The position numbers and the translations under genes were made by a program. Source: an uncultured delta proteobacterium (GTDB lineage: Bacteria > Desulfobacterota > Desulfobacteria > Desulfobacterales > JAFDCJ01). From it: 64,000 bases of DNA. The stretch covers positions 1 to 64,000 of the forward strand of contig CAVYNY010000011.1 of the NCBI GenBank assembly GCA_963769935.1. The letters run 5' to 3'. The notes under the pieces are model-generated. The model was not told the origin of the DNA, did no database searches, and saw nothing but the letters and a program-made list of their open reading frames with translations. Shown piece by piece: positions 1 through 64,000 of the stretch (positions are counted from its first letter, which is position 1; each line of letters opens with the position of its first letter).

Positions 1-535
1 CGGCGGGATGCATGACCGGGATACAGGACTGGTGCGATTCGGCTATCGTGATTATGATCCGGATATTGGCAGATGGACCGCAAAAGATCCGATCAGCTTT
101 GCAGGCGAGGATACGGATCTTTATGGGTACTGTTTAAATGATCCGACAAATGCAGTTGATCTATATGGACTGTTTGGCCTATTCGGTGCCGCAACAGGTG
201 CCATTACAGGAAGCATAGGGGGAGCTATCTTTGGTGGACTAACAGGGGGACCACAAGGCGCGCAAGCTGGATTTATAACTGGGGCTATTACAGGGGCTTT
301 GACAGGAGCAATCGGTGGCCCTGTTTTAGGTGGAGTTGTAGGAACAGCTGCAAGTGCTCTTTTTGGTGATATGTTGATGCCGTCAGAGACATCAGATGAG
401 GATCGGATAAGGCAACATCATGAGAATATGCTGGAAGCAGAAAGTATTTTACAGGAAGCAAAAGAGCTAAATAGAAGATTAGACGGATTGTGCAGGCGCA
501 CCGGAGGATGTTATAACGATGTTCCTTGTAATTAA
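1..535 (+). CDS. RHS repeat protein C-terminus (core end plus Gly/Ala-rich toxin tip), 5'-truncated by the window edge
   Basis: RHS core motif [20 protein letters not shown]...[17 protein letters not shown], followed by a GxxxG-rich segment and a charged helical, Cys-containing tail. Confidence 0.9.
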
Positions 536-613
536 AGCATGATTTTTATAAATTGGTCAATATGACTTCAACCTAAATTAACAATCATGATTCGACGATA
601 GATATATATAGCA

Positions 614-1075
614 ATGTCTTCAACAACCATTGGCAATAGAGTAGCAGGTGCGATTTTTTTTCTTTTGGGATCACTATTTATCTTTTTCTTACTTTATTCA
701 CAAAGATTGATATTAGACAATTATTCATTCTTTTTTGCACGCTATTTCAAGGTTATAACGGCAGCTTACGGCGCATTGGTTTTTGTTTTTTTTGGAATTT
801 TATATTTTATGGGTTTTTTGATTCCGTACTATAAGGCAAACGCGTATGAAAAATCGAAAAATAATATCATTACTTCTATCTCCAGTCTCCCATTTTTTGC
901 GTTCTTATTAATAACAACTTCTGTGAGTTTTAACAGCAGCGAAATTATTAAATACAAAATTTTTGGGGTCATTTTCTCCGTCATTATGATTATGTACTGT
1001 TTGTGGTCACTATACTCTAGCTTGAATACATTGAAAAAATTTCGCAAAAAAAAAGGCAACGGAGTTAGGGCGTAA
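614..1075 (+). CDS. Putative membrane immunity protein for RHS tip 1 (about 4 TM segments)
   Basis: AT-rich hydrophobic ORF directly downstream of the RHS tip; function inferred from position. Confidence 0.6.
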   Translation: MSSTTIGNRVAGAIFFLLGSLFIFFLLYSQRLILDNYSFFFARYFKVITAAYGALVFVFFGILYFMGFLIPYYKANAYEKSKNNIITSISSLPFFAFLLITTSVSFNSSEIIKYKIFGVIFSVIMIMYCLWSLYSSLNTLKKFRKKKGNGVRA

Positions 1076-1089
1076 AAATTGTAGATTCA

Positions 1090-1260
1090 TACGGTGATGA
1101 ACTCATACTCGCCGAGGGCTTGGTGCCGGCATTGCGCGAGAAGCTGTCGAGTCTTTCAGAAATTATGCGGGAGATCAAGGTTGGCTTTGCGCGGTTTTAC
1201 AACCGGCGCTACAACCGGTATGGCTATTTCTGGGGAGATCGCTTTAATAGCGTCATTTTA
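1090..1260 (+). pseudogene. Internal fragment of a Y1/REP-associated (IS200-like) tyrosine transposase
   Basis: YGDELILAEGLVPALREKLSSLSEIMREIKVGFARFYNRRYNRYGYFWGDRFNSVI matches the Y1-transposase 'S..m..lK..fa..yN.r..r.G.fW..RF.S' segment; the HUH-bearing N-terminus is absent. Confidence 0.7.
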
Positions 1261-1554
1261 AAAACGGTGATGCAATATAAAAAGCTGGATCGTATCCGTT
1301 ATTTTAAGATCCAATGCTATAATTTTTTTGACCATCGTTTTAGTACTATTCCCTTATAGAGATGATCTTTGTAATTTAAACATCGAGATGATTTTTCTGG
1401 CAAATATATCTTTAAAATAATTTCCTTTTTTATAAGATTTCCATAGGCAGCTTGACAAGTAATTTTATGGTCAAAGTATTAAGAGGATTTTCCTATAGCT
1501 CAACGGGTTCTTGCATATCAGCCATTTTGCCACATTTGATTAACAATATCATAT

Positions 1555-1803
1555 GTGCAGGATTTGTTTGGGCAATTAGGTGATACGGATAGGAAATGTT
1601 TTATGCTGCCTATTAAAGGAAGAGATCACTTATCAAAGCGGGAAATAAAAAAAGTCATATTTACTGCTATACTGGGCTTTATTGCTGCGATTTTTGTGGC
1701 GGCTATTATACCACCTGAAAAAAAGGAGCTTGGTATAATTATATGCATAGCGTTTACAGCATTGGCTTATTTTGGGTTTAGTAACAAATTATTTAAAAAG
1801 TGA
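1555..1803 (+). CDS. Small 2-TM membrane protein, possible orphan immunity protein; start uncertain (ATG at 1603 possible)
   Basis: Two hydrophobic helices, AT-rich, inside the RHS array. Confidence 0.45.
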   Translation: MQDLFGQLGDTDRKCFMLPIKGRDHLSKREIKKVIFTAILGFIAAIFVAAIIPPEKKELGIIICIAFTALAYFGFSNKLFKK

Positions 1804-1850
1804 GTGCTCTAGCCGCAGAGAGTGGAATCTTAGGAATAAAATAGGAAAAT

Positions 1851-1995
1851 ATGAAAGACAAAGGGGTCTGGTCTTAAATATTAGATATTGATGAAAGAAA
1901 AGGCAGTTAGAGATTTATCTTTGACTGTCTTTTCGTTTTAATTACCATTATAAAATCGACTCCATCCTAACTTAGGTTGGTGGGCGGGTATAAGA
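1851..1995. repeat. ~145-bp direct repeat, copy 1, with a terminator-like hairpin at 1898-1933
   Basis: ATGAAAGACAAAGGGGTCTGGTCTTAAATATTAGATATTGATGAAAGAAAAGGCAGTTAGAGATTTATCTTTGACTGTCTTTT... aligns by eye with 4018-4160. Confidence 0.85.
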
Positions 1996-2030
1996 TAAGA
2001 TCCGCCCCATACCTTCGGTGTTAAGTTTTC

Positions 2031-3341
2031 ACCCGCGACAACAACGGAAGAATCATAGGCAAAACGGAAACAATCGGCGGTGTCACCGCAAATTTCTCCT
2101 ATGCCTATGATTCGATGGGGCGGTTGTTGACGGTCACCAAAGACGGCAATCTGGTGGGAAGATACAGCTATGATATCAGCGGCACAAGGCTTTCTGAAAC
2201 CAACACGCTTCGGGGACTGGCTGGAAGAACCTTCAGCTACTCGGATGAAGATCACCTTTTGTCAGCAGGTTTTCTGACATATGCTTATGATCTGGACGGC
2301 TTTTTAACCACCAAAACCGACGGTAATGACATAACCGGCTATACTTACTCTTCCCGGGGAGAGTTGTTAAGCGTCAATCTGCCGGACGGACGATTTATCG
2401 AGTACCTGCACGACACATTAGGCAAGCGAATTGCCAAGAAGGTCGGCGGCGTTATCGTCGAAAAATACCTCTGGCAGGGATTAACGCGTCTTTTAGCGGT
2501 TTATGACGGTGCCGACAACCTGTTGATGCGCTTTGAATATGCCGACGATCGCATGCCGCCGGAGATGACTACCGAGGGCGTCACCTACTATCTGACCTAT
2601 GACCAGGTCGGATCTTTAAGAGGGGTTGCAGATTCTTCCGGTAATGTGGTAAAGAAGAATCGACTACGATGCTTTCGGCAATATTATAGCAGACAGCAAT
2701 CCAGCGTTTGAAGTGGCTTTTGGATTTGCCGGTGGATTGCATGACCTGGATACGGGTCTGGTGAGATTCGGCTACCGCGATTATGATCCGGATATAGGCA
2801 GATGGACCGCAAAGGATCCGATATTCTTTGCCGGTGGGGATGCGGATCTTTATGGCTATGTGCTGAATGATCCGATTAATTTAGTTGATCCGAGAGGTAG
2901 GTTCGGAGTAGCAGGTGTAATAATAGGCGGGATTGCTGGCGACTATGGAGGTTTTCTCTCTGGATTACAATCTGGTAATTTAACTGCAGGAATTATAGGA
3001 GGAGTGGCTGGAGCTGCGGTAGGTGCTAGCTGGTGGGAACTTTTTTACCTCAGGCGTCTACGGCATTAGGCGGCATTATTGGAGGTGCTATTTCGGGAGC
3101 CCTTGGAGGTGCTGTAGGCGGAGCAACTAGTAAAGCCCTAAGCGACCCATGTGCATCTGCCGGTGAGATAGGTTGGGCAGCAGCCAAAGGCGGTGCAGTT
3201 GGGGCTGTAACAGGAGCTATAGGCGGAGGATTAAGCGGTGCTGCAGAAGCTGTGGGATTAGGGGCGCCAACAGCAGTTGGGGCAGCTGGGGAATTAATTT
3301 CTGCGCCAATCGGTTGGGGACTGGGGATAATTGAAGATTAA
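2031..3341 (+). pseudogene. Orphan RHS module (YD repeats, core, glycine-zipper tip); no proper 5' end; frameshifts near 2655 and 3028
   Basis: Frame opens after TAA at 2022 with TRDNNGRIIGKTETIGG; YD repeats in 2115-2711; after a shift reads [11 protein letters not shown]...[18 protein letters not shown]...[11 protein letters not shown]; the Gly/Ala tip continues in ORF 3033-3341. Confidence 0.85.
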
Positions 3342-3359
3342 ATTGTTTATCACATCAAA

Positions 3360-3869
3360 ATGAACGACAATAAAAAAAATCAGACAGAATATAATGATAG
3401 TACAGAGGGAATATTCTCCTTCTCCCAGTCAAGCGCCAAAAGATTCATAGCGAACTATTTAGATAAAATATTTTGGATTTGTATTTTGTTTTTGTTCGCT
3501 TTTACAATTTTAAAGGTGGGTTATCTTAGTATATACGGCATTTTTATATTGCTATTGCTAGGCACTATTTCTTTTCTTTTTGGCAAATTTCAAAAGAAAT
3601 TTGCATACAAAATAGTTATAGACTTTAATTCCAGTAAAGTTATATTGCATATGCATCGAGACGAGGCTATCATATCAGTTGATTTTGACAATATAAAAAG
3701 TATATTGGTAAATGGATATATCATATTAACCTTTAAAGACAGGAAAGTATTTTATAATGATCTGCAAAATATCTGTCTCTTGAAATGTCTGAATAAAATT
3801 ACAAAAATAGATTGGGGATTTCTATGTAGCATATGGGGACCTAATAAAAATATAATAGAATCCCTCTAA
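3360..3869 (+). CDS. Putative immunity protein for RHS tip 2 (2 TM segments plus soluble domain)
   Basis: AT-rich ORF starting 18 bp after the tip stop codon. Confidence 0.6.
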   Translation: MNDNKKNQTEYNDSTEGIFSFSQSSAKRFIANYLDKIFWICILFLFAFTILKVGYLSIYGIFILLLLGTISFLFGKFQKKFAYKIVIDFNSSKVILHMHRDEAIISVDFDNIKSILVNGYIILTFKDRKVFYNDLQNICLLKCLNKITKIDWGFLCSIWGPNKNIIESL

Positions 3870-4017
3870 GACATTATGATAACGAGAGCTGACCTTAAAT
3901 GCTGACTCTCAGAACATTTGACCCCGATTATCCCGCGAGAGTTAAGCCCGCCACCCCGTGAGTCTGCTATCCTGCCTGACCGCGGAATTGGAGTCTGTTC
4001 TTGAATATTAAATATTG

Positions 4018-4160
4018 ATGAAAGACAAGGGGCCTGGTCTTAAATATTAAATATTTATGAAAGAAAAGGCAGTTAGAGATTTATCTTTTACTGCCTTTTT
4101 ATTTTAACGGCCCATATAAAGTCGACCTCATCCTTATCTCTGGTGGTGGGTGGGATAAGA
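4018..4160. repeat. ~145-bp direct repeat, copy 2 (hairpin 4064-4100), preceded by an extra ~40-bp subunit from ~3990
   Basis: ATGAAAGACAAGGGGCCTGGTCTTAAATATTAAATATTTATGAAAGAAAAGGCAGTTAGAGATTTATCTTTTACTGCCTTTTT. Confidence 0.85.
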
Positions 4161-4167
4161 ATATTTG

Positions 4168-4306
4168 AGGGTCAAGTCTACGTTTGGCCTTTGGGGATAT
4201 TGCTTTCAATATGTTAGAGGTGGCGGTCTCTAAATTTTTTATCCTTTTGCAGGTTTGCTTTTACGCATATAGCCGCGCTGCTGACTCCCTTCAGACCGAA
4301 GACTTG
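4168..4306 (-). pseudogene. Possible 3' remnant of a RAYT-like transposase with a C-terminal HTH
   Basis: Minus strand reads QVFGLKGVSSAAICVKANLQKDKNL... and ends in AGACTTGACCCC; resemblance recalled from memory, not searched. Confidence 0.4.
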
Positions 4307-4332
4307 CTTATGCTTAGGTTCCGGCACCCGGA

Positions 4333-4836
4333 TCAGTTGATTCGGCGACAGTCGCTCCTGCCGGTCTGGCTGTCCTGAGGATTCCCGATGAGAAAACAGA
4401 TCACATGTTGCTGCTCGTGCCGCAGCACCAGCGCCATGGCATTGCCGGCGCCGGAGGCTTGGGTGATTGCCCAGCCGTTATTGAGCAGCGCTTCCAGACT
4501 CTGATTAAGCGCCTCGTAGCGCGTGGGCACGGAATGCGGCATCATCATCGCCATCATCTCGAACCCCATTTGCGCCACCGACGACCCGATTGACTCGTTC
4601 TTCGCGGACGATTCGGCCGCCGGTTCCTGCGCGGCGGCAACCGCTGCCCGCTGCCACAGGATGTCCACCTTGTTCGGCAAACGCATCAACAGGGTGTTCG
4701 GGTCGCGCAGAACTAAATCGATCGGTTGGGCATTCGGCTTATTCACTTTGATATTGCTTTTTCGCTGCGAATCAAGCGAAACCTGCGAATTGGTTACCGG
4801 CTTCAGTTGAAGCCCGACATTATCGATCAGACTCAA
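4333..4836 (-). CDS. Hypothetical protein, divergent from pstS; TTG start uncertain
   Basis: 167-aa ORF filling an otherwise empty interval, host-like codon usage. Confidence 0.5.
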   Translation of the reverse strand: MSLIDNVGLQLKPVTNSQVSLDSQRKSNIKVNKPNAQPIDLVLRDPNTLLMRLPNKVDILWQRAAVAAAQEPAAESSAKNESIGSSVAQMGFEMMAMMMPHSVPTRYEALNQSLEALLNNGWAITQASGAGNAMALVLRHEQQHVICFLIGNPQDSQTGRSDCRRIN

Positions 4837-5018
4837 CCCAACTTACCTGCAGTCAGAACTTTTCTTTCATTCATTAACTTTTCTTGTTTCCGGGACACCA
4901 CTCGGCTACCCCGTCCATGCTCCGCGGGCAGCGCCACCCAACGGCCTTTAAAAAAAAGGCATGCAAACAGAAATCTAGTCCAATCCAAACAAATTGCTAA
5001 CGGAATCGGTCTTTAATT

Positions 5019-5062
5019 GGTTCAAAACAATCTTAATATAGGTTCAAAGCAATTTTAATATC
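5019..5062 (+). promoter_or_regulatory. Candidate Pho-box array (two 22-bp direct repeats, i.e. four 11-bp units)
   Basis: GGTTCAAAACAATCTTAATATA / GGTTCAAAGCAATTTTAATATC (19/22 identical), about 100 bp upstream of pstS. Confidence 0.6.
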
Positions 5063-5160
5063 CCTTTGAACACACGCACGAGGTGAAAATGCAAACGTAT
5101 TGCAAGGCTTTCACCTGCAAAAATCTTTAAACTATTTTTAACCAAAAAAGGAGGAATCAA

Positions 5161-6201
5161 ATGAACCGATTCGTACGAGGCTTAGTTTTGTGTGGCGTGC
5201 TCATGTTTGCCCTTTCAACAGTTGCCATCGCCACGGAAATTACGGGAGCGGGCGCAACCTTTCCCTATCCTGTGTATGGCAAATGGGCCGAAGCCTACAA
5301 AAATGAAACCGGCATCGGAATGAACTATCAGTCTATCGGCTCCGGCGGAGGTATTAAGCAGATTACAGCCGGAACCGTCGATTTCGGCGCCAGCGACAAG
5401 CCTTTAAAACCCGAAGAGCTCGACAAGGCCGGCCTGCTGCAATTTCCCACCGTCATGGGCGGCGTGGTACCGGTCATCAATTTGAAGGGTGTCCCCCCCG
5501 GCGGACTCAAGCTGACGGGCCCGGTGCTGGCAGAGATATACCTGGGCCAAATCACAAAATGGAATGAGCGACAAATCGCTGATCTGAACAAAGGCGTCAA
5601 GCTTCCGGATCAGGACATCACCGTGGTGCACCGTTCCGACGGTTCGGGTACAACCTTCATTTTTACCAACTATTTAAACAAGGTCAGCCCCGACTGGCAG
5701 CAACAAGTGGGCAATGACGCTTCCGTGGCATGGCCCGTCGGCGTCGGCGGCAAAGGCAATGAAGGGGTCGCCTCTTACGTGCAGCGCATCTCCGGGGCCA
5801 TCGGCTACGTCGAATATGCCTATGCCTTGCAGAATAAAATGGCCTACGCCTTGCTGCAAAACCGTGAGGGTAATTTCGTCAGCCCTGAGGCCGAGAATTT
5901 TCAGGCGGCGGCCGCCGGTGCGGATTGGGCAAAGGCCCGCGGTTTTTACATGATTCTAACGGATGCACCGGGAAAGGCGAGTTGGCCGATCACCGGCGCT
6001 ACTTTCATCCTGATGCACAAAATGCAGAAAAATCCGGAAACAGCCAGGCAAGTCCTGGATTTTTTCAAATGGGCCTACGCGAACGGCGATAAGATGGCGC
6101 AAGCCCTGGACTATATTCCGATGCCGGACAGTGTCGTCAAACTCGTCGAAGCGGAGTGGAAGCAGCTTAAAAGTCTTGACGGCATGCCGATTATAAAATA
6201 A
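5161..6201 (+). CDS. pstS: Phosphate ABC transporter substrate-binding protein
   Basis: Signal peptide, ITGAGATFPYP, YQSIGSGGG, HRSDGSGTTFIFT; RBS AGGAGG. Confidence 0.97.
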   Translation: MNRFVRGLVLCGVLMFALSTVAIATEITGAGATFPYPVYGKWAEAYKNETGIGMNYQSIGSGGGIKQITAGTVDFGASDKPLKPEELDKAGLLQFPTVMGGVVPVINLKGVPPGGLKLTGPVLAEIYLGQITKWNERQIADLNKGVKLPDQDITVVHRSDGSGTTFIFTNYLNKVSPDWQQQVGNDASVAWPVGVGGKGNEGVASYVQRISGAIGYVEYAYALQNKMAYALLQNREGNFVSPEAENFQAAAAGADWAKARGFYMILTDAPGKASWPITGATFILMHKMQKNPETARQVLDFFKWAYANGDKMAQALDYIPMPDSVVKLVEAEWKQLKSLDGMPIIK

Positions 6202-6330
6202 TTTGGACTCGTTGCAGTTTCAATGCCGGGCGATCTTCGCCTGGTTGCGGGAAACTGCCGGGGAATGGGTTGGTGATGAGAGGGTCCACGACGACCCTCT
6301 CCGCCATTGTGGGCTTTAACGGCCGTGTTG

Positions 6331-7308
6331 ATGTCTATAAAATATTCGAAGGCGAACACCGCCGGAACCGGGGCGCCAACCTCAGCGTTCGGCGATTTAT
6401 TATTCCGCAATATCAGCCGGATATTTGCTTTTCTAGTGCTTTGTATTCTGGCCGCAATTATCGTCTCGCTGTTCGTCGGCAGCTACCCTGCGATTAAAAA
6501 ATTCCAGTTCGGTTTTATCTTCAGTACCAAATGGAATCCGGTTACTCAGGAATTTGGTGCGCTGGCGCCCATTTTCGGCACGCTGGTCAGTTCCCTTATT
6601 GCGATGCTGATCGCCATTCCGGTCAGCTTCGGTGTCGCCCTGTTTCTCACCGAACTGTCACCCCCCTGGCTGAAGCGTCCCCTGGGTACGGCGATTGAAT
6701 TGTTGGCCGCTATCCCGAGTATTATTTACGGTATGTGGGGTTTATTTGTGTTTGCGCCGATCTTCGCCGAGACGGTGCAGCCCTGGCTGAAATCTCATCC
6801 TGGTAGCTGGCCGTTGGTCGGACCACTGTTTCAAGGTCCGCCGATGGGCATCGGGATATTAACGGCCGGGCTGATTCTGGCAATCATGGTAATCCCTTTC
6901 ATTGCCGCCGTCATGCGGGATGTGTTTGAAATTGTTCCCCACACCCTGAAAGAATCCGCCTATGCCCTGGGTGCCACGACCTGGGAGGTTGTGTGGCGCG
7001 TCGTCCTGCCCTATACCAAGGCCGGCGTGGTGGCCGGCATCATGCTGGGTCTGGGTCGCGCGCTCGGGGAAACAATGGCGGTAACCTTCGTTATCGGCAA
7101 CGCCCACAATCTGCACGCCTCACTGTTCATGCCCGGCAGCAGCATCGCCTCGACCCTGGCCAACGAATTCACCGAGGCGATCGGCGATCTATACACCTCG
7201 TCTCTTATGTACCTGGGGTTGCTGCTCTTTTTCATCACGTTGATCGTGCTGGCGATTTCACGGCTTCTTCTGGCGCAATTGCGCAAACGGGAGGGAAGCC
7301 GAACTTAG
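6331..7308 (+). CDS. pstC: Phosphate ABC transporter permease (start approximate)
   Basis: [39 protein letters not shown]. Confidence 0.95.
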
Positions 7309-7318
7309 ACAGGCAGCC

Positions 7319-8167
7319 ATGCGAATTTTTTCACCATATACCCGCAGACGTATCACCAACATTATCGGTCTGACTCTTTCTGTCATGGCCATGATTTTCG
7401 GTTTATTCTGGTTGGGGTGGATTCTTTTCACGCTGGTGCATTACGGTTTCCACGGCCTCAGCTTTCAATTGTTCACGGCGACGACCCCGCCGCCGGGCAG
7501 CCCGGGAGGCCTTTTAAACGCCATAGCCGGCAGTGTGGTCATGTCCGGCATCGCTACCCTGATCGGAACGCCCGTCGGCATCCTGGCGGCCACTTATCTT
7601 TCCGAATACGGCCGAACCGGTTGGCTGGCCCCCGTCACGCGTTTCATCAACGACATTTTGCTCAGCGCACCGTCGATTGTAATCGGACTGTTCATCTACG
7701 CGATCTACGTGGCACGCGTCGGGCATTTTTCGGGATGGGCCGGCACACTGGCTTTAGCGTTGATCGTGATTCCGGTCGTGGTGCGCACAACCGAAGATAT
7801 GTTGAAACTGGTTCCCGGCAGACTGCGCGAGGCTGCGGCCGCACTGGGGGCACCGCGCTGGAAGGTTATTGTATTCGTAGTCTATCGGGCGGCGAAAGGG
7901 GGTATGCTCACCGGCATTCTGCTGGCGATGGCTCGCATCAGCGGCGAAACCGCACCGCTGCTTTTTACGGCCTTAAACAACCAATTCTGGAGCTCCAATT
8001 TGAATGCGCCCATGGCAAATCTGCCGGTGGTTATCTTTCAGTTTGCCATGAGTCCTTACAAAGACTGGCATGAACTTGCCTGGGCCGGGGCACTGTTGAT
8101 CACATTCAGCGTATTGGGCTTGAATATTATAGCCCGCTTTCTCTTGAGGCGAAGGCATCATGGATAA
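7319..8167 (+). CDS. pstA: Phosphate ABC transporter permease
   Basis: [33 protein letters not shown]. Confidence 0.95.
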
Positions 8168-8984
8168 TTTACTGCCAACAGCTGTCCGCCCGCGCATATC
8201 GGCCGGCAAAAAGATCAAAAGTCGGCCGGATGCCGTCACGATAGCGGTGAGAAATTTGAATTTTTACTATGGAAATTACCAGGCCCTGAAAAATATTTCC
8301 CTGGATATCATGAAAAAAAAAGTCACGGCGATCATCGGCCCTTCCGGCTGCGGCAAATCAACGCTGCTGCGCACGCTGAACCGGATTTATGAACTCTATC
8401 CGCGGCTGAAGTGTACCGGTGAAATCCTGCTGGACGGAGAAAACATTCTAACCAAGAAACAAAATCTCAACCAGTTGCGGGCCCGGGTGGGAATGGTATT
8501 CCAGGTACCGACTTCTTTTCCCATGTCGATTTTTGACAATATCACTTTCGGAATCAAACTTTACGAGGATCTGAATCACAACCGCCTGGCCGAGCGGGTC
8601 GAAGCGGCGCTGCGCCAGGCAGCGCTGTGGGATGAGGTCAAAGACAAACTTCATCAAAGCGGCAACAGTTTATCCGGCGGGCAGCAGCAGCGCTTGTGCC
8701 TCGCGCGTTGCATTGCCGTCAGACCCGAAGTGATTTTGTTGGACGAACCGTGTTCGGGGCTGGACCCGATCTCCACCGGCCGTATCGAAGATCTGATGGC
8801 CGATCTGAAAAACGACTACACCATCGTCATTGTCACCCACAATATGCAGCAGGCTGCGCGAGTATCCGATTACACGGCCTATATGTATCTGGGGGAATTG
8901 ATCGAATTCGGCGATACGGACACGATATTTACCCACCCCGCCGAAAAAGCCACTGAAGATTACATCACCGGGAAATTCGGCTAA
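8160..8984 (+). CDS. pstB: Phosphate ABC transporter ATP-binding protein
   Basis: [29 protein letters not shown]. Confidence 0.97.
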
Positions 8985-9049
8985 ACGAAACCTGCAACTT
9001 GAATCCGGGAAGTTCCAAATCCAACCTGGCAAACATACATGGGAAGGTC

Positions 9050-9730
9050 ATGACCAAACATTTTCATAAAGAACTCGAAAATATAAAAAAACGGATTCTC
9101 ACGCTGGGCTACACGGTAGAGGAATTTGCGCGGCTGGGCATAACCGCTGTTGAAACGAGAGATGCCGACCTGGCGGAACGGATTATTCGCAAGGATTTCG
9201 AAATTGATGAGATGGAAGTCGAAATCGAAGAAGAATGCCTGAAAGTCTTGGCCCTGCATCAGCCCGTCGCCGTCGATCTTCGATTTCTGATCGCCGTCAT
9301 TAAAATCAATAGCGACCTGGAGCGCATCGGCGATGAGGTCGTTAACATCGCCGAACGCGTTAAAATCATCGCCAAACGTCCTCCGCTTGATTTTTCCTTT
9401 GACTATTCCCGCATGGGGGGAAAAGCACAAAAGATGTTGAAATTGGGCCTGGATGCATTGGTCGGCATGGATGATGTTCTTGCCTGGAAGGTGGTCCATC
9501 TCGACGATGAAGTCGATCAACTAAAACATGAAGCCTATGATCAAATAAAATCGGCGATGAGCGCAGACCCGAGCCGCGTTGGATACCTGATAAACCTTTT
9601 GCTCATCTCCCGCCACATTGAGCGCATGGCCGATCATGCCACCAACATCGCCGAAGAAGTCATCCACCTGGTTGAAGGTGAAATTATCCGACATTCTCAG
9701 TATGAGCGTGGAACAAGCAACACCCGATAG
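9050..9730 (+). CDS. phoU: Phosphate signalling protein PhoU
   Basis: QPVAVDLR, DLERIGD, IERMADHATNIAE; ATG at 9050 after GGAAGG. Confidence 0.95.
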   Translation: MTKHFHKELENIKKRILTLGYTVEEFARLGITAVETRDADLAERIIRKDFEIDEMEVEIEEECLKVLALHQPVAVDLRFLIAVIKINSDLERIGDEVVNIAERVKIIAKRPPLDFSFDYSRMGGKAQKMLKLGLDALVGMDDVLAWKVVHLDDEVDQLKHEAYDQIKSAMSADPSRVGYLINLLLISRHIERMADHATNIAEEVIHLVEGEIIRHSQYERGTSNTR

Positions 9731-9731
9731 C

Positions 9732-9764
9732 AAAGAATCCCGGCCCTCTGGGCCGGGATTCTTT
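9732..9764 (+). terminator. Intrinsic terminator after phoU, possibly bidirectional
   Basis: Perfect 15-bp inverted repeat AAAGAATCCCGGCCC-TCT-GGGCCGGGATTCTTT. Confidence 0.85.
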
Positions 9765-9920
9765 ACTTTCTGATCCGTGCCATCCATATAAAACAGATCT
9801 CATTCCGCACATCACCGGATTTCGCTTCACCGTCTTTCACTCCGACGCTGAACAGCATCCGACCTGATTTCTCCAAGACAAATTCCTGCCGGTTTTATAT
9901 GGCCAATTGGCAAGGCTAAT

Positions 9921-9959
9921 TAAAATATTCTTGACAAGAATATTTTAGGCCGGTATCAG
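9921..9959 (+). promoter_or_regulatory. Sigma70-type promoter (-35 TTGACA 9931, -10 TATCAG 9954) embedded in a perfect 27-bp palindrome (candidate operator)
   Basis: TAAAATATTCTTG-A-CAAGAATATTTTA at 9921-9947; 17-bp spacer. Confidence 0.65.
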
Positions 9960-10077
9960 AGGAGAATAGTCGGGCAAATATTCTTTTCTCCTATCATCTA
10001 TTTCAACATTGAAAACCTGTTCCTTTGGGCCGGGATTCTTTTGATTCGTGTTCACCTTTAGTCCGGGGGTTCCTTGG

Positions 10078-11052
10078 ATGTCCCTGCTGGAAATTCGCAA
10101 TCTCCGCACCCACTTTAAGACCCCGCACGGCACGGTTCGGGCGGTCGACGATGTCAGTCTCGACATCGGGGCCGGGGATGTGCTGGGTATCGTCGGAGAA
10201 TCCGGCTGCGGTAAAAGCGTTCTGTCCTTGTCGATTCTGCGGTTGCTGTCGATGCCTCCGGCCTTTTTTGCCGGCGGGCAAATTATATTCGACGGCCGGG
10301 ACCTGCTCCAGGCCACGGCCGAGGAGGTGCGCAGGATCCGCGGCAACCGGATCAGCATGATTTTTCAGGAGCCCATGTCGGCCCTGAATCCGGTGTTTAC
10401 CATCGGCAACCAGCTGTCGGAGGTTTTCCGGGTCCACTGGTCCCTGGGGGGATCAAAAGCCCTGGCAAAATCCGTGGAAATGCTGGAAACAGTGGGGGTG
10501 CCGGCCCCGCACCGGCGGATAAGGGAATATCCCTATCAGCTGTCCGGCGGCATGCGGCAGCGGGTGATGATCGCCATGGCCCTGGCCTGCCGCCCTGCAC
10601 TTCTGATCGCCGACGAGCCCACTACCGCACTGGATGTCACCATTCAGGCCCAGATTTTGGAACTCATGGGCCAACTGCGCGATGAACTGGGCACCGCCAT
10701 CGTAATCATTTCCCATGACCTGGGAGTGATTGCCGAAACCGCCGGCCGGGTGGCGGTCATGTACACCGGTCAGATCATGGAATCAGCCGACACGCTGTCG
10801 CTCTTCGCAAATCCGCTGCATCCTTACACCCGGGGGCTTATGCAAGCCATTCCCTCGCTGGTTAAAGGTGCCGCTCAGACCGAGCTTTACGAAATTGCGG
10901 GTGCCGTTCCCAGCCTTTTGGACCTGCCGACGGGTTGCCCTTTCAATCCCCGCTGTCCGCTGGTCGATGCAATCTGCCGCAATCAGAAACCGGCCCTGCG
11001 TGAAGTTGCCGACGGCCACCGGGTGGCCTGCTGGATGGTGGAGCATGCCTGA
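10078..11052 (+). CDS. Dpp/Opp-family ABC ATP-binding subunit (DppD-like)
   Basis: [20 protein letters not shown]...GCPFNPRC C-terminal domain. Confidence 0.93.
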
Positions 11053-12055
11053 GCTGCTGGAAGTCTACAATCTGGTCAAGCACTTTCCGGTGCGCCGCGG
11101 TCTGCTGCGCAGCCGCCGGGAGTATGTCCATGCCGTAGACGGCATCTCTTTCAGTCTGGGACCGGAAGAGACGCTGGGTCTGGTGGGCGAGTCGGGCTGC
11201 GGCAAATCCACCGCCGGCCGGGCCATTTTGCGGCTGATCCGGCCCACTGCCGGTCAGGTTTATTTCAAAGGCGAGGATGTTCTGGCGATGAATACCCTGC
11301 AGGAGCGCCGGATGCGGCGCCAAATGCAGATGATTTTTCAGGACCCCTTCGGCTCGCTGAATCCCCGGCTGACCGTCGAGCGCATCGTGGAAGAGCCTTT
11401 GGTGACGCACAAGGCCGGCGGCAATCGCCAACGACGGGAGCGGGTGGCCGAAATTCTGCGCACCGTGGGGCTCCTGCCCGAGCACATGCAGCGATTCCCC
11501 CACGAGTTTTCCGGCGGTCAGCGCCAGCGGATCATGATCGCGCGGGCCCTGGTGCTGCAGCCCGATCTGATCATCGGCGACGAGCCGGTTTCCGCGCTGG
11601 ATGTTTCGGTGCAAGCCCAGATCATCAATTTGATGGTGCGGCTGCAGCGGCAGTTCCGGTTTTCATACATTATTATTTCCCATGACCTGAGCGTTATCCG
11701 GCATGTCAGCCACCGGGTGGCGGTGATGTACCTGGGAGAGATCGTGGAGATGTCTGCGGCCGAGGCCCTGTACGAATCGCCCCGCCATCCTTACACCCTG
11801 GCTTTGCTGTCGGCCGTACCGGTGGCCGATCCGCGCCGCAAACGACAGCGGATCATCTTACGCGGGGACGTGCCTTCCCCGCTGAATCCTCCGCCGGGAT
11901 GCCGTTTCCATCCGCGCTGCCCGCAGCGCATGTCCGTCTGTGAACGGGAGGCCCCGGTCATGCGCCGGGTCGCCGACGGCCATCTGACCGCCTGCCACCT
12001 GCACCGCGACGGCCCCGAGTGGCGCCCGACCGCACCCGGCGCATCGTCCCCGTAA
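11045..12055 (+). CDS. Dpp/Opp-family ABC ATP-binding subunit (DppF-like)
   Basis: [31 protein letters not shown] overlaps the upstream stop. Confidence 0.93.
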
Positions 12056-12134
12056 GGGCGACGCACCAACGCAATGTCGGCAAGTTGATTAGAAACAGAA
12101 ACACGCACAACTCAAACGAAAAGGAGGTTATGTC

Positions 12135-13631
12135 ATGAAAAAATGCGCTTTCCTAACCCTGGCCGTATTCATTTGTCTGGCGCTGGCCGGCGCTCCGGCT
12201 GCGATGGCTGCGTCGGACACCCTGGTGGTGATGCAGGAGGCCGAGCCCGTCGGCCTGGATCTGATGCAAAGCTCCATCCAGACCACCATGAGCGTCTGCT
12301 ACAACATTCACGACACCCTGTTCCACCCCCAGGAGGATGCATCCGTGTTGCCGGCTCTGGCCGAAAAGTGGGAGAAAGTCGACGACCTGACCTGGAAAAT
12401 CACCCTGCGCAAGGATGCCGTGTTTCACAACGGCGAACCGGTCAACGCGGCGGCTGTCAAATTTTCCTATGATCGCATCAATAACGAGGCGCTGAAAAGC
12501 CCCAACCGGGGCAAGCTGTCGGCATTCACCGAGCTGAATGTAATCGACGACTACACCTTTACCATAAAAACTGCCGAACCTTATGCTCCCGGCCTTTACA
12601 TGCTGGGATACTACCTGCCGATTGTGCCGCCCAAGTACATCCAGGAAGTGGGCGACAGCAAGTACAACACCGATCCGATCGGCAGCGGCCCCTACCGCCT
12701 GAAGAAGTGGGTGCGGGGTGAAGAGATCGTGCTGGAGGCTTTCGACAAATATTACGGCCCCCAGCCGGCCTACAAGAACCTTATTTTCAAGGCTTCCCCT
12801 GAGGAGGCCTCCCGCATTGCCGCCCTGCTGACCGGCGAAGCCCAGGTCATCAGCGGTGTTCCGGTCCACGAGCGCAAGAAGATCCAGGATTCCGGCAAGG
12901 CCTACTTGACGCCGCAGATGGGTGTGATGCCTTACATGGGGATCAATACCTATGAAGCGCCCTTCGACGATGTGCGGGTCCGCCAGGCGATCAACTACGC
13001 CATCGACAGGGAGCTGATCAACAAGGCGCTGTTCGACGGCCAGGCGATCATCTGCGCCGGCCCCATCAGTCCCCGTACCTTCGGTGCCAGTCCCAGATTG
13101 AAGCCGTATCCCTACGATCCGGCCAAGAGCCGGGCCCTGCTCAAGGAAGCCGGTCATCCCGACGGCATCCAGGCGCGGCTGGCCTATCCCACCTATATGT
13201 CCCAGATCCAGGAGCAGGCCGAGGCGATTGCCGCCAACATGGGCAAGGCCGGCATCAACGTCACCCTGGAACCGTTTGAGCGGGCCGTGATGTGGGAGCG
13301 CTACAAGGGTAAAAAACACCAGCTCTTCATCTACTGGTGGGACGATGCCCCCGAGCCGGATCGCTACATGTACTCCCTGTTTAATTCCAAGAGCCGGGAC
13401 TACTACTACAAAAACCCGGCTGTCGACGAACTGCTGGACAAGGGGCGCACCATTATGGACCGCACCGAGCGCGCCAAAGTCTACGCCCAGATCGATGAAA
13501 TGCTTTACCAGGACGCCCCCTGGGCCTTCCTGTATGTGGTGCCCGAGGTCTTCGGGGTGGCCAACGATGTCGACTACCAGGGACGCCGCGACGGCTTCCT
13601 GAACATGCGTTACGCCAAACCCAAGATGTAA
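12135..13631 (+). CDS. Family-5 ABC substrate-binding protein
   Basis: Signal peptide, LAEKWE, FHNGEP, PIGSGPY, VRQAINYAIDR. Confidence 0.93.
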   Translation: MKKCAFLTLAVFICLALAGAPAAMAASDTLVVMQEAEPVGLDLMQSSIQTTMSVCYNIHDTLFHPQEDASVLPALAEKWEKVDDLTWKITLRKDAVFHNGEPVNAAAVKFSYDRINNEALKSPNRGKLSAFTELNVIDDYTFTIKTAEPYAPGLYMLGYYLPIVPPKYIQEVGDSKYNTDPIGSGPYRLKKWVRGEEIVLEAFDKYYGPQPAYKNLIFKASPEEASRIAALLTGEAQVISGVPVHERKKIQDSGKAYLTPQMGVMPYMGINTYEAPFDDVRVRQAINYAIDRELINKALFDGQAIICAGPISPRTFGASPRLKPYPYDPAKSRALLKEAGHPDGIQARLAYPTYMSQIQEQAEAIAANMGKAGINVTLEPFERAVMWERYKGKKHQLFIYWWDDAPEPDRYMYSLFNSKSRDYYYKNPAVDELLDKGRTIMDRTERAKVYAQIDEMLYQDAPWAFLYVVPEVFGVANDVDYQGRRDGFLNMRYAKPKM

Positions 13632-13642
13632 ATCTGTTAAGC

Positions 13643-13665
13643 CGGGGCCGCCCCGGGCGGCCCCG
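13643..13665 (+). other. GC-rich stem-loop after the SBP gene (no U-tract; likely an mRNA stabiliser)
   Basis: CGGGGCCGCCC-C-GGGCGGCCCCG. Confidence 0.6.
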
Positions 13666-13677
13666 AATCTGGTAGCG

Positions 13678-13844
13678 ATTGAATATTTTCGATTGAATAT
13701 TGAATATTTAAGGTATTCTTCCGATTTAATAAAGAAGGAGCATCACGCGGCGCAAGCGCCTGCGCTGCGCGAGCGACATCCACCAATATTCAATTTACAA
13801 TCTTCAATTTTCAATTCTCCGCCTCAAGGCGGATCCAGGTTAGG
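13678..13844. repeat. Inverted heptamer-array cassette (ATTGAAT...ATTCAAT) ending in CCGCC-N3-GGCGGATCCAGGTTAGG
   Basis: Tandem ATTGAAT units on the left arm, ATTCAAT/TCTTCAAT units on the right arm. Confidence 0.8.
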
Positions 13845-13849
13845 ACATC

Positions 13850-14776
13850 ATGCTGCAATACCTGTTTAAAAGACTCTGGCACACTGTTTATGTCATTATC
13901 GGCATTTCGGTGATCAGTTTCTTTTTTATCCACCTGTCCGGGGATCCGGTGATGCTCATGCTGCCGGCCGACGCCTCCAACCAGGAGATCGAAGACCTGC
14001 GGCAACAGCTCGGGTTCAATGATCCCATCTACGTTCAGTACCTGCGGTTTGCCTGGCAGGCGCTGCGCGGTGAGTTCGGCCAGTCGCTGTATTACAAGAT
14101 TCCGGCTATGCAGCTGATCCTCGAACGGCTGCCGGCCAGCCTTGAACTGGCGGTGGCTGCCATGCTGATTGCGCTGGTGGTGGCGGTGCCCATTGGTATT
14201 ATCTCGGCGGTGCGCCGCGGGTCGCTGCTGGACATGGGCAGCATGTTCGGCGCTCTGTTCGGTCTGTCCATGCCGCATTTCTGGCTGGGAATCATGCTGA
14301 TTATGATTTTTTCGGTCAAACTGGGCTGGCTGCCGACCTCGGGCCGGGGCACTCTGGCGCACCTGATCATGCCGTCCGTGGCGCTGGGGTTGAGCCTGAT
14401 GGCCATGTTCGCCCGTCTGACACGTTCGGTGATGCTCGAAGTGTTGAGCCTGGATTACATCCGCACGGCCCGCTCCAAAGGGCTCAAAGAACGGATCGTC
14501 GTTGCCAAACATGCTTTCAAGAATGCGCTGATCCCGCTTGTCACCGTGGCCGGCATGCAGTTCGGGTTTTTGCTGGGCGGCACGGTCATCATCGAGACCG
14601 TTTTTGCCTGGCCGGGTGTCGGCCGCCTCGTGGTCCAGGCGATTTTCAACCGGGACTACCCCCTGGTGCAGGCCGTCGTTCTGGTGCTGGCGGTGATCTT
14701 CGTTGCGGTCAACTTCATCGTCGACATGCTTTATATGTATTTGGACCCCCAGATCAGCTATTTCGAGGACAAATGA
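13850..14776 (+). CDS. Dpp/Opp ABC permease (DppB-like)
   Basis: GDP...QYL; DYIRTARSKGL; ETVFAWPGVGRL. Confidence 0.93.
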   Translation: MLQYLFKRLWHTVYVIIGISVISFFFIHLSGDPVMLMLPADASNQEIEDLRQQLGFNDPIYVQYLRFAWQALRGEFGQSLYYKIPAMQLILERLPASLELAVAAMLIALVVAVPIGIISAVRRGSLLDMGSMFGALFGLSMPHFWLGIMLIMIFSVKLGWLPTSGRGTLAHLIMPSVALGLSLMAMFARLTRSVMLEVLSLDYIRTARSKGLKERIVVAKHAFKNALIPLVTVAGMQFGFLLGGTVIIETVFAWPGVGRLVVQAIFNRDYPLVQAVVLVLAVIFVAVNFIVDMLYMYLDPQISYFEDK

Positions 14777-15687
14777 ACCAGCAGGCTGCTGCCAAAGCAT
14801 CCATTTTCGAAGATATCACGCCCCGGCTGCGGTTTATGACCGAGACCCTGCGGGAGGTGGCCCGGCGCCCCAGCGCCCTGCTGGGCGGGATCATGATTAC
14901 AGCCATCCTGCTGACCAGTGTTTGTTTCCCCCTCTTTTATCCGGTGGATCCCCTGGAGCAGGATTTGCTGGCTCGCTTCACACCGCCGGTCTGGCAGGAA
15001 GGCGGCAGCTGGGTTTACCCCCTGGGGGCGGACAACCTCGGCCGCGATGTATTGGCCCGCCTGCTCTACGGCAGCCGGGTGTCGCTGCTGGTCGGCTTTG
15101 CGGCCGTGCTGGTGGCGGAGCTGGCCGGGATCATGCTGGGGCTTTTTTCAGGCTACTACGGCGGCAAACTCGACAGCCTGATCATGCGGGTGGCCGACAT
15201 CTTCATGGCCTACCCCTTTATGCTGCTGACCATATCGGTCATCGCCGTGCTGGGAACCTCGATCTTCAACCTGATCCTGGTGCTGGGACTTTCCGACTGG
15301 GTGACCTATGCCCGCACTATCCGGGGCAGCGTCCTGTCCCTCAAGGAAAAGGAGTTCGTGGAAGCCTCGCGGGCCATCGGCACCCCCCACCGGGTGATCA
15401 TCTTCCGGCACATCCTGCCGAACGTGATTTCACCGCTGCTGGTACTCGGCACACTGCGGGTGGCCAACATCATCATCTGGGAAAGCGGACTTTCTTTCCT
15501 GGGCATGGGCGTGCCGCCGCCGATGCCCACCTGGGGGCGAATGCTGGCGGAAGGCCGGCTTTACATTACCGACGCCTGGTGGCTGGTGACCTTGCCCGGT
15601 GTGGCCATCATGCTGACCATTTTGTCGATCAACCTGTTGGGAGACGGCCTGCGGGATGCTTTGGATCCGCGGCTTCGCAACATTTGA
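14773..15687 (+). CDS. Dpp/Opp ABC permease (DppC-like)
   Basis: LGADNLGRDVLARLLYG; EFVEASRAIG; GDGLRDALDP. Confidence 0.93.
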   Translation: MNQQAAAKASIFEDITPRLRFMTETLREVARRPSALLGGIMITAILLTSVCFPLFYPVDPLEQDLLARFTPPVWQEGGSWVYPLGADNLGRDVLARLLYGSRVSLLVGFAAVLVAELAGIMLGLFSGYYGGKLDSLIMRVADIFMAYPFMLLTISVIAVLGTSIFNLILVLGLSDWVTYARTIRGSVLSLKEKEFVEASRAIGTPHRVIIFRHILPNVISPLLVLGTLRVANIIIWESGLSFLGMGVPPPMPTWGRMLAEGRLYITDAWWLVTLPGVAIMLTILSINLLGDGLRDALDPRLRNI

Positions 15688-15706
15688 CGCTTAGAAGGGA
15701 AAAAAA

Positions 15707-16894
15707 ATGACGAAAGTACTGGTGCTGGGCCTCGGCCTGCAAGGCAAGGCGGTTATTCACGATCTGGAGCAGAGTGATCTGGTGTCCGAAGTCGTGGTGG
15801 CGGACATCGACCCGCAGGCAATGCAGGGCTTTTTCGAACGCAAAGGCTACCGCAGGTGCCGGGCGGTTGGACTGGACGCCGCCCGGCCGGGAGCTTTGTC
15901 GGAGCTGATCGAAACGGTCGGACCGCAGATTACTATCAGCATGCTGCCGGCCGACTTCAATTATCCCGCTGCCCGGGCGGCCCTGACGGCCGGGTGCAAC
16001 TTTGTCAGCAGCAGTTACGCCGGCCGGGTGGCCGAACTGGATGCGGAAGCCCGGGCCCAGGGGGTCACCCTTTTGCCCGAAATGGGAATGGACCCCGGGA
16101 TCGACCTCGTCCTCGGACGCCTGGCCGTGGACGAACTGGACGTGGTGCACGGTCTGTACTCATACGGGACCGGCCTGCCCGAGCCCGGTTGTGCCGGGGA
16201 CAACCCCCTGCATTACAAGATCACCTGGACTTTCGACGGCGTCCTGAAAGCCTACAAGCGATCCTCCCGCATCCTGAAAGATGGCAAGGAAGTGGCCATC
16301 GCCGGAGAGGAAATTTTCAGGGACGAGCACGGCCACACCCTTGAGATCCCGGGACTCGGACCGCTGGAGGCCTATCCCAATGGCGACGCCATCCACTACA
16401 TCCAGGTTTTTGGGCTCGGACCCGAAGTCCGGGATATGGGCCGTTTTGCTTTGCGGTATCCCGGACACCGGCGCTTCTGGGCGGTGATGGCCGGGCTGGG
16501 GTTTCTGGACGACGCACCTCTGCCGGTCGACGGCGGGTCGATTTCTCCCCGGCAGTTTTTGGTCCGGCACCTGACGCCGAAACTTCAGTTCGCCGACGAT
16601 GAACGCGACGTCATCATCCTGCGGGTGAACGCCTGGGGACTCAAGCAAAACCGGCAGCGACGGGTGACCTACCAGCTCATCGATTACCGGGACCTCACCT
16701 CCGGACTGTTTGCCATGAATCGGACGGTGGGTTACACCGCCAGCATCGCGGCGCAGATGATTCTCAAAGGGCAGATCACGGCTGCCGGGGTTCTGTCTCC
16801 GACCCGGGATGTGCCCCCCAAGGATCTGCTGCGCGAACTCAAGGCCCGGGGGATGCAGGTCGAGCATCGGATTGAAGAAAGCGAGAACCTTTAA
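15707..16894 (+). CDS. Saccharopine dehydrogenase-family oxidoreductase (lysine 6-dehydrogenase-like)
   Basis: Rossmann VLVLGLGLQG; GMDPGID; NPLHYKITWT; LRYPGH; AMNRTVGY. Confidence 0.88.
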   Translation: MTKVLVLGLGLQGKAVIHDLEQSDLVSEVVVADIDPQAMQGFFERKGYRRCRAVGLDAARPGALSELIETVGPQITISMLPADFNYPAARAALTAGCNFVSSSYAGRVAELDAEARAQGVTLLPEMGMDPGIDLVLGRLAVDELDVVHGLYSYGTGLPEPGCAGDNPLHYKITWTFDGVLKAYKRSSRILKDGKEVAIAGEEIFRDEHGHTLEIPGLGPLEAYPNGDAIHYIQVFGLGPEVRDMGRFALRYPGHRRFWAVMAGLGFLDDAPLPVDGGSISPRQFLVRHLTPKLQFADDERDVIILRVNAWGLKQNRQRRVTYQLIDYRDLTSGLFAMNRTVGYTASIAAQMILKGQITAAGVLSPTRDVPPKDLLRELKARGMQVEHRIEESENL

Positions 16895-16898
16895 GCGG

Positions 16899-18095
16899 AT
16901 GGAACGGGAACCCGAACATACAGACGAACTGGAAAAACGCATCCAGCGCCGGGTCGGCGCCCGGGTCCGTGAACTGCGGCAGGCGGCCGGAATTACGGCC
17001 GTCGTCCTGGCCGGTCAGGCCGGCCTCTCCCAGGGGCAGCTTTCCAAGATCGAAAATGGCAAGGCCACACTGTCGGTAAAGACCCTGGCGTGCCTGTGTC
17101 GGATTTTCGACCGTCCGGTGGGCTACCTCTTTCAGAGCTTGCATGAGATGCCCCGGGTGCTGGGAACGCTGACCACGGTCAGAGGTCCGGAAAACGAAGG
17201 CATCCACTGGTTTGCCGAGGAGGTCCGCAAATTGGCCGGCGGGAATCTGCAGCTGATCCCTCTGCGCCCTTCCCAGATCGGTTCCGCCGTCGATCAGGTC
17301 GATCAGCTCAAGGACGGCCTCATCGATCTGTTCGTGGAAGAGCTTTTCTATTATGGCAAGTTTGTCGATGGGTTCAAGTTTTTTTCGCTGCCGTATGCCT
17401 TCAATTCCGAAGCGCACCGTCAGGCCTTTCTCGGCAGCCGGTTTTTTCAGCAGCAACTGTTCGAACCGATGCGCCGGGAGGGGATCCGCCTGATCAATCG
17501 GCAATGGAACTGGCTGCGGGGGCTGGAGTGGGTGCTGGCTGCCAACCGGCCTGTGGCCGCCCCCCAGGATCTGCGCGGTCTTAAAGTCCGGGTAGTCGAA
17601 AACCCATTGATGCATCGATTCTGGCAGGCGTTGGGTGCCCGTCCGGTAGCGGTTCCCTGGTCGGAGGTCATAGCGGCCCTGCGATCCGGCGACATCGATG
17701 TGCTGCCCACCCACAAGGCCCACCTCTATCCCCTGGAATTTTGCCGTTACGTCCGCTATATTTCGCTGCTCGGGGACCTGTCGCCGGTGTTGAGCGTGGC
17801 CGTCAACGAGGCCAAATACCGGATCCTGTCCCCCGAAATTCAGAAGGCCCTGTTGGAGGCCTGCGACCGGGCCGGTGTTTTTTTCAGCCGCCACGTACGG
17901 CAATCTGAGATTGAAAACGAGCAGTTGAACATCCGGCGCTTCAAGGCGGTCTACCTCAAGGTTTCGCTTGATCCCTGGTACGAGGCTGTCGCCCGGGCGC
18001 GTCGTGACCTGTTGGCCGAGAGGCTGCTGGATTCAGACACGGCCGCGGCCGTTGACGCCGCCGGCCGGATAGAAGAAGAGACCCAAGCGTCATGA
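16899..18095 (+). CDS. XRE-family HTH fused to a TRAP DctP-like substrate-binding domain; putative one-component regulator
   Basis: RVRELRQ...LSQGQLSKIENGK, then DctP features (LPYAF, DLRGLKVRV, ALGARPVAVPWSEVIAALRSGDID); no signal peptide. Confidence 0.85.
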   Translation: MEREPEHTDELEKRIQRRVGARVRELRQAAGITAVVLAGQAGLSQGQLSKIENGKATLSVKTLACLCRIFDRPVGYLFQSLHEMPRVLGTLTTVRGPENEGIHWFAEEVRKLAGGNLQLIPLRPSQIGSAVDQVDQLKDGLIDLFVEELFYYGKFVDGFKFFSLPYAFNSEAHRQAFLGSRFFQQQLFEPMRREGIRLINRQWNWLRGLEWVLAANRPVAAPQDLRGLKVRVVENPLMHRFWQALGARPVAVPWSEVIAALRSGDIDVLPTHKAHLYPLEFCRYVRYISLLGDLSPVLSVAVNEAKYRILSPEIQKALLEACDRAGVFFSRHVRQSEIENEQLNIRRFKAVYLKVSLDPWYEAVARARRDLLAERLLDSDTAAAVDAAGRIEEETQAS

Positions 18096-19468
18096 GCAAA
18101 TGGACAACCAAAATTCTGGCCGACTATGTCGGCGACATGGCGCAAACGAGGCTGGACACTGCAGTTGCCGGGGCTGCCGCCAATGTCCTGATCGACCTGA
18201 TCGGCTGCGCGGCGGGCGGGTTTGATTCAGCGGCGGCCCGGGCCACGCGGCAGACGGTTGGTCAACTCTATGCCGACGGCCCGGCCGTCATCTGGTTTGG
18301 TTCAATCCAGCGGCGGGCCGAAGGCGCCGCCATGGCCAACAGCACCGCGGCCAGCGCCCTGGATCTGGACGACGGCCACCGGCGCGCCGGCGGCCATCCC
18401 GGGGCGGCCATCGTGCCTGCGGTCCTGGCAGTGGGACCGACAGCCGGAGGCTCTGGCGGAGCCGCCGGAAGAGAACTGATTGCCGCCATCGCGGCCGGAT
18501 ACGAGGTGGCCGTGCGGATTGCCGCCGCACGCGATTTCAAGCGGCTGGACACCCTATCCACCGGGCGCTGGTGTGCTTACGGCACAGTTGCCGCCGCCGG
18601 CCTGCTCAGCCGAGATGATCCCGCCACCCTGGCCCAGGCGTTTGCCATTGCCGGCGTCCTGTCGCCGGGGCTCTCGGCGGCGGGCTACAGCACGGTGATG
18701 GGCAATCAGGCCAAGGAGGGAATCCCGTGGGCGGTGATGACGGGGCTGACGGCCCTGGAAATGGCGCGGCGAGGATTCACCGGACCGCTCGACATCCTGG
18801 ATCACCCGGATTATTTTGATGCGGCTGCCATCACCGCCGGGCTGGGCACCGGCAGGGCGCTGCAGTCGGTTTATTTTAAGCCCTATGCCTGCTGCCGTTG
18901 GATCCATTCGGCCCTGGATGCGATCATTAATCTTGTTAAGGACCACCATCTGGCTGCGGACGATATTCAGACGGTGGACGTATTCACCTTTGAGCGCACG
19001 CTGCGGCTCAACAACTATGCCGATCCCGCCACCCTCGAAGGGGCGCAGTACAGCCTGCCGTTCTGCCTCGCGGTGGCCGCGGTCGGCGGGGCCGAGGCGT
19101 TGATGCCGTTTTCCCCGGACTGGCTGCAGCGGCCGGACATTGTGGCGCTGGCGCGCCGGGTAAATCTGCATGTCGACCCCGCACTGGATGAGCGGTTTCC
19201 GAAAGAAACCGGCGCCCGGGTTTGCCTGCAGGCTGCCGGCGGAGTTCTCGAACAGACCATCCGGCATCCGGTCGGGGACCCGGCCAATCCGATGGATAAA
19301 ATCCAATTGACGGCCAAGTTCAAAAAGTTGTCGGCGGGAATCATTTCGCCGCAGGATCAGGCCGATTTACTGGCGCTGATCGATCAACTGGCCGACCTGG
19401 CGGATACTGCTCAAATTGTGGCCTGCCTAAGCGGACCCGATGCCGGGGATGCATCCCATAAGCGCTAA
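18092..19468 (+). CDS. MmgE/PrpD family protein
   Basis: LDLDDGH...GHPG; GYEVAVRI; YFKPYACCRWIH; AQYSLPF; GDPANPM. Confidence 0.92.
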   Translation: MSKWTTKILADYVGDMAQTRLDTAVAGAAANVLIDLIGCAAGGFDSAAARATRQTVGQLYADGPAVIWFGSIQRRAEGAAMANSTAASALDLDDGHRRAGGHPGAAIVPAVLAVGPTAGGSGGAAGRELIAAIAAGYEVAVRIAAARDFKRLDTLSTGRWCAYGTVAAAGLLSRDDPATLAQAFAIAGVLSPGLSAAGYSTVMGNQAKEGIPWAVMTGLTALEMARRGFTGPLDILDHPDYFDAAAITAGLGTGRALQSVYFKPYACCRWIHSALDAIINLVKDHHLAADDIQTVDVFTFERTLRLNNYADPATLEGAQYSLPFCLAVAAVGGAEALMPFSPDWLQRPDIVALARRVNLHVDPALDERFPKETGARVCLQAAGGVLEQTIRHPVGDPANPMDKIQLTAKFKKLSAGIISPQDQADLLALIDQLADLADTAQIVACLSGPDAGDASHKR

Positions 19469-19553
19469 GCATTTTTGCCAGGCGGGTTATAAAAGAACGG
19501 ACCTATATACAAAATTTAGGATAAACGGCATTCGAATAGAAAGGAGGCCAACC

Positions 19554-21392
19554 ATGCATGGATGGAGAGGAAAAGTATTACGGGTCGACCTTTCCGGCGG
19601 GCAAGTCACGGATCATCCTCTGGATGAAAAAATGGCCAGAGATTACATTGGTGGACGCGGCTTCGGTATTTTCACCATGCTGGCCGAGCTCGATCCCAAT
19701 TGTGATTCGCTCGGGCCTGAAAACATTCTCATTATGGCCGCCGGTCCGCTGACGGGAACCCGGGCGCCCACCGGTGCCCGCTACATGGTGATGACAAAAT
19801 CCCCCCTGACCGGAGCGATTACGTGTTCAAACTCCGGCGGAAAATTCCCGGCCATGCTGAAGAAAAGCGGCATCGACATGATCATATTCAGCGGCAAATC
19901 TCCCGAACCGGTTTACCTGTGGGTAAATGCCGGCCGCGCCCGACTGCGTCCGGCCGCCCATCTGTGGGGCAAAAACACCCATGAGACCGAATCGGACCTG
20001 CGCCGTGAAACGCATCCGGAGGCCTGCGTGGCCTGTATCGGCCCGGCCGGTGAACGGGCCGTCCTGTTCGCGGGCATCATGAACGACGGGGACCGTGCCG
20101 CCGGCCGTTCAGGGGTCGGCGCGGTCATGGGCGCGAAGAACCTCAAGGCCGTGGCCGTTTACGGCGATTCGCCCGTTCCCCTGTTTGATGCGGCCGAATT
20201 CAAAGATTTGGTCAAAAAATTCAACCGCAAGTTCAGCGACAGCCTCAATGGCAAGCCGCCGGGATTGCGCACTTACGGCACCGCGGCTACCATAATCGGC
20301 ACCCAGGCGGTCGGAGCGCTGCCCACCCGCAATTTTCAGCAGGGAACTTTCGAGGGGTGGGAAGCCATCAGCGGCCAGACCCTGACCGATAAATATCTGG
20401 TCCGATCCAAAGCCTGCCACGCCTGTCCGATCGGCTGCGGCCGCGTAAGCCGGGTGGAGGAACCGGACTTCCAGGGCGAAGGCGAGGGCCCGGAGTACGA
20501 AACCATTTATGCCATGGGGTCAAACTGCGGAATCGACAACCTGGCGGCGATCACCAAGGCCAATTATATCTGCAATGAGCAGGGCATGGACACGATTACC
20601 ATGGGCGGCACCGTCGCCTGCGCCATGGAGATGTTCGAAAAAGGCATCATCACGGAAAAAGACGTCGGTATGCCCCTGATGTTCGGCGACGCCAAGGCCC
20701 TGGTGGAACTCACGCGGCTGACGGCGGAAAAGAAGGGATTCGGTGCGTTGCTGGCCGAGGGCAGCCTGCGGCTGGCCCGGCGGTTCGGCCATCCGGAGTT
20801 GGCCGTCACGGTCAAGGGGCAGGAGTTCGCGGGCTACGATCCGCGGGCGGAACAGGGCATGGGACTGGCCTACGCCACCTCCCCGATCGGCGCCTCGCAC
20901 ATGCGCGGCGATCCGGCCTATATCGAAATTCTAGGGGTGCCATTTCAGATTGACCCTCTCACCTGGGACGATAAGGCGCAGCTGATTAAGGACTGGCAGG
21001 ACACCTTCGCCGTGATCGACGCGGCCGGTCTGTGTGTATTCTTCTCGATGCGCAATCTGGTCATTCCGGACCGGACGATCCGCCCCCAGGGCATCATGGA
21101 ACTGCTGAATGCCGCGACCGGCGCCGGCTATACCCTGGATGAGATCTGCCTGGCCGGCGAACGGATTTTCAATGCCGAACGCCTGTTTTTGACAAGGGCC
21201 GGGTTTTCCGCTAAGGACGACACCCTGCCCGAGCGCATTCTCAAGCAGCCCCTGCCCGATGGACCGGCCGGCGGCATGGTCTGTCATCTCGACGAGATGC
21301 TGAGGGACTATTACCCGTTGCGGGGATGGGACGGCGCGGGCCATCCGACCCGCGACAAACTGAACCAACTTGGGCTTACAGCGACCGATTAG
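19554..21392 (+). CDS. aor: Aldehyde:ferredoxin oxidoreductase (tungstopterin AOR family)
   Basis: GKVLRVDLS; YIGGRG; AAGRSGVGAVMGAKNLKA; CHACPIGC; EGPEYE; DDTLPER; RBS AGGAGG. Confidence 0.93.
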   Translation: MHGWRGKVLRVDLSGGQVTDHPLDEKMARDYIGGRGFGIFTMLAELDPNCDSLGPENILIMAAGPLTGTRAPTGARYMVMTKSPLTGAITCSNSGGKFPAMLKKSGIDMIIFSGKSPEPVYLWVNAGRARLRPAAHLWGKNTHETESDLRRETHPEACVACIGPAGERAVLFAGIMNDGDRAAGRSGVGAVMGAKNLKAVAVYGDSPVPLFDAAEFKDLVKKFNRKFSDSLNGKPPGLRTYGTAATIIGTQAVGALPTRNFQQGTFEGWEAISGQTLTDKYLVRSKACHACPIGCGRVSRVEEPDFQGEGEGPEYETIYAMGSNCGIDNLAAITKANYICNEQGMDTITMGGTVACAMEMFEKGIITEKDVGMPLMFGDAKALVELTRLTAEKKGFGALLAEGSLRLARRFGHPELAVTVKGQEFAGYDPRAEQGMGLAYATSPIGASHMRGDPAYIEILGVPFQIDPLTWDDKAQLIKDWQDTFAVIDAAGLCVFFSMRNLVIPDRTIRPQGIMELLNAATGAGYTLDEICLAGERIFNAERLFLTRAGFSAKDDTLPERILKQPLPDGPAGGMVCHLDEMLRDYYPLRGWDGAGHPTRDKLNQLGLTATD

Positions 21393-21580
21393 ATCGGGAC
21401 ATTGGAAACGGATACAAAATTTTAAAATAATACTTAGATCCCGGGACTGACCTTTCTTGTGCATGGTCTTTTGAATCTACTTAGTCTCTATCCCATTCAG
21501 CTCGCGTTGCCTTGAAGTCAGGAAGATCCCTGCGGTCTTTCCAGACCCCGGCAGCCGCGCGCAATACGGCCTCCCGCCGG

Positions 21581-21617
21581 CGGCGGCGATTTTTTCACGG
21601 TCTTCGGGGATGATAAT
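21581..21617 (-). repeat. 37-bp relic of a moeA 3' end (34/37 identical to 29049-29085)
   Basis: Minus strand reads IIIPEDREKIAA versus IIIPEDREEIAA in moeA. Confidence 0.8.
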
Positions 21618-21662
21618 TCATTGAACAGGCTGATTCTGGATAAAAAATGGTCCCGACCGCAT

Positions 21663-22658
21663 TTAGGAACGGAAATGACAGGCCGCCCAGTGACCGGGAT
21701 CTTTTTCTTCCAGCAATGGTCCTTCCAGGGTGCAGACCTGTTGGGCTTCCGGACAGCGCGAGTGGAAGGCACAGCCCCGGGGCGGATCGGCCGGACTCGG
21801 CAACTCGCCGGCCAGAATCCGTCGTCGGCGCCGGCGCTGCAATACCGGATCCGGCAAAGGAATTGCGCTCATAAGCGCTTCGGTATAGGGATGCAGGGGC
21901 GCGTCGAACAGCGTCTTGGTGGGTGCCGTCTCCACGATTTTGCCCAAATAGAAAACCGCGACCCGGTCGCAGATATGACGGATTACGGACAAATCATGGG
22001 AGATGAACAGATAGGCCATGTGCATTTCCTGCTGGAGATCAACGAGAAGGTTTAGGATTTGAGACTGCACCGACACGTCTAAAGCTGAAACGGGTTCATC
22101 GCAGACAACCAGCCGCGGCCTGAGAGCCAGGGCCCTGGCGATGACCAGCCGCTGCCGTTGACCGCCTGAAAATTCGTGGGGATAGCGGGAAATATACTCG
22201 CTCTGCAGTCCGACGGTTTCAAAAAGGGCTTTGACCCGGTTTTTCAGTTCGGCGCCTCTGGCATTTTGATGCACGTAAAGCGGTTCACCGACACTTTCCC
22301 CCACCGTCATTTTGGGGTTCAGCGATGAGACCGGATCCTGAAATATGATCTGCATGTGGCGGCGAATGCGGCGCAGGCTGTCGCTATCCTGCGAATTCAT
22401 TATCTCGCCGTCGAACTCCACCGATCCGGCCGTGGGTTCCACCATCCGCAGAACAGCGTTTCCAACCGTGGATTTGCCGCAGCCGGATTCCCCCACGACA
22501 CCGAAGTTTTCAGCGGCATCAATAACAAAACTGACACCGTCGACGGCTTTGACGACCCCTGTTTGGCGGCCGAACAACCCGCCCCGAATCGGGAAGTGAA
22601 TCTTTAAGTCCGTTACCCGCAGAAGCGGCGCCTTCTGAGTATTTTTTGCTGCTGTCAT
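21663..22658 (-). CDS. Dpp/Opp ABC ATP-binding subunit (DppF-like)
   Basis: [27 protein letters not shown]. Confidence 0.93.
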   Translation of the reverse strand: MTAAKNTQKAPLLRVTDLKIHFPIRGGLFGRQTGVVKAVDGVSFVIDAAENFGVVGESGCGKSTVGNAVLRMVEPTAGSVEFDGEIMNSQDSDSLRRIRRHMQIIFQDPVSSLNPKMTVGESVGEPLYVHQNARGAELKNRVKALFETVGLQSEYISRYPHEFSGGQRQRLVIARALALRPRLVVCDEPVSALDVSVQSQILNLLVDLQQEMHMAYLFISHDLSVIRHICDRVAVFYLGKIVETAPTKTLFDAPLHPYTEALMSAIPLPDPVLQRRRRRRILAGELPSPADPPRGCAFHSRCPEAQQVCTLEGPLLEEKDPGHWAACHFRS

Positions 22659-23638
22659 CCGTTCGAACCCATCTGTTCCAAGTGTTTCCAGCAGGCGACA
22701 AAGTAGTCTCCCTCCCGTATCGGCTCCAGCCGCGGCGTCTCACAACGACAGGTGTCATCCGCCAGGGGGCAGCGGGTTTGGAAACGACAGCCGGGCGGCC
22801 AATTGCGGGGATCGGGCACAACCCCCTCAATGATGTGCAGTTTCTCCTTTTGCCGGCCGTCGATGCGGGGGATGCTTTTCAAGAGCAGCCGGGTATACGG
22901 GTGTCTGGGCGCTCTGAAAATTTCAAACACATCCCCCTGTTCAACCACGCGCCCGGCATACATTACCGCTACCTGATCGGCCATATCGGCGACGATGCCC
23001 ATGTCATGGGTGATCAGAATCACCGCCGTACCAATTTCTGCCCGCATCGTGCGAATCAGGTCGAGGATTTGGGCCTGAATCGTCACATCGAGCGCGGTTG
23101 TCGGTTCATCCGCAATGAGGACCGAAGGCCGGCATGCAAGTGCCGCCGCAATCATGATGCGTTGGCACATACCGCCCGAGAGCTCGAATGGATATTGTTT
23201 TAACCGGGTGCCGGCCTCCGCAATCCCCACCAGCTCAAGCATTGCCAAAGCCTGCTGCAAGGCTTTCGGGCGTGCAATGTTCTGGTGGGCCTGGATCGAT
23301 TCAATGATCTGGTCGCCGACGGTCATCAAAGGGTCGAGGGCGCTGCCGGGTTCCTGAAATATCATAGCAATGTCGTTGCCCCGAATGCGTTGCATGTCTT
23401 TTTCGGGTATCTTGGAAAAGTCCTTTCCATTCAGGCGCAATGAGCCTTGGCTCAATTTTGCCGCCTCCGGCAGCAGGCGCATCAGCGCCAGGGCCGTGAT
23501 CGTTTTTCCACAGCCGGACTCGCCCACCAAGGCCAGGGTTTTACCGGTTTCAATTGCAAAACTGACGTCGGAAATAATGTCGATGCCGTCGATGGTGACG
23601 CAGAGATTATCTATTTCCAACAATGCCTGGCTATCCAA
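22655..23638 (-). CDS. Dpp/Opp ABC ATP-binding subunit (DppD-like)
   Basis: [25 protein letters not shown]. Confidence 0.93.
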   Translation of the reverse strand: MDSQALLEIDNLCVTIDGIDIISDVSFAIETGKTLALVGESGCGKTITALALMRLLPEAAKLSQGSLRLNGKDFSKIPEKDMQRIRGNDIAMIFQEPGSALDPLMTVGDQIIESIQAHQNIARPKALQQALAMLELVGIAEAGTRLKQYPFELSGGMCQRIMIAAALACRPSVLIADEPTTALDVTIQAQILDLIRTMRAEIGTAVILITHDMGIVADMADQVAVMYAGRVVEQGDVFEIFRAPRHPYTRLLLKSIPRIDGRQKEKLHIIEGVVPDPRNWPPGCRFQTRCPLADDTCRCETPRLEPIREGDYFVACWKHLEQMGSNG

Positions 23639-23645
23639 CGGGTTC

Positions 23646-24536
23646 CTATCTCCTCAAGCTGCGGGGATCAAATCGATCGCGCAGGTAGTCGCCGATCATG
23701 TTGACGGACAACACCAAAAGAAACAAACAAATCCCGGGCAGCGTGGCAATCCACCAGGCAATTGCCATGTAGTTGCGGCCCGTGCTTAAAATGGAACCCC
23801 AGCTCGGCGTCGGGGCCTGCACCCCCAGTCCCAGAAACGACAGGCCGGCCTCGAAAAGGATCATCAGTCCAAATTCCAGCGTTGCGACCACAATCAGCGG
23901 TGCGATGATATTGGGGGCAATGTGGCGCCATAATATGCGGCGGGTCTTGATGCCGATAAAGTGCGATGCCTTGACATAGGGCATATTGGCAACGCTCAAT
24001 GTCTGACCATAGGCCACGCGGGAATAGCGGGGCCAGCGGGTGAATCCAAGCACCAGGATTAAATTCTTCAGTCCCGGCCCGAGTACGGCCACGGTGATGA
24101 TGGCCAGCAGAAGGGGCGGGATCGATAAAACAATATCCACGATACGCATGATTACGACTTCGACCTTGCCCCGGTAATAGCCGGCAATCAGTCCCAGCCA
24201 TGTGCCGACAAAAGTTGAGACCACCACCGACAGCAAGGCCACAAACAGCGAAATGCGTGTGCCGTAGATGATTCGGCTCAGCAGGTCGCGGCCAAGCTGG
24301 TCCGTTCCCAGCAGGTATAATTTGCCGCCGGCTGCCGTTCCCGGCGGCTTGAGACGGGCCAGCAGATTTTGAACATCGGGATCAAAGGGGGCCACCAGCG
24401 GAGCCAAAACCGCGACCGCTGTGAAGAAGCCGAAAATAATGAACAGTGGCCATATGTTGCCGGAATCACCAAATAAAGTGGTCAACCCCCAGCGTTGGGG
24501 ATGAAAATTTTCCATGGTTTGCTTGTGGGCCGTCAT
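23646..24536 (-). CDS. Dpp/Opp ABC permease (DppC-like)
   Basis: LGTDQLGRDLLSRIIYG; GDYLRDRFDP. Confidence 0.93.
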   Translation of the reverse strand: MTAHKQTMENFHPQRWGLTTLFGDSGNIWPLFIIFGFFTAVAVLAPLVAPFDPDVQNLLARLKPPGTAAGGKLYLLGTDQLGRDLLSRIIYGTRISLFVALLSVVVSTFVGTWLGLIAGYYRGKVEVVIMRIVDIVLSIPPLLLAIITVAVLGPGLKNLILVLGFTRWPRYSRVAYGQTLSVANMPYVKASHFIGIKTRRILWRHIAPNIIAPLIVVATLEFGLMILFEAGLSFLGLGVQAPTPSWGSILSTGRNYMAIAWWIATLPGICLFLLVLSVNMIGDYLRDRFDPRSLRR

Positions 24537-25462
24537 GAACCGTGCCTTTCCAGTTTAATGCGCGGGTCAACCACACTGTAAAGGATGTCGGCCAGGAAAT
24601 TCAGAAAAATGTAGACCATCGATCCAAGCAGTACCAAGGCCTGCACCACAGGAAAGTCACGCGCTTCGATGGCTTGGACGGCCAGCTGCCCGAGCCCCGG
24701 CCAGGCAAACACGGTTTCTACGATTACCGCGCCGGCCAGCAGCATGGCCAATTCAAGCGCGCCGATGGTAATCAGCGGAATGGATGCGTTGCGCAGGACG
24801 TGGCGCGACAACACTTTTGCAAAGGAGATGCCTTTGGCCTTGGCCGCGCGGACATAGTCCTTGCCCAGCTCTTCGATAATACTGGTGCGCAAAATCCGTG
24901 CAAAGGTCGCCATGGATAAGGCCCCGAGACTGATAGCCGGCATAATCACCGATAAAGGTTCTTCGGCCCCGGAAGACGGCAATACCCCGAGCGTGATCGC
25001 AAACAGCATGATCATCAGGATGCCGGTCCAAAACGTCGGCATGCTTTGACCGATTAAGACAATGGGCATGAGCAGGCGTTCGATCAGCCTGCCGCGATAG
25101 ACGCCGGTGATTATTCCGACCGGCAGACCCACGCACAGGGCGACAAGCAAGGAGGCCGCTGCAAGATACATTGTGTACGGCACGCGGGCACTAATGACTT
25201 CTATAACCGGCAGGTTTTGGACAAAGGAGGTGCCCAGGTCGAAACGGATAAGATGCCAGAGGTAGTCGGCATACTGGATAATCATCGGCCTGTCGAAGCC
25301 GAACTGGGACCGAATCAGGGCAATGTCTTTGGCGGTGGCCCCCTGAGGCGCCAGCAGCAACGCCGGGTCACCGGACATCTGCAGAATAAGGAACACCAGC
25401 GTGACAACTCCCCATACTGCAAATAAAGATTGAATTATGCGTTTTAACAGATATCCCGACAT
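24533..25462 (-). CDS. Dpp/Opp ABC permease (DppB-like)
   Basis: DYVRAAKAKG; ETVFAWPGLGQL. Confidence 0.93.
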   Translation of the reverse strand: MSGYLLKRIIQSLFAVWGVVTLVFLILQMSGDPALLLAPQGATAKDIALIRSQFGFDRPMIIQYADYLWHLIRFDLGTSFVQNLPVIEVISARVPYTMYLAAASLLVALCVGLPVGIITGVYRGRLIERLLMPIVLIGQSMPTFWTGILMIMLFAITLGVLPSSGAEEPLSVIMPAISLGALSMATFARILRTSIIEELGKDYVRAAKAKGISFAKVLSRHVLRNASIPLITIGALELAMLLAGAVIVETVFAWPGLGQLAVQAIEARDFPVVQALVLLGSMVYIFLNFLADILYSVVDPRIKLERHGS

Positions 25463-25624
25463 TTATCGAAGGGTAAGCTCTTTTGTTTCATCAAAAACTT
25501 ACGATTGAACTCAAAGCATCCAAAAGGAATCAGGGGGGAAGGATCGCTGCCGGAAATGCTTCCCCCCTTCACAGAACGTATGAGACCTCGCGAAATTACG
25601 ATGCAACTATCAGGTAACCATTCT

Positions 25625-25709
25625 GCCGCAGAGACCGCTGAGATCGCAGAGATTAGGAAAAATTGTAAGAGAGTTCCCTCAGCGTTCCTCTGCGAACTTG
25701 GCGGTGAAA
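25625..25709. repeat. Inverted CCGCAGAG-type repeat cassette
   Basis: CCGCAGAGACCGCTGAGATCGCAGAG ... CTCAGCGTTCCTCTGCGAACTTGGCGG; relatives at 30412-30440 and 48596-48682. Confidence 0.75.
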
Positions 25710-25787
25710 TATTAAGTTTTATTTCTCGATCAGACCGGCCGTTATTTTGGCCGGCGGTTGGGATGAAAGTTAATTTGTAAATGTACG

Positions 25788-27296
25788 CTATTGCTTCCAA
25801 CGCATGTCCATGATGAACAAACTCTCGTCGGGTGTCGGCTGCCACTGCAATTGCTTGGCAGCGCCATAGATAATCCCCACCTGGTAAAGGGGAACCAGAG
25901 GAACTTGATCCTGAATAATCTGGTGAGCCTGCCGATAAGCCTGCATGCGTTCAGCGGGATCCAGCGTGGATCGGCCTTTTTCCAAGGCCTGGTCCAATTG
26001 CGGGTTATCGATGTTGGACCAGATGCTTTTGGAATCGAGCATGGGATAAAGGATTCCGTCCGCATCCTGGCAGGCGCAGGACCAGCGTCCGAAGCTTGTG
26101 GGATCCTTGTCTTCAGCTGATGACTGCATCCGTTTCAGAAAGGTAGCCATGTCCATACCGACGATTTTGGCGTTGATGCCGACATTGCGAAGCATCTGCT
26201 GAATGGCTTCGACGACCCGCTGGTCAAACACCGCCGGGGCGGTCAGAATTTCTATCGGCGTATCTCCCAGGCCGGCTTCCTGCAGAAGGGCCTTGGCTTT
26301 GGCGGGGTCATACGGATAGCTTTTAAAGGAAGCATCGTAGCCGAAACTGGTGTCGCCGACCATAACATTGACCTTCTTGGAATAGCCGCCCTGCAGTCCG
26401 TTGACAATCAAATCGCGGTCGATGGCGTACGCAATGGCCTTTCGTACCTTTAAGTCCGCCGTAGGACCGGCCAGGGTGTTGATGCGAAAGTAGGCCACCC
26501 TTTCAGTAGGGACGGAAAGAACTTTGGCTCTGGGGTCGTGCTTGAGCTGGGCGGCGATATCCGCGTCGAGGCTCACTACCAGATCGCTCTTTCCCGTGCG
26601 CAAATCGGCAACGCGGGTCGATTTTTCAGGCACAGCCTGGAATTCGACCATTGGAAAAGGCGGATTGCCGCGCCAGTAGCCGGGGTTGGCTTTTAGGACA
26701 ACCTTGACGCCTTTTTTCCACTCGACAAACTTATAAGGGCCGCTGCCGACGGGCTGTTTGTTAAACTCCTCATCGCCCACCGAGGTCACATAGGTTTTCG
26801 GCACAATACTCAGTTTAACCAGCTGGGCCATTAAAACCGGGTAGGGCACCTTGGTCGTCAGGCGTACCGTCTCCTTGTCGACAGCTTCCGCCTTTGTAAT
26901 GGTATTAAATTGACCGGCTTGAGGACTCTTAAAGTCCGGATCGATGATGCGCATGACGGAGAATACAACGTCATCAACCGTCAATGGCGAGCCATCATGA
27001 AATTTGATATCCGTGCGGATCTTAAAATCAACAACTGTCGGGCTCTGATATTTCCAGGAGACCGCCACCTGGGGAACGATCTTTCCTTCGGGATTTCTGG
27101 TTACCATATTGTCGAAAATATTGCGGTAGACATAGTAGCTGCTGGGATTCCATTGCTTGTGCGGATCCAGGGTCGTGGGCTCGCTGACCAGATCAATAAC
27201 CAATGTCTCTTTGGCCGCCTGGACGGCAGGCACACCTCCCAGACTCATAAGCATTGCCAAACAGGCTGCTATAAAAAGATATCCGGATTTTCTCAT
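25788..27296 (-). CDS. Family-5 ABC substrate-binding protein
   Basis: ATG 27296 after GGAGG; EPTTLDPH; KFHDGSP; PVGSGPY. Confidence 0.93.
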   Translation of the reverse strand: MRKSGYLFIAACLAMLMSLGGVPAVQAAKETLVIDLVSEPTTLDPHKQWNPSSYYVYRNIFDNMVTRNPEGKIVPQVAVSWKYQSPTVVDFKIRTDIKFHDGSPLTVDDVVFSVMRIIDPDFKSPQAGQFNTITKAEAVDKETVRLTTKVPYPVLMAQLVKLSIVPKTYVTSVGDEEFNKQPVGSGPYKFVEWKKGVKVVLKANPGYWRGNPPFPMVEFQAVPEKSTRVADLRTGKSDLVVSLDADIAAQLKHDPRAKVLSVPTERVAYFRINTLAGPTADLKVRKAIAYAIDRDLIVNGLQGGYSKKVNVMVGDTSFGYDASFKSYPYDPAKAKALLQEAGLGDTPIEILTAPAVFDQRVVEAIQQMLRNVGINAKIVGMDMATFLKRMQSSAEDKDPTSFGRWSCACQDADGILYPMLDSKSIWSNIDNPQLDQALEKGRSTLDPAERMQAYRQAHQIIQDQVPLVPLYQVGIIYGAAKQLQWQPTPDESLFIMDMRWKQ

Positions 27297-27463
27297 CAAA
27301 TACCTCCTGTAATGTATTAAAATAGACTTTTTGCGAATTCCATCTGGCGGACAAATATTGATACAATTCGTCGGGCAGTGCAACCTAAAATCATAATGGC
27401 TACAATTTTTTTGCAGGCATTCCTGTTATTCATAATGGGTCCACATTCGAATGACTTTGACTG

Positions 27464-28994
27464 CTAAAATTTGAAAAACGGGGCATGATTGGAGGTAAAA
27501 AAGGGAGGATCCTGGTTTAAGATCTTTTTCACCACCGGATGCCGTTTGAATTCTTTGGCCAGAAACTGGCGGACAGCCCCCCGGTCCCATCCTTTGGGAT
27601 GACGGAAACCTGTGTAAAGGGATAGATCCCCCTCGTAGAGCGGGCGGGTCTCGAGTTGCAGCGCCCGTCGGCTGCAAATCGGCAAATTAAAAATGGCCAG
27701 ATTCAGAAAATTGATGGCTTCGTGGTGTCGGACCGTGAAGTCCAGGGTGGCGCGGGCTTCGGTCAGGCTCTCCGAAGGCGTCCCAAAGAGAAGATAAACA
27801 TAGGTGGCGATGCCCGCTTGTTTGAGATTTTGCAAAGCACGGGAAGCCAAAGCCAGGTCGATTCCCTTCTGTTCCGCATCCAGCACCGTCTGCGCACCGG
27901 ATTCCAGGCCGACTTTCAACATCACACATCCGGATCGTCTCAGTGCCAGGCAAAAATCCGGGTCGGCCAGTCTGCGGCTGAGGCGGGCAAATCCATACCA
28001 GGCAGCCTGCGGCGGCTGTTCGATCAGACTTTGCATCAGGACGGGGCTGACGGCATTGTCCAGCAGATGGATCAAGGTCGGCCGGGTCTTGGCCGCCAAA
28101 ATTTTGAGATCGGCGCTGACGGTTGCCGGCGGCACGGCAACATAAAGATTGCCTTCGGCTTTTTCAGGGCAAAACGCACATCGATTCCAGTAGCAGCCCG
28201 TCGAAGCGCTGTAGGGTAAAATCGGGCCCGGCGCCAGATAATCGGCCAGGGGGAAAGCATCGTAATCCGGACGATGGTGCTCCGACAATGATGTCGGCGC
28301 ACCGGAAATCCCGAGCAAGCGAGAGCAGGGCAGCCTCGCCGGGACCCTGTACCAGGTGGTCCACCAGACCGCCGAAGGGATTGTTCCAGTCCGGCCGCTG
28401 CATCCACGAGGTAATCAGTCCCCCGCCCAGCACCAGGGTGAGTTCCGGCCATTGCCGCCGGATAAAACCCAACATGGCAAAGGTGCACAGCGCCTGGCTC
28501 AAATAATTCATTGAAAATCCGACAACGCGCGGTTGTTCCGTTTCAAAAAGCGCTGCCAGACGCCTTTTAAAATACGGGTAAAAGGGATTTTTTTCCGGAT
28601 GACGGGAGGCCCGCAGGAGGTCGCTGCTGCTGAGCGGCGAAAGTTCGGCATCCTGATAGTCGGTCAGGCTCAATCGAACCGAGTTCTGCCGGGGCGCGAT
28701 TTCAACCAGCCGATTGATATCCGCCACCGCCCGGCGATAGCGATCCGGGGTGCGATAGGTCCCCGGATCCCGCAGGGCCTGCAGGTGGTGACGCCGGTTG
28801 CGAAAGGCCCTGGTCGTCCACCGGTCGGATGCGACCGGCGGCCCCTGGATGAGATTTAACAATCCTTCCAAATTGGCATCTAAAATCCTGTATTTCAACC
28901 CATTGCGTTTAAGTGCCCCGGCAAGTTGGGCGATGCCTCCCGGAGGCTCGCCGGGTTTAGCGATTGGCGGGTGGATAAATATCATGGTTGCCAT
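27464..28994 (-). CDS. Radical SAM protein with N-terminal cobalamin-binding-like domain; +1 frameshift near 28319
   Basis: N-part LVLGGG...GPGE; C-part GCYWNRCAFC (CxxxCxxC), VGLESG, YLLFGTPSE. Confidence 0.85.
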
Positions 28995-30226
28995 CGATTG
29001 GTTCAAGGAAGGAATGGAAAGCAAGCAGCTGGATATCGATTATCTCGCCGGCGGCGATTTCTTCACGGTCTTCGGGGATAATGATCAGGGCCTCTTTCCG
29101 GGCCATGGACTGCAGGGTGCTTTTCAGGCGGGCCGGATGAACGATGAGTTGATTTTGCCGCTTTTCAAGGCGGGCGTGGATAAAGTCGGTCCATTCTGTT
29201 TTGCCGTGCACGGACGCCGCGAGCCGGGCGGATGCCAGCGGGAAAGGGAAGGGATGATCGCCTTTCATCTTCAGCAGGGCGGGCAGCGCCAGCTGTAAAA
29301 AGGCCATTTCATTGGAAGGGGGGCCGCCCGGCAGGCAAAAAAAAGGTTTGCCCTCCAACAGGCCGAATCCCACCGGTTTGCCGGGACCCATGCGAACGCG
29401 GTGATAAACGCGCCTGCCACTTTAAGCCTTCGACAACCGCTAAAATCAAATCCCGCTCACTGCCCCAGGCCCCGCCGCTGGTTAAAAATGCGTCGACATC
29501 CGGCAGGTGCTTCGTTATTGTATTTTCTATCGTTTGGCTGCAATCGGGAACCAGCTCCATTTTGTAAGGCAATCCGAACTGAGACAGCCAGGCACAACTC
29601 TCCACCATATTGCTGGCGTACAACTGTCCTCTTTGCAGGGGACTGCCGGGTGTTACCACCTCGTCACCGCTGGCGATTACCGCCACCCGCGGCGGCCGAT
29701 ACACGGCGGCTGCATCCAGACCGGCTGCGGCCAGAAGACCGATGAGGGCCGGGTGCAGCCGCGTGTTTTTCCCGGCAACGGTCTCTCCTATGCGGATGTC
29801 TCTTGCCCGTTGATGAATATTGCGCCCGGCTTCGGCGCTATTGAAGGCTGCAATAGTGTTGCCTTCCAGGCGGCAGAATTCTTCCGACAATACGGCATCC
29901 GCACCTTCCGGCAGCGGCGCCCCGGTAGTGACACGCACCGCCTGGCCGGATTTGATCTTCAACTCCCGGCGGTCGCCGGCTGATAGATTGCCTTTTATTT
30001 CCAGCGAAACCAGGTTCTGCTCGCTTGCCGCGGCCAGATCAGTGGAGACCACCGCATAGCCGTCCTTGCGGGAAGCGCTTACAGACGGGCAATCCACCCG
30101 GGCCGCCACATCTTCGGCCAGAACACTGCCCACCAGGCGCTCCAAAGGAAGAATTTCGGTTTCCCCGGGGACCACATGGGACAGGGTGAGTTCCAGAGCT
30201 TCTTTAAATCCGATAAATTCTTTCAT
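28957..30226 (-). CDS. moeA: Molybdopterin molybdotransferase; +1 frameshift near 29412
   Basis: SRKDGYAV, TTGAPLPEGADAV, ASGDEV, TSGG; rejoined GVYHRVRMGPGKP...LPGGPPS. Confidence 0.9.
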
Positions 30227-30649
30227 TGGACTCACATTAGGGAGTTTTCCGAGTATCTATAAAGGTTTTTGTCAGATTGTAACGTAAAATTAAAAAATCC
30301 CATGCAAGCACCAAAATAAAATTAAATCTCAAATATCAATATTCAAAAACTCGACTTGAATTAAAGAATCCTCTTTTTTCTTCTAATACGTTCAATGTTG
30401 TTGAGACCTGGATTCACCGCAGAGGCGCAAGAGCGCAGAGGGCATTTTTCTTATTTCTTTTCGGTGAGAGGCCGAAAAGAAATGAATTTCGCCCTTCTAC
30501 GCCAGCGGATTCGCTGACACCCTGGCCCAGACCTGACTTTGTATGAATTTGTAAAACTAGACATTATTGGATTTCCCTGGCTAACAGAAAAAATTCTCTA
30601 TGTCGCACCAGGGCAGGCTGACATTTACACCTGAAACCTCTCCAAGCAC

Positions 30650-31693
30650 TTAAGGCAATTCGACGGTCTGGTCATGAAACTCCGCTGCGGAAAAGTGGCG
30701 GCCGTAGTTGAGTTTATTGAAATAAGTCAGATAATCCTGCTCCGGCCTGGTTTTTTCTTCCAGGGTTTGCCAAACATCATCCGGCATATCCCAATCGCCC
30801 ACTTCAAGATTAGCGGCCAGCTGAGCGGTGTTTTTGGCGCCGATGATAACGGCGGTCACGAATCTGCGCTTCAGCGGCCAGGCGACGGCCAGCTTGGCCA
30901 TGGGAACGTCGGCATCGGCGGCAGCTTCCTCAAGGATCTGCGCGGTTTTCAATCCCCGCGGATGCCAGAACCGGGAGCCGTCGATCTGGGTTCGATACGC
31001 ATGGCGGGTGCCCGCGGCCGGCTCGGTCATCCCCTTGTATTTGCCCGTCAGTAGGCCGGCCCCCAGCGGGCTGTAACAGGTGATTCCGACCCCGTGGTCG
31101 ACGGCGGCCGGGATAATCTCCCGTTCCGGCTCCCGGTTGATCAGGTTGTAGAGATACTGGCCGGCCACCAAACCCTCCAGATTCATGCGCGCCGCCACCC
31201 CGGCGGCTTTGGCAAGCTGCCACCCGAACAGGTTGCTGCAGCCCAGATAGCGCACTTTGCCCTGCCGCACCAGATCATCCAGGGTTCGCATGGTTTCTTC
31301 CATCGGAGATATCGGATCGGGGCCATGGATGTAATAAAGATCGATATAGTCGGTCTTCAGCCGCTTCAGGCTCCCCTCGCAGGAGGCGATAATATGCTTT
31401 CTGGAAACACCCTGGGCGTTGGGAAAGCTGCCCATCGGGAAATAGCACTTGGATGCGATCACCACTTCGTCGCGTTTGATCTGGGGCATGAACGTGCCGA
31501 TAAACGCTTCTGATTTCCCGCCGGCGTAAACGTCGGCGGTGTCGATAAAATTCCCACCGGCATCAAGGTAGGCTTTGATAATGTTGTGGGATTCCTGCTC
31601 GTCGCAGCCCCAGTCGGATGTGCCGAATGTCATTGTTCCGAGGCTGATGCGCGAGACCAGCAGTCCTGAGCTGCCAAGGTAACGGTATTTCAT
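30650..31693 (-). CDS. Aldo/keto reductase
   Basis: LGTMTFG; IDTADVY; SLKRLKTDYIDLY; YSPLGAGLLTGKY. Confidence 0.95.
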   Translation of the reverse strand: MKYRYLGSSGLLVSRISLGTMTFGTSDWGCDEQESHNIIKAYLDAGGNFIDTADVYAGGKSEAFIGTFMPQIKRDEVVIASKCYFPMGSFPNAQGVSRKHIIASCEGSLKRLKTDYIDLYYIHGPDPISPMEETMRTLDDLVRQGKVRYLGCSNLFGWQLAKAAGVAARMNLEGLVAGQYLYNLINREPEREIIPAAVDHGVGITCYSPLGAGLLTGKYKGMTEPAAGTRHAYRTQIDGSRFWHPRGLKTAQILEEAAADADVPMAKLAVAWPLKRRFVTAVIIGAKNTAQLAANLEVGDWDMPDDVWQTLEEKTRPEQDYLTYFNKLNYGRHFSAAEFHDQTVELP

Positions 31694-31979
31694 TTTGTTC
31701 CTCCCGATTTTTTATATTGAAGATTGAAAATTGCAGATTGAATATTTGTGGAACCTTGTCGTTTTTGTCTCTTACCTGATTTAATTGTCATTTAACAGGC
31801 CGGTGTGTCAAGTACAAAGGTTCCCGGTTGTTTTTTATGCTGGGATAGAAGTAAAAAAATCCATGCTCAATTGTAACTTTTTCGGGTTTGTTTCGTTTTA
31901 AGGTCTAAAGTCGAATTTTGGGCTGCAGCTGTATCGAAAATTTCCAAAACAAACATTCAAACAAATCTGGAGGAGACAA

Positions 31980-32609
31980 ATGAAGCGAATTGGAATTGCA
32001 GCATGGATTGTTTTGTTCGGTATTCTGTCCACCGCCGGGATCTTGTCGGCAGGGCAAAATGGAAATAGCTCATTTTCCGGCCAGCAGACTCTCACCGCTG
32101 CCGAAGCGGGAAATCTTGTTTTTATGAGGGAAGAGGAGAAATTGGCCCGGGATGTCTATCTTTACCTTTTCGATGCATGGGGGCAGTGGGTTTTTGAAAA
32201 CATTGCCGCCAGTGAGCAGCAGCACATGGATGCCGTCAAGAACCTGCTGGATAAATACAATCTTGCCGACCCGGCCGCCGGGAATGGGGAGGGCGTGTTC
32301 ACCAACCCGCAGCTTCAGAAACTTTACGACAGCCTTACCCGGCAGGGAAGCGCGACAGAACGGGATGCGCTTTATGTCGGCGCAACCATTGAAGATATGG
32401 ACATTTATGATTTGCAGGGGATTCTGTCCGAGACTGACAAGCCGGATTTTGTCAAGGTCTGCGATAATCTGATGAAAGGCTCCCGCAATCATCTGCGGGC
32501 ATTTGTCGGCCAAATCGAGCTGCTGGGTGGAACCTATGAAGCCCAATACCTTCCCCAGGAAGCAGTCGACGCCATTCTTGAAGCTCCCAGGGAAACAGGT
32601 TCGTACTAA
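31980..32609 (+). CDS. Exported ferritin-like DUF2202-type protein
   Basis: Signal peptide; MREEEKLARDVY; SEQQH; IEDMDIYDL; GSRNHLRAF. Confidence 0.85.
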   Translation: MKRIGIAAWIVLFGILSTAGILSAGQNGNSSFSGQQTLTAAEAGNLVFMREEEKLARDVYLYLFDAWGQWVFENIAASEQQHMDAVKNLLDKYNLADPAAGNGEGVFTNPQLQKLYDSLTRQGSATERDALYVGATIEDMDIYDLQGILSETDKPDFVKVCDNLMKGSRNHLRAFVGQIELLGGTYEAQYLPQEAVDAILEAPRETGSY

Positions 32610-32634
32610 CCCAAAAATTATTTTCATAAATCAG

Positions 32635-32742
32635 CGGCAGGCGGACCGCATCGAGGATACGGGTCAGAACATTATCCGGAACATTCTCGTTTTTGAACGC
32701 CCGGACGCTTTTACGCATCTTAATAGCCTCGTAAATATTCAT
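32635..32742 (-). pseudogene. Truncated nitroreductase (N-terminal ~35 codons only)
   Basis: MNIYEAIKMRKSVRAFKNENVPDNVLTRILDAVRL; similarity ends before the expected APS motif. Confidence 0.7.
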
Positions 32743-32845
32743 GCAAGTAGGCCTGTTAGTGGTTAGCGTTCGACTCCGGCGTATGCGCGGAATTCAGTTT
32801 ACAAAAAAAATCTATAACCCTGAAGGGGCTATTTTTCAGGGCGGA

Positions 32846-33280
32846 TTAATTATCAAGAATCTGAATTTCATCCCCCCGGCGAATGGTGCCTTCCTCCAGC
32901 ACCCGGGCAAAAACCCCCTCCCGCGGCATGATACAGTCTCCGGCCTTGTAGTAAATAGCGCATTTGTTGTGGCATTCCTTGCCGATCTGGGTAATTTCGA
33001 CCAGGACGCTGTCACCCAGGCGAACCCGGGTGCCCAGCGGCAGCGTTTTCCAATCGACTCCGGTGGTGGCGATGTTTTCGGCAAAATCACCAAAGGTCAC
33101 ATCAAGTCCCCGGGCTCTAGCCTGGTCAATGCTCTCGGAGGCCAGGAAACTAACCTGCCGATGCCATTTCCCGGCGTGGGCATCCCCTTCCAGACCGTGG
33201 TCTTTGGATACAAAGGCATCGTCCACCGGGGTCTTGCGGGTTCCTTTTTTTTTGCTGATGGCGATGGAAACTATCTTCAT
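32846..33280 (-). CDS. MOSC domain protein
   Basis: GLEGDAHAG; HRQVS; GDFAENI; TQIGKECH..C. Confidence 0.9.
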   Translation of the reverse strand: MKIVSIAISKKKGTRKTPVDDAFVSKDHGLEGDAHAGKWHRQVSFLASESIDQARARGLDVTFGDFAENIATTGVDWKTLPLGTRVRLGDSVLVEITQIGKECHNKCAIYYKAGDCIMPREGVFARVLEEGTIRRGDEIQILDN

Positions 33281-33325
33281 TATCTGGATTCCTTAACTTT
33301 TGCACTGCGCTAATTAAGCACAGTA

Positions 33326-33958
33326 TTAGGTGCCGTTGCCAATTAAAAAAATTCCGTAGGTCGCCCTTAAATTAGGCAGCACTTTTATCACTTTGCCATA
33401 CCGGTCCTCGGTATGGGTGTCTATGGCAACTTCCTTTAAAATTCTGAAGCCTACCTCGTGAATAAATTTGCGAAAGTCCTTGATGGTAATGACCCGAATG
33501 TTCGGGGTGTTGAACCATTCATAGGGCAGTTGTTTCGTAACGGGGGCGTAGCCCGACAGCAGCAGCTGCAGCCGGGAGCCCCAATGACTGAAGTTGGGAA
33601 AACTGACGATGCCTCTTTTGCCGATCCTGAGCATGGACCGAATCAGCGCATCCGGTTCATAGACCTGCTGCAGTGTTTGACTTAAAATAACGTAGTCAAA
33701 GGTATCGTCGGGATAGTCCAGGACTTCTTCGTTGATGTCGCCCTGTAAAACCGACAACCCTTTGGCAATGCAATCAGCGGCCTTGGCCTCATTGCGCTCG
33801 ATTCCGGTGCCGACAACCTTTTTTTGGGTAATCAAATATTTCAACAGATTACCGCCGCCGCAGCCCAGATCGATAACCCGGGAGCCCGGTTCGATCCAGG
33901 CGGCGATAATCTGCAGGTCATAACGCATCGTGTTATTGAGCGGTTTGGTTGTAGACAC
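33326..33958 (-). CDS. metW: Methionine biosynthesis protein MetW (alternative start 33928)
   Basis: RYDLQII; DLGCGGG; DYVILSQTLQ; IVSFPNF; LPYEWFNTPNIR. Confidence 0.92.
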   Translation of the reverse strand: MSTTKPLNNTMRYDLQIIAAWIEPGSRVIDLGCGGGNLLKYLITQKKVVGTGIERNEAKAADCIAKGLSVLQGDINEEVLDYPDDTFDYVILSQTLQQVYEPDALIRSMLRIGKRGIVSFPNFSHWGSRLQLLLSGYAPVTKQLPYEWFNTPNIRVITIKDFRKFIHEVGFRILKEVAIDTHTEDRYGKVIKVLPNLRATYGIFLIGNGT

Positions 33959-35106
33959 GATCTAAAAACCCCCTGATCAATATGCTGAGCCGCTCGCTGG
34001 ATAATAAAAAGGCGTCGTGGCCCCATTCAGCCTCGATTTCGCAGAAACTGACATCCAGCCCGTTTTTCTTCATGGCCTTGACGATGGCCCGGGATTGATA
34101 CGTGGGGTACAGCCAGTCCGAGGTAAAGGAGACCACCAAAAATTTTGCCCGGGCCTTTGAAAATGCCTGTACCGTCGAACCGTTGCCATACTGCTTGCGA
34201 ATGTCATAGTAATCGGCCGCTTTGGTGATGTATAAAAACGAGTTGGCATCAAAGCGTTCCACGAATTTTTTGCCCTGATAGCGCAGGTAGCTTTCCACCT
34301 GGAAATCGGCATCAAAGTTAAACGAAAAGTCGCTTTTGTCCTGCAGCCGGCGGCCGAACTTATGCCGCATGGATTCATCCGACAGGTATGTGATATGGCC
34401 GATCATGCGGGCGACGGCCAGTCCGAGGTTGGGTTTGGCTCCGAAATAATAATTGCCGTGGTTCCATTTGGGATCGGCCATGATTGCCTGCCGGGCCACC
34501 TCATTGAAAGCAATGGCCAGAGCGGAGTGGCGGGTGGTGGTGGCCAACGGAATCGCCCCGGCTAACACTCTCCGGATAGCGGACGCACCACTCCAGCACC
34601 TGCATGCCGCCAATCGACCCACCGACGACGGCCAGCAGCTTTTTTATCCCCAGATGATCGATTAAGGCCTTTTGGGCGCCGACCATGTCACCGATCGTAA
34701 CCACCGGAAAATCAAGCCCGTAGGGCAAAACCGTTTTGGGATTGATGGTACATGGTCCGGTGGAGCCCAGGCAGCTGCCGAGGATGTTGGAGCAGATTAC
34801 GAAATATTTGTTGGTGTCAATTCCTTTGCCGGGACCCACCATGTTGTCCCACCAGCCGGGCTTCTCATCCTCGGACTTGTAGTAGCCGGCCACATGAGAA
34901 TCCCCGGATAAGGCATGCAGAACCAGGATGACATTGCTTTTGTCTTCATTTAAGGCCCCGCAAGTCTCATAAGCCAGGGTAATCGGTCCCAGCCTGGCAC
35001 CGCTTTCCAGAACCAATTCATCCGGCGGTTCGGCGAATGTGAAGAACTGCTTTTCGACGATTCCTACCGAATTATCGTCTTTGTCATGTTCAATGTATTC
35101 GCTCAT
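33933..35106 (-). CDS. metX: Homoserine O-acyltransferase; +1 frameshift near 34560
   Basis: [48 protein letters not shown]. Confidence 0.92.
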
Positions 35107-35182
35107 GTTAGACTATCATTCAATGCCGGAATCCTATTTCAACGTGGTTGCTTTCAAATCTATCAAACATTACTGAAGTATA

Positions 35183-35260
35183 TTGGGTTATTGGAGTGCT
35201 GGAGTGTTGGAAGTATTATGATATGTTCATTACTCCAGTACTCCAACACTCCATTACTCC
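35183..35260. repeat. Inverted octamer-array cassette (TGGAGTRY ... CATTACTC) between metY and metX
   Basis: TTGGAGTGCTGGAGTGTTGGAAGTATT ... CATTACTCCAGTACTCCAACACTCCATTACTCC. Confidence 0.8.
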
Positions 35261-35318
35261 TTTTCCTGAAGGCCGATACCCCTTATTTTTTATATCTATT
35301 TTTCTTTTCCACCGGCAT

Positions 35319-36605
35319 TCAAACTTTGCCAAACGCCTGCTCCAAATCCCCTATTATATCATCGATGTGTTCAAGGCCGATGGACAGGCGAATCAAGTCC
35401 GGTGTCAGGCCGCTGGCTTTTTGCTGCGCTTCGTTCATCTGCGAATGGGAAGTGCTTGAAGGATGCAGCACCAGGCTCTTGGCATCGCCCACATTGGCCA
35501 GATGCGAAAAGAGTTTTAGATTTTCTACAAATTTACTGCCGGCCGCAAAGCCGCCTTTAATTCCGAATACGACCATGCCCCCGAATCCCTTGCTCAGATA
35601 TTTGCGGGCCACCGGGTAGGTGGGATCGTCCTCCAGGCCAGGGTAGCGCACCCATTGGACGCTCGGATGTAATTTTAAATAGCGCGCCGTTTTCAAGGCG
35701 TTTTCACAATGGCGCTCCATGCGCAGGGGCAGTGTTTCCAGGCCCTGCAGAAACATCCAGGCATTGTCGGGAGAAATGCAGGCGCCGAGATTGCGCAGAG
35801 GCACCAGTCTCATTCTCAAGGCAAAGGCCACCGGATTCAAATCCCCCAGGTCATGGGCATAGCGGATATCATGATAGCTGCGATCCGGCTCGTTGTACAA
35901 GGTAAATTTTGGATCCGTCCAGTCGAATTTGCCGGAGTCGATGACGACCCCGCCGATGCCGGTTCCGTGGCCCCCCATCCATTTGGTCAGGGAATTGACA
36001 ACGATATCCGCGCCGTGCTCAATGCAACGCAGCAGGTGCGGCGAGGTAAAGGTGCCGTCGACAATCAGAGGCAAATGGTGCCGGTGGGCAATCTCGGCCA
36101 CGGCCCCGATATCGGTGAACTCGAGCACCGGATTGCCGATGGTCTCAATGAATACGGCCTTTGTTTTTTCCGTGACGGCCTGCTCGAAATTTTGCGGATT
36201 GCGCGGATCTACAAAATTAACGTGAATATCAAACTGCGGCAGGATGCAGTCAAACATGGTATATGTTCCGCCGTAAAGGTTGTTGGCGGATACGATCTCA
36301 TCGCCGGCTGAGCAAAGATTGATAATTGAATAATAAACCGCCGATGTTCCGGAAGAAAGTGCCAGCGCTGCGGCCCCGCCTTCAAGGGCGGCAATGCGCT
36401 GCTCCAGGACATCCTGGGTGGGGTTCATGATGCGGGTATAAATATTTCCAAGCTCTTTTAGGGCGAAAAGATTGGCGGCATGCTCGGTGCTGTTGAACAC
36501 ATAAGATGACGTCCGATGGATCGGAACCCCCCTGGCATTGGTCGCGGGGTCGGGCTGCTGGCCGGCATGCAGGCATAATGTTTCAAATTTGTAGGCTTCA
36601 CTCAT
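35319..36605 (-). CDS. metY: O-acetylhomoserine sulfhydrylase
   Basis: GNIYTRIMNPT; PLP-lysine NSLTKWMGGHG; HLANVGDAKSL; RBS AGGAG. Confidence 0.95.
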   Translation of the reverse strand: MSEAYKFETLCLHAGQQPDPATNARGVPIHRTSSYVFNSTEHAANLFALKELGNIYTRIMNPTQDVLEQRIAALEGGAAALALSSGTSAVYYSIINLCSAGDEIVSANNLYGGTYTMFDCILPQFDIHVNFVDPRNPQNFEQAVTEKTKAVFIETIGNPVLEFTDIGAVAEIAHRHHLPLIVDGTFTSPHLLRCIEHGADIVVNSLTKWMGGHGTGIGGVVIDSGKFDWTDPKFTLYNEPDRSYHDIRYAHDLGDLNPVAFALRMRLVPLRNLGACISPDNAWMFLQGLETLPLRMERHCENALKTARYLKLHPSVQWVRYPGLEDDPTYPVARKYLSKGFGGMVVFGIKGGFAAGSKFVENLKLFSHLANVGDAKSLVLHPSSTSHSQMNEAQQKASGLTPDLIRLSIGLEHIDDIIGDLEQAFGKV

Positions 36606-36823
36606 GATCGATCTCCTTTTACAAGCATGTGTTGATTATTAAAATTCTTTGTAATGCAGGCCGGGGCCGTCTCTGATTCCAATTGGAATCCAAGGCTTAA
36701 AACGGAACTATGAACAATATTAAAGATTACCTTTTTTGGTTCCTAAAGCTGCAATAAAATAAGCCGTCGATCAGGATTTATCTGGATGGAAAAAAAGTGA
36801 AGGGCAAAGGCGTGATGAAGCAC

Positions 36824-36997
36824 CTAAAAGGAATAGGCGGCGCGACGGTTAGAAATGACGATATGGTTTGCCGGTTCAGGCAACCCAGCTACCTTTTCAA
36901 GCTTTCTTTCCGTTGCTGCCGGTTCACGCTCTTCCCAGCCCCAGCAGCCCATATCACCCGGCCCCTGCATGTCCATTTCCATATCATCACCTTCCAT
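36824..36997 (-). CDS. Met-rich short ORF (57 aa, or 52 aa from ATG 36982) in the metY leader; candidate leader peptide
   Basis: MEGDDMEMDMQGPGDMGCWGW...AAYSF*; five Met in the first 16 codons; GGAAGGTG RBS before the second ATG; below the ORF-track length cutoff. Confidence 0.55.
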   Translation of the reverse strand: MEGDDMEMDMQGPGDMGCWGWEEREPAATERKLEKVAGLPEPANHIVISNRRAAYSF

Positions 36998-37017
36998 CTT
37001 TTGAAAAGTCCCGATCT

Positions 37018-37045
37018 AATATAAGCGTTTATGGTTGGCCGTCAA
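37018..37045 (-). promoter_or_regulatory. Sigma70-type promoter for the leader ORF and met operon
   Basis: TTGACG-N16-TATATT on the minus strand, just upstream of the short ORF. Confidence 0.55.
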
Positions 37046-37076
37046 CTCGACTTCGCCGACTTGGGGGGGAATTTCC

Positions 37077-37156
37077 AATCACGAAAACACGAAATCTGGA
37101 AAGCACGCAATTTGTCTTTTATCTTTTTCGTGTTTTCGTACTTTCGCGTTTTCCTG
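37077..37156. repeat. Inverted CACGAAA-type cassette
   Basis: ATCACGAAAACACGAAATCTGGAAAGCACG ... TTTCGTGTTTTCGTACTTTCGCG; close relative at 63092-63176. Confidence 0.8.
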
Positions 37157-37187
37157 ACTAATTTTTCCTTTTGGGTTTCCCGATAAA

Positions 37188-38171
37188 TCAGGATTTCCCT
37201 ATCACTCCAACCAGCTTGGCCGTGTTAGGGGAATTTTTCAAAACCGCGTTGAGCGATCCGCTTTTAAACCCGTCCATATCGAGGGCCACATATACAAAAC
37301 CCAATTCGTGAAATTTAGCAGCGATATCCTTGCTCTTCTCCATTAGAGCGGCAAAGTCCCTGCGCGGAACCTCGATTCGGGCCGTTTCGCCATGATGCCG
37401 GACGCGGAGAACCCGCAGACCCAGTTCGTACAGAAAATCTTCGGCTTTTTCCACCTGGCTCAGCTTTTCTTCCGTCACGGACTCGCCATAGGCAATTCGG
37501 CTGGCCAGGCAGGGCATGGCGGGCTTGTCGGCAATTGCCAGATCATAGAAGGTGCACACTTCTCGTATGGTTTGCTTGGTGAAACCCAAATCAACGTAGG
37601 GTGCCTGAATGGATGCTTCCCGGGCGGCCTGAATGCCGGGTCGATAGTCTCCCAGGTCATCCAGGTTGACACCATAAAATATCGGCCATGGCGCAACGTT
37701 TGAAGCGCCCTGCAGTTGTCGGCGCAGGCCCTCGATTTTTTCGAAAAGTGCCTTTTTGCAGAAATAACAGCGGTCGGCCCGGTTGGCCTGATATTTGGGA
37801 TTCTGCATTTCGCCGGTTCGAATAATTTGAAGCGGAATGCCGTGGGTTTGGGCAAAATTAATCGCATTACGGTATTCCCGGCGGGCCAGCGAAGGGCTGT
37901 CGGCCAGGACAGCCACCATGTTGTCTTTTAAGGCGCGGTGGGCCGCGAAGGCAAGCAGCGCACTGTCCACACCGCCGCTGTAGGCAACGATGGCCCGCGG
38001 CCGGCTGTTAAAGTATTCGTCCAGCTTGTCGGCGTTCAGCCTTTGATTTATCTTATGTTCGGTCTGGTCGAGCCCGGGTTTCATTTTTGTGATCCTTGAA
38101 ATGCCCCGCATTTTGCCCGGTTTTCCGGGAGAGCTAAAACGGTTTAATTCACGATACGCGCATTCATTCAC
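37188..38171 (-). CDS. larE: LarE-family ATP-dependent sulfur transferase (start uncertain, possibly 38084)
   Basis: PP-loop AYSGGVDS; RCYFCK; DDLGDYRPG; PCLASRIAYG; RVRHHG. Confidence 0.9.
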   Translation of the reverse strand: MNECAYRELNRFSSPGKPGKMRGISRITKMKPGLDQTEHKINQRLNADKLDEYFNSRPRAIVAYSGGVDSALLAFAAHRALKDNMVAVLADSPSLARREYRNAINFAQTHGIPLQIIRTGEMQNPKYQANRADRCYFCKKALFEKIEGLRRQLQGASNVAPWPIFYGVNLDDLGDYRPGIQAAREASIQAPYVDLGFTKQTIREVCTFYDLAIADKPAMPCLASRIAYGESVTEEKLSQVEKAEDFLYELGLRVLRVRHHGETARIEVPRRDFAALMEKSKDIAAKFHELGFVYVALDMDGFKSGSLNAVLKNSPNTAKLVGVIGKS

Positions 38172-38225
38172 CCTTCCTTGTCGTGCTGAGTGTCTTGAGC
38201 CGGACAGGGCAGCAGGGAGGAACGA

Positions 38226-38600
38226 TTAAAAAATGCTTGTAAATACTTCACAGGAGCGGCAAATTTTCATCTTGTCGTTCCAGTTTTCGTTAACGCTGCC
38301 GTCGCAAATCGTACCGTTGATAAACCAGCAGAGATTGCCGCTTTTAAATTCCCAGGCCGGACACTGCTTTTTTTTCTCCGGTGCACAGTTTTTCAATTTC
38401 CAGCAGGGTTTGCTGTTTCTGGCACTGCTGTTCTTCCGTGAAACCAGAAAGAGCATCTGGCGCTCAACCGCCGGTGGAATGGTGCGCCAGCCCTGCTCAT
38501 AGCTATGAATAGCCTTCAGAGAGGTTCCCAGCAACTGGGCCATTTGCTTCTGGGTTTTGTCCATCTGGCTTCGATGCGATTTGAATTCATTTTTGTCCAT
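38226..38600 (-). CDS. Small HTH (XRE-like) regulator with Cys-rich two-CW-type C-terminal domain
   Basis: TQKQMAQLLGTSLKAIHSYEQG; CW....C.....CPAW......CW......C...CRSC. Confidence 0.8.
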   Translation of the reverse strand: MDKNEFKSHRSQMDKTQKQMAQLLGTSLKAIHSYEQGWRTIPPAVERQMLFLVSRKNSSARNSKPCWKLKNCAPEKKKQCPAWEFKSGNLCWFINGTICDGSVNENWNDKMKICRSCEVFTSIF

Positions 38601-38700
38601 TGAGTTGATCCCCTTCGAAAGTCGGATTTTAACTTGCAATTATCTCTAAAACATTATAGTTAGCCACATTGTGGTAGAAATGTCAATAAAAAATTGATGC

Positions 38701-38916
38701 GGGTTCTGGGTTCAAGATTCCCGGTTCTTTGAGGAGCGCATGGTTTCAGGCCATTCATTTCAGGCTGCCCGGTTGAACGCTTCATCTATCGGACTTTTCT
38801 AAAGCTGCAACTTCTGCAAAGTACATCGATCAGTGATAGTGAATCATCATGAACTCCTCGCGGCTGAGTTTGCCGGAGGCTGAACCTCTGAACCTCTGAA
38901 CGTTGAACCTTTGAAC
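38701..38916. repeat. Inverted GGTTC/TGAACCTC tandem arrays
   Basis: GGGTTCTGGGTTCAAGATTCCCGGTTC ... TGAACCTCTGAACCTCTGAACGTTGAACCTTTGAAC. Confidence 0.65.
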
Positions 38917-38928
38917 GGTTAGTCCGGC

Positions 38929-39492
38929 TTATTCCTCTTCAAGCAGCCAGATGCGGTGGATATCATTGACAGTGTATCGAATCGTTTTTAAGGCCTGGAG
39001 CAGCCGGGTATAGGTCATGGCCAAGCCGATATTTTCCGCCAGCACCATCAAAGAGTCTACATCGTGATTTGAAATATTCCAAACCTGGCTGTGATATAGT
39101 CTCAAGGCCCCGATAACTTTGCCGTAAAAATTGATGGGAACCGAAACAATGGCGCCGATGCCTTCTCCTTTGGCATTCTGCGGGTATTGCAAACGGTCCG
39201 TACTATTGACATCCGGGATGACGACCGGCTTTCCGTGGAACGTGTCGGTGATGCTTTTGTCTGATAAAAGCGGCCCCTTCTGCAAGTAGGTCCTACTCAA
39301 TCCAAAACTTGCCAGAACTTCGAGTTCATCCAATTCCGGATTCAGGGCAAAGATCGTACACCCTTTAATTTCAAGAGCTGCCACCAAAAGCTGCGTCAGA
39401 TGGTTGGCCATGATCTCAAGATTGTCGGACTGCGCCATGGCTCTGAAAACCACTTTAAAAAGTTCAATGTCTATTTTTTCTTCGGTACTCAT
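38929..39492 (-). CDS. Stand-alone GAF domain protein
   Basis: LEVLASFGLS..YLQKG; GIGAIVSVPI...VIGALRLY. Confidence 0.85.
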   Translation of the reverse strand: MSTEEKIDIELFKVVFRAMAQSDNLEIMANHLTQLLVAALEIKGCTIFALNPELDELEVLASFGLSRTYLQKGPLLSDKSITDTFHGKPVVIPDVNSTDRLQYPQNAKGEGIGAIVSVPINFYGKVIGALRLYHSQVWNISNHDVDSLMVLAENIGLAMTYTRLLQALKTIRYTVNDIHRIWLLEEE

Positions 39493-39511
39493 GGGTGACC
39501 TCCTCTTTCTG

Positions 39512-39976
39512 TTAAGAAACGATGCACACCGTCGTGTCTTTGAGCGTCATTGCGACCTTGTTGGAAACACTTCCCGTAAAGAAACGGGTTACCCGGGCTG
39601 CTTTGCGATTCAGCACAATTACATCGAATTGGGTATCCCGGGTGAGATTGATGATTTCACTGGCGATATCCTTCTTGCGGGGTTTGAAAACTGTGGTAAT
39701 CCGGGTCGCGGAGAAACCATCCTGACAAAGCCTCGCAACGACAGCCTTGAGTTCATTTTCCTGCTGCAAAATCTGCTGAGACAGATAGTTCAGGCTGCCT
39801 TTAAGTTTTCCTGTTACCAGGCTTGCTTCCGTTTCAATGTCGGGCACGGGTGTATAGGCATGAAAAATGGTGATTTCAATCCCATCGAGGTGGCCAAAGG
39901 CACTGGTGACAAAATCCAGCGCCTTCTGATCCAAGCTGGCAAAATTGTAGGCAACTAATATTTTTTGAATGACCAT
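39512..39976 (-). CDS. Universal stress protein
   Basis: KILVAY; FDVIVL; FFTGSVSNKV. Confidence 0.8.
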   Translation of the reverse strand: MVIQKILVAYNFASLDQKALDFVTSAFGHLDGIEITIFHAYTPVPDIETEASLVTGKLKGSLNYLSQQILQQENELKAVVARLCQDGFSATRITTVFKPRKKDIASEIINLTRDTQFDVIVLNRKAARVTRFFTGSVSNKVAMTLKDTTVCIVS

Positions 39977-40387
39977 TTTATCCCCCCCTTCATTTTAATT
40001 AAATCAGGTTGATGAAGTAAACACCCGATAGAACAGGGCATACAGGCTGGCAAAGTGAAACGTGCTATAGATTTATCGCTTGCTGACGGCCGAAACCGAG
40101 CAGCTTACGGTAATTAATTTAAAGACAGGTCGGAAACTGATTCTTGGGGAAGACGATGCATTCTAAAGTGCCGGCCGGATGACAGCGAACCGGAGGCACT
40201 CTAGCCGCAAAAATAAGATGCCACAGGGTAATAATCCATGTCAATAATAAATTTCTTTACTTGTCAGGCTTCATGGACGTTTTACGGCACTTTACTGACA
40301 ATTATTTGTATTCATTTAAGGGGACGGTTGCAGAGAAAACGATATAACTAAATAAAATAACGACTTTAAAATCACAATAACCTGTTC

Positions 40388-40403
40388 TGGCGTGGATTTT
40401 GCT
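40388..40403 (+). promoter_or_regulatory. Candidate sigma54 (-24/-12) promoter
   Basis: TGGCGTG-GATT-TTGCT with GG-N10-GC spacing, ~70 bp upstream of the transglycosylase. Confidence 0.55.
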
Positions 40404-40474
40404 TTCTTTTTACCTGTCTGACACTGAATTGATCTGCCTGGTGCTGGAAAATCCGATTTATTAAAGGTGACGTA

Positions 40475-42919
40475 TTGTTATTTAGCCATTTGAAGTGGAA
40501 ACGAATGCTGGCCGTTGTGATTCTGACCGCTGCTGTTGCAGGCACGTCCTATGGGGCGGATGTCGGGGCCGAATCCGACCCGTTTCCTGTTTATCCCTGT
40601 ATCCAACCCAACGTCTCTTTCTGGACTAAAATATACACCCAATATTCATCCGATTACGGTGTTATTCATGACAATCGTCGGCTTGACATTATATACGACG
40701 TCATCGAGCTTGAAAACCCCGATCAGGCCGGCGGCCGCAAGATTAACAGGGATCGCATCAAAAAAGCCAAAAAAAAATTAAAAGCCATCCTGGCAAAACT
40801 AATGCGGGGTGAAACGCCTTCCGGACCAGTTGAACAAAAGGTGGCGGAGTTGTTTGGTCCGGATGCCAAGGCGGCCGATTTTCGGTCAGCCATGTATAAT
40901 ATTCGCTGCCAGGTGGGACAAAAAGATCGGTTCCTGGACGGACTTATTCGTTCGGGTGCCTATATTGAAGAAATCAAAAAGATTTTCCGCGAGGCCGATC
41001 TGCCGGAAGATCTGGCTTATCTGCCCCATGTGGAATCTTCCTTTAATCCGAAGGCTTACAGCAAGTTTGGTGCCGCCGGGATGTGGCAGTTCACCCGCTC
41101 CACCGGCAGGCGATTCATGAAAATCGATTATACCATTGATGAACGGCGGGACCCCATACTTTCATCCCGGGCGGCCGTTCAACTGCTTCGCAAAAACTAT
41201 CAAAAATTGCTATCCTGGCCTTTGGCCATCACGGCCTACAATCACGGCAGCACCGGAATGCTGCGGGCGCAGAGAAAAAAGGGCAGCTACGATCTGATTT
41301 TCCAGGAATATCGCAGCCGGATTTTTAGATTTGCCTCCCGCAATTTTTATTCCGAATTCCTGGCCGCCCGTGAGACGGCCAAAAATTATCGTCAATATTT
41401 TGGCGACTTAAACCTGGAAGCGCCCGTCAGGAGCCGGGAAATCGCGCTGGCCGGATACGTATCATTGCCCCAACTTTCACGGCAGCTCGATATTGATCCT
41501 GCTGATTTGCGCGAATTGAATCCGGCCTTGCGAAGCCCGGTATTCAGCGGGCAAAAATATGTACCCGCCGGCTATCGACTGAGGCTGCCGGATAGTGATG
41601 AGAGGGATTGGGAGCAGCTAATTGCGCAGTTGCCGGCGAATATTTACCGGCACAATCAGAAGCGCAGCCAAATATACACGGTTCGCCGGGGAGATACCGC
41701 CGGAAAGATTGCCAGATTTCACGGTGTCGACCTCAACGATTTAATTGCCGTCAACAATCTTGACCGGCGGGCGACAATTTACGTCAATCAGACCTTAAGA
41801 ATTCCGCTGCCGGATGAAAAGCCCATCATGGTTGCCCGACTTGAGAAGGCCCGGCAGGATGCCGCCGGAGAAACGCTTCCGGCGTCGAATCTGCCGCCGG
41901 CCGACCGCTCCGGGCAGTCCGAAGATAACACCGAACAAACTTTGAGACCTTCCTCTGCCGAACAAGAAACCGGGTATATCGCCGGAAGCGATATTCAGAC
42001 CTCAAAAGAAAACATGACGCTAGCGGAAACCGAGCCCCAGCCAATCAAAAATCCGTCCCAGGCGAATCAGGCGGCGGTGTTTTTACTGTCGCAGGCTGCC
42101 GTGCTGGAAACCCAGACTGAAAATAATTTGTCTGCGGCCCAAATCCAAGCGCCGGATGAGGAACAGTCTGAAGATGATATTGAATATACCTCAGATCCTG
42201 CCGACGAGAACGGCGAGTCCATGGAGGACATACCGGACGCTGTTTTGCAGCCCAGCCAGCCTGATGCGGATATAGAATCGGCGGAAAATCAGCAAATTGA
42301 TCGGATGTCGGCCCAAATCCAAGCGCCCGAAACGAAAACAAATGAGACTGCCGATTTGCCGGCCCTCGAAGTGCCGGCCGATACGCAGGATCCGGCAACA
42401 TCGCCGAACAGCCAATTTGAGCGGGCCAAGCCGGCGGCGGCTGAACGGCAATTGAATCCGGAAATTCTGCGAGGTCATTTCGCCGTGGAGCGGGTATCGA
42501 ATTTGCGGGGCAAACCTGTCGGCGTCATTCAAGTTGAGGCCGAAGAGACGCTGGGACACTATGCCGAATGGCTGGGGGTTCCGGCCCATAGGATCCGGCG
42601 GCTGAACGGATTCCGTTACGGCCAGCCGCTGCAGCTGAGCCAGCAAATCAAGATCCCGCTGGACCGGGTCACCCGAGAAGAATTTGAGGAAAAACGCTTT
42701 GAGTTTCATCAGGAGCTGGCTGAAGATTTTTTTGCCACCTACCGTGTTGAAAAAGTATTCACCTATTCCGTCAAAAGGGGAGACAATATCTGGACGCTCT
42801 CACGTCAGGAGTTTGAGGTGCCGTTGTGGCTGATAAAAAGTTACAATGCCGAAGTTGACTTCAGCGCACTGATCCCTTCGCAGAAGCTGCTTATCCCGGT
42901 AGTCGGGAAAAACGTTTAA
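40475..42919 (+). CDS. Lytic transglycosylase with LysM domains (MltD-like)
   Basis: LPHVESSF, GAAGMWQF, DERRDP, AITAYNHG; LysM YTVRRGDT and YSVKRGDN; long acidic linker. Confidence 0.92.
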   Translation: MLFSHLKWKRMLAVVILTAAVAGTSYGADVGAESDPFPVYPCIQPNVSFWTKIYTQYSSDYGVIHDNRRLDIIYDVIELENPDQAGGRKINRDRIKKAKKKLKAILAKLMRGETPSGPVEQKVAELFGPDAKAADFRSAMYNIRCQVGQKDRFLDGLIRSGAYIEEIKKIFREADLPEDLAYLPHVESSFNPKAYSKFGAAGMWQFTRSTGRRFMKIDYTIDERRDPILSSRAAVQLLRKNYQKLLSWPLAITAYNHGSTGMLRAQRKKGSYDLIFQEYRSRIFRFASRNFYSEFLAARETAKNYRQYFGDLNLEAPVRSREIALAGYVSLPQLSRQLDIDPADLRELNPALRSPVFSGQKYVPAGYRLRLPDSDERDWEQLIAQLPANIYRHNQKRSQIYTVRRGDTAGKIARFHGVDLNDLIAVNNLDRRATIYVNQTLRIPLPDEKPIMVARLEKARQDAAGETLPASNLPPADRSGQSEDNTEQTLRPSSAEQETGYIAGSDIQTSKENMTLAETEPQPIKNPSQANQAAVFLLSQAAVLETQTENNLSAAQIQAPDEEQSEDDIEYTSDPADENGESMEDIPDAVLQPSQPDADIESAENQQIDRMSAQIQAPETKTNETADLPALEVPADTQDPATSPNSQFERAKPAAAERQLNPEILRGHFAVERVSNLRGKPVGVIQVEAEETLGHYAEWLGVPAHRIRRLNGFRYGQPLQLSQQIKIPLDRVTREEFEEKRFEFHQELAEDFFATYRVEKVFTYSVKRGDNIWTLSRQEFEVPLWLIKSYNAEVDFSALIPSQKLLIPVVGKNV

Positions 42920-42944
42920 ACGGACATAGAGCGCTGGCGCTCAA

Positions 42945-43262
42945 TCAAATCGGAGGCGCTATGGTCACCAGAAGTCTCAGATCGGTTTTGGCCCTCAATC
43001 CATGAGGTTCGGCAATGTCGCTGATGACGACATCGCCTGTTTTCGCCGGCATGGCCGCGTCGTCTTTTCCCAGAAACTCGCCTTCCCCTTCGATGATTAC
43101 CAGACTCAACTGCCCTTCGATGTCGTGACTGTGAACGGGCAGCACCTGTCCGGCTTTGAAGTTAAAATTGATGATTTTAAAATACGGCGAGTCGTGCACC
43201 AGCAGTTTTTTAAACGCTTTTTCCGAGAAATCGTTTTCTTCATAAAGATTGAGATGTTTCAT
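42945..43262 (-). CDS. Cupin domain protein
   Basis: LPVHSH...EGEG...EPHGL metal-binding motifs. Confidence 0.88.
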   Translation of the reverse strand: MKHLNLYEENDFSEKAFKKLLVHDSPYFKIINFNFKAGQVLPVHSHDIEGQLSLVIIEGEGEFLGKDDAAMPAKTGDVVISDIAEPHGLRAKTDLRLLVTIAPPI

Positions 43263-43332
43263 TATGCTTTATCCTTTCAGCTTACTTTACAATAACCCTT
43301 ACATAATTGCAGTATCTTAACTGTTTGAGAAA

Positions 43333-43434
43333 GCCACAAATTAACACGAATTTTCACGAACTTATTTTCCGGTATAAATGACCCTGCTTTTACCTATTCC
43401 CATAATTCGTGGTTATTTGTGTCCATTCGTGGCT
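43333..43434. repeat. Inverted nonamer cassette (CACGAATT ... ATTCGTGG)
   Basis: GCCACAAATTAACACGAATTTTCACGAA ... ATTCGTGGTTATTTGTGTCCATTCGTGGC. Confidence 0.8.
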
Positions 43435-43539
43435 AACTTATATTTGAAAAGACTAAAATCATATGAATAATGGAATTTTGCCCATGAATCCCATCGGGCA
43501 TGACAGACGATATTGCGATAAATTCTCTGATTGTTGGAA

Positions 43540-43582
43540 TATATAATCCACCGCTCGAAGTTAAGCATTGATTTAGGTCAAT
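43540..43582 (-). promoter_or_regulatory. Crp/Fnr-family-like site with class II promoter geometry upstream of the cupin
   Basis: TTGACCTAAATCAA (43568-43581), centred at about -41.5 relative to a TATATA -10 at 43540-43545. Confidence 0.5.
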
Positions 43583-43888
43583 AAATTCAGACAAAATTTA
43601 GATTCTGTGTTAATTTTTCCACCCCGCATCAGAATATGCAACTATTCCGCAATATTTTAAGGCATATACCTGAAGAAAAGTTAATCCTACTGATCCGGTT
43701 AATCCTGTCTAATAAAAAACCATAAAATAGGAATCCATTCAACTAACCATCCCGGCCCCGCGTGAGTGTGAAATGACAATAAGCAAACGCGAGATGATTC
43801 TAAAAACCGCCGCCCGCCTTGCCTTCCAGCGTCCTTTTCATTTTATCGAATTTCTCCGGCTGTCGAGGGCAGATGGTGGACCTATGAA

Positions 43889-44281
43889 CTACCAGATGGA
43901 TTTTACGTGAGGATAGGAAAGAATTTTTTTGTCAGCTGTAAGAATCGTGCAGTCTTTCAAACGTGCAGTCGCAGTGATAATTCGATCGGCAGGATCGGCA
44001 TGAAAGGTATCAGGCAATGAATATGTCTCTTCCATAATTTCAAGGCTGATGTTTTCGACTTGCCAGTTATTCAGTTCAACATAGTATCCGAACCACTTTT
44101 TCCAATGACGGTCAATGGTAATACGCTGACGCTCAGCCGCGCAGGCAAGTTCTGCTACACTGATCACCGAAACGTAAATTTCGGATTCATCTGCAGTTAG
44201 GAGGGCTCTTGCTTCTTTTGAGATAGTGGAAGGTTCGGATATCGCCCAGATAATGCAACACGTATCCAGCAATAGTTTCAT
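43889..44281 (-). CDS. vapC: PIN-domain toxin, VapC family
   Basis: LLLDT; SVISVAE; HADPADRII.ATA; LTAD. Confidence 0.92.
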   Translation of the reverse strand: MKLLLDTCCIIWAISEPSTISKEARALLTADESEIYVSVISVAELACAAERQRITIDRHWKKWFGYYVELNNWQVENISLEIMEETYSLPDTFHADPADRIITATARLKDCTILTADKKILSYPHVKSIW

Positions 44282-44520
44282 CTTCGCAGCATGTCCCAGC
44301 TGTCTTCCGGAATCAAAGGCTCCGTCAGATCGCCTTTTATCCGGACGGTTCCCAAGCCGCAGCCAAGTTGGGTTCGGTTTGGGGTCCTCTCGGAATGGTG
44401 GGGAACCAGCAAGGCAATGGGGATATTGCGCTTGCGGATTTCAACCACTTCACCCTGTTCCACAAAATTGATGAATTTGCTGAGATTATCTTTAAGATCG
44501 CCTATGTTAGCCGTTTTCAT
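44278..44520 (-). CDS. Phd/YefM-family antitoxin
   Basis: MKTANIGDLKDNLSKFI..VEQGE.V.I.KRN.PIA.L; 4-nt overlap with vapC. Confidence 0.9.
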   Translation of the reverse strand: MKTANIGDLKDNLSKFINFVEQGEVVEIRKRNIPIALLVPHHSERTPNRTQLGCGLGTVRIKGDLTEPLIPEDSWDMLRR

Positions 44521-44555
44521 GGCTAAAATATAGGCTAAAAAGTTAGCCATGTCAA
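44519..44555 (-). promoter_or_regulatory. TA promoter/operator; probably a leaderless transcript
   Basis: TTGACA-N17-TATATT-N6-ATG; GGCTAA/TTAGCC repeats within and after the spacer. Confidence 0.75.
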
Positions 44556-44822
44556 AAGGTTTCCTTAAACGGCATCGTCATTTTTTCAATTGACACCCGC
44601 TTTTCCTTTATGACATATACACATACTCATAAAAAGTTGCTTCTATTTCTCGATCAAGGCTGTGGGGAGCACCCTTTTCTCTCTACCGTCCATTCACTTC
44701 AGTTTGCTCACAGGCACAGCCGCTATCGGAAACTGTGACATCCCGGTGGGGGCCTCTACGGGCGCCGGTCCGGCGTGGTCCGTGCACATGCAAAAACTTT
44801 TTGACGCGAAAGGAGCAGACGT

Positions 44823-46384
44823 ATGCGAAAATTCAGAAAATATCTACTCACCATGGCTTTACTGCCGTTACTGATCACCGGTGCGCTTCTCTGGCTGACA
44901 GCGTCCAGCGGCTTTGCCGAGATCGACGAGCTCAGAATCGGCATCGGCATCGACGCCGACACATTAAACCCCCAAGAGCAGACCACCACCCTGATTCAGA
45001 ACATCTGCGACCTGATCTACGACAACTTTTTTTTCCAGACCGCGGACGCAAAACTTGAACCGCGCCTGGCTACCGGCTACGAGATCAGCCCCGACGGGCT
45101 GACCTACACCATCCACCTGAGAAAAGGGGTCAAATTCTCCGACGGGACCGATTTCAATGCCGACGCCATCAAACTGACCTGGCAGCGAATGCTCGACCCT
45201 CAGAAAAGGGTGCCGCTCCGGTTTGGCGTCAGCATGGTCACCGACTGCATAAAAGTCGACGACCATACTGTGCAGCTCAAGCTCAAATACCCCTTTGCCC
45301 CGATGGCCCTTCCCTGTCGCTGACGCTCACCAGCGTCATCTCCCCCGCGGCGATTGAAACGTACGGCGACGAAGTCCGGCAACACCCCGTAGGCGCCGGG
45401 CCCTACGTTCTGAAGGAGTGGGTCAAGGGGGACCGGGTCGTTCTGGTCCGAAACGAGAACTACTACGGTAAAAAGCCCACGGTGCGCCAGATCACCTACA
45501 GGATCGTCCCCGATGTGTCCACCCGCGAGGCCATGCTGCGCGCCGGACAGATCGACATCTGCTACAAGCCCTCCCCCTCGAACGTGGCCGCGCTAAAAGC
45601 CGACCCGAACATCACCGTCGACATGCCCCTGGACACACGCAGCATCTTCATGGCTTTCAGGACCGATCTTCCGGTGTTCAAGGACAAGCGGGTCCGGCAG
45701 GCCTTCAACTATGCGGTCGACAAAAAGGCCATCGTAAATAAGATCCTCTTCAATACCGCAGAACCGATGGACGGCGCCGTGTCCCCGATTCTTTTCGGCT
45801 ACGCCAGGATGGAAAATCAGTACGACTACAATCCGGACAAGGCCAAGGCCCTGCTGAAGGAAGCCGGCTTCGACTTCAACCACGTGGTCCGGATGGGAAC
45901 CCCTACCGGCCGTTACCTCTTCGACAAGCAGGTATCGGAAGCGGTTCAGGCGTATCTTCAGGCCATCGGGGTCAAAGCTGAGCTGAGGGCCTTCGATTGG
46001 CCCACTTACATGTCGGCGGTTTACAAACCGGCGGACCAGTCCGTCGTCGATATGGATCTGCTCGGATGGGGCCCCCTCTATCTCGACTCCGACATGCAGC
46101 TTTACGGCCAGTTCACCTGCGCGGTGGTTCCGCCCAAAGGGCTCAACTCCGCCTTCTACTGCAACCCGGCCTATGACCAGCTGATGGAGGAAAGCCGGAG
46201 GGAGCAGAACGTCGAAAAACGAAAGGAAATGCTGCAGAAGGCCGGTCAGATCGTCTGGGATGAATGTCCCTGGCTGTGGCTGCATGTTGAAAAATTCGTC
46301 ATCGCCTACAGCGCCAAAATCAAGGACATGGTGGTCACACCGACCGAAAAGTTCTATCCGACCTATATCTCCATGCAGAAGTAA
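44823..46384 (+). CDS. Orphan family-5 ABC substrate-binding protein; -1 frameshift near 45308
   Basis: DTLNP; LRKGVKFSDG; rejoined HPVGAGPY...RVRQAFNYAVD. Confidence 0.88.
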
Positions 46385-46481
46385 AGATCCGGATCCGGAG
46401 AGCCCCGCTTTGGTCGGCGGTTCTCCGGTGAAAACGGGATAGAAAACCACTTTTTATGTAGAGCTCTTCATGAGAAATGTT

Positions 46482-46542
46482 GAACTGAACGACCACCGTC
46501 TGTAAGATGGTGGGTTCGTTTATCGGTTGAAACCGACTAAAG
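46482..46542. repeat. Double hairpin resembling an IS200/IS605-type end or REP-like element
   Basis: AACGACCACCGTCT-GTA-AGATGGTGGGTTCGTT, then TCGGTTGAAACCGA; no transposase adjacent. Confidence 0.4.
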
Positions 46543-46809
46543 ATTTAAGGAATTTGGTCTATTCCCCTTCTATATCAATGTGGTTTTCGGCGAATCTCTC
46601 GCAGCAAATGAGCTCTTTACTTAATCGTTGCGTTTAGCCGGGTTCTGTTTCCGATCTATACATAATAAATCCTTTTCAGGGAATTCGATTCTTTCCGCCC
46701 GATTCACAAAGCTCACCCACTTCATACAAAATACCCTGCCCTGATCAATGACCGGCACCACATGTACTCCTCTGATTTTCCCAAGCTGGCTTGCCGCCAC
46801 TAACATCGT

Positions 46810-47988
46810 TCAGATTAAATTTATCACGACAATTTCCGGCCGGTTGCCGGTTCGCATCGGAGGACCCCAGGTACCGACCCCGCAGGTGGTGTAGATCGAA
46901 AAGGCGCCCAAGCTTCTGAGTCCATAATCATAGCTTTTGTAAATCAGCCTGGTCAGATACCCGAAGGGAAAAATCTGGCCGGCATGAGTGTGGCCGGACA
47001 ACTGCAAAGCTACTCCCAGTTTTTGGGCCGGGGAAAAGGTTGTGTCGGGAACCCAGTAGGTTGCAAAATGGCGATCCAGGCCGTCTCCCCGGCCGGGGAT
47101 CATGTTCGTGGGCGTGTGAAACAGCAGAATGCGCGGTTTGCGGATGGCAGAAGCCGGGCCTGATTTGTCCAGACCCCGAATATCTTTGGCTCCCTCGATA
47201 CCGGGATAGCTGATGCCGATGATTTGAAGCCCATCGATTTCAATCGCTTCGTTTTGCAAAACAGTTATTCGGGTTCGACCCAGAACCGTCAACGAGCGGT
47301 TCAGACCGATGTAATTTTCATGGTTGCCGGGGATGAAGTAAACGCCTTTCTCAGCCTTAAATTGACTCAAACCAGCTGCAAAGCGGGAGATGTCCGAAGC
47401 CATGCCGTCGAATAAATCCCCGGTGATTAAAATCAGCTCCGGTTTGAGGGCGTTGACGCGCCGCATCAGATAATCGAGAAACTTCGGTCCGTAAAAGTGG
47501 CCGAGATGAACGTCGGATAACTGCACGATGGTCTTGCCTTTCCACTGGTCCGGAAGATTTTCGAATTCGATCGGCAGCTTTTTTATCCGGGGGTGAAACG
47601 CATTCCACATGCCGTAAGCGGAAAATAAAACAGCCAGCGTCAGGCAGCCGACCGCAATCAAACGGGTATCGGGATGGGTTCCGGCGATCCAGAGGACTGC
47701 GATCACCAGCCAGCTGAGCAGCACTGCCAGCAGAAGATTTATAAACAAACCGGTCCAGACTGCGCTGAACATGTAAAAGCCGACAGTCCATGAATTTGCC
47801 TGCCGCCGCAGCAGGAAAAAGGAGGCCATAAAGCTAAGGGACAGCAGAAATAGGATGATAAACAATGAGATTTTCAGACCGGAGCTGTTAAGCATAAAAA
47901 GGCGCAGCACCGCCTTGCCAAAAAGCAAGTGGGCCCCAATGGTCAGCGCAAGAATTACAGATAGGAATAGCACGACTTTAAGAACCAT
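46810..47988 (-). CDS. Membrane-anchored calcineurin-like metallophosphoesterase
   Basis: N-terminal TM segments; SDVHLG, TGDLFD, GNHE, SGHTHAGQ, GTWGPPMR. Confidence 0.92.
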   Translation of the reverse strand: MVLKVVLFLSVILALTIGAHLLFGKAVLRLFMLNSSGLKISLFIILFLLSLSFMASFFLLRRQANSWTVGFYMFSAVWTGLFINLLLAVLLSWLVIAVLWIAGTHPDTRLIAVGCLTLAVLFSAYGMWNAFHPRIKKLPIEFENLPDQWKGKTIVQLSDVHLGHFYGPKFLDYLMRRVNALKPELILITGDLFDGMASDISRFAAGLSQFKAEKGVYFIPGNHENYIGLNRSLTVLGRTRITVLQNEAIEIDGLQIIGISYPGIEGAKDIRGLDKSGPASAIRKPRILLFHTPTNMIPGRGDGLDRHFATYWVPDTTFSPAQKLGVALQLSGHTHAGQIFPFGYLTRLIYKSYDYGLRSLGAFSIYTTCGVGTWGPPMRTGNRPEIVVINLI

Positions 47989-48136
47989 CAAAAAAGGCTT
48001 CGAGAATTTTTGAATATTCGCCGGCCCGGTTAAGGTATGGAAAATGCCCCACGCCATGCAGGGTTTTAATTGCCGCCGACGGGTAGGATGCCTTCAGCAT
48101 CTCCCGCAGCGTCTCTTCCACCAGCGGATCATTGTC
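47978..48136 (-). pseudogene. 3' remnant of an alpha/beta hydrolase
   Basis: DNDPLVEETLREMLKASYPSAAIKTLHGVGHFPYLNRAGEYSKILEAFFDGS* (acid and His segments of the triad); in-frame stop just upstream. Confidence 0.7.
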
Positions 48137-48295
48137 CAATGATTACTCAGAACAGCAAAAATTTTATAACACAATTTTTGGGTTTTCCAAAGCCAAGATG
48201 TTCTTGACCTTTAAGTTTATGTCCTGTTATTAAAACCCCTTAAGACCAATTAACCCGCCCTGAAGAATAGCACATTTCGGCTTTTTAGCGTTCCT

Positions 48296-48526
48296 TTGAT
48301 TTTTTTTGACGGATCTTCGACTGAAAACTTCGTGCCTCTTCTGGCAGCCGAAGTCCCGACGGTGGCCAACGGCGGAATCTCGGCCGACGGTAAGACTTAT
48401 ACCTTTACGATTCGCAAAGGTGTCAAATTCCATGTCAGAGCCTACCGGGAATATGTATACGGTTTCGTTCCCAATGCCATGTTTACCGATGACAATGAAA
48501 TTTTGAAGCGATTATTCAAGCAGTAG
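48296..48526 (+). pseudogene. Internally deleted, 5'-truncated ABC substrate-binding protein gene
   Basis: FFDGSST...RKGVKFH fused directly to VRAYREYV...LKRLFKQ; both parts align to the ends of SBP 59489-61234. Confidence 0.88.
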
Positions 48527-48527
48527 G

Positions 48528-48682
48528 AAGTTTAAGGTTTCAGCGGCGGCGCTGGCCTGAAAATCGGCAAGTCTAATCGAAAAAGTAACATAATAATTCA
48601 CCGCAGAGTTCGCCGAGAACGCCGAGAAAGACCCAAAAGATAATCTAACATAATCTCTGCGTCCCTGGCGCTCTCTGCGGTT
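48528..48682. repeat. Dispersed repeat (AAGGTTTCAG...GCTGGCCTGA..) plus an inverted CCGCAGAG cassette
   Basis: 48528-48590 is homologous to the reverse complement of 59362-59440. Confidence 0.7.
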
Positions 48683-48712
48683 GGCTGAACTGGCACCTGC
48701 CAACCAATCGAC

Positions 48713-49744
48713 ATGCTCGCATTCATTACGCGCAGATTTTTATTATTGATACTCGTCTTGTTCGGCGTATCCGTCCTTATTTTCGGCATTTTGATGACCT
48801 TCAGCCCGGAAAGACGGGCTGCCGTATTCGTCACCTCCCCCCAGCAGGCCAAGGACATCCCTAAAATCATCAGACAATTTGGACTCGACGATCCCGCTTA
48901 CATCCAGTATTTGCGCTGGATGAAAGAAGTCTTCCAGGGCAACCTGGGCTGGTCGGTGGTGGCATCCCGACCGGTCCGGGAAGCCTTCTGGAACTATTTT
49001 CCCGTTACCCTGGAGATGAATCTATTTGCAGCGCCCATTGTGCTGTTTTTTGGTATCTGGCTGGGAACCTTAGCGGGAATCCATCGGGACAAGTGGATTG
49101 ACCACACCACCCGGATTCTGGCCATCGTGGGGTGGTCCCTGCCCACGTTTCTTTTCGCCCTGGTGCTGCTCATGGTGTTTTACGGATACTTCCAAATATT
49201 TTCGCCCGGGGTTCTCAGCGATCAGTTGAGCATGTTCATTATTGATAATCCGGCTAAATACACCAGTTACACCGGTCTTTACACGATTGACGGAATTTTG
49301 AACGGTCATTTGAACATCACTCTGGATGCTCTGGCCCACCTTGTCTGCCCCATATCGACCTATGTGATCGTGGTGGTGGCCCTGAATATGCGGGTAATGC
49401 GTTCGGGAATGATCGAGGAGCTTTCCCGGGACTATGTGATGACCGCCAGGGCCAAGGGTGCGGATCGGCACACGATTCATATTAAACATGCCCGTCGCAA
49501 TGCCCTGCTGCCCGTGATTACGGTCGCCGGCCAGCTGATGGCCATGTCCATGGAAGGCAGCATCGCGGTTGAGGTGGTTTACAATCGGCACGGCATCGGC
49601 TGGTGGCTGGCAGAATCCGCCGTTCAGCTGGACATTCCGGTATTGATGTGTATCTGTCTGTTCATGGGAGTGGTGTTTGTGATCACCAATCTGACATTGG
49701 ATATACTATATGCGTATTTTGACCCCAGGATAAGACTGACCTGA
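48713..49744 (+). CDS. Dpp/Opp ABC permease (DppB-like)
   Basis: GLDDP..QY; DYVMTARAKG; DILYAYFDPRIR. Confidence 0.92.
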   Translation: MLAFITRRFLLLILVLFGVSVLIFGILMTFSPERRAAVFVTSPQQAKDIPKIIRQFGLDDPAYIQYLRWMKEVFQGNLGWSVVASRPVREAFWNYFPVTLEMNLFAAPIVLFFGIWLGTLAGIHRDKWIDHTTRILAIVGWSLPTFLFALVLLMVFYGYFQIFSPGVLSDQLSMFIIDNPAKYTSYTGLYTIDGILNGHLNITLDALAHLVCPISTYVIVVVALNMRVMRSGMIEELSRDYVMTARAKGADRHTIHIKHARRNALLPVITVAGQLMAMSMEGSIAVEVVYNRHGIGWWLAESAVQLDIPVLMCICLFMGVVFVITNLTLDILYAYFDPRIRLT

Positions 49745-49891
49745 TTGAATATTGAATATTGGCAATTGAATATTTAAGGAATTCTATCGATTTTTTAGAT
49801 AACAGGAAAAAACAGCAAATGTCACTCATTTCGCAAAATAAAAATGATAGAATACCACAAATCTTCAATCTTCAATCTTCAATTTGCAATA
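49743..49891. repeat. Inverted heptamer-array cassette (ATTGAAT...TCTTCAA)
   Basis: GATTGAATATTGAATATTGGCAATTGAATATTT ... AAATCTTCAATCTTCAATCTTCAATTTGCAAT. Confidence 0.8.
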
Positions 49892-49945
49892 TGTTGCCGG
49901 CTGATTTTAATTGAACTACCGTAATATAAACCAAATTGTGTTTAT

Positions 49946-50857
49946 TTGAAAATGCCCCAACTCCATCCTCGTCTGCGCGAACTTAAATTTACGCTGTACC
50001 GGATTTTCCGGAGTCCATCCGCCATAATCGGATTTTCGCTGCTGATTTTCTTTGCGACAGTGGCTGTTTTCGCCCCGCAGATCGCACCCCCTAAATATGA
50101 GTACAATCCGTATTTGATGCCCCATAAGGGATTTTCTCCGACCCCCCAAGCGCCCAGTGACAAGAACATCTTCGGCACCACCTCAGGGCAGTATGACATA
50201 TTTTACGGCGTCGTCTGGGGAACTCGCACGGCGTTTAAAATCGGCCTTTTTGTGGTCTGCATCGCCGGTCTGGTGGGCGTAACGCTCGGTGCCGTCTCCG
50301 GGTATTTCGGCGGCGTCATCGATGAAATTTTAATGCGGGTCACGGATGTTATGTGGGCCATACCGACACTGGTCCTGGCAATGGCGATCGTGGTGGCCTT
50401 CGGCCGGGGCCTGGATAAAATCATGATCGCCCTGGCGCTGGTGCAGTGGCGCTGGTACGTGCGGGTTATCCGTTCGGAAATCCTCACGCTGCGCGACCAG
50501 GATTATGTGCATGCCGCCAAAATCATGGGGGTCTCGGACGCAAAAATTATTTTGCACCATATGGTTCCCAACGCCATTTATCCGGTGCTGATTATGGCAT
50601 CCATGGATATGGGATCCATGGTGATTACGGCATCGTTTATGAGTTTTGTCGGCTTGGGGGCTCCCAAAGGCTTTGCCGACTGGGGACAGATGGTGGCCCT
50701 GGCCCGCAACTACATCGTGGGGCCGCCGGGGGATCCGCTGAAATTCTGGTTTGCCATTGTGATTCCCGGCGGATGTATTGTACTGTTTGTGCTGGCCTGG
50801 AATTTGATTGGTGATGCGCTGCGGGATGCGTTTGATCCCAAGCTCAGGAGAAGATGA
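49946..50857 (+). CDS. Dpp/Opp ABC permease (DppC-like)
   Basis: FGTTSGQYDIFYGVVWG; DYVHAAKIMG; GDALRDAFDP. Confidence 0.92.
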   Translation: MKMPQLHPRLRELKFTLYRIFRSPSAIIGFSLLIFFATVAVFAPQIAPPKYEYNPYLMPHKGFSPTPQAPSDKNIFGTTSGQYDIFYGVVWGTRTAFKIGLFVVCIAGLVGVTLGAVSGYFGGVIDEILMRVTDVMWAIPTLVLAMAIVVAFGRGLDKIMIALALVQWRWYVRVIRSEILTLRDQDYVHAAKIMGVSDAKIILHHMVPNAIYPVLIMASMDMGSMVITASFMSFVGLGAPKGFADWGQMVALARNYIVGPPGDPLKFWFAIVIPGGCIVLFVLAWNLIGDALRDAFDPKLRRR

Positions 50858-50967
50858 ATTAAACAATGGCATTCGGCCCAAGATATTCGGCGCAAGGTGA
50901 TGGTTTTTTTTCAATTTTAAATACATCTTATATCCAATGATTTTATGCTCGGCTCAGTAGTAGGGAG

Positions 50968-52131
50968 ATGAAAATGGCGCGTTTGCTGGAAACCGTTGAT
51001 CTGATGACCAACTTCTACACTTACGAAGGGGTGGTCAAGGCCCTGAACAGGGTGAGTCTGGTGGTGGAGCACGGCTCGACCTACGGGCTGGTGGGTGAGT
51101 CAGGCTGCGGCAAGAGCGTGACGGTGCGTTCGATCATGCGCATCGTGCCCGAGCCGGGGCGTATCGAAGACGGCAAAATCATTGTCTACCTGGACGAAGC
51201 GGACCGACAAAACGGCATTGATCTGCTGGAGCAGTCCGAGACCTACATGGAGAGCCTCCGCGGGAACCGCATATCCATGATATTCCAGGAGCCCAATGCA
51301 GCCTTGAACCCGACCATGAGTATCGGTGATCAGGTCGGTGAAAGTTTTTTGTTTCACCGGAAACAGGAAATGAGCGCCGGTATACTGGAGGAATTGGCAG
51401 CGTCGAAACGTCATTTCTTAAATCCATTTAAAAAATTCCTGCAGGCCGTTTACCGGATCGCCGCCCAAAACCCCGCTGACATTCGCCTGCGGATACTTGA
51501 CCGGCTGCCATTGTTGAAGCTCTGGCAGAGGCGCCTCAAAAAGGAAGCCCGCCGCCGTTCGATAGAAATAATCGACAAACTGGGGATCCCCGATGCGGCG
51601 CAGGTGGCCGGGCAGTATCCCCATAATCTTTCCGGCGGGATGAAGCAGCGCATCCTCATTGCCATTGCCCTGGCGTGCAATCCGGTATTGCTGATTGCCG
51701 ATGAAGCCACGTCAAATCTGGATGTAACGATTCAGGCCCAGATCCTGGAACTGCTCCGCGAGCTCAAAGAAGAAGTCATATCTTCGATATTGTTGATTAC
51801 CCACGATCTGGGTGTGGTGGCTGAGACCTGTGACCGGGTGGGGGTGATGTATGCCGGCAACCTGTGCGAGGTGGCCGATGTCGAAGAATTGTTTGAGAAC
51901 CCCCTGCATCCCTATACCCGGGCGTTATTGGACGCGGTACCGAAGTTTGATATGGCAGCAGAACTGCGAAGTATTGAGGGCAATGTGCCGAACCTTGTGA
52001 CGCCGCCGCCGGGATGCCGGTTTCACCCACGCTGCCCCCATGCGATGGATGCGTGCCGGAAAACTTTTCCGGAGATGAAAGAAGTCAAAAAGGATCATTT
52101 GGTGGCCTGTTACTGGATAGAAAAAAGGTAA
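50968..52131 (+). CDS. Dpp/Opp ABC ATP-binding subunit (DppD-like) with a ~60-aa insertion
   Basis: [24 protein letters not shown]. Confidence 0.92.
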   Translation: MKMARLLETVDLMTNFYTYEGVVKALNRVSLVVEHGSTYGLVGESGCGKSVTVRSIMRIVPEPGRIEDGKIIVYLDEADRQNGIDLLEQSETYMESLRGNRISMIFQEPNAALNPTMSIGDQVGESFLFHRKQEMSAGILEELAASKRHFLNPFKKFLQAVYRIAAQNPADIRLRILDRLPLLKLWQRRLKKEARRRSIEIIDKLGIPDAAQVAGQYPHNLSGGMKQRILIAIALACNPVLLIADEATSNLDVTIQAQILELLRELKEEVISSILLITHDLGVVAETCDRVGVMYAGNLCEVADVEELFENPLHPYTRALLDAVPKFDMAAELRSIEGNVPNLVTPPPGCRFHPRCPHAMDACRKTFPEMKEVKKDHLVACYWIEKR

Positions 52132-52280
52132 AAGGTCAAAGGCGAAAGGTTAAAGGCTAAAAGACTGCGGGCGCGAGGAGGCTGGTATGCCGGGAAGCTG
52201 GGAGGCGGCGAAGCTATAAGGCTGGAATACCGAGAACTGGCGTAAACCTCCAAGCCTTTGCGCTTTCAAGCCTCCTGGCA
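52124..52280. repeat. AAAGG heptamer run plus an inverted AAGCT/AGGCT octamer cassette
   Basis: AAAGGTAAAAGGTCAAAGGCGAAAGGTTAAAGGCTAAA; GAAGCTGGGAGGC..AAGCTATAAGGCT ... AAGCCT..AAGCCT. Confidence 0.7.
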
Positions 52281-52323
52281 GAGACCATGGCGACATCTTA
52301 ACTTTGTTTTAAATGGAATCATT

Positions 52324-53376
52324 GTGGAAAAGATTCTCGAACTCAAAAACCTTAAAAAGTATTACCCGATTCTGGGCGGGGTTTTGCGCCATGAAGTCGC
52401 TACCGTCAAAGCCCTGGACGGCATCGATCTGGATATTTATCGTGGAGAATGTCTGGGCGTCGTCGGGGAATCCGGCTGCGGCAAAACCACGACCGGCAAG
52501 GCCATTATCCGCCTGCACGATACCACCAGCGGGCATGTGTTTTATCACGGCCAAGGCCTTGAAAACGGTGCACCGATTGATATTGCCCGGAAGAGACGGT
52601 CTTTGCTCAAAAGGCTGGGTATTCGCAGCAAGCTGCAGATGGTGTTTCAGGATCCGACCACTTCATTGGATCCCCGCATGCTGGTAAAAAACATAATTGC
52701 CGAGCCGATCAAAACTCAGCAGCGTCCGGGCGGGCGGGAGCTTGAACGGCGGGTGATCGATCTGCTCCAACTGGTGGGATTGACCCGCGATCATTTGCTG
52801 CGCTATCCTCACGAGTTTTCCGGTGGCCAGCGCCAGCGCATCGCGGTGGCCCGGGCGATTGCCACGGATCCGGAATTCATTGTGCTGGATGAACCGACCT
52901 CGGCCCTGGATGTATCCGTCCAATCCCAGATTTTAAATCTGCTCAAGTCTCTGCAGCAAACCTTGAATTTGACCTATATGTTTGTCACCCACCATCTGCT
53001 GGTTGTCAAATATATCAGCAATCGCCTGGCGGTGATGTATCTGGGAAAAATAGTGGAAGTTGCCGGGACTGAAGATCTTTTTTCAAATCCGGTGCACCCC
53101 TATACGCATGCGTTGCTGTCCGCCATTCCGATCCCGGCGGTCAAAAGCAAGCAGCGGCGTATCGTTTTGTCCGGTGATGTACCCGGCTCCGTCAATCCGC
53201 CCGCCGGCTGCCGGTTTCATACCCGGTGTCCCTTCGTGGAGGATCGCTGCACGAAGGAGCTGCCCCTGCTTGAAACCGTGGCACCGGGTCATCAGGTGGC
53301 CTGCCATCGCAAACGGGATATGGCCAAACTTGTTAGGGATAAATTCGGTCAAAAAAGGATTGGCAGCGGGATTTAA
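52324..53376 (+). CDS. Dpp/Opp ABC ATP-binding subunit (DppF-like); GTG start inferred
   Basis: [28 protein letters not shown]. Confidence 0.92.
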   Translation: MEKILELKNLKKYYPILGGVLRHEVATVKALDGIDLDIYRGECLGVVGESGCGKTTTGKAIIRLHDTTSGHVFYHGQGLENGAPIDIARKRRSLLKRLGIRSKLQMVFQDPTTSLDPRMLVKNIIAEPIKTQQRPGGRELERRVIDLLQLVGLTRDHLLRYPHEFSGGQRQRIAVARAIATDPEFIVLDEPTSALDVSVQSQILNLLKSLQQTLNLTYMFVTHHLLVVKYISNRLAVMYLGKIVEVAGTEDLFSNPVHPYTHALLSAIPIPAVKSKQRRIVLSGDVPGSVNPPAGCRFHTRCPFVEDRCTKELPLLETVAPGHQVACHRKRDMAKLVRDKFGQKRIGSGI

Positions 53377-53397
53377 TAAGTGATAAAAGGTTACAAA

Positions 53398-53556
53398 AAG
53401 CTTGGAGGCTTGAAAGCTTGGAGGCTGGGATGCCTGAAAGTTTGGCAACTTGGAAGCTCGGAGGCTTAAATCTGATATTAGCCTCCCAGCCTTATAGCTT
53501 CCTCGCCTCCCAGCCTTCGGGCCTTCAAGCCTTATAGCTTCCCAGCATTCCAGCCA
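53398..53556. repeat. Large inverted octamer-array cassette (AAGCTTGG/AGGCTTGA ... AGCCTCCC/AGCTTCC)
   Basis: About nine 8-bp units per arm, with complementary arms. Confidence 0.85.
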
Positions 53557-53573
53557 GAAAAAAAGGAGATTTT

Positions 53574-54149
53574 ATGAAACGCGCGATTATTTACATACTG
53601 ATATTTTTCGCGGCTATTTTGAGCGGTGTGCCGGCGGTGTCCGCTGAAAATCCCAGAGTCGAATTGGACACGTCAAAAGGCAAAATCGTTCTGGAGCTTT
53701 ATCCGGAAAAAGCGCCTGAAACGGTAAAAAATTTCTTAAATTACGTTGCTGAAAAATTTTACGACGGTACCATTTTCCATCGGGTGATTCCGAAATTCAT
53801 GATTCAGGGAGGCGGTTTTACGGCCGACATGCAGCACAAGCCCACCGGAGCGCCGATTAAAAACGAAGCCGATAAGGGCCTTAATAATGACCGCGGTACG
53901 ATTGCCATGGCCCGCACCGGTGATCCCCATAGCGCCACGGCCCAGTTTTTTATCAACACGGCCAACAATGACTTCTTGAACCACAAGAGCAAAACACAGC
54001 AGGGTTGGGGCTATGCAGCCTTCGGTAAAGTCGTGGCCGGCATGGATACGGTGGATGCCATTTCGGCCGTGAAGACGACCACCCGCGGATCCTACCAGGA
54101 CGTGCCCGTGGAGCCGGTGGTTATTAAAACCGCCAAACGGTTGAACTAG
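53574..54149 (+). CDS. ppiA: Periplasmic cyclophilin-type peptidyl-prolyl isomerase
   Basis: Signal peptide; [27 protein letters not shown]. Confidence 0.93.
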
Positions 54150-54172
54150 ATGTTGGGCTCCGCATTAACTAT

Positions 54173-54240
54173 GTTGGGTGGGCATTGCCCACCGTCAACC
54201 TTCCGGGCAGACAACGTTTGGTGGGCGATGCCCACCCTAC
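54173..54240. repeat. REP-like inverted doublet
   Basis: GTTGGGTGGGCATTGCCCACC ... GGTGGGCGATGCCCACCCTAC (GTAG end on the reverse strand). Confidence 0.75.
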
Positions 54241-54308
54241 GATATGGAATTTTCGCAACGTTAGCACGTTAAGAAGTAATTCTTTGCATTTTATGGCAAA
54301 ATATTTTT

Positions 54309-54403
54309 GCCACCAAGCCACTAAGACACAAAGGAATATTCAGACAAAACCTTTCTTTGTGCCTTTGAGTCTTTGTGGCAATTTTCCGGCTTATCCGGGT
54401 TAG
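54309..54403. repeat. Inverted CACAAAG/CACTAAG cassette ending in TCCGGGTTAGG
   Basis: GCCACCAAGCCACTAAGACACAAAG ... CTTTGTGCCTTTGAGTCTTTGTGGC. Confidence 0.8.
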
Positions 54404-54434
54404 GCGTTAACATGGCAAAGTTCGAAAGGGGCTT

Positions 54435-55016
54435 ATGACTGCAAAAAGAAATTCGAAAAAGATACTGGTACTGCTGGGCAGTCCACGGAAGAAGGGCAAT
54501 AGTACAACGCTTGCCCAAAAAATTATTGAGGGCGCCGAAGCTGCCGGTGCCGCCGTCGAAAAAATTTATCTGCACGGTCAGAAGATAGCGCCCTGTCAGG
54601 CATGTTATGCCTGTCGGAAACCCAACAGCCGGGGCTGCGCGATCGACGACGATATGCAGCCCATCTATCAAAAGCTGATCGAGGCCGACGCCTGGGTAAT
54701 TGCCAGTCCGGTCTACTGGTTTACCATGTCGGCGCAGACCAAGCTGTTCATGGACCGCTGCTTTGCGCTTTTTAATATTAAAAAAGATGCGCTGGCAGGC
54801 AAAAATATAGCCATCGCCATGAGCTATGCCGATGCCGATCCCTTTATGTCCGGCTGCGTCAATGCGCTGCGCACCTTTCAGGATGCCTTTGCCTATGTCG
54901 GTGCAACTATCGTGGGCATGGTATACGGCAGTGCGGACAAACCCGGCGAAATTAAATCAAACCAGGCCCTGATGGCAGAAGCTGAGGCACTCGGCAGGCA
55001 GTTGGCAGAAAGCTGA
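54435..55016 (+). CDS. Iron-sulfur flavoprotein / flavodoxin-fold FMN reductase family
   Basis: GSPRKKGNS; CQACYAC.......C; ASPVYW. Confidence 0.9.
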   Translation: MTAKRNSKKILVLLGSPRKKGNSTTLAQKIIEGAEAAGAAVEKIYLHGQKIAPCQACYACRKPNSRGCAIDDDMQPIYQKLIEADAWVIASPVYWFTMSAQTKLFMDRCFALFNIKKDALAGKNIAIAMSYADADPFMSGCVNALRTFQDAFAYVGATIVGMVYGSADKPGEIKSNQALMAEAEALGRQLAES

Positions 55017-55024
55017 TTCGAATC

Positions 55025-56200
55025 ATGATCATCAATCCCAGAATTCGTCATAACATTTGCACAAACGCGCACCCGCTGGGCTGCGCTGCCCAGGTCCGGG
55101 CGCAAATCAGCTATGTCCGGGCCTGCGGCAAAATCGACGGTCCAAAAAAGGTGCTGGTCATCGGCGCTTCCAACGGCTATGGGCTGGCGGCCAGAATTGC
55201 GTCGGCCTTTGCATCCGATGCCGCCTCAATCGGGCTGGCCTTGGAAAAGCCCGCCACGGATAAACGAACCGCGACCGCCGGCTGGTATAACACCGAGGCC
55301 TTCAAACACGAAGCTGAAAAGGCGGACCTGCCGGCCTGGAATGTCAATGGCGACGCTTTTGCCGAGGAAACCAAATCCCAAGTCATGGAGATGGTCAAAA
55401 CCAACCTGGGCCGGATCGACTTTCTGGTTTACAGCATTGCGGCGCCCCGGCGGGTCGATCCGGCGACCGGTGAAATTTTTTCAGCGGTCATCAAGCCGAT
55501 CGGCAAACCGTTTACGGCCAAAACGGTGGATTTTCAGACCGGTATTATCAGTGAGGTTACCGCCGAGCCGGCCAGCGAGGAAGAGATCGTGCATACCGTC
55601 AAAGTCATGGGCGGGGAAGACTGGATGCTGTGGATCGACAAGCTGCTGGGCCGTAATCTCCTTGCTCCGGGATTTCGGACGATTGCGTTTTCCTATATCG
55701 GTTCCGAACAAACGCGTCCGTTGTACCGGGACGGGACCATCGGCGCCGCCAAGAAGGACCTCGAACAAAAGGCTGAGGATATCAACCGGCGGCTGGCACC
55801 GATTGGCGGGCAGGCGTTGATCAGCATCAACAAAGCCCTGATCACCCGCGCCAGCGCCGTCATACCGGCCGTCCCCCTGTATATCGCTCTGCTTTACCGG
55901 GTCATGAAGGCCAAGAAGCTGCACGAAGGCTGCATCCAGCAAATGGTCCGGCTTTATCATGATTTTCTGTTCGGGGCCAACTCCCCTCAAACGGATGCCA
56001 AAGGCCGAATCCGCTTAGACGACTGGGAAATGCAGCCGGATGTCCAAAATGAAATCAGCTCTTTCTGGCAGCAGGTCGATCAGGACAACATCGGTGAGCT
56101 TGCGGATATCAAAGGCGTAAGAGAAGAATTTTTAAGGCACCACGGATTCGGGATGCCGGGCATCGACTACTCGCAGGATGTCCGGCCGGATGTATTGTGA
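55025..56200 (+). CDS. fabV: trans-2-enoyl-CoA/ACP reductase (FabV/Ter family)
   Basis: AHPLGC; GASNGYGLA; VMGGEDW; Y..GTIG.AK; HEGCIQQM; IRLDDWE. Confidence 0.93.
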   Translation: MIINPRIRHNICTNAHPLGCAAQVRAQISYVRACGKIDGPKKVLVIGASNGYGLAARIASAFASDAASIGLALEKPATDKRTATAGWYNTEAFKHEAEKADLPAWNVNGDAFAEETKSQVMEMVKTNLGRIDFLVYSIAAPRRVDPATGEIFSAVIKPIGKPFTAKTVDFQTGIISEVTAEPASEEEIVHTVKVMGGEDWMLWIDKLLGRNLLAPGFRTIAFSYIGSEQTRPLYRDGTIGAAKKDLEQKAEDINRRLAPIGGQALISINKALITRASAVIPAVPLYIALLYRVMKAKKLHEGCIQQMVRLYHDFLFGANSPQTDAKGRIRLDDWEMQPDVQNEISSFWQQVDQDNIGELADIKGVREEFLRHHGFGMPGIDYSQDVRPDVL

Positions 56201-56207
56201 GGTTTGA

Positions 56208-57380
56208 ATGGTTAAACTACTTCGCCAAGGCAATGTTTTCGCCCCGGATCCTCTGGGTAAGAAAGATATCCTAATTTTGGGAAATAAGATTGGGGCAATC
56301 ACCGAGCCGGGCCAAATAAAGATAGAAGGAATTGAATTTCAAGACCTAGATGCCTCGGAAAAGATTGTTGTTCCGGGATTCATCGACAGCCATGTTCATA
56401 TAACCGGAGGCGGCGGAGAAGGAGGGCCAGCCACAAGAGCACCTGAAATAGCTGTTGAAGATATCATTTCAAGCGGTGTGACAACTGTTATCGGATGCCT
56501 TGGAACGGATAGTGTGACACGTCACATGGAATCTCTTCTGGCTAAGGCCAGAGGCCTGGAAAAAGAAGGCGTCACAACCTTTATTTTTTCAGGTTCCTAC
56601 GAAATTCCCCCCAAAACAATCACCGGAAGCATCCGATCCGACCTCGTCCTCATCGATAAAGTCGTAGGGGCGGGAGAAATAGCCATCTCCGACCACCGCT
56701 CCTCCCAGCCCTCCTTTGAGGAAGTGGCCCGCCTGGCTGCCGATTGTCGCGTGGGAGGCATGCTCGGTGGCAAGGCTGGTGTGCTCCATTGTCATATAGG
56801 CGATGGACCGCGACGTTTGGGGATGCTTTTCAGGCTGATCAAAGAAACAGAAATTCCTGTCACCCAAGTCATCCCGACCCATGTCAACCGCAATCGACAA
56901 TTACTGGCGGAAGCCATGGAGTTTGTCCTGGCCGGAGGATTCATAGACCTTACCGCCAGCGGCGATTCCGAGCCTCTGGACAAGCAGGGAGTATCGATAG
57001 AAGATGCGGTGGCCCTCTTTCTTGAAAAACAGATTCCTTTAGACCACATCACCATAAGTTCAGACAGCAACGGCAGCCTTCCCGTCTTCGACGAAAAAGG
57101 GGAGTTGCTGGGCTTGACCATCGCCACCCAGAAGGGCCTCATAGCAAAGTTTCGAACCCTGGTCCAAAAAGATATCTTGAGTCTCCAGGATGCTCTAAAG
57201 CTCTTTTCCACCAATCCTGCCCACTTCTATAAGTTGAATCAAAAGGGAGAAATAAAGGCAGGAAAGGATGCTGATCTTCTTATCCTCGACAAAAATTTCA
57301 ATTTGACAGACTGCTTTGCCATGGGACGCAGGATGTTGGCGGAGGGCCGATTAATTGCTAAAGGCACCTTCAGCCCTTGA
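56208..57380 (+). CDS. iadA: Isoaspartyl (beta-aspartyl) dipeptidase
   Basis: IDSHVHITGGGGEGG; CLGTD; GEIAISDHRSSQP; SSDSNGS. Confidence 0.95.
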   Translation: MVKLLRQGNVFAPDPLGKKDILILGNKIGAITEPGQIKIEGIEFQDLDASEKIVVPGFIDSHVHITGGGGEGGPATRAPEIAVEDIISSGVTTVIGCLGTDSVTRHMESLLAKARGLEKEGVTTFIFSGSYEIPPKTITGSIRSDLVLIDKVVGAGEIAISDHRSSQPSFEEVARLAADCRVGGMLGGKAGVLHCHIGDGPRRLGMLFRLIKETEIPVTQVIPTHVNRNRQLLAEAMEFVLAGGFIDLTASGDSEPLDKQGVSIEDAVALFLEKQIPLDHITISSDSNGSLPVFDEKGELLGLTIATQKGLIAKFRTLVQKDILSLQDALKLFSTNPAHFYKLNQKGEIKAGKDADLLILDKNFNLTDCFAMGRRMLAEGRLIAKGTFSP

Positions 57381-57541
57381 CAGGAAGGAAAAAAGTGAAG
57401 GCGGATCATCAGCGCCTGCGTTTTTTCGAAATCCAAGGGACTTATTTGAATTGAATCCGCAGTTTTGATTTTTTCTAACGCATACTTATATTCTAATTAA
57501 TCCGCCCTGAATAGCAGCTTCCATCAACAGGCAAAAATAAA

Positions 57542-58404
57542 ATGAAACATATTAAACCCGCCGGAGATCAACCGACCGGAATTTATACAGTGGCTGATCG
57601 TTGGAAACTTATGATGTTGCTGTGTTTGGCAGCTATAGGCATAGGTTTGGCGATCAGCGCCTGTGATTTCCGCAAGGGTCATGCTTCGGCCGAAACAAAC
57701 ACTAGGAAAGACAGCAACATGGAATCAACACAATTGGCCAAAACCATTCAATATAAGATACCGCCCATCGATGCCGCGGCTCCAGCCGAGATTGTAACCG
57801 CAACCTTCGCGCTGGGCTGATTCTGGGGACCCGACTCCCGGTTCGGGAGTATGGAAGGCGTCGTCAGAACTCGTGTCGGATATGCCGGCGGTCAGAAAAA
57901 AGACCCCACCTATCACAGCCTGGGAGACCACAGCGAAACGATCCAGATTGATTATGACCCGGCCCGCATATCGTACCGGAAGCTGCTGTCCATTTTCTGG
58001 CAGAGCCATGACCCAACGTCGCGTGCCTGGAGCCGGCAGTACATGTCGGCCATATTTTACCACAATGATGAGCAGCGAGAGCTGGCCCTTGAAACGAAAG
58101 CCTTCGAGGAAAAACAGAGAAACAAAAAAATCCAGACCGAAATTGTGCCGTTCGAGCGTTCTACCTGGCGGAAGATTATCATCAGAAATATGAGCTGCGA
58201 GGGCATAGTGATCTGATGCGGGAATTTAAGGCCATGTATCCCCGGGACATTGATTTTATCAATTCCACTGCCGCCGCCCGGGTCAACGGCTATCTCAGCG
58301 GCTACGGCAGCCCCGAAGAAATGAAAGCAACCCTCGAACACCTGGGCTTATCGACTGCGGCCCAGGAGCGGCTGTTGGCCAATTCCAATAAGTGGAAAAA
58401 TTAA
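57542..58404 (+). CDS. msrA: Selenocysteine-containing methionine-S-sulfoxide reductase with predicted lipoprotein signal; UGA=Sec at 57818-57820; -1 frameshift near 58159
   Basis: TATFALG-U-FWG (MsrA GCFWG motif); RTRVGYAGG; rejoined FYLAEDYHQKY; STAAARVNGY tail; lipobox ISAC. Confidence 0.88.
57834..57850 (+). promoter_or_regulatory. Bacterial SECIS-like hairpin
   Basis: ACTCCCG-GTT-CGGGAGT, 13 nt after the UGA, with GU in the apical loop. Confidence 0.75.
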
Positions 58405-59226
58405 TTATACGAAAAAGTCCGGCATCAGGTCAGCGTTCGGATCGACGGCGTAGCTGCTGAGATCCGTCAGGCCCTCTGCCTGCAGGACGGCCTCGTCGAC
58501 AAAAAAATTGCCGGTGCACTCACGGCTTGGTTTGGTTAGAATCGCGTGGGCGGCGTCCGCCAGGATCTCGGGCCTGCGCGAGGCCCGAACCATCTCTTCG
58601 CCGCCGAGCAGGTTGCGTACGGCTGACGTTGCGATGGTCGTGCGCGGCCACAGGGCGTTGACCGCTATTCCCCGGGACTTCAGTTCCTCAGCCATTCCGA
58701 GAACACACATGCTCATACCGAACTTGGCCATGGTGTAGGCGACATGCGGTGCGAACCATTTGGCCTCCATGTTAAGCGGCGGCGACAGGTTTAAAATGTG
58801 CGGATTTTCCGCCTTTTCGAGGTGTGGAATGCATTTTTGCGAACACAGAAATGTGCCGCGCGTGTTGACCTGGTGCATCAGGTCATAGCGCTTCATCGGG
58901 GTCGAAACCGTGTCCGTCAGGTGGATCGCGCTGGCGTTGTTTACCAGGATATCGATTTGGCCGAATGCTTCAACCGTCTTGGCCACCGCAGCTTCCACCT
59001 GGTCCTCGAAGCGGATGTCCACCACGCAGGCCAGGGCCTTGCCGCCGGCGGCTTCGATCTCCTCGGCGGCGGTATAAATCGTTCCCGGAAGCTTCGGATG
59101 CGGATGAGTTGTTTTGGCTGCAATGGCAATCCTGGCGCCGTCTCTGGCGGCCCGCAATGCGATTGCCTTGCCGATGCCGCGGCTGGCGCCGGTAATGAAC
59201 AGGGTCTTGCCTTTCAGATCGCTCAT
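58405..59226 (-). CDS. Short-chain dehydrogenase (HSDL2-like)
   Basis: ITGASRGIG; HPKLPGTIY; NNASAI; YTMAK; NALWP. Confidence 0.93.
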   Translation of the reverse strand: MSDLKGKTLFITGASRGIGKAIALRAARDGARIAIAAKTTHPHPKLPGTIYTAAEEIEAAGGKALACVVDIRFEDQVEAAVAKTVEAFGQIDILVNNASAIHLTDTVSTPMKRYDLMHQVNTRGTFLCSQKCIPHLEKAENPHILNLSPPLNMEAKWFAPHVAYTMAKFGMSMCVLGMAEELKSRGIAVNALWPRTTIATSAVRNLLGGEEMVRASRRPEILADAAHAILTKPSRECTGNFFVDEAVLQAEGLTDLSSYAVDPNADLMPDFFV

Positions 59227-59239
59227 GGCTCCTCCTAGT

Positions 59240-59440
59240 CAATTGAATATTGTCAATTGAATATTGAATATTTATGGTTTCGCTGCGCTCAGACTTTTTT
59301 ATAAAAAAGATAGAATACCTCCCTCGATGTTCGATGTTGGAAGTTCGATGTTCGATGTTCATTAGTTTCTTTTATTGATCAAACTAGCCGCTTCTCAGGC
59401 CAGCGGTCCGCCGGAGGCGGAACACCTGAAACCTTAAGTT
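59240..59440. repeat. Composite cassette: ATTGAAT array, TCGATGT array and dispersed repeat
   Basis: AATTGAATATTGTCAATTGAATATTGAATATTT; TCGATGTTCGATGTTGGAAGTTCGATGTTCGATGTTC; CAGGCCAGCGG...CTGAAACCTT. Confidence 0.8.
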
Positions 59441-59488
59441 TCTGACAAAATGCTGCCGGATAAAACGTCCTAAGGGCCTATTAACCAA

Positions 59489-61234
59489 TCACTTTTTATA
59501 AAGCCGTTTGAGATCCTCCCAGGCATCCGTCAGCATGGCATTGGGCACATAGCCGTGGACATAATCCCGGTAGGCGCGGACGTTGATTTGCTGGTAGAGC
59601 GGGATCCCGACGGCATCCTGATACCACAGGTACTGCAGTCTGGTGTAAATCTGTTCGCGCCGGACCGGGTCGACGGTGGCGATGCCGGCCTCGCAAAGAC
59701 GGTCCACCTCGTCATTTTTATACGCCAGAAACCGGCCGTACACACCCCGGGAGTGCATAAAACTGTACATAAAGTTGTGCGGATCGGCATAGTCCGCCAC
59801 CCAGCCGGTAATAAAAATCGGGTACTGGAAATTACGGTATTGCACCAGATAGTCCTTCCACTCCACATTGCGCACCTCGATCTTGAATTTCGCATTCAAA
59901 GACATCAGGTTTTCCGCCAGCATCAGGGCCGCGGCCTCCCGCATTTCGTTGCCGGTGTTGTGGGCAATGACCATTTTAAAGCCTTTTTGCCATACCTCTC
60001 CCTTCCAGGCTTTTTGCAGATATTGCTTTGATTTGTTCAGATCGAATTCGTAAACCGGTACATCTTTGTGGAAGGGCAGACCCTCAATGTCGGGGCTGGT
60101 CGGCAGGATAACCAGGTTGTTGAACACATCCGCTTTGTAAGTTTGACGGTCAAAGGCGTGCAGAAATGCCTTGCGGACGTTGACATCATTAAAAAAGTCA
60201 GGTGGAACGCCGTCACCGTCCAGCCGGCCGCTGCCGATATTCGGATTGCCGCGAGGATTCACCTTGCGGCAGAAAAGAGCACAGGTGAGGGACAGCTGGG
60301 GTGTCATATACAGCTTCAGTCCCGGCATGGCCTCCACCTCCGGCACATAGGGTGTGTCCACCGTGACGCGGTCGGCATCGCCGTTTTGGAGCATGAGCTT
60401 GCGGGTGCTCCACTCCTTGACATATTTGATGACAGCGGTTTTGAGTGCCGGCCGGGGTCCCCAATATCCCTCAAAACGCTCAAACACAAACTGCTGGGAA
60501 GGCTCCCACAGCTTCATGCGGTAGGCACCGGTGCCGTTGGCAATACCTTGCAGGGGTTCATGCCCCGGCGCCGGGTTGTTGAATCGGGCGGCATTTTTGA
60601 TGCTGCCGTCCCAGCAGCCCTTGGAAATCGCCCATTCCCGGTCCAATATGGAAGCGGCGGAATAGGCCAGAATGCCCATCAACGGCGGAAACGGCCGCGG
60701 CAGGTGAAAAACAATGCGATCGTCTTTGACTTCCACGGCCTGGTCGATGGCTTCAAAGATCCCGGCAATGATGGCGCCGTCCTTATCCCTGGTTGAACCA
60801 CGGCCGGTCAACGCCTCCAGCAGCATCCACATGGGGCCGCCGTCCGGATCCACGATCATGGCGCGTTTAATTGAGTAGGCAACATCTTCCGGCGTTAATT
60901 CGCCGCCTTCCTGAAATTTAACCCCCTTGCGGATATGGAAAGTATAAGTTTTTCCGTCCGGTGAGATTCCCCCGTTTTCAAGGGTCGGAACATATTGGGC
61001 CAGCAGCGGAACATATTTTTCGGTGCTGGAACCGTCAAAGAACACCAGGGTTTCGTAGATATTCCAGATTCTCTGTGAGCCGGTGGCATCATAGCAAACC
61101 GCCGGGTCCAGGGTGCGCAGGGTGCCGTAGTTGGCCAGCACAAATGTGTCCGGATTTTTTACGATTGCATGCGCGGTGAGGGTCCCCATCACAATCAGAA
61201 AGCAGCAAAAAATTATCAAACCCGTCTTTTTCAT
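59489..61234 (-). CDS. Orphan family-5 ABC substrate-binding protein
   Basis: ATG 61234 after GAGG; signal peptide; KNPDTF; TLDPA..YD; NGTGAY; GWVADYADP. Confidence 0.93.
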   Translation of the reverse strand: MKKTGLIIFCCFLIVMGTLTAHAIVKNPDTFVLANYGTLRTLDPAVCYDATGSQRIWNIYETLVFFDGSSTEKYVPLLAQYVPTLENGGISPDGKTYTFHIRKGVKFQEGGELTPEDVAYSIKRAMIVDPDGGPMWMLLEALTGRGSTRDKDGAIIAGIFEAIDQAVEVKDDRIVFHLPRPFPPLMGILAYSAASILDREWAISKGCWDGSIKNAARFNNPAPGHEPLQGIANGTGAYRMKLWEPSQQFVFERFEGYWGPRPALKTAVIKYVKEWSTRKLMLQNGDADRVTVDTPYVPEVEAMPGLKLYMTPQLSLTCALFCRKVNPRGNPNIGSGRLDGDGVPPDFFNDVNVRKAFLHAFDRQTYKADVFNNLVILPTSPDIEGLPFHKDVPVYEFDLNKSKQYLQKAWKGEVWQKGFKMVIAHNTGNEMREAAALMLAENLMSLNAKFKIEVRNVEWKDYLVQYRNFQYPIFITGWVADYADPHNFMYSFMHSRGVYGRFLAYKNDEVDRLCEAGIATVDPVRREQIYTRLQYLWYQDAVGIPLYQQINVRAYRDYVHGYVPNAMLTDAWEDLKRLYKK

Positions 61235-61431
61235 ATTTACCTCACGCCGGCGCTCGTTGAGATGATTGGGTTTGCTGGATTGATTGAGTTGATGGAGTTG
61301 GATAGGAATTTTTCTTATTAGATGGTCATACCGCTTTAAAAACAACTGACTACGGACAACTATCCACGGCCATAATGCAGAATCGCTCAATTAAAGAATA
61401 ACATTTTGCCGGCGAATACCACCTTTCAGAT

Positions 61432-61686
61432 TCATTTTTTCTCAGAATCGAGATTGCTGTAAAGTTGATTCCAGCGGGCAAAGGGAATGGACTTTAGATC
61501 CTGTAGATCAGACTGCGGAATTCTGCCGATGGTGGTGTTGGGCGCGTAGTAGCACTGCTGTCCCTTGTAGGGACCATCTTCGATAATCCAGCCTTGCGTG
61601 ACAGCAAGTTTTTTGCCCACAAAATTACTTGCCTCGGAATTATATTGCTTTTGGTCGGCCGGACTGAAAATGCCTTCAAAATACAT
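61432..61686 (-). CDS. Small hypothetical protein (84 aa)
   Basis: Strong RBS GAGGAGG; fills the intergenic gap and is co-oriented with neighbours. Confidence 0.65.
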   Translation of the reverse strand: MYFEGIFSPADQKQYNSEASNFVGKKLAVTQGWIIEDGPYKGQQCYYAPNTTIGRIPQSDLQDLKSIPFARWNQLYSNLDSEKK

Positions 61687-61868
61687 AATCTGCCTCCTCG
61701 AAAAAATTAAGCAGGGTCGGCAATTACCCTGCTGGATTGAGTGTGTTCATTCAACATTACCCACTCGTACAAAAATGTCAAGCTTATAAAAATATTGAAA
61801 TATGATCAATTTTTAGGCTTTAAATTCAGAGGGCATACCTCGAAATGTCGCCGGTCAATCAAAAATAG

Positions 61869-62996
61869 TCATCCCAAAGCCTGGTCGATGTCGGCGATAA
61901 TGTCATCCACATCCTCAATACCGACAGATAGCCTCAGCAACCTTTCGGTGATGCCCAGCTCGGCGCGTTCTGCGCTGCTCATTTTTTCATGGGAAGTTGC
62001 TACCGGCGCACAAACAATGGTTTCAACGCCGCCGAGACTGAGAGCCGGTTTTATCAGGTTCAGCTTCTTGAGGAATTCACGGGGAGAAATGCGTTGATCG
62101 TCCAGTTCAAATGAAAGCATGCCGCCGAAGCCTTTCATCTGTCCGGCCGCAATCTCAAACCCCGGATGATTTTCCAGGCCCGGGTAGTTTACTTTCCGGA
62201 TCAGCGGATTTTTTTGCAGGTATCGGGCAATCGCCAGGGCGTTTATATTCTGCTGCGCGACCCTTATTCCCATGGTTTTTAAACTTCTTTCGATCAGATA
62301 GCAGGTGACGGCGTTCAGGCTGCCGCCGAAATTAGCGGCCGATTGTCTGATTATGGCGATCAACGCCTGGGACGCCACGACGGCGCCGCAGCAGATGTCA
62401 CTATGCCCGCCGATGTACTTGGTCCCGCTGTGCAGAACGATGTCGATTCCTAAATCAAGGGGATTCTGGTTGATCGGCGTGGCAAACGTATTGTCAATCA
62501 GGGTTAAAATATTTTTTGATTTTGCAATGCGGGAGACGGCCGCTATATCCGTGATCAACAGCAGCGGATTAGACGGCGATTCAATATAGATGATGCGGGT
62601 GTTTGGGCGGATGGCGCTTTCCAGCTCAGCCATATTGTTGGATACCAAAGTGTATTGGATGCCGAATTTATCGAATTCGGCTGTGGCAAAATGATGCGTG
62701 CCGCCGTAAATATCTCTTTGCAGAACGATGTGGTCCCCGCTGCCAAGCAAAGAAAAAATTGCGGTACTGATGGCCGCCATGCCGGAGCTGAAAAAAAGAC
62801 CGTCCTCGGCGTTTTCCAGCGCACACAATTTATTAATGATCGCTTTTTGGTTGGGCGTGTTGAAATAGCGCGGATAAACATTTTCCGGCGTGTCCAGGTA
62901 TTCAAATGAAGAAGAGGGAAAAATCGGTGTATTTATGCCTCTGGTTCGGGGGTCCGGGTAGGTGCCGCTGTGGACGCACTGCGTATTTTTTTTCAT
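61869..62996 (-). CDS. PLP-dependent transsulfuration enzyme (cystathionine/methionine gamma-lyase family)
   Basis: YPRYFNTPN; FSSGMAAIS; ESPSNP; HSGTKYIGGHSD; SLGGVET. Confidence 0.92.
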   Translation of the reverse strand: MKKNTQCVHSGTYPDPRTRGINTPIFPSSSFEYLDTPENVYPRYFNTPNQKAIINKLCALENAEDGLFFSSGMAAISTAIFSLLGSGDHIVLQRDIYGGTHHFATAEFDKFGIQYTLVSNNMAELESAIRPNTRIIYIESPSNPLLLITDIAAVSRIAKSKNILTLIDNTFATPINQNPLDLGIDIVLHSGTKYIGGHSDICCGAVVASQALIAIIRQSAANFGGSLNAVTCYLIERSLKTMGIRVAQQNINALAIARYLQKNPLIRKVNYPGLENHPGFEIAAGQMKGFGGMLSFELDDQRISPREFLKKLNLIKPALSLGGVETIVCAPVATSHEKMSSAERAELGITERLLRLSVGIEDVDDIIADIDQALG

Positions 62997-63077
62997 AATC
63001 AGCCTCCGGTTTGGCCTCAGTCTTAAGTTGGTACTGTATATTAGTCTTAATGATGAATTCTTTGTATTACATGCAAT

Positions 63078-63219
63078 CCGCCTTGGGCGGATCACCACGA
63101 AAACACGAAATTTTGAAAGCACGAAATTTATCTAATCATCTTTTCGTGTTTACGTCCTTTCGTGCTTTCGTGATTAATTTGTCCTTTTTAGTTCTCCGCC
63201 TCTGGCGGATCCGGGTTAG
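63078..63219. repeat. Inverted CACGAAA cassette bracketed by CCGCC-N3-GGCGGAT motifs
   Basis: CCGCCTTGGGCGGATCACCACGAAAACACGAAA ... TTTCGTGCTTTCGTG ... CCGCCTCTGGCGGATCCGGGTTAG. Confidence 0.8.
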
Positions 63220-63454
63220 ACCAAGATCAATGAGCTTTATTCATATATCTCACCAGTTTCGATGTTCGTCAATGGATTTCAATATCGGCATCTTCCAACC
63301 TGCCATTAAAGACTTATGTTAGTAGGATCTAGCCTAAATCGGAGTTCGGTTGCCAAGCGGAGGAAAAATGGTTGTCCGAATCCGGCACAGTCTATTTTAA
63401 AATAATTCCGGTAGCTTCCAACGGAAGCTGCCAGAAACCAAGAGGAGATTCAAC

Positions 63455-64000
63455 GTGAAACGTTGCTTTATTGCACTCATCATTCTGTTTTCAGCCGGCC
63501 TGTACGCCGTCAATGTTTATGCCTCCGACAAGATCTCTTTTGGAACTTACACCTCCGCTCAATTTCGGGACTACTGGTATAACCATGGCGCCGAAATCTC
63601 CCGCTTCAATCTGCACCAGATGCGTTACGGGGAAATCCATCAGGGGGACGCCGTACTGGTATTTGTCACCGAAGAAATGAATCCCGCCATTCAGGTCAAA
63701 GCGGATAATCCCGGACCTGAAGATATTCCCGTGTTAAAGCTGAATGCCGTCCGCAAATTTTTTACCGGCATCTATCCTTATTCGATCATGACATCCATCT
63801 TCAGCCCGGTGGATATCCAAAAATATCCGCTGCCCCTTAAAATCAGTTTATCCACCCAGGAGTGGTGCGGAAATGTTTACACTCAGATGAATCTGCAAAA
63901 CGCCGAATACCGGGTGAGGCTGCATTCCTACTTTGAAAAAGAAGGCGACCAGGATTTCACGGTAAAAAAATACATGCCCGAGGATGCTGTCTGGAACATA
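63455..64000 (+). CDS. Exported conserved hypothetical protein, runs off the window
   Basis: GTG after GAGGAG; signal peptide; FRDYWY..GAEI; RYGEIH; PVLKLN; TGIYPYS; QEWCG; frame open to the window end. Confidence 0.8.
   Translation, partial: MKRCFIALIILFSAGLYAVNVYASDKISFGTYTSAQFRDYWYNHGAEISRFNLHQMRYGEIHQGDAVLVFVTEEMNPAIQVKADNPGPEDIPVLKLNAVRKFFTGIYPYSIMTSIFSPVDIQKYPLPLKISLSTQEWCGNVYTQMNLQNAEYRVRLHSYFEKEGDQDFTVKKYMPEDAVWNI

Follow-up and report, generated by a model that had tools for sequence, protein, structure and literature searches.

Nine genes within a 64,000 nt stretch of DNA from an uncultured delta proteobacterium (contig CAVYNY010000011.1; hereafter the window) raise the question of which compound their products import and break down. 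A first-pass annotation had outlined a pathway for an opine- or saccharopine-like compound. This outline gained from the lysine-ketoglutarate reductase (LKR) and canonical saccharopine dehydrogenase (SDH) partners found at related loci and from MmgE/PrpD homologs in opine loci, but the aldehyde:ferredoxin oxidoreductase (AOR) that it included is present at few loci. A narrower model, based on the genes present, their conservation and partners, patterns of residues and the co-occurrence of operator and regulator, is that the cluster would be an uptake and breakdown operon for saccharopine, N6-(1,3-dicarboxypropyl)lysine, a conjugate of lysine and glutamate. We give this model, whose activities, ligand and direction of flux are inferred, about an even chance of being correct.

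Gene Content and Conservation of the Cluster

The nine genes (nt 10,078–21,392) are all real and co-oriented on the + strand, as first annotated, and domain matches confirm each of them (Table 1). Their order is dppD, dppF, family-5 binding protein, dppB, dppC, saccharopine-dehydrogenase-family enzyme, regulator, MmgE/PrpD and AOR, with successive intergenic gaps of −8, 79, 218, −4, 19, 4, −4 and 85 nt. The description of the genes as tightly spaced holds for the gaps of −8 to 85 nt but not for the 218 nt gap 3′ of the binding-protein gene, the sole exception. The transporter genes match peptide/nickel families, and the best solved relatives of the binding protein are all distant (5u4o, 3e-64; DppA, 4e-47; AgaA, 4e-44).

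Table 1. Features of the cluster and its upstream region, with window coordinates.
Feature	Position (nt)	Strand	Basis
Perfect palindrome, 13-bp arms, predicted operator of the XRE-DctP regulator	9921..9947	.	Co-occurrence
DppD-type ABC ATPase, 324 aa	10078..11052	+	PF00005, PF08352
DppF-type ABC ATPase, 336 aa	11045..12055	+	NF008453 above cut-off; start picked by dppD overlap
Family-5 solute-binding protein, 498 aa, hydrophobic N-terminus	12135..13631	+	Domain match
DppB-type permease, 308 aa	13850..14776	+	Domain match
DppC-type permease, 304 aa	14773..15687	+	Domain match
Short saccharopine-dehydrogenase-family enzyme, 395 aa	15707..16894	+	PF03435 + PF16653
XRE helix-turn-helix fused to TRAP DctP-type binding domain, 398 aa	16899..18095	+	Domain matches
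MmgE/PrpD-family protein, 458 aa, distinct opine-locus-associated subfamily, predicted N-alkyl-glutamate epimerase	18092..19468	+	PF03972 + PF19305
Aldehyde:ferredoxin oxidoreductase, 612 aa, true AOR branch, accessory gene	19554..21392	+	PF02730 + PF01314

Conservation across genomes, which had been put forward as a check, was found, among relatives of sulfate reducers, for the core of the cluster: the five importer genes precede the dehydrogenase in 26 of 28 loci with sufficient flank. The same gene order recurs in the dehydrogenase-anchored locus sets, and in a second set anchored on MmgE/PrpD the dehydrogenase is present in 14 of the 20 loci fetched. Recurrence under two separate anchors indicates that the order is more than chance. 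All but one of 33 loci also carry either the MmgE/PrpD gene or LKR (32/33), but this argument is weak evidence because four of the five genomes with a cluster lacking MmgE/PrpD encode a more distant subfamily member elsewhere. The regulator was not found (E ≤ 1e-40) in any of 60 relatives, a set with 22 members of the same genus, so that the cluster looks patchy.

Scans for sigma-70 promoters (8 vs 3.9) and terminators (19 vs 12.2) gave results near chance, and the promoter-like (two, AT-rich) and terminator-like (several) matches within the cluster do not exceed chance level. Metatranscriptome contigs (four runs of one study) cover 29–30 of the 30 cluster bins and bridge six gene junctions. 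A control stretch is nearly as well covered (20–28 of 30 bins) and one contig spans two convergent genes, so that these data demonstrate neither specific expression nor a single transcript.

The Dehydrogenase and Its Partner Genes

The dehydrogenase retains the equivalents of M. grisea Ser99, Tyr100, Asp126, Trp174, Arg243 and Arg247, of which Ser99, Trp174 and Arg247 have roles in saccharopine dehydrogenase. It differs in having Gly226 for Arg224, Ala248 for Thr245 and Ala82 for Tyr78. Arg224 and Tyr78 have been reported to bind the glutamate carboxylate (PMC6264447), and the window enzyme lacks this mark of an L-glutamate-forming saccharopine dehydrogenase. Glycine at the Arg224 position is also seen in 7 of 31 long-type sequences, and Tyr78 was discarded as a discriminator because position 82 is variable among long SDHs. 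Loss of the two residues possibly reflects a different N-substituent or configuration.

In a FastTree reconstruction (the method also used for MmgE/PrpD), the enzyme falls outside a lysine-6-dehydrogenase-like clade (support 100) that includes two paralogs from the window genome; the clade was named for its motif likeness to 3abi, which is itself absent from the tree. The Asp126-Arg243 pair, replaced in that clade, is present in the window enzyme, and membership of the lysine 6-dehydrogenases was rejected on both grounds. Carboxyspermidine dehydrogenase, for which a CASDC neighbor and close CASDH likeness are expected (PMC10413350), was likewise rejected: likeness to 8deb reaches just E 2e-5 and the scanned neighbors include no decarboxylase.

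LKR of the AASS type (E 2e-73 against the human domain) frequently neighbors the cluster, being found in 15 of 33 loci, three of which were chosen via LKR, and in 10 of 21 SDH-anchored loci. Around 20 fetched LKR genes, a long canonical SDH is adjacent in eight cases, the short dehydrogenase type is directly adjacent in three, a related short type lies 6 kb away in one, and the surroundings are SDH-free in eight. Four genomes carrying both cluster and LKR have no detected long SDH, while locus L080 has two long SDHs within the cluster. The short dehydrogenase type thus shares with canonical saccharopine dehydrogenase a position beside LKR, which narrows the substrate. As LKR was detected neither in the window genome nor in 6 of the 13 genomes of the class that have the cluster, the substrate is probably of outside origin.

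The MmgE/PrpD Protein

Both Pfam domains and the catalytic His, Asp and two Lys place this protein in the MmgE/PrpD superfamily, and its best solved relative is iminodisuccinate (IDS) epimerase (E 7e-29). Only four characterised activities, all with 1,4-dicarboxylates, are given for the family in the available part of one account (PMC12290011). Compared with the IDS epimerase and (S)-(R)-methylsuccinate isomerase as presented there, the window protein conserves the equivalents of Asp88, His99, Lys198 and Lys266 (IDS epimerase numbering), lacks His85, Tyr145 and His150, and belongs to a subfamily with its own invariant set: Arg97, Arg147, Arg159, Trp160, Tyr199, Cys267, Cys268, Arg269 and Arg302. 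The five arginines suggest a polyanionic substrate. Dehydration, an option in the first-pass annotation, is less likely because the protein has lost two of the residues associated with 1,4-dicarboxylate substrates in this family. Assignment as 2-methylcitrate dehydratase PrpD was rejected (61.8 bits vs an NCBIfam cut-off of 950; no prp genes among the scanned neighbors).

Homologs with the subfamily signature, 35–43% identical, occur in one AgaA locus and, on pTiS4 and pTi932, in the putative rideopine region. Rideopine and agropinic acid, the opine of the AgaA locus, are both N-alkyl-glutamates and substrates of Ti-plasmid loci, the rideopine gene roles being putative, and these occurrences narrow the substrate toward an N-alkyl-glutamate. 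An annotated OCD-type or flavin oxidoreductase lies nearby in seven of nine further plasmid loci, the plasmid loci being hand-picked. Subfamily members thus repeatedly adjoin C–N oxidoreductases of three unrelated folds, the pattern expected of an epimerase feeding stereospecific enzymes, and this favours epimerase activity. The available portions of the accounts of the aga, RIC and OoxAB loci (PMC10410297, PMC8554961, PMC10745273) contain no mention of MmgE genes.

The Aldehyde:Ferredoxin Oxidoreductase

The AOR carries the AFOR_N and AFOR_C domains, is nearest to true AORs and, like the tungsten AORs 9mqx (4e-184) and 1aor (7e-175), which it matches over its full length, has a Cys-x2-Cys-x3-Cys stretch. 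Tungsten AORs have a W-bispterin cofactor and use ferredoxin as acceptor. A difference from them is that the window AOR clade appears linked to amino-acid semialdehyde modules.

The gene, which the first-pass annotation counted in the cluster, is not a regular part of it: it is adjacent in 5 of 33 loci, absent in 28, and replaced by an aldehyde dehydrogenase (ALDH) in two. The postulated aldehyde-oxidising step is partly supported, by these five adjacencies and by co-occurrence at the genome level (AOR at ≥65% in 11 of 20 subfamily genomes vs 10 of 380 others). Members of the AOR clade occur in SDH-LKR-AOR runs in two genomes (L118 and L119; AOR 62%), which again narrows the substrate. Most AOR orthologs follow a class-III omega-aminotransferase gene, accompanied by genes for CoA-transferase, thiolase or BKACE; this context would fit omega-oxo acids that lack an alpha-amino group and counts against the saccharopine model.

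The Regulator and Its Predicted Operator

The regulator begins with its helix-turn-helix (HTH), and this N-terminus has low hydrophobicity and is not signal-peptide-like. Its DctP domain keeps the conserved DctP arginine as an invariant Arg231. A TRAP DctP periplasmic binding protein was rejected (no signal peptide; no dctQM within the cluster). LacI and SgrR are one-component regulators with a binding-protein fold, and share with the window protein the combination of HTH and periplasmic-binding-protein fold; it differs from them and from TRAP DctP proteins in being an XRE HTH joined, with no signal peptide, to a DctP (family-7) domain. The regulator matches 183 proteins (E ≤ 1e-20), and the entries listed by a literature search included no paper describing this architecture. 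XRE-DctP is likely a new kind of regulator with a predicted DNA site.

That site, a palindrome overlapping a TTGACA −35 box (nt 9,931–9,936), is present at 16 of 17 regulator-bearing loci (window counted) vs 0 of 10 without the regulator. It is the top site of the genome (score 37.4, next 20.7), and the motif gave no match in 100 shuffles. The genome-wide scan found no second strong site, indicating no wider regulon. Regulator and predicted operator are a biosensor candidate, whose ligand would also reveal the pathway substrate. Fusion and palindrome are both features beyond those of the first-pass annotation.

Proposed Pathway and Alternatives

In the saccharopine model, the Dpp-type ABC system would import saccharopine, and the MmgE/PrpD enzyme would interconvert its epimers, taking the glutamyl alpha-proton via His102 while Lys208 and Lys263 hold the enolate, with Cys268 or Tyr199 as candidates for the second base. 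Both configurations at the glutamate carbon would probably be handled in this way; we know of no natural source of the D-glutamyl epimer. The NAD(P)-dependent dehydrogenase would then oxidise the lysine C6–N bond to give 2-aminoadipate semialdehyde and glutamate, and AOR may convert the semialdehyde to 2-aminoadipate with reduction of ferredoxin. The XRE-DctP protein is predicted to repress a single upstream promoter at the palindrome until released by a carboxylate effector.

The substrate could instead be another N-alkyl-glutamate, either a diamine-glutamate (rideopine, its cadaverine homologue) or an omega-amino-acid-glutamate (GABA, 5-aminovalerate, 6-aminohexanoate), cleaved to glutamate and an omega-aldehyde for AOR. 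The presence of the subfamily within the putative rideopine region, loss of the Thr245 equivalent, derivation of AOR and ALDH orthologs from omega-aminotransferase modules, and tandem dehydrogenase paralogs at L073 and L075, suggesting more than one substrate, are in favour; LKR and long SDH partners point toward lysine, however, and the Arg247 and Ser99 equivalents are retained as in lysine 6-dehydrogenase 3abi. We regard this as fairly unlikely. An N6-carboxyalkyl-lysine (carboxyethyl-lysine, carboxymethyl-lysine or carboxyethyl-ornithine), formed by glycation or pyruvate condensation, resolved by MmgE/PrpD from an R/S mixture and cleaved to alanine or glycine, would account for an epimerase through its natural epimer mixture, and a smaller substituent would agree with the lost equivalents of His85, His150 and Arg224. 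Yet wherever the subfamily's context has a known substrate, that substrate is glutamate-based, the invariant arginines suggest a polyanion, and the neighboring LKR aligns along its length with the human 2-oxoglutarate enzyme; such a substrate is improbable.

Import and C–N cleavage may also be rightly assigned while MmgE/PrpD, instead of epimerising the compound, is a lyase or decarboxylase or acts on a lactam or on an acid further down the pathway, and AOR is an incidental neighbor. The missing catalytic Tyr145, the dehydratases and decarboxylases within the family, the 28 loci without AOR, and the putative status of a single transcript, with internal promoter- and terminator-like matches at chance level, leave it a small probability, against which stand the C–N oxidoreductases of three folds beside the subfamily and the co-occurrence of the AOR clade by genome. 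Least probable, and very unlikely, is ordinary peptide or lysine use, with dipeptide import via Dpp and the dehydrogenase a lysine 6-dehydrogenase. The transporter families, the short length and Arg224 loss of the enzyme, and M55 and M20 peptidases near three loci agree with it, but the enzyme lies outside the LysDH-like clade with Asp126-Arg243 kept, the genome already has two LysDH-like genes, and MmgE/PrpD would be left unexplained.

Lysinoalanine, deoxyhypusine, methyl-lysine, Amadori compounds and nicotianamine-type metallophores were set aside, no neighbor gene supporting them.

Relation to Known Systems

An importer, a C–N oxidoreductase and a local regulator, the gene-level marks of an opine catabolism locus, are all present in the cluster. 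As far as the available parts of the accounts describe them, the Agrobacterium opine loci (aga; putative rideopine RIC, PMC10410297, PMC8554961; OoxAB, PMC10745273) share with it a family-5 ABC importer, a C–N cleaving oxidoreductase, a local regulator and members of this MmgE/PrpD subfamily. The window locus differs in being of chromosomal type, in an anaerobe and without a T-DNA link, and in having an NAD(P)-dependent SDH fold rather than flavin oxidases, with the aldehyde side released. We tentatively suggest, as a speculation more doubtful than the saccharopine model, that the subfamily acts broadly as an epimerase of N-alkyl-glutamates (opines), supplying an unrecognised step in Ti-plasmid rideopine/opine pathways. 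Anaerobic sediment bacteria would combine this epimerase with tungsten AOR and a dehydrogenase that prefers the D-glutamyl form, so as to grow on saccharopine epimers, and regulation would be by a new class of repressor, XRE-DctP. The cluster offers a candidate function for an entire uncharacterised subfamily, from anaerobic Desulfobacterales-type genomes to Ti-plasmid opine loci, together with a possible oxygen-free saccharopine route, maybe with AOR and ferredoxin. Saccharopine is seldom counted as a substrate of sediment heterotrophs; if the speculation on a general epimerase is true, saccharopine-type opines would be a real carbon and nitrogen pool of anoxic sediments.

The known saccharopine pathway (LKR/SDH and AASA dehydrogenase), to the extent covered by the accessible part of its description (PMC7253579), resembles the cluster in its SDH-family enzyme, frequent LKR neighbor and aldehyde-oxidising third step. 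The cluster differs in beginning with an importer rather than LKR, in a short SDH that lacks both Arg224 and the helical insert, in AOR replacing the NAD-dependent ALDH, and in the additional MmgE/PrpD enzyme.

Cluster organisation and conservation

The cluster is a real, conserved, locally regulated and predicted catabolic operon. All nine genes named in the first-pass annotation were found as described, and the tight spacing ascribed to them holds for gaps of −8 to 85 nt but not for the 218 nt after the binding-protein gene. The window is part of contig C11 of its genome (G000). GC content is ~60% in the cluster block versus ~50% further out on both sides, and by the cluster genes the nearest relatives are Desulfobacterales and delta-proteobacterial records.

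Scanning with the dehydrogenase yielded 23 loci; in a 401-genome phylum sample, 20 genomes had a match. A second, independent anchor, a profile built from 79 MmgE/PrpD sequences, matched in 21 of 401 class genomes, including G000; 20 of the 22 matches outside G000 were fetched, and 14 of these loci carry the dehydrogenase. Removal of duplicates (L067, L068, L081) left 42 loci with a dehydrogenase of at least 50% identity. Conservation across genomes, proposed earlier as a check, was borne out: all five importer genes occur in 26 of the 28 dehydrogenase loci with enough upstream DNA, and MmgE/PrpD or lysine-ketoglutarate reductase (LKR) in 32 of the 33 with at least 3 kb downstream. These 33 loci, which are not independent because the genomes are kin, contain MmgE/PrpD (24), regulator (17), LKR (15), AOR (5) and ALDH (2); for dehydrogenase-anchored loci only (n = 21) the counts are 15, 11, 10, 4 and 2. 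The regulator was not found in the 60 relatives searched, so the cluster looks patchy in its distribution.

The regulator is a fusion of XRE HTH and DctP domains, with 183 relatives at E ≤ 1e-20 and an N-terminus that is not signal-like. Its invariant Arg231 corresponds in position to the arginine of DctP 'KIRV', which has a carboxylate role. A perfect palindrome overlapping TTGACA lies upstream of dppD; it is found 5' of dppD in 16 of 17 regulator-bearing loci and 0 of 10 lacking the regulator. The remaining regulator locus, L025, has a matrix score of 14.1 versus a maximum of −6.8 in regulator-less loci, and the window palindrome is the top matrix site in the genome. This supports one promoter under local control, and stops short of proof of one transcript.

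Coordinates of features in the window and in related loci
Feature	Location	Remark
Phosphate ABC transporter run, PhoU-like gene	window 5161–9730	presumed, names from translations
Terminator-like hairpin	window 9732–9764	strong; closes phosphate run
Palindrome	window 9921–9947	overlaps TTGACA
Inverted repeat	window 13632–13849	AT-rich; 3' of binding-protein gene
Second Dpp-type importer	window 21663–27296 (−)	complete; convergent with cluster
MoeA-like gene	window 29309–30235	8 kb beyond AOR
Family-5 transporter genes	window 45482–53376, 59489–61390
Atypical segment	window 1–4000	GC 38–45%, strong positive GC skew, unlike remainder
Long SDH, LKR, AOR	L118:8903–13438; L119:4674–9209	AOR a 62% orthologue
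Tandem short dehydrogenases	L073:8391–10852; L075:4290–6693	55–58% to the window's
Short dehydrogenase of the second Gly226-type group	L040:9353–10615	G000, contig C9
Rhizobial plasmid operon	L087:1894–13739

The dehydrogenase and the link to LKR

The top solved relatives of the dehydrogenase are eukaryotic saccharopine dehydrogenases (SDHs; E 1e-39), followed by lysine 6-dehydrogenase (LysDH; 9e-18). In a FastTree reconstruction of 130 proteins (representatives, rows of 360–480 aa only), its clade (14 rows, support 99) lies among ~390-aa proteins, separate both from long SDHs of the canonical type and from a LysDH-like group that includes two other G000 genes. The equivalents of Ser99, Tyr100, Asp126, Trp174, Arg243 and Arg247 (M. 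grisea numbering) are retained and the Arg224 position is Gly; excerpts of PMC6264447 describe Arg224 and Tyr78 as contacting the glutamate carboxylate in SDH. The Gly counts against a plain SDH assignment, softened by its occurrence in 7 of 31 long-type SDH rows. The canonical SDH label failed the residue test. Two loci (L073, L075) carry tandem paralogues whose Ser99-Tyr100 site is SNY in one and SSY/SASY in the other; these may divide substrates or epimers. A second short Gly226-type group (L040, L029, L035, L036, L090) adjoins polar amino-acid ABC transporters.

A 435-aa cluster neighbour matches the LKR domain of human AASS (E 2e-73). Across 401 class genomes LKR is present in 56; none was found in G000 (96.7% complete). 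Among 20 loci fetched of 57 LKR matches, LKR adjoins long SDH in eight and the short type in three (two of them without importer or MmgE/PrpD); a related short type lies 6 kb away in one, and no SDH was in range in eight. Long SDH was not seen in four genomes with both cluster and LKR, and in L080 two long SDHs flank the MmgE/PrpD gene. These placements suggest that the short type can replace canonical SDH positionally. Of the class genomes seen to carry the cluster (n = 13), seven gave an LKR match and six did not; LKR was also found in 3/5 further genomes. Where the cluster works without LKR, the substrate would have to be imported.

The MmgE/PrpD protein, opine loci and the substrate

The closest solved relative of the MmgE/PrpD protein is iminodisuccinate (IDS) epimerase. 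Excerpts of PMC12290011 list the residues H85, D88, H99, Y145, H150, K198 and K266 and give all characterised substrates as 1,4-dicarboxylates, and those of PMC6789909 agree that a His, an Asp and two Lys are conserved. Four of the seven residues listed in the PMC12290011 excerpts are retained in the window protein, which has invariant residues of its own, five being arginines. The IDS epimerase label failed the residue test. A Desulfobacterales paralogue precedes an opine-oxidase-like pair (L083).

A plasmid search for this subfamily returned 123 records, mainly rhizobial. Ten hand-picked loci include OCD-family genes in L087, L088 and, by gene order, L091, and DAO-family genes in L089, L093, L094, L095 and L096; neither was seen in L092 or L097. 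L093 is an aga locus (binding protein matching AgaA at 2e-294), with a split MmgE/PrpD gene; the oxidase operon of L095 has traR as its last gene, and L097 sits among 2-oxoadipate pathway genes. L092 and L094, each with two subfamily members, match a Ti-plasmid region that the excerpts of PMC10410297 and PMC8554961 link tentatively to rideopine, N-(4-aminobutyl)-D-glutamate. In nine further loci, chosen as different non-Ti replicons and read by annotated gene name only, an OCD-type or flavin oxidoreductase lies within 8 kb of the subfamily gene in seven (not in L139 or L143). One rhizobial operon (L087, L088, L091, L138, L140, L145: ABC, TauD, RraA, C-N hydrolase, OCD-like, MmgE/PrpD) is often found next to quorum genes of the LuxR/TraR type and has the appearance of a conjugal-opine locus not yet described.

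The alpha-carbon of glutamate is the single stereocentre of rideopine, and N-mannityl-glutamate is the structure of mannopinic acid; an epimerase in these loci would therefore have that carbon as its site of action. The lysine counterpart is saccharopine, and the window cluster would combine the logic of the saccharopine pathway with that of opine catabolism. An N-alkyl-glutamate is the likely substrate class, with about an even chance that saccharopine itself is the substrate. Full-text literature searches, which cover few subscription papers, returned no account of the cluster, of the XRE-DctP regulator or of a part played by MmgE/PrpD in opine loci; supplementary gene maps of PMC10410297 may label MmgE genes.

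The AOR and other features of the window

The window AOR groups with true AORs. Claimed as a cluster member, it is present in the window but in only 5/33 loci, as an accessory. Orthologues of at least 65% identity occur in 11/20 subfamily genomes versus 10/380 others of the same 400, a contrast inflated by kin. In most of 20 fetched orthologue loci AOR comes after an aminotransferase of class III, frequently accompanied by BKACE, CoA-transferase, thiolase or by an ALDH that shares 82% identity with the one in L005. From adjacency and these contexts, AOR is predicted to be an accessory semialdehyde-oxidising step. The runs in L118 and L119 may represent an anaerobic saccharopine route for lysine in which AOR stands in for NAD-dependent semialdehyde dehydrogenase. 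A module recurring in L099–L104, L107, L111, L114 and L117 (PRK07483-like class-III aminotransferase, AOR and LIV-type ABC, with sigma-54 activator, CoA-transferase, thiolase and BKACE) probably serves omega-amino acid catabolism.

The second importer's binding protein is only ~30% alike to that of the cluster, and related loci do not keep this importer next to the cluster. The inverted repeat is probably a dispersed repeat, since many unrelated contigs match it, and may stabilise the upstream message.

Follow-up and report, generated by a model that had tools for sequence, protein, structure and literature searches.

Inverted tandem-repeat cassettes at gene junctions of a Desulfobacterales genome are gene-less copies of four-helix-bundle and GxxExxY cassettes that may spread as DNA elements

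Inverted arrays of short tandem repeats recur at the gene junctions of an uncultured Desulfobacterales bacterium, of which a 64,000-nucleotide stretch (the window) was analyzed. These junction repeats are gene-less copies of cassettes that carry a four-helix-bundle or a GxxExxY gene between common arms. On balance, we favor the view that the gene-less copies are mobile elements that spread at the DNA level, probably through recognition by each cassette protein of its own repeat arms. The cassettes are likely MITE/REPIN-like DNA elements, putatively mobilized with the help of their own cassette proteins. The original prediction of non-autonomous elements of a mobile system is supported.

A genome-wide census detected 1,739 intergenic tandem arrays, versus 23 and 30 in two shuffles (1.96 Mb of intergenic sequence each), which is more than chance provides. 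Repeat units of 7 nt (956 arrays), 8 nt (456), and 9 nt (247) fall into approximately 24 clusters, with a median of 4.4 units per arm (10th to 90th percentile of heptamer copy number, 3.1 to 6.7). Arrays are present at 1,038 of the 5,649 gene junctions (∼18%), pointing to large-scale remodeling of operon junctions in sediment bacteria. Local alignment identified an inverted partner at a distance of 20 to 500 nt for 461 of 1,701 arrays of period 7 to 9, against 91 in the direct and 42 in the reversed control; an earlier, looser partner search had a high background. Gene-less inverted pairs number 385 genome-wide. RNA folding of 14 window stretches placed 11 at z ≤ −2.6 relative to dinucleotide shuffles. 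An automatic arm test, whose k-mer sets derive partly from the same window cassettes, was passed by 16 of the 36 window junctions of at least 45 nt; two of these 16 had no array by eye, and the cassette at 54309 was missed. Arms flanked called host genes 32 times in the correct order and 31 times in the wrong order, so enclosure of host genes is attributable to chance, and capture of such genes was rejected. GC skew, used for a replication-strand comparison of cassettes, was weak and confounded by gene strand.

Every array listed originally lies at its reported place within the window. The ATTGAAT-family empty cassette at 13678 to 13816 (fold z = −5.0) comprises about four heptamers, an inner module, a spacer that contains a small palindrome, and the complementary heptamer arm; its closest flanks are those of two four-helix-bundle genes (L154 and L158) and of the genome's own C13 copy. 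Directly behind it, sequence reading placed a CCGCC-loop-GGCGG palindrome and a TCCAGGTTAG end module on the plus strand (13817 to 13846). A second empty cassette of this family (49743 to 49892; z = −3.7) overlaps the oppB stop codon with its first unit, and a solo ATTGAAG arm with inner module was recognized at 31714 to 31770 by array reading and flank comparison. The cassette at 59238 to 59362 (z = −0.8) is chimeric: its ATTGAAT left arm faces a non-complementary TCGATGT right arm from another family (ACATCGA), and no long hairpin forms. A genome-wide count of chimeras caught just 13 pairs, all of the same family; this number is too small and lends no backing to the idea that chimeras seen by eye are common.

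The 9-mer CCGCAGAG family is represented by empty cassettes at 25620 to 25712 (z = −2.6), which matches the flanks of GxxExxY genes L063 and L064 as well as an empty copy beside L150, and at 48594 to 48685 (z = −5.5), which is preceded by a AGGTTTCAG-type element after the stop of an oppA fragment. Arm reading of a third, GxxExxY-type cassette (30408 to 30490) revealed only the left half, with an inner perfect hairpin; it aligns to the L064 flank with a score of 139 (reversed control, 31) but lacks the CGCAGAG right arm and therefore is not a full hairpin. Three MITE-like copies complete the GxxExxY-related set: a CACGAAA-family copy at 37077 to 37165 (z = −5.5; matching flanks L068 and L075), a plus-strand CACAAAG-family copy at 54272 to 54405 (z = −4.3; matching flank L074), which has the outer ends of the CACGAAA family, and a full plus-strand CACGAAA-family copy at 63043 to 63220 (z = −5.6), which carries two CCGCC-N3-GGCGG insertions and a TCCGGGTTAG end and has a 98% twin on contig C16. 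Two details of the originally listed end modules are corrected: the palindrome at 13819 has a loop of 4 bases rather than 3, and the TCCGGGTTAG module forms the right end of CACGAAA and CACAAAG elements.

Four-helix-bundle flanks match the TGGAGT-family (8-mer) empty cassette at 35183 to 35263 (z = −8.4; the genome's own C9 gene and L133) and the GGTTCAG/CTGAACC-family cassette at 38698 to 38922, which has a spacer of ∼140 nt (L061, L101, and L048; z = −2.1 for the fold of 38695 to 38925). The remaining members are a CACGAATT-family cassette (43330 to 43440; z = −4.6), a solo array of AAAGGT heptamers that overlaps the stop codon of oppD (52123 to 52163; array reading), and two 8-mer AAGCT/AGGCT-family cassettes, one weakly paired (52176 to 52280; z = −1.6) and one with long arms (53396 to 53556; z = −6.1). 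Most window families thus match flanks of gene-bearing cassettes, while the cassettes at 43333, 52176, and 53398 had no clear gene-bearing partner among 134 flanks. Rfam yielded no match in the window at the gathering score, including Gut-1 (RF01706).

Open reading frames of PF05635/TIGR02436 lie inside the stem in filled forms only, and none is in the window. All seven PF05635 genes of this genome sit between repeat arms and, like the window cassettes, adjoin protein genes, not rRNA. With a cut-off at the 95th percentile of mismatched-flank controls, 83 of 97 PF05635 loci and 17 of 22 GxxExxY loci of the genus passed the arm test, bearing out the association that was originally suggested; 14 of the 97 four-helix-bundle loci failed, and one clade has no arms by eye. 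Across loci and phyla, a given repeat unit stays with a given protein clade. Of 32 non-syntenic protein pairs with identities of ≥80%, 81% have arms in common, versus ≤1% below 70%; inverted arms are kept in 23 of 27 homologues with full flanks, drawn from several phyla, with a GAAG-rich unit throughout by eye. The match would also be expected if gene and arms were simply inherited together. Family abundance does not follow the presence of a cognate gene cleanly (G020 carries the gene yet has 3 matches, and assemblies are incomplete), and this genome has one intact GxxExxY gene against several 9-mer families.

Spacers of empty cassettes match another locus in 71 of 274 cases, versus 0 of 274 after shuffling. 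Since these spacers are common to unrelated loci, empty copies multiply as units. CACGAAA (n = 35) and GACAGGAT (n = 11) copies share 89 to 97% identity and have defined ends; a common interior with defined ends is clear for the CACGAAA, GACAGGAT, and TGGAAT families and looser for ATTGAA. For the last family, a pair of asymmetric left- and right-end modules was considered and dropped, as their combinations are mixed. Some empties arise by internal gene deletion, and gene remnants, some of them antisense, were found inside. Inspection by eye showed neither a target-site duplication nor a common terminus, with relatives at 55 to 94% protein identity being too distant for exact pre-insertion sites. 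These data weigh on the proposal that the arrays are not mobile but expand locally, through slippage of the polymerase and template switches at hairpins, with an incidental link to the small genes. Copy number does vary widely, arms switch unit at one orthologous site, and slippage of heptamers has been proposed before (PMC4679880). Spacers common to unrelated loci nevertheless largely refute such growth. It is also contradicted by common ends, by bare junctions that face complete gene-bearing cassettes in relatives, and by one unit accompanying one protein clade in different phyla. We regard in-place growth as very improbable; slippage probably affects no more than the length of the arms.

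Which cassette, if any, occupies a given junction varies within the genus. Orthologous junctions were bare, empty, gene-filled, decayed, or occupied by a different family, and fixation at orthologous sites is thereby contradicted; a single junction displayed chimeric, solo, and absent states. Four of 37 mapped junctions were bare (−1 to 6 nt) where relatives hold complete gene-bearing cassettes. Such a bare junction is the true pre-insertion state, and the empties, once taken for empty insertion sites, are instead multiplied inserts. A PF05635 fragment between oppC and oppD of L019 is bordered on either side by scaffold Ns and was left out of this proof. The near-identical strains X1 to X3 retain every cassette covered by their contigs. 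Joints from related organisms replace 59236 to 59472 with 39 letters and 38693 to 38902 with 32 letters (both X13), and 43283 to 43466 with 8 letters (X11); being single contigs of uncertain origin, they are a hint only. Since matched junctions show all these states, the genus makes a good test bed.

Cassettes lie close behind stop codons, and read-through from the operon upstream extends into intact cargo genes. Left arms account for 259 of the 271 typed arrays located ≤10 nt after a stop codon, placement near the stop is commoner than a uniform null predicts, also where the junction is roomy (27 of 183 versus 8.7 expected), cargo genes are on the strand of the upstream gene in 105 of 110 cases, and divergent gaps are poor in cassettes (26 of 383, versus 24% of intergenic length). 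This placement, including the co-orientation of cargo, would also be predicted by an RNA-linked route, in which the cassettes would be to mRNA what intervening sequences are to rRNA: RNase III would excise the stem and tune the operon, and spread would proceed via RNA behind terminating ribosomes. The genome has an RNase III gene, the protein family and stem-enclosed layout recur in the 23S intervening sequences of Coxiella and Leptospira (PMC4990558), and other MITEs affect mRNA stability (PMC2229807). However, asymmetric empties point both ways (15 versus 16; 7/7 families), and neither empties (G·T, 388; A·C, 355) nor filled forms show a sense-strand G·U excess, the positive control being underpowered (7 versus 6). 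The lack of both biases leaves the proposed tuning of mRNA processing unsupported, and unpaired chimeric arms persist. Antisense gene remnants inside empties, the coexistence of chimeric, solo, and absent states at one junction, and the genome's reverse transcriptases, which look group II intron-like (including those beside Y1 genes) and are unlinked to arms, also speak against this RNA-linked route, which we hold to be quite unlikely. Under spread at the DNA level, the position behind stops would mostly reflect purifying selection, that slot and promoter-free gaps being harmless, and any effect on mRNA would be a by-product.

Spread at the DNA level could instead depend on an HUH transposase (IS91/IS200/RAYT type) acting in trans on hairpin ends, with the four-helix-bundle and GxxExxY genes as accessory cargo. 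Transposase matches in the genome comprise 11 of type Y1 and 2 of type Y2, and TGGAAT arms in one lineage enclose a PF05635 gene and an IS91-family Zn/Y2 transposase, with six near-identical copies in G007. The left end of this lineage has GTTC beside a palindrome, as in terIS (PMC13181058); its right end has eight matches in this genome, four of them after TGGAAT-type arms by eye, and a remnant on C13. GNA triloops occur in 34 of 60 CCGCC-N3-GGCGG palindromes, which are related rather than independent copies, and this loop class forms extra-stable DNA mini-hairpins (PMC13037366), in line with the favored spread at the DNA level; such mini-hairpins are also compatible with single-strand transposition, as is the failure to see any target duplication. 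Against this reading, a four-helix-bundle gene accompanies only 6 of 30 IS91 loci retrieved from the genus, all in one lineage, and the Y2 transposase with ori/ter ends is restricted to that TGGAAT lineage and absent from window cassettes. Moreover, the Y1 and Y2 genes of the genome lack repeat arms in inspected flanks (for Y1, 10 of the 11 PF01797 matches were inspected), and one transposase would not account for a repeat unit that tracks protein clade. We consider action in trans by an HUH enzyme unlikely. The IS91 element with orf121 is similar in that, in one lineage, a small ORF lies directly upstream of the Zn/Y2 transposase and GTTC beside the terminal palindrome (PMC13181058); here, the small ORF is PF05635 and both genes are inside the arms.

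Features of the cassette proteins are compatible with a role for these proteins in the preferred DNA-level spread. The GxxExxY protein is consistent with a PD-(D/E)XK motif on a predicted restriction-like fold: E and E-x-K are invariant and D near-invariant in the alignment, and the model (pLDDT, 96.5; single-sequence model, 46) has Cas4, lambda-type exonucleases, and Hjc resolvases as top fold matches, all weak (best E, 7e-3). No PDB sequence matched this protein, and an Atlas search returned PF13366 clusters only. No catalytic activity is known for the four-helix-bundle protein; its homologues 2GSC and 2RLD each contain five chains, and 2GSC is a homopentamer (PMC4990558). The Avd model scored below its cut-off (19.6 versus 80 bits), and PF05635 genes and reverse transcriptases do not adjoin in the genome, unlike the layout of diversity-generating retroelements, where an Avd-like gene lies next to a reverse transcriptase and a template repeat. 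Paired arms may fold when the DNA is single-stranded or be extruded as a cruciform, and the GxxExxY protein, of Holliday-junction-resolvase size, would cut there. A pentameric four-helix-bundle ring could bind roughly one 7- to 8-mer per subunit and recruit or protect the intermediate, and insertion might be finished by host repair or a transposase. More tentatively, TIGR02436 bundles and TIGR04256 GxxExxY nucleases could form a transposase-free class of mobile cassettes that read their own arms by a clade-to-repeat code and mobilize themselves and hundreds of empties via single-strand or cruciform DNA. Such a class, if real, would account for the excess of heptamer repeats between bacterial genes, and the rRNA intervening sequences that carry an ORF would be its stranded members.

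The cassettes link two very common families of hypothetical proteins to particular DNA words, so that each protein now has a concrete candidate substrate. Oriented heptamer repeats between genes could also originate from such cassettes. Cyanobacterial STRR sequences are likewise intergenic heptamer repeats, and REPIN arms are short palindromes that bear a 5′ tag of the GTAG type. As in REPIN/RAYT systems (PMC3116915), inverted hairpin doublets are intergenic, over-represented in extragenic space, and non-autonomous, and each group is tied to its own single-copy gene; here, by contrast, arms are tandem degenerate 7- to 9-mers rather than palindromic REPs, and the genes tied to them, which sit between the arms, belong to PF05635 and PF13366 and do not encode a tyrosine transposase. 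The S23p-encoding 23S intervening sequences share the family, complementary flanks, sporadic distribution, and reductive ORF decay (PMC4990558), whereas our cassettes occupy protein-gene junctions, number hundreds of empties, and have tandem-repeat arms. Bacterial MITEs (Correia/NEMIS, ERIC, RUP, and YPAL) are similarly short, AT-rich, gene-less, multicopy, hairpin-forming, and intergenic (PMC2229807), but neither TA ends nor target duplication nor terminal repeats of the IS type were seen here, and the parent has no DDE transposase. The TAACTGA repeats of Beggiatoaceae, for which no transfer mechanism was evident, form oriented groups of two to six heptamers before starts or over stops, patchily across phyla (PMC4679880); they are described as direct repeats, whereas heptamers here are arms of inverted cassettes, and the searched text of that source makes no link to four-helix bundles or intervening sequences. 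No published description of these cassettes was found in the literature searched. Within the window, a separate REP-like doublet lies at 54173 to 54240.

Every array site of the original prediction was found again in the window; 30412 and 31714 have just the left arm, and 59240 joins an ATTGAAT left arm to another family's right arm. The predicted hairpin folding held for 11 of 14 stretches (z ≤ −2.6) and was weaker at 38695-38925 (−2.1), 52176 (−1.6), and 59240 (−0.8). The window is C11:1-64000 of the 8.0-Mb, 41-contig assembly under study (G000), which is presumably from Desulfobacterota, since one of its proteins has its nearest named homologues in Desulfobacterales assemblies. Across this assembly, we counted 1,739 intergenic arrays, most often of period 7, whereas two shuffles gave 23 and 30; 1,038 of 5,649 junctions carried one, as delimited by ORF/dicodon gene calls that miss some AT-rich genes and misplace some starts. 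An inverted partner lay within 2.5 kb of 663 of the 1,701 arrays of periods 7 to 9 (controls: direct, 326; reversed, 110) and at 20 to 500 nt from 461 of them (direct, 91; reversed, 42). Merged inverted pairs with gaps of ≤300 nt numbered 385 genome-wide, and 109 repeat units, each seen at least three times, formed 24 single-linkage clusters.

With modest confidence, we prefer over three rivals the view that these junction repeats are DNA-level mobile cassettes with putative cognate-protein recognition: cassette proteins would recognize their cognate repeat arms, and the cassettes would move as DNA. G000 has seven matches to the four-helix-bundle family PF05635 and two to the GxxExxY nuclease-fold family PF13366, one with a stop. 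Arms bracket all seven PF05635 genes, each of which is on its neighbors' strand; filled (cargo-bearing) ATTGAA and TGGAGT cassettes stand at C13:92531 and C9:239211, respectively. PF05635 occurs in 23/23 genomes of the genus (164 matches) and PF13366 in 14/23 (28 matches). We examined 110 and 23 of these loci, respectively; once G000's loci had been set aside and the six identical copies in the congener G007 reduced to one, 126 remained, from which 7 with short flanks were then removed. Inverted flank pairing exceeded the 95th percentile of mismatched controls in 83/97 PF05635 and 17/22 GxxExxY loci, and direct-orientation pairing exceeded it in 10 and 9, respectively. The best array had a period of 7 or 8 in 83/97 PF05635 loci and of 8 to 10 in 19/22 GxxExxY loci. 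Nonsyntenic PF05635 pairs shared arms in 81% of cases at ≥80% identity (n = 32), 38% at 70 to 79% (n = 37), and ≤1% below. A GTDB search of one PF05635 clade returned 44 loci; 27 of these matched in full and had their flanks inspected, and 23 of the 27 passed the same inverted-flank score, their arms being by eye a GAAG-rich 8-mer in Desulfobacterota, Nitrospirota, Bacteroidota/Chlorobi, and others.

The association of such arrays with these two gene classes, part of the original prediction, was borne out by arms in the window. Compared with 134 gene-bearing flanks, the ATTGAAT, TGGAGT, and TGAACC arms matched four-helix-bundle flanks, and the CCGCAGAG, CACGAAA, and CACAAAG arms matched GxxExxY flanks; the arms at 43333, 52176, and 53398 scored barely above the reversed control. 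The CCGCAGAG arms also matched an empty (gene-less) copy adjoining locus L150. Repeat arms were absent around one PF05635 clade (L051, L062, L113, L115, L126, and L127), which, at a seemingly conserved locus, is possibly a domesticated branch. Host-gene capture was rejected, host genes being no commoner between arms than chance. Some cargo genes have whole empty hairpins or ∼100-nt direct repeats on both sides (L070, L077, L081, L086, L175, L189, L190, L195, L202, and G000:C8 188400-189100), an arrangement reminiscent of solo LTRs or integron attC arrays.

The GxxExxY protein conserves E23, D63, E73, and K75, and its model (pLDDT 96.5) shows similarity, never better than E ≥ 7e-3, to Cas4, lambda-type exonucleases, and Hjc resolvases, the last of the same small size. 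Matches of the four-helix-bundle protein are to TIGR02436 and to PDB entries 2RLD and 2GSC, each with five chains. The median array has 4.4 units when these are 7- or 8-mers and 3.3 when they are 9-mers, from which we infer about one repeat unit per four-helix-bundle subunit. Our literature search, covering few subscription journals and no supplements, found no publication tying PF05635 or GxxExxY genes to tandem-repeat arms.

In keeping with the original prediction, the cassettes are not fixed at orthologous sites. We compared the oppB-oppC-oppD-oppF-ppiA run (labels presumed from sequence likeness) in 20 loci plus L006. The oppB|oppC gap measured 27 to 290 nt across 12 loci; congeners G008 and G015 keep the window's inner module and right arm with an AATGAC left arm, and no arms were seen at this gap in G011 and G025. 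At oppD|oppF, G018 has a gap of 7 nt and six more loci have −13 to 30 nt, and in six loci the gap spans 113 to 294 nt occupied by other repeat families. In reverse mapping, among the matches listed, 64 of the 126 gene-bearing loci led to 37 G000 junction calls, two of them overlaps: four junctions were bare (−1 to 6 nt), four gene-bearing (one truncated), and three held gene remnants (tblastn), the remainder showing same-family empties, other families, or nothing recognizable. Either cargo class is present in relatives at the junction orthologous to C11:329678; the two classes compete for the same junctions. One ATTGAA pattern matched 300 times in G000 and 0 to 304 times in 22 congeners (20 positive), and outside the genus ≤14 times, with matches in 3 of the 18 other families. 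In the opp operon, the gene for the binding protein has shrunk to a 64-codon fusion of its own start and end, whereas in relatives it is whole; this fusion, together with other oppA-like pieces and a complete paralogue close by, is covered by 44823-46384, 48332-48526, and 59489-61390.

Empty cassettes demonstrably multiply. Of 303 cassettes tested, 29 lacked candidates, and 71 of the other 274 had a spacer partner at a different locus (score ≥0.3), versus 0/274 shuffled. We consider in-place slippage, by which the arrays would arise where they stand, highly improbable. G000 holds 35 to 43 CACGAAA copies, depending on cutoff, and 11 of the GACAGGAT family at 89 to 97% identity; in the window, a right arm of GACAGGAT type stands alone near 43690-43712. 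When 38 CACGAAA copies were aligned, the left end fell near CTTAA and the right end in CCGG-loop-CCGGGTTAG, with no target duplication visible. CACGAAA and CACAAAG families have this right end in common; therefore, the shared end module of the original prediction is real but is reinterpreted as the element terminus of these families. The inner module contains CCGCC-N3-GGCGG and CGCTTCGC palindromes as small insertions. A GNA loop occurs in 34/60 intergenic CCGCC-N3-GGCGG palindromes, and 19/27 loops in modules read GNA when taken on the strand that places them in the 3′ arm. According to PMC13037366, the DNA mini-hairpin forms with GNA triloops alone, and matching RNA hairpins are much less stable. 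We take the loop counts as a hint without statistical weight, because the copies are related.

The cassettes work like MITEs, as those are described in PMC2229807, and may be MITEs of the classical kind; they also work like REPIN/RAYT (PMC3116915), to which they do not belong by the features tested. Mobilization by trans-acting HUH transposases is a rival, albeit an unlikely one; no link to repeat arms was found for the Y1, Y2, and RT genes of G000 whose flanks were inspected. At three loci (C11:461700-464300, C17:221200-223300, and C15:144300-146700), a multicopy group II intron-like RT immediately precedes Y1 transposase genes. The window has a 55-nt palindromic element at 46490-46545, which we take to resemble an IS200/IS605-type end, and a REP-like doublet at 54173-54240 (21-nt arms, 90% complementary; 16 intergenic pattern matches in G000) with GTTG/GTAG-tagged palindromes. 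Six near-identical G007 elements (L091 to L096) enclose PF05635 and an interrupted IS91-type transposase within TGGAAT arms; this lineage makes up 6 of 30 IS91 loci examined among 52 matches, and remnants of it persist in G000. Further IS91-plus-bundle elements lie at L136, L226, and L241, with a remnant near G000:C13 346400-346620. In these elements each gene is interrupted by a small palindromic insert. Compared with the IS91 family as presented in PMC13181058, the four-helix-bundle gene sits in the place of orf121, with both genes within the arms.

The 383 placed cassettes comprise 302 in codirectional gaps, 55 in convergent gaps, and 26 in divergent gaps. Divergent gaps make up 12% of all junctions and 24% of the total intergenic length. 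Arrays ≤10 nt past a stop were left type in 259 cases, right type in 12, and untyped in 40; those ≤30 nt ahead of a start were right in 141, left in 18, and untyped in 27. Where a gap offered ≥100 nt of free space, 27/183 lay within 8 nt of a stop versus 8.7 expected, which does not establish targeting behind stops because stacked inserts inflate free space. An RNA route like that of rRNA intervening sequences (PMC4990558), which share the protein and layout but to which the cassettes do not belong by the features tested, is slightly less plausible than HUH mobilization. Intact cargo is co-oriented with the upstream gene in 105/110 cases (no upstream gene was found at 16 of 126 loci), and asymmetric empties showed no significant strand bias in seven families tested (lowest P = 0.11; CACGAAA, 15 versus 16). 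Sense-strand G·T versus A·C mismatches were 388/355 in empties and 145/154 and 36/47 in filled forms, a comparison left unvalidated because the terminator control gave 7/6.

Elsewhere in the window, an MsrA-like gene (57611-58216, plus strand) has an in-frame TGA at 57818-57820 within a GxFWG motif, probably encoding selenocysteine, and an apparent frameshift near its 3′ end. A two-gene module at 43889-44550 (minus strand), whose upstream ORF is weakly Phd-antitoxin-like, probably represents a type II toxin-antitoxin pair. Positions 1-4070 hold RHS core fragments followed by small ORFs, with a 39-nt direct repeat at 3995-4069.

Follow-up and report, generated by a model that had tools for sequence, protein, structure and literature searches.

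A predicted selenocysteine-containing MsrA with a putative lipoprotein signal peptide and a candidate second start in an uncultured delta proteobacterium

The window analyzed here is a 64,000-nucleotide stretch of DNA from an uncultured delta proteobacterium. Desulfobacterales and uncultured deltaproteobacteria make up many of its best named relatives, so that the host probably belongs to the Desulfobacterota. An msrA gene, predicted to encode a selenoprotein, lies on its forward strand between a gene for isoaspartyl dipeptidase (56208-57380; TIGR01975), another damaged-protein function, and a convergent SDR gene (58405-59226, minus strand). The stop codons of msrA and the SDR gene abut with zero gap (58402-58407), and no terminator-like site was found at this junction. 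In at least one close relative, the dipeptidase gene is not linked to msrA (loose contig end before 57463). The promoter scan returned 2 sites where 1.1 were expected, and the terminator scan was likewise at chance level. Two RNA runs belonging to a single study yielded contigs, derived from relatives about 92% identical, that covered 57486-58552, which by itself does not establish expression; a 3.7-kb contig over selA came from one of the same two runs. The features of the locus were as follows.

57465..57492, plus strand: sigma70-like promoter candidate, 9/12 matches, not above chance
57542..58404, plus strand: msrA selenoprotein gene (predicted), 287 aa counting one missing base near 58155
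57542..57664, plus strand: predicted lipoprotein signal peptide with a long basic n-region, a hydrophobic stretch, and a lipobox
57665..57760, plus strand: variable linker from the lipid anchor to the catalytic domain, mean column identity 0.47 over residues 42-59
57719..57721, plus strand: internal ATG (Met60), candidate start of a 228-aa cytoplasmic form; upstream sequence purine-rich and unstructured, weak Shine-Dalgarno (SD)
57797..58190, plus strand: MsrA catalytic domain (PF01625), 125 bits
57818..57820, plus strand: in-frame TGA, predicted selenocysteine (Sec) 93, at the catalytic Cys position, GUFWG
57834..57850, plus strand: putative upper stem-loop of a bacterial SECIS, 7 bp, G-first loop
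58153..58158, plus strand: very likely one base lost in the assembly; an additional C follows 58155 in near-identical short-read contigs
58216..58401, plus strand: CoMsrA-type helical domain at the C-terminus, with the PF20939 match at 58261-58356

The original prediction had joined three open reading frame fragments (57542-57820, 57851-58216, and 58216-58404) into one repaired MsrA. The gene is real, and the first two fragments do form a single frame, linked by the TGA at 57818-57820 (codon 93) within F-A-L-G-[TGA]-F-W-G. The third fragment, however, lies in another frame across a one-base gap near 58155, a frameshift that had been left unstated. In the assembly, the frame from 57542 runs for 92 codons, meets the TGA, and continues through MsrA to about residue 205; the F-Y-L-A-E-D-Y-H-Q-K-Y motif and a 62-residue tail follow in a different frame that ends with TAA at 58402-58404. 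All five contigs that crossed 58153-58158, from four short-read runs, carried net one additional base. Two of these were near-identical to the window and had a C after 58155, but they reached just about 21 letters past one side of the break; the other three, from relatives about 92-94% identical, spanned it fully, and under a bridging rule of 31 letters these three of the five, all from relatives, counted. The assembly (8.0 Mb, 41 contigs) contained similar errors in selA (G000:C22:678107-679600; L001, L002), which was spread over three frames by three single-base extra letters absent from short-read contigs, and both EF-Tu matches on C22 were in pieces. Genes that look broken in this assembly should not be trusted to be pseudogenes. 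The complete homologues of msrA within the genus had an open frame of 282-287 aa, mostly 287 aa, and no lesion other than the one near 58155 was found in the gene. Because all five crossing contigs carry the extra base and selA shows similar errors, the frame break is very likely an assembly error, and the sequences leave us confident that msrA is intact in the cell. Gene callers split genes of this kind at the UGA, by which the signal peptide is lost; here a presumably false frameshift adds to the problem.

The closest solved relative of both parts of the protein was CoMsrA of Clostridium (Alkaliphilus) oremlandii (PDB 4LWJ, 4U66, 4W8C, 7C13; PF01625 + PF20939), with E values of 2.5e-42 for the catalytic domain and 5e-7 for the helical domain (CoMsrA 133-202); the PF20939 match itself was marginal (24.4 bits against a cut-off of 23.7). 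GUFWG and the equivalents of Tyr47 and Glu55 are common to both proteins, with U93, Y124, and E132 matching Sec16, Tyr47, and Glu55 of CoMsrA, and the F-Y-x-A-E-D-Y-H-Q-x-Y motif of the catalytic domain falls after the frame break. The likeness extends to a single Sec, the lack of a resolving Cys, and the C-terminal helical domain (as described for CoMsrA in PMC4333827 and PMC4479559), the very resemblance that had been proposed. In fact, no Cys was found in residues 42-204 or in the 81-residue downstream frame, in agreement with the proposed Cys-free catalytic domain; Cys occurs solely at residue 28, in the hydrophobic stretch, and at residue 41, in the lipobox. Sec93 is the sole predicted redox residue of the mature enzyme, and the protein is predicted to be a one-Sec MsrA of CoMsrA type. 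Among the 19 close homologues, three of which are cut by contig ends, 18 had no Cys after the Sec position, and L023 had one near its C-terminus. Four helical-domain Sec-MsrAs (L023:1411-2280, L061, L070, and L077) end in a short Cys-bearing tail (C-A-P, C-P-V, C-P-V, and C-P-L, respectively), the Cys of which is a possible resolving residue, although the family is described as having none. In the accounts of CoMsrA given in PMC4333827 and PMC4479559, the oxidized residue is attacked by glutaredoxin, or a dimer forms that glutaredoxin resolves, while thioredoxin is inactive; the helical domain is essential, and its loss inactivates the enzyme.

The TGA at 57818 aligned with the catalytic Cys16 position of CoMsrA (4W8C and 7C13), and a near-identical short-read contig (57300-57841; sole differing letter at 57697) shows TGA, not TGC or TGT. 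The 19 best non-self matches among 61 genomes all had one TGA at the catalytic position (19/19). At the order level, PF20939 was present in 40/301 genomes; in 30 helical-domain loci, some of them shared with the 19 close homologues, the motif could be read in 26-27, and 25-26 had TGA and 1 had TGC (the set includes one locus with a Cys MsrAB-type motif or none and 3 loci in which the first pass detected no motif). One TGC version (L158) has kept most of the SECIS-like hairpin sequence. The 7-bp hairpin expected after the TGA lies at 57834-57850, with a 3-nt GUU loop beginning 20 nt past the UGA, and it matches the bSECIS model as published in PMC13188914: a small loop with an early G, a distance of 16-37 nt to the UGA, and an MFE of -7.5 or lower. 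The segment 57818-57870 folded at -23.6 kcal/mol (z -2.67; 4/200 shuffles as good), but folding energy by itself is weak evidence for a SECIS, because three comparison windows gave z values of -0.16 to -1.70. Across 43 distinct sequences, the 7 pairs were paired in 88.4% of cells, with 28 compensatory cells and a covariation of 0.27; these values were reached by 0/500 shuffles, a test inflated by the relatedness of the sequences, and all six slid controls were lower. Independently of the shuffle test, synonymous divergence was 0.26 in codons 94-106 against 0.64 in codons 107-200.

The genome also contains the expected machinery, namely tRNA-Sec (selC), selA, selB, and two selD genes, all over cut-off, and both selD genes carry an in-frame TGA. 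On this evidence the UGA at 57818 is very likely decoded as selenocysteine, and the protein is almost certainly a Sec-MsrA. At least 8 further genes of the genome have an in-frame TGA (L048-L051, L054, L058, L005, L006): the two selD, four peroxiredoxin/redoxin-like genes, one signal-bearing U-x-x-C thioredoxin-fold gene, and one UXX-star glutaredoxin-like gene. Both tRNA-Pyl and tRNA-Sec were detected (G000:C11:285724-285797 and C3:6328-6425), and the genome may use both rare amino acids, Pyl and Sec.

The hydrophobic stretch of the leader (peak hydropathy 2.81) ends in the predicted lipobox I-S-A-C (57653-57664), with Cys41 at 57662-57664 and Asp at position +2. In 13 ungapped genus copies, leader codons 1-59 contained stops in frame in 0/13 and in each other frame in 13/13; dN/dS was 0.34-0.44 over the leader, with 0.34 for the signal core. 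The invariant residues were Met1, Arg20, and Cys41. Cys41 was moreover invariant in 17/17 aligned proteins of five families. We consider the leader to be translated, because it has no in-frame stops, dN/dS values below 1 of the constrained type (0.34-0.43), and an invariant lipobox Cys. The assignment as a lipoprotein is pattern-based (basic n-region, hydrophobic stretch, lipobox Cys, and Lgt and LspA in the genome), and lgt and lspA are accompanied by tatC. The proposal of an exported, membrane-anchored selenoenzyme is supported by this translated leader under coding constraint, by the invariant lipobox Cys, and by the presence of lgt and lspA; in all likelihood the long form is made and lipidated. 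Under the enterobacterial rule, Asp at +2 leads to retention in the inner membrane.

The twin-arginine site is degenerate in this copy (R-W at 57599-57604), whereas R-R is found in 11/14 genus copies; the copy lacks the Tat motif, though tatC is present, and its core is more hydrophobic. Considering R-W in place of R-R together with the more hydrophobic core, the long form is probably exported via the general secretory translocon, and the relatives with R-R possibly export theirs by Tat. A hydrophobic signal was found in 52 of 66 distinct Sec homologues (37 of these with a lipobox); 5 had none, 6 had R-R and a lipobox under the hydrophobicity cut-off, and in 3 the upstream stretch was too short to score. 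Export is the predicted norm in the family as sampled by these 66 homologues, and the cultured Desulfosarcina alkanivorans (L064) has the same layout as the window.

A start at ATG 57719 had been taken to refute export. This either/or did not survive the comparison, since the internal ATG is itself conserved, with an SD signal across the order. It stands 33 codons before the UGA in 14/14 genus copies, while 0/18 of the preceding linker columns are invariant and dS is above 1. Its SD was -4.2 kcal/mol in the window, against -2.5 at the first ATG (57542) and a background median of -3.0 for internal ATGs; within the genus, the SD before the internal ATG reached -6.5 or stronger in 1/14 and -5 or stronger in 6/14. 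Both ATG 57542 and ATG 57719 lie in unstructured RNA, unlike ATGs 57611 and 57614. A linker ATG was present in 41/52 signal-bearing homologues, in 38 cases at a distance of 30-43 codons upstream of the UGA, and absent from 11/52. Linker ATGs with an SD of -6.5 or stronger occurred in 25/52 signal-bearing homologues versus 2/51 predicted lipoproteins of this genome (32/52 versus 6/51 at -5); the Fisher p of 2e-7 for this comparison is overstated, as the homologues are kin, the control is a single genome, and two rows (L136 and L061) are doubtfully parsed. All 25 strong-SD linker ATGs came from outside the genus of the window. AGGAG or GGAGG recurs at canonical spacing in varied peptide contexts across the order, which points to selection on the RNA. 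In view of these patterns, it seems somewhat probable that the short cytoplasmic form is also made in this organism, that is, that both starts are used. The signal-bearing Cys MsrA/MsrAB paralogues (L007, L023, L029-L038) had a linker Met in 11/12, 15-20 codons before the catalytic Cys and mostly with a weak SD, and two starts may be a general feature of Msr genes in the order.

As had been suspected, no reductant appears to be encoded in the window: genome-wide searches for the DsbD/CcdA, redoxin, and glutaredoxin families had no hits on its contig. Candidate reductants are encoded elsewhere in the genome. They include a DsbD-like gene at C13:152257-154149, CcdA beside a TlpA/ResA-like gene (C28:5190-6573), and further exported TlpA-like proteins. 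Two other candidates carry a signal, namely a thioredoxin-fold protein with U-x-x-C (C13:167132-167707) and a protein whose glutaredoxin-like domain contains C-P-Y-C (C38:118199-118708); another, the UXX-star selenoprotein at C1:152388-152603, is cytoplasmic. The Cys MsrAB on C13 (L007), which bears a signal, would need periplasmic electrons as well. The same contig, C13, carries a run of signal-bearing redox genes (G000:C13:165050-167707; L054, L046, L052) for U-x-x-C thioredoxin-fold, peroxiredoxin-like, and C-x-x-C thioredoxin-fold proteins. The U-x-x-C gene of this run had a TGA in 15/15 genus matches, most other families being stop-free, and its product is a predicted second exported selenoprotein.

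Gene neighborhood and co-occurrence singled out no partner, in 25 loci and 60 relatives, respectively. In the 25 loci, a BLAST clustering of 262 ORFs and a Pfam scan of 59 chosen neighbors showed no reductant gene recurring beside msrA; the genus loci, which extend 1.5 kb on each side, lie outside this count. MsrB was near msrA in 3 loci and fused to it in a fourth (L072), and a DsbD_2/cupredoxin protein was near one msrA copy, itself signal-less. The fused locus, L072:311-1510 (Halanaerobium), encodes a Cys form with a signal, and its sequence continues into an MsrB-like domain. Among the 60 relatives, an exported Sec/Cys thioredoxin-fold protein was present in 14/19 with MsrA versus 18/41 without, and a Uxx-star glutaredoxin-like protein in 15/19 versus 18/41; within the genus, the counts were 10/13 versus 5/9 and 9/13 versus 5/9. 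Kinship and the incompleteness of the genomes leave all these counts uninformative. Recycling fed by DsbD or CcdA via an exported thioredoxin- or glutaredoxin-fold protein is a proposal whose chances we regard as evenly balanced. CoMsrA was not reduced by thioredoxin in the work described in PMC4333827, which argues against a TlpA-type partner.

Taking the locus as a whole, we lean slightly towards an intact msrA whose UGA is read as Sec and which is predicted to give two products: a periplasmic, lipid-anchored one when translation begins at ATG 57542 and a cytoplasmic one when it begins at ATG 57719. SelB, acting on the hairpin at 57834-57850, would insert Sec for both starts. The long form would be exported, lipidated at Cys41 by Lgt, cleaved by LspA, and, with Asp at +2, probably held at the inner membrane. 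By analogy with CoMsrA biochemistry, Sec93 would attack methionine-S-sulfoxide, releasing Met and leaving Sec93 oxidized; because there is no resolving Cys, an outside thiol or selenol would then have to attack the oxidized Sec93, or a Se-Se dimer would form and be reduced. For its recharging, the long form would most likely depend on DsbD or CcdA acting via an exported protein of thioredoxin or glutaredoxin fold; the short form would use a glutaredoxin-like protein of the cytoplasm.

Alternatively, the gene may yield the exported lipoprotein Sec-MsrA and nothing else, Met60 being an ordinary linker residue or the relic of an ancestral start that preceded the signal and is unused here. The SD before ATG 57719 is indeed weak here, as it is in most genus copies, and 11/52 signal-bearing homologues lack a linker ATG. 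However, the ATG is invariant in 14/14 genus copies in an otherwise free linker with dS above 1, the order as a whole shows canonically spaced AGGAG/GGAGG within many different amino-acid contexts, and the Cys paralogues also have the linker Met (11/12); we therefore treat this reading as possible but doubtful. Translation from 57719 with an upstream "signal" that is never made would fit the slightly stronger SD at that ATG (-4.2 against -2.5) and the leaderless CoMsrA, which is served by a cytoplasmic glutaredoxin. It is nevertheless very unlikely, given a leader open in 13/13 copies with stops in both other frames, dN/dS of 0.34-0.44, invariant Met1 and Cys41, and hydrophobic signals in 52/66 distinct Sec homologues, with 6 more that have R-R and a lipobox below the cut-off.

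The remaining two alternatives concern the integrity of the gene and the meaning of its TGA. This strain could carry msrA as a pseudogene, with a real frameshift near 58155 that removes the Y-H-Q-K-Y motif and the helical domain: the assembled frame does break after residue 205, and the two near-identical contigs fall short of the strict bridging rule. Against this highly improbable case stand the net extra base in 5/5 crossing contigs, the three single-base errors of selA, the EF-Tu matches in pieces, and the lack of a second lesion in msrA. Nothing specific favors a TGA that is a true stop, beyond the fact that gene callers end there, or one read as Trp or Cys under an altered code. The conserved TGA coincides exactly with the catalytic Cys position and is followed by a covarying SECIS in a genome with tRNA-Sec, selA, selB, and selD, while the upstream isoaspartyl dipeptidase gene terminates at an ordinary TGA; both versions can practically be discounted.

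CcdA is linked to the Etrx/MsrAB2 surface system of Streptococcus pneumoniae. That Etrx/CcdA/MsrAB2 system resembles the predicted one in its extracytoplasmic methionine repair by membrane-anchored proteins (as outlined in PMC3914529), but it is Cys-based and its partner, a thioredoxin-fold lipoprotein, is known, whereas none is linked to the window's msrA. CoMsrA differs in being leaderless, with 209 aa and Sec at residue 16; the protein of the window has 92 residues before Sec, comprising the lipoprotein signal, the linker, and the second candidate start, and the cytoplasmic glutaredoxin that reduces CoMsrA could not reach its long form. A likeness in design is offered by PilB (MsrAB) of Neisseria, where one msr gene gives periplasmic and cytoplasmic Msr forms by internal reinitiation at the AUG of Met195, and the periplasmic form is fed by DsbD, as reported in PMC6210582; for the window the two forms are predicted. 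PilB, however, is a Cys enzyme that has a resolving Cys and carries both an MsrB domain and an N-terminal thioredoxin-like domain of its own, whereas PF01625 and PF20939 were the sole matches in the window protein, which has no thioredoxin-like or MsrB domain.

Exported bacterial selenoproteins as such are already known, and the MsrA enzyme family and its chemistry are characterized. Periplasmic Sec formate dehydrogenases and hydrogenases exist. A signal-bearing predicted ABC substrate-binding selenoprotein has also been described (bioRxiv 10.1101/2022.07.06.499078). Sec-MsrA is listed, with 2 sequences, for the Olavius algarvensis symbiont metagenome, which is rich in selenoproteins of deltaproteobacteria, in a study that centers on a deltaproteobacterial symbiont using both Sec and Pyl; the main text of that study contains "signal peptide" 0 times, and no description of export of the enzyme was found there (PMC1976440). 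An exported or two-start Sec-MsrA was not found in the literature searched, a scope that excludes subscription papers and supplements. What is likely new here, judging from the sequences, is the predicted exported form of the CoMsrA-type family together with the two-start design.

Tentatively, we hypothesize that a widespread clade of one-Sec MsrAs in anaerobes uses two starts and one SECIS to place the enzyme on the periplasmic as well as the cytoplasmic side of the inner membrane. The periplasmic form would require an extracytoplasmic route of recycling, because it lacks a resolving Cys and cannot be reached by the cytoplasmic glutaredoxin; if the hypothesis is true, this route would be an undescribed one, for example through an exported Sec- or glutaredoxin-fold partner. 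One gene would then supply each compartment with its own isoform of a bacterial selenoprotein, and this raises the question of how a one-Sec MsrA type that rejects thioredoxin in C. oremlandii may be recycled outside the cytoplasm.
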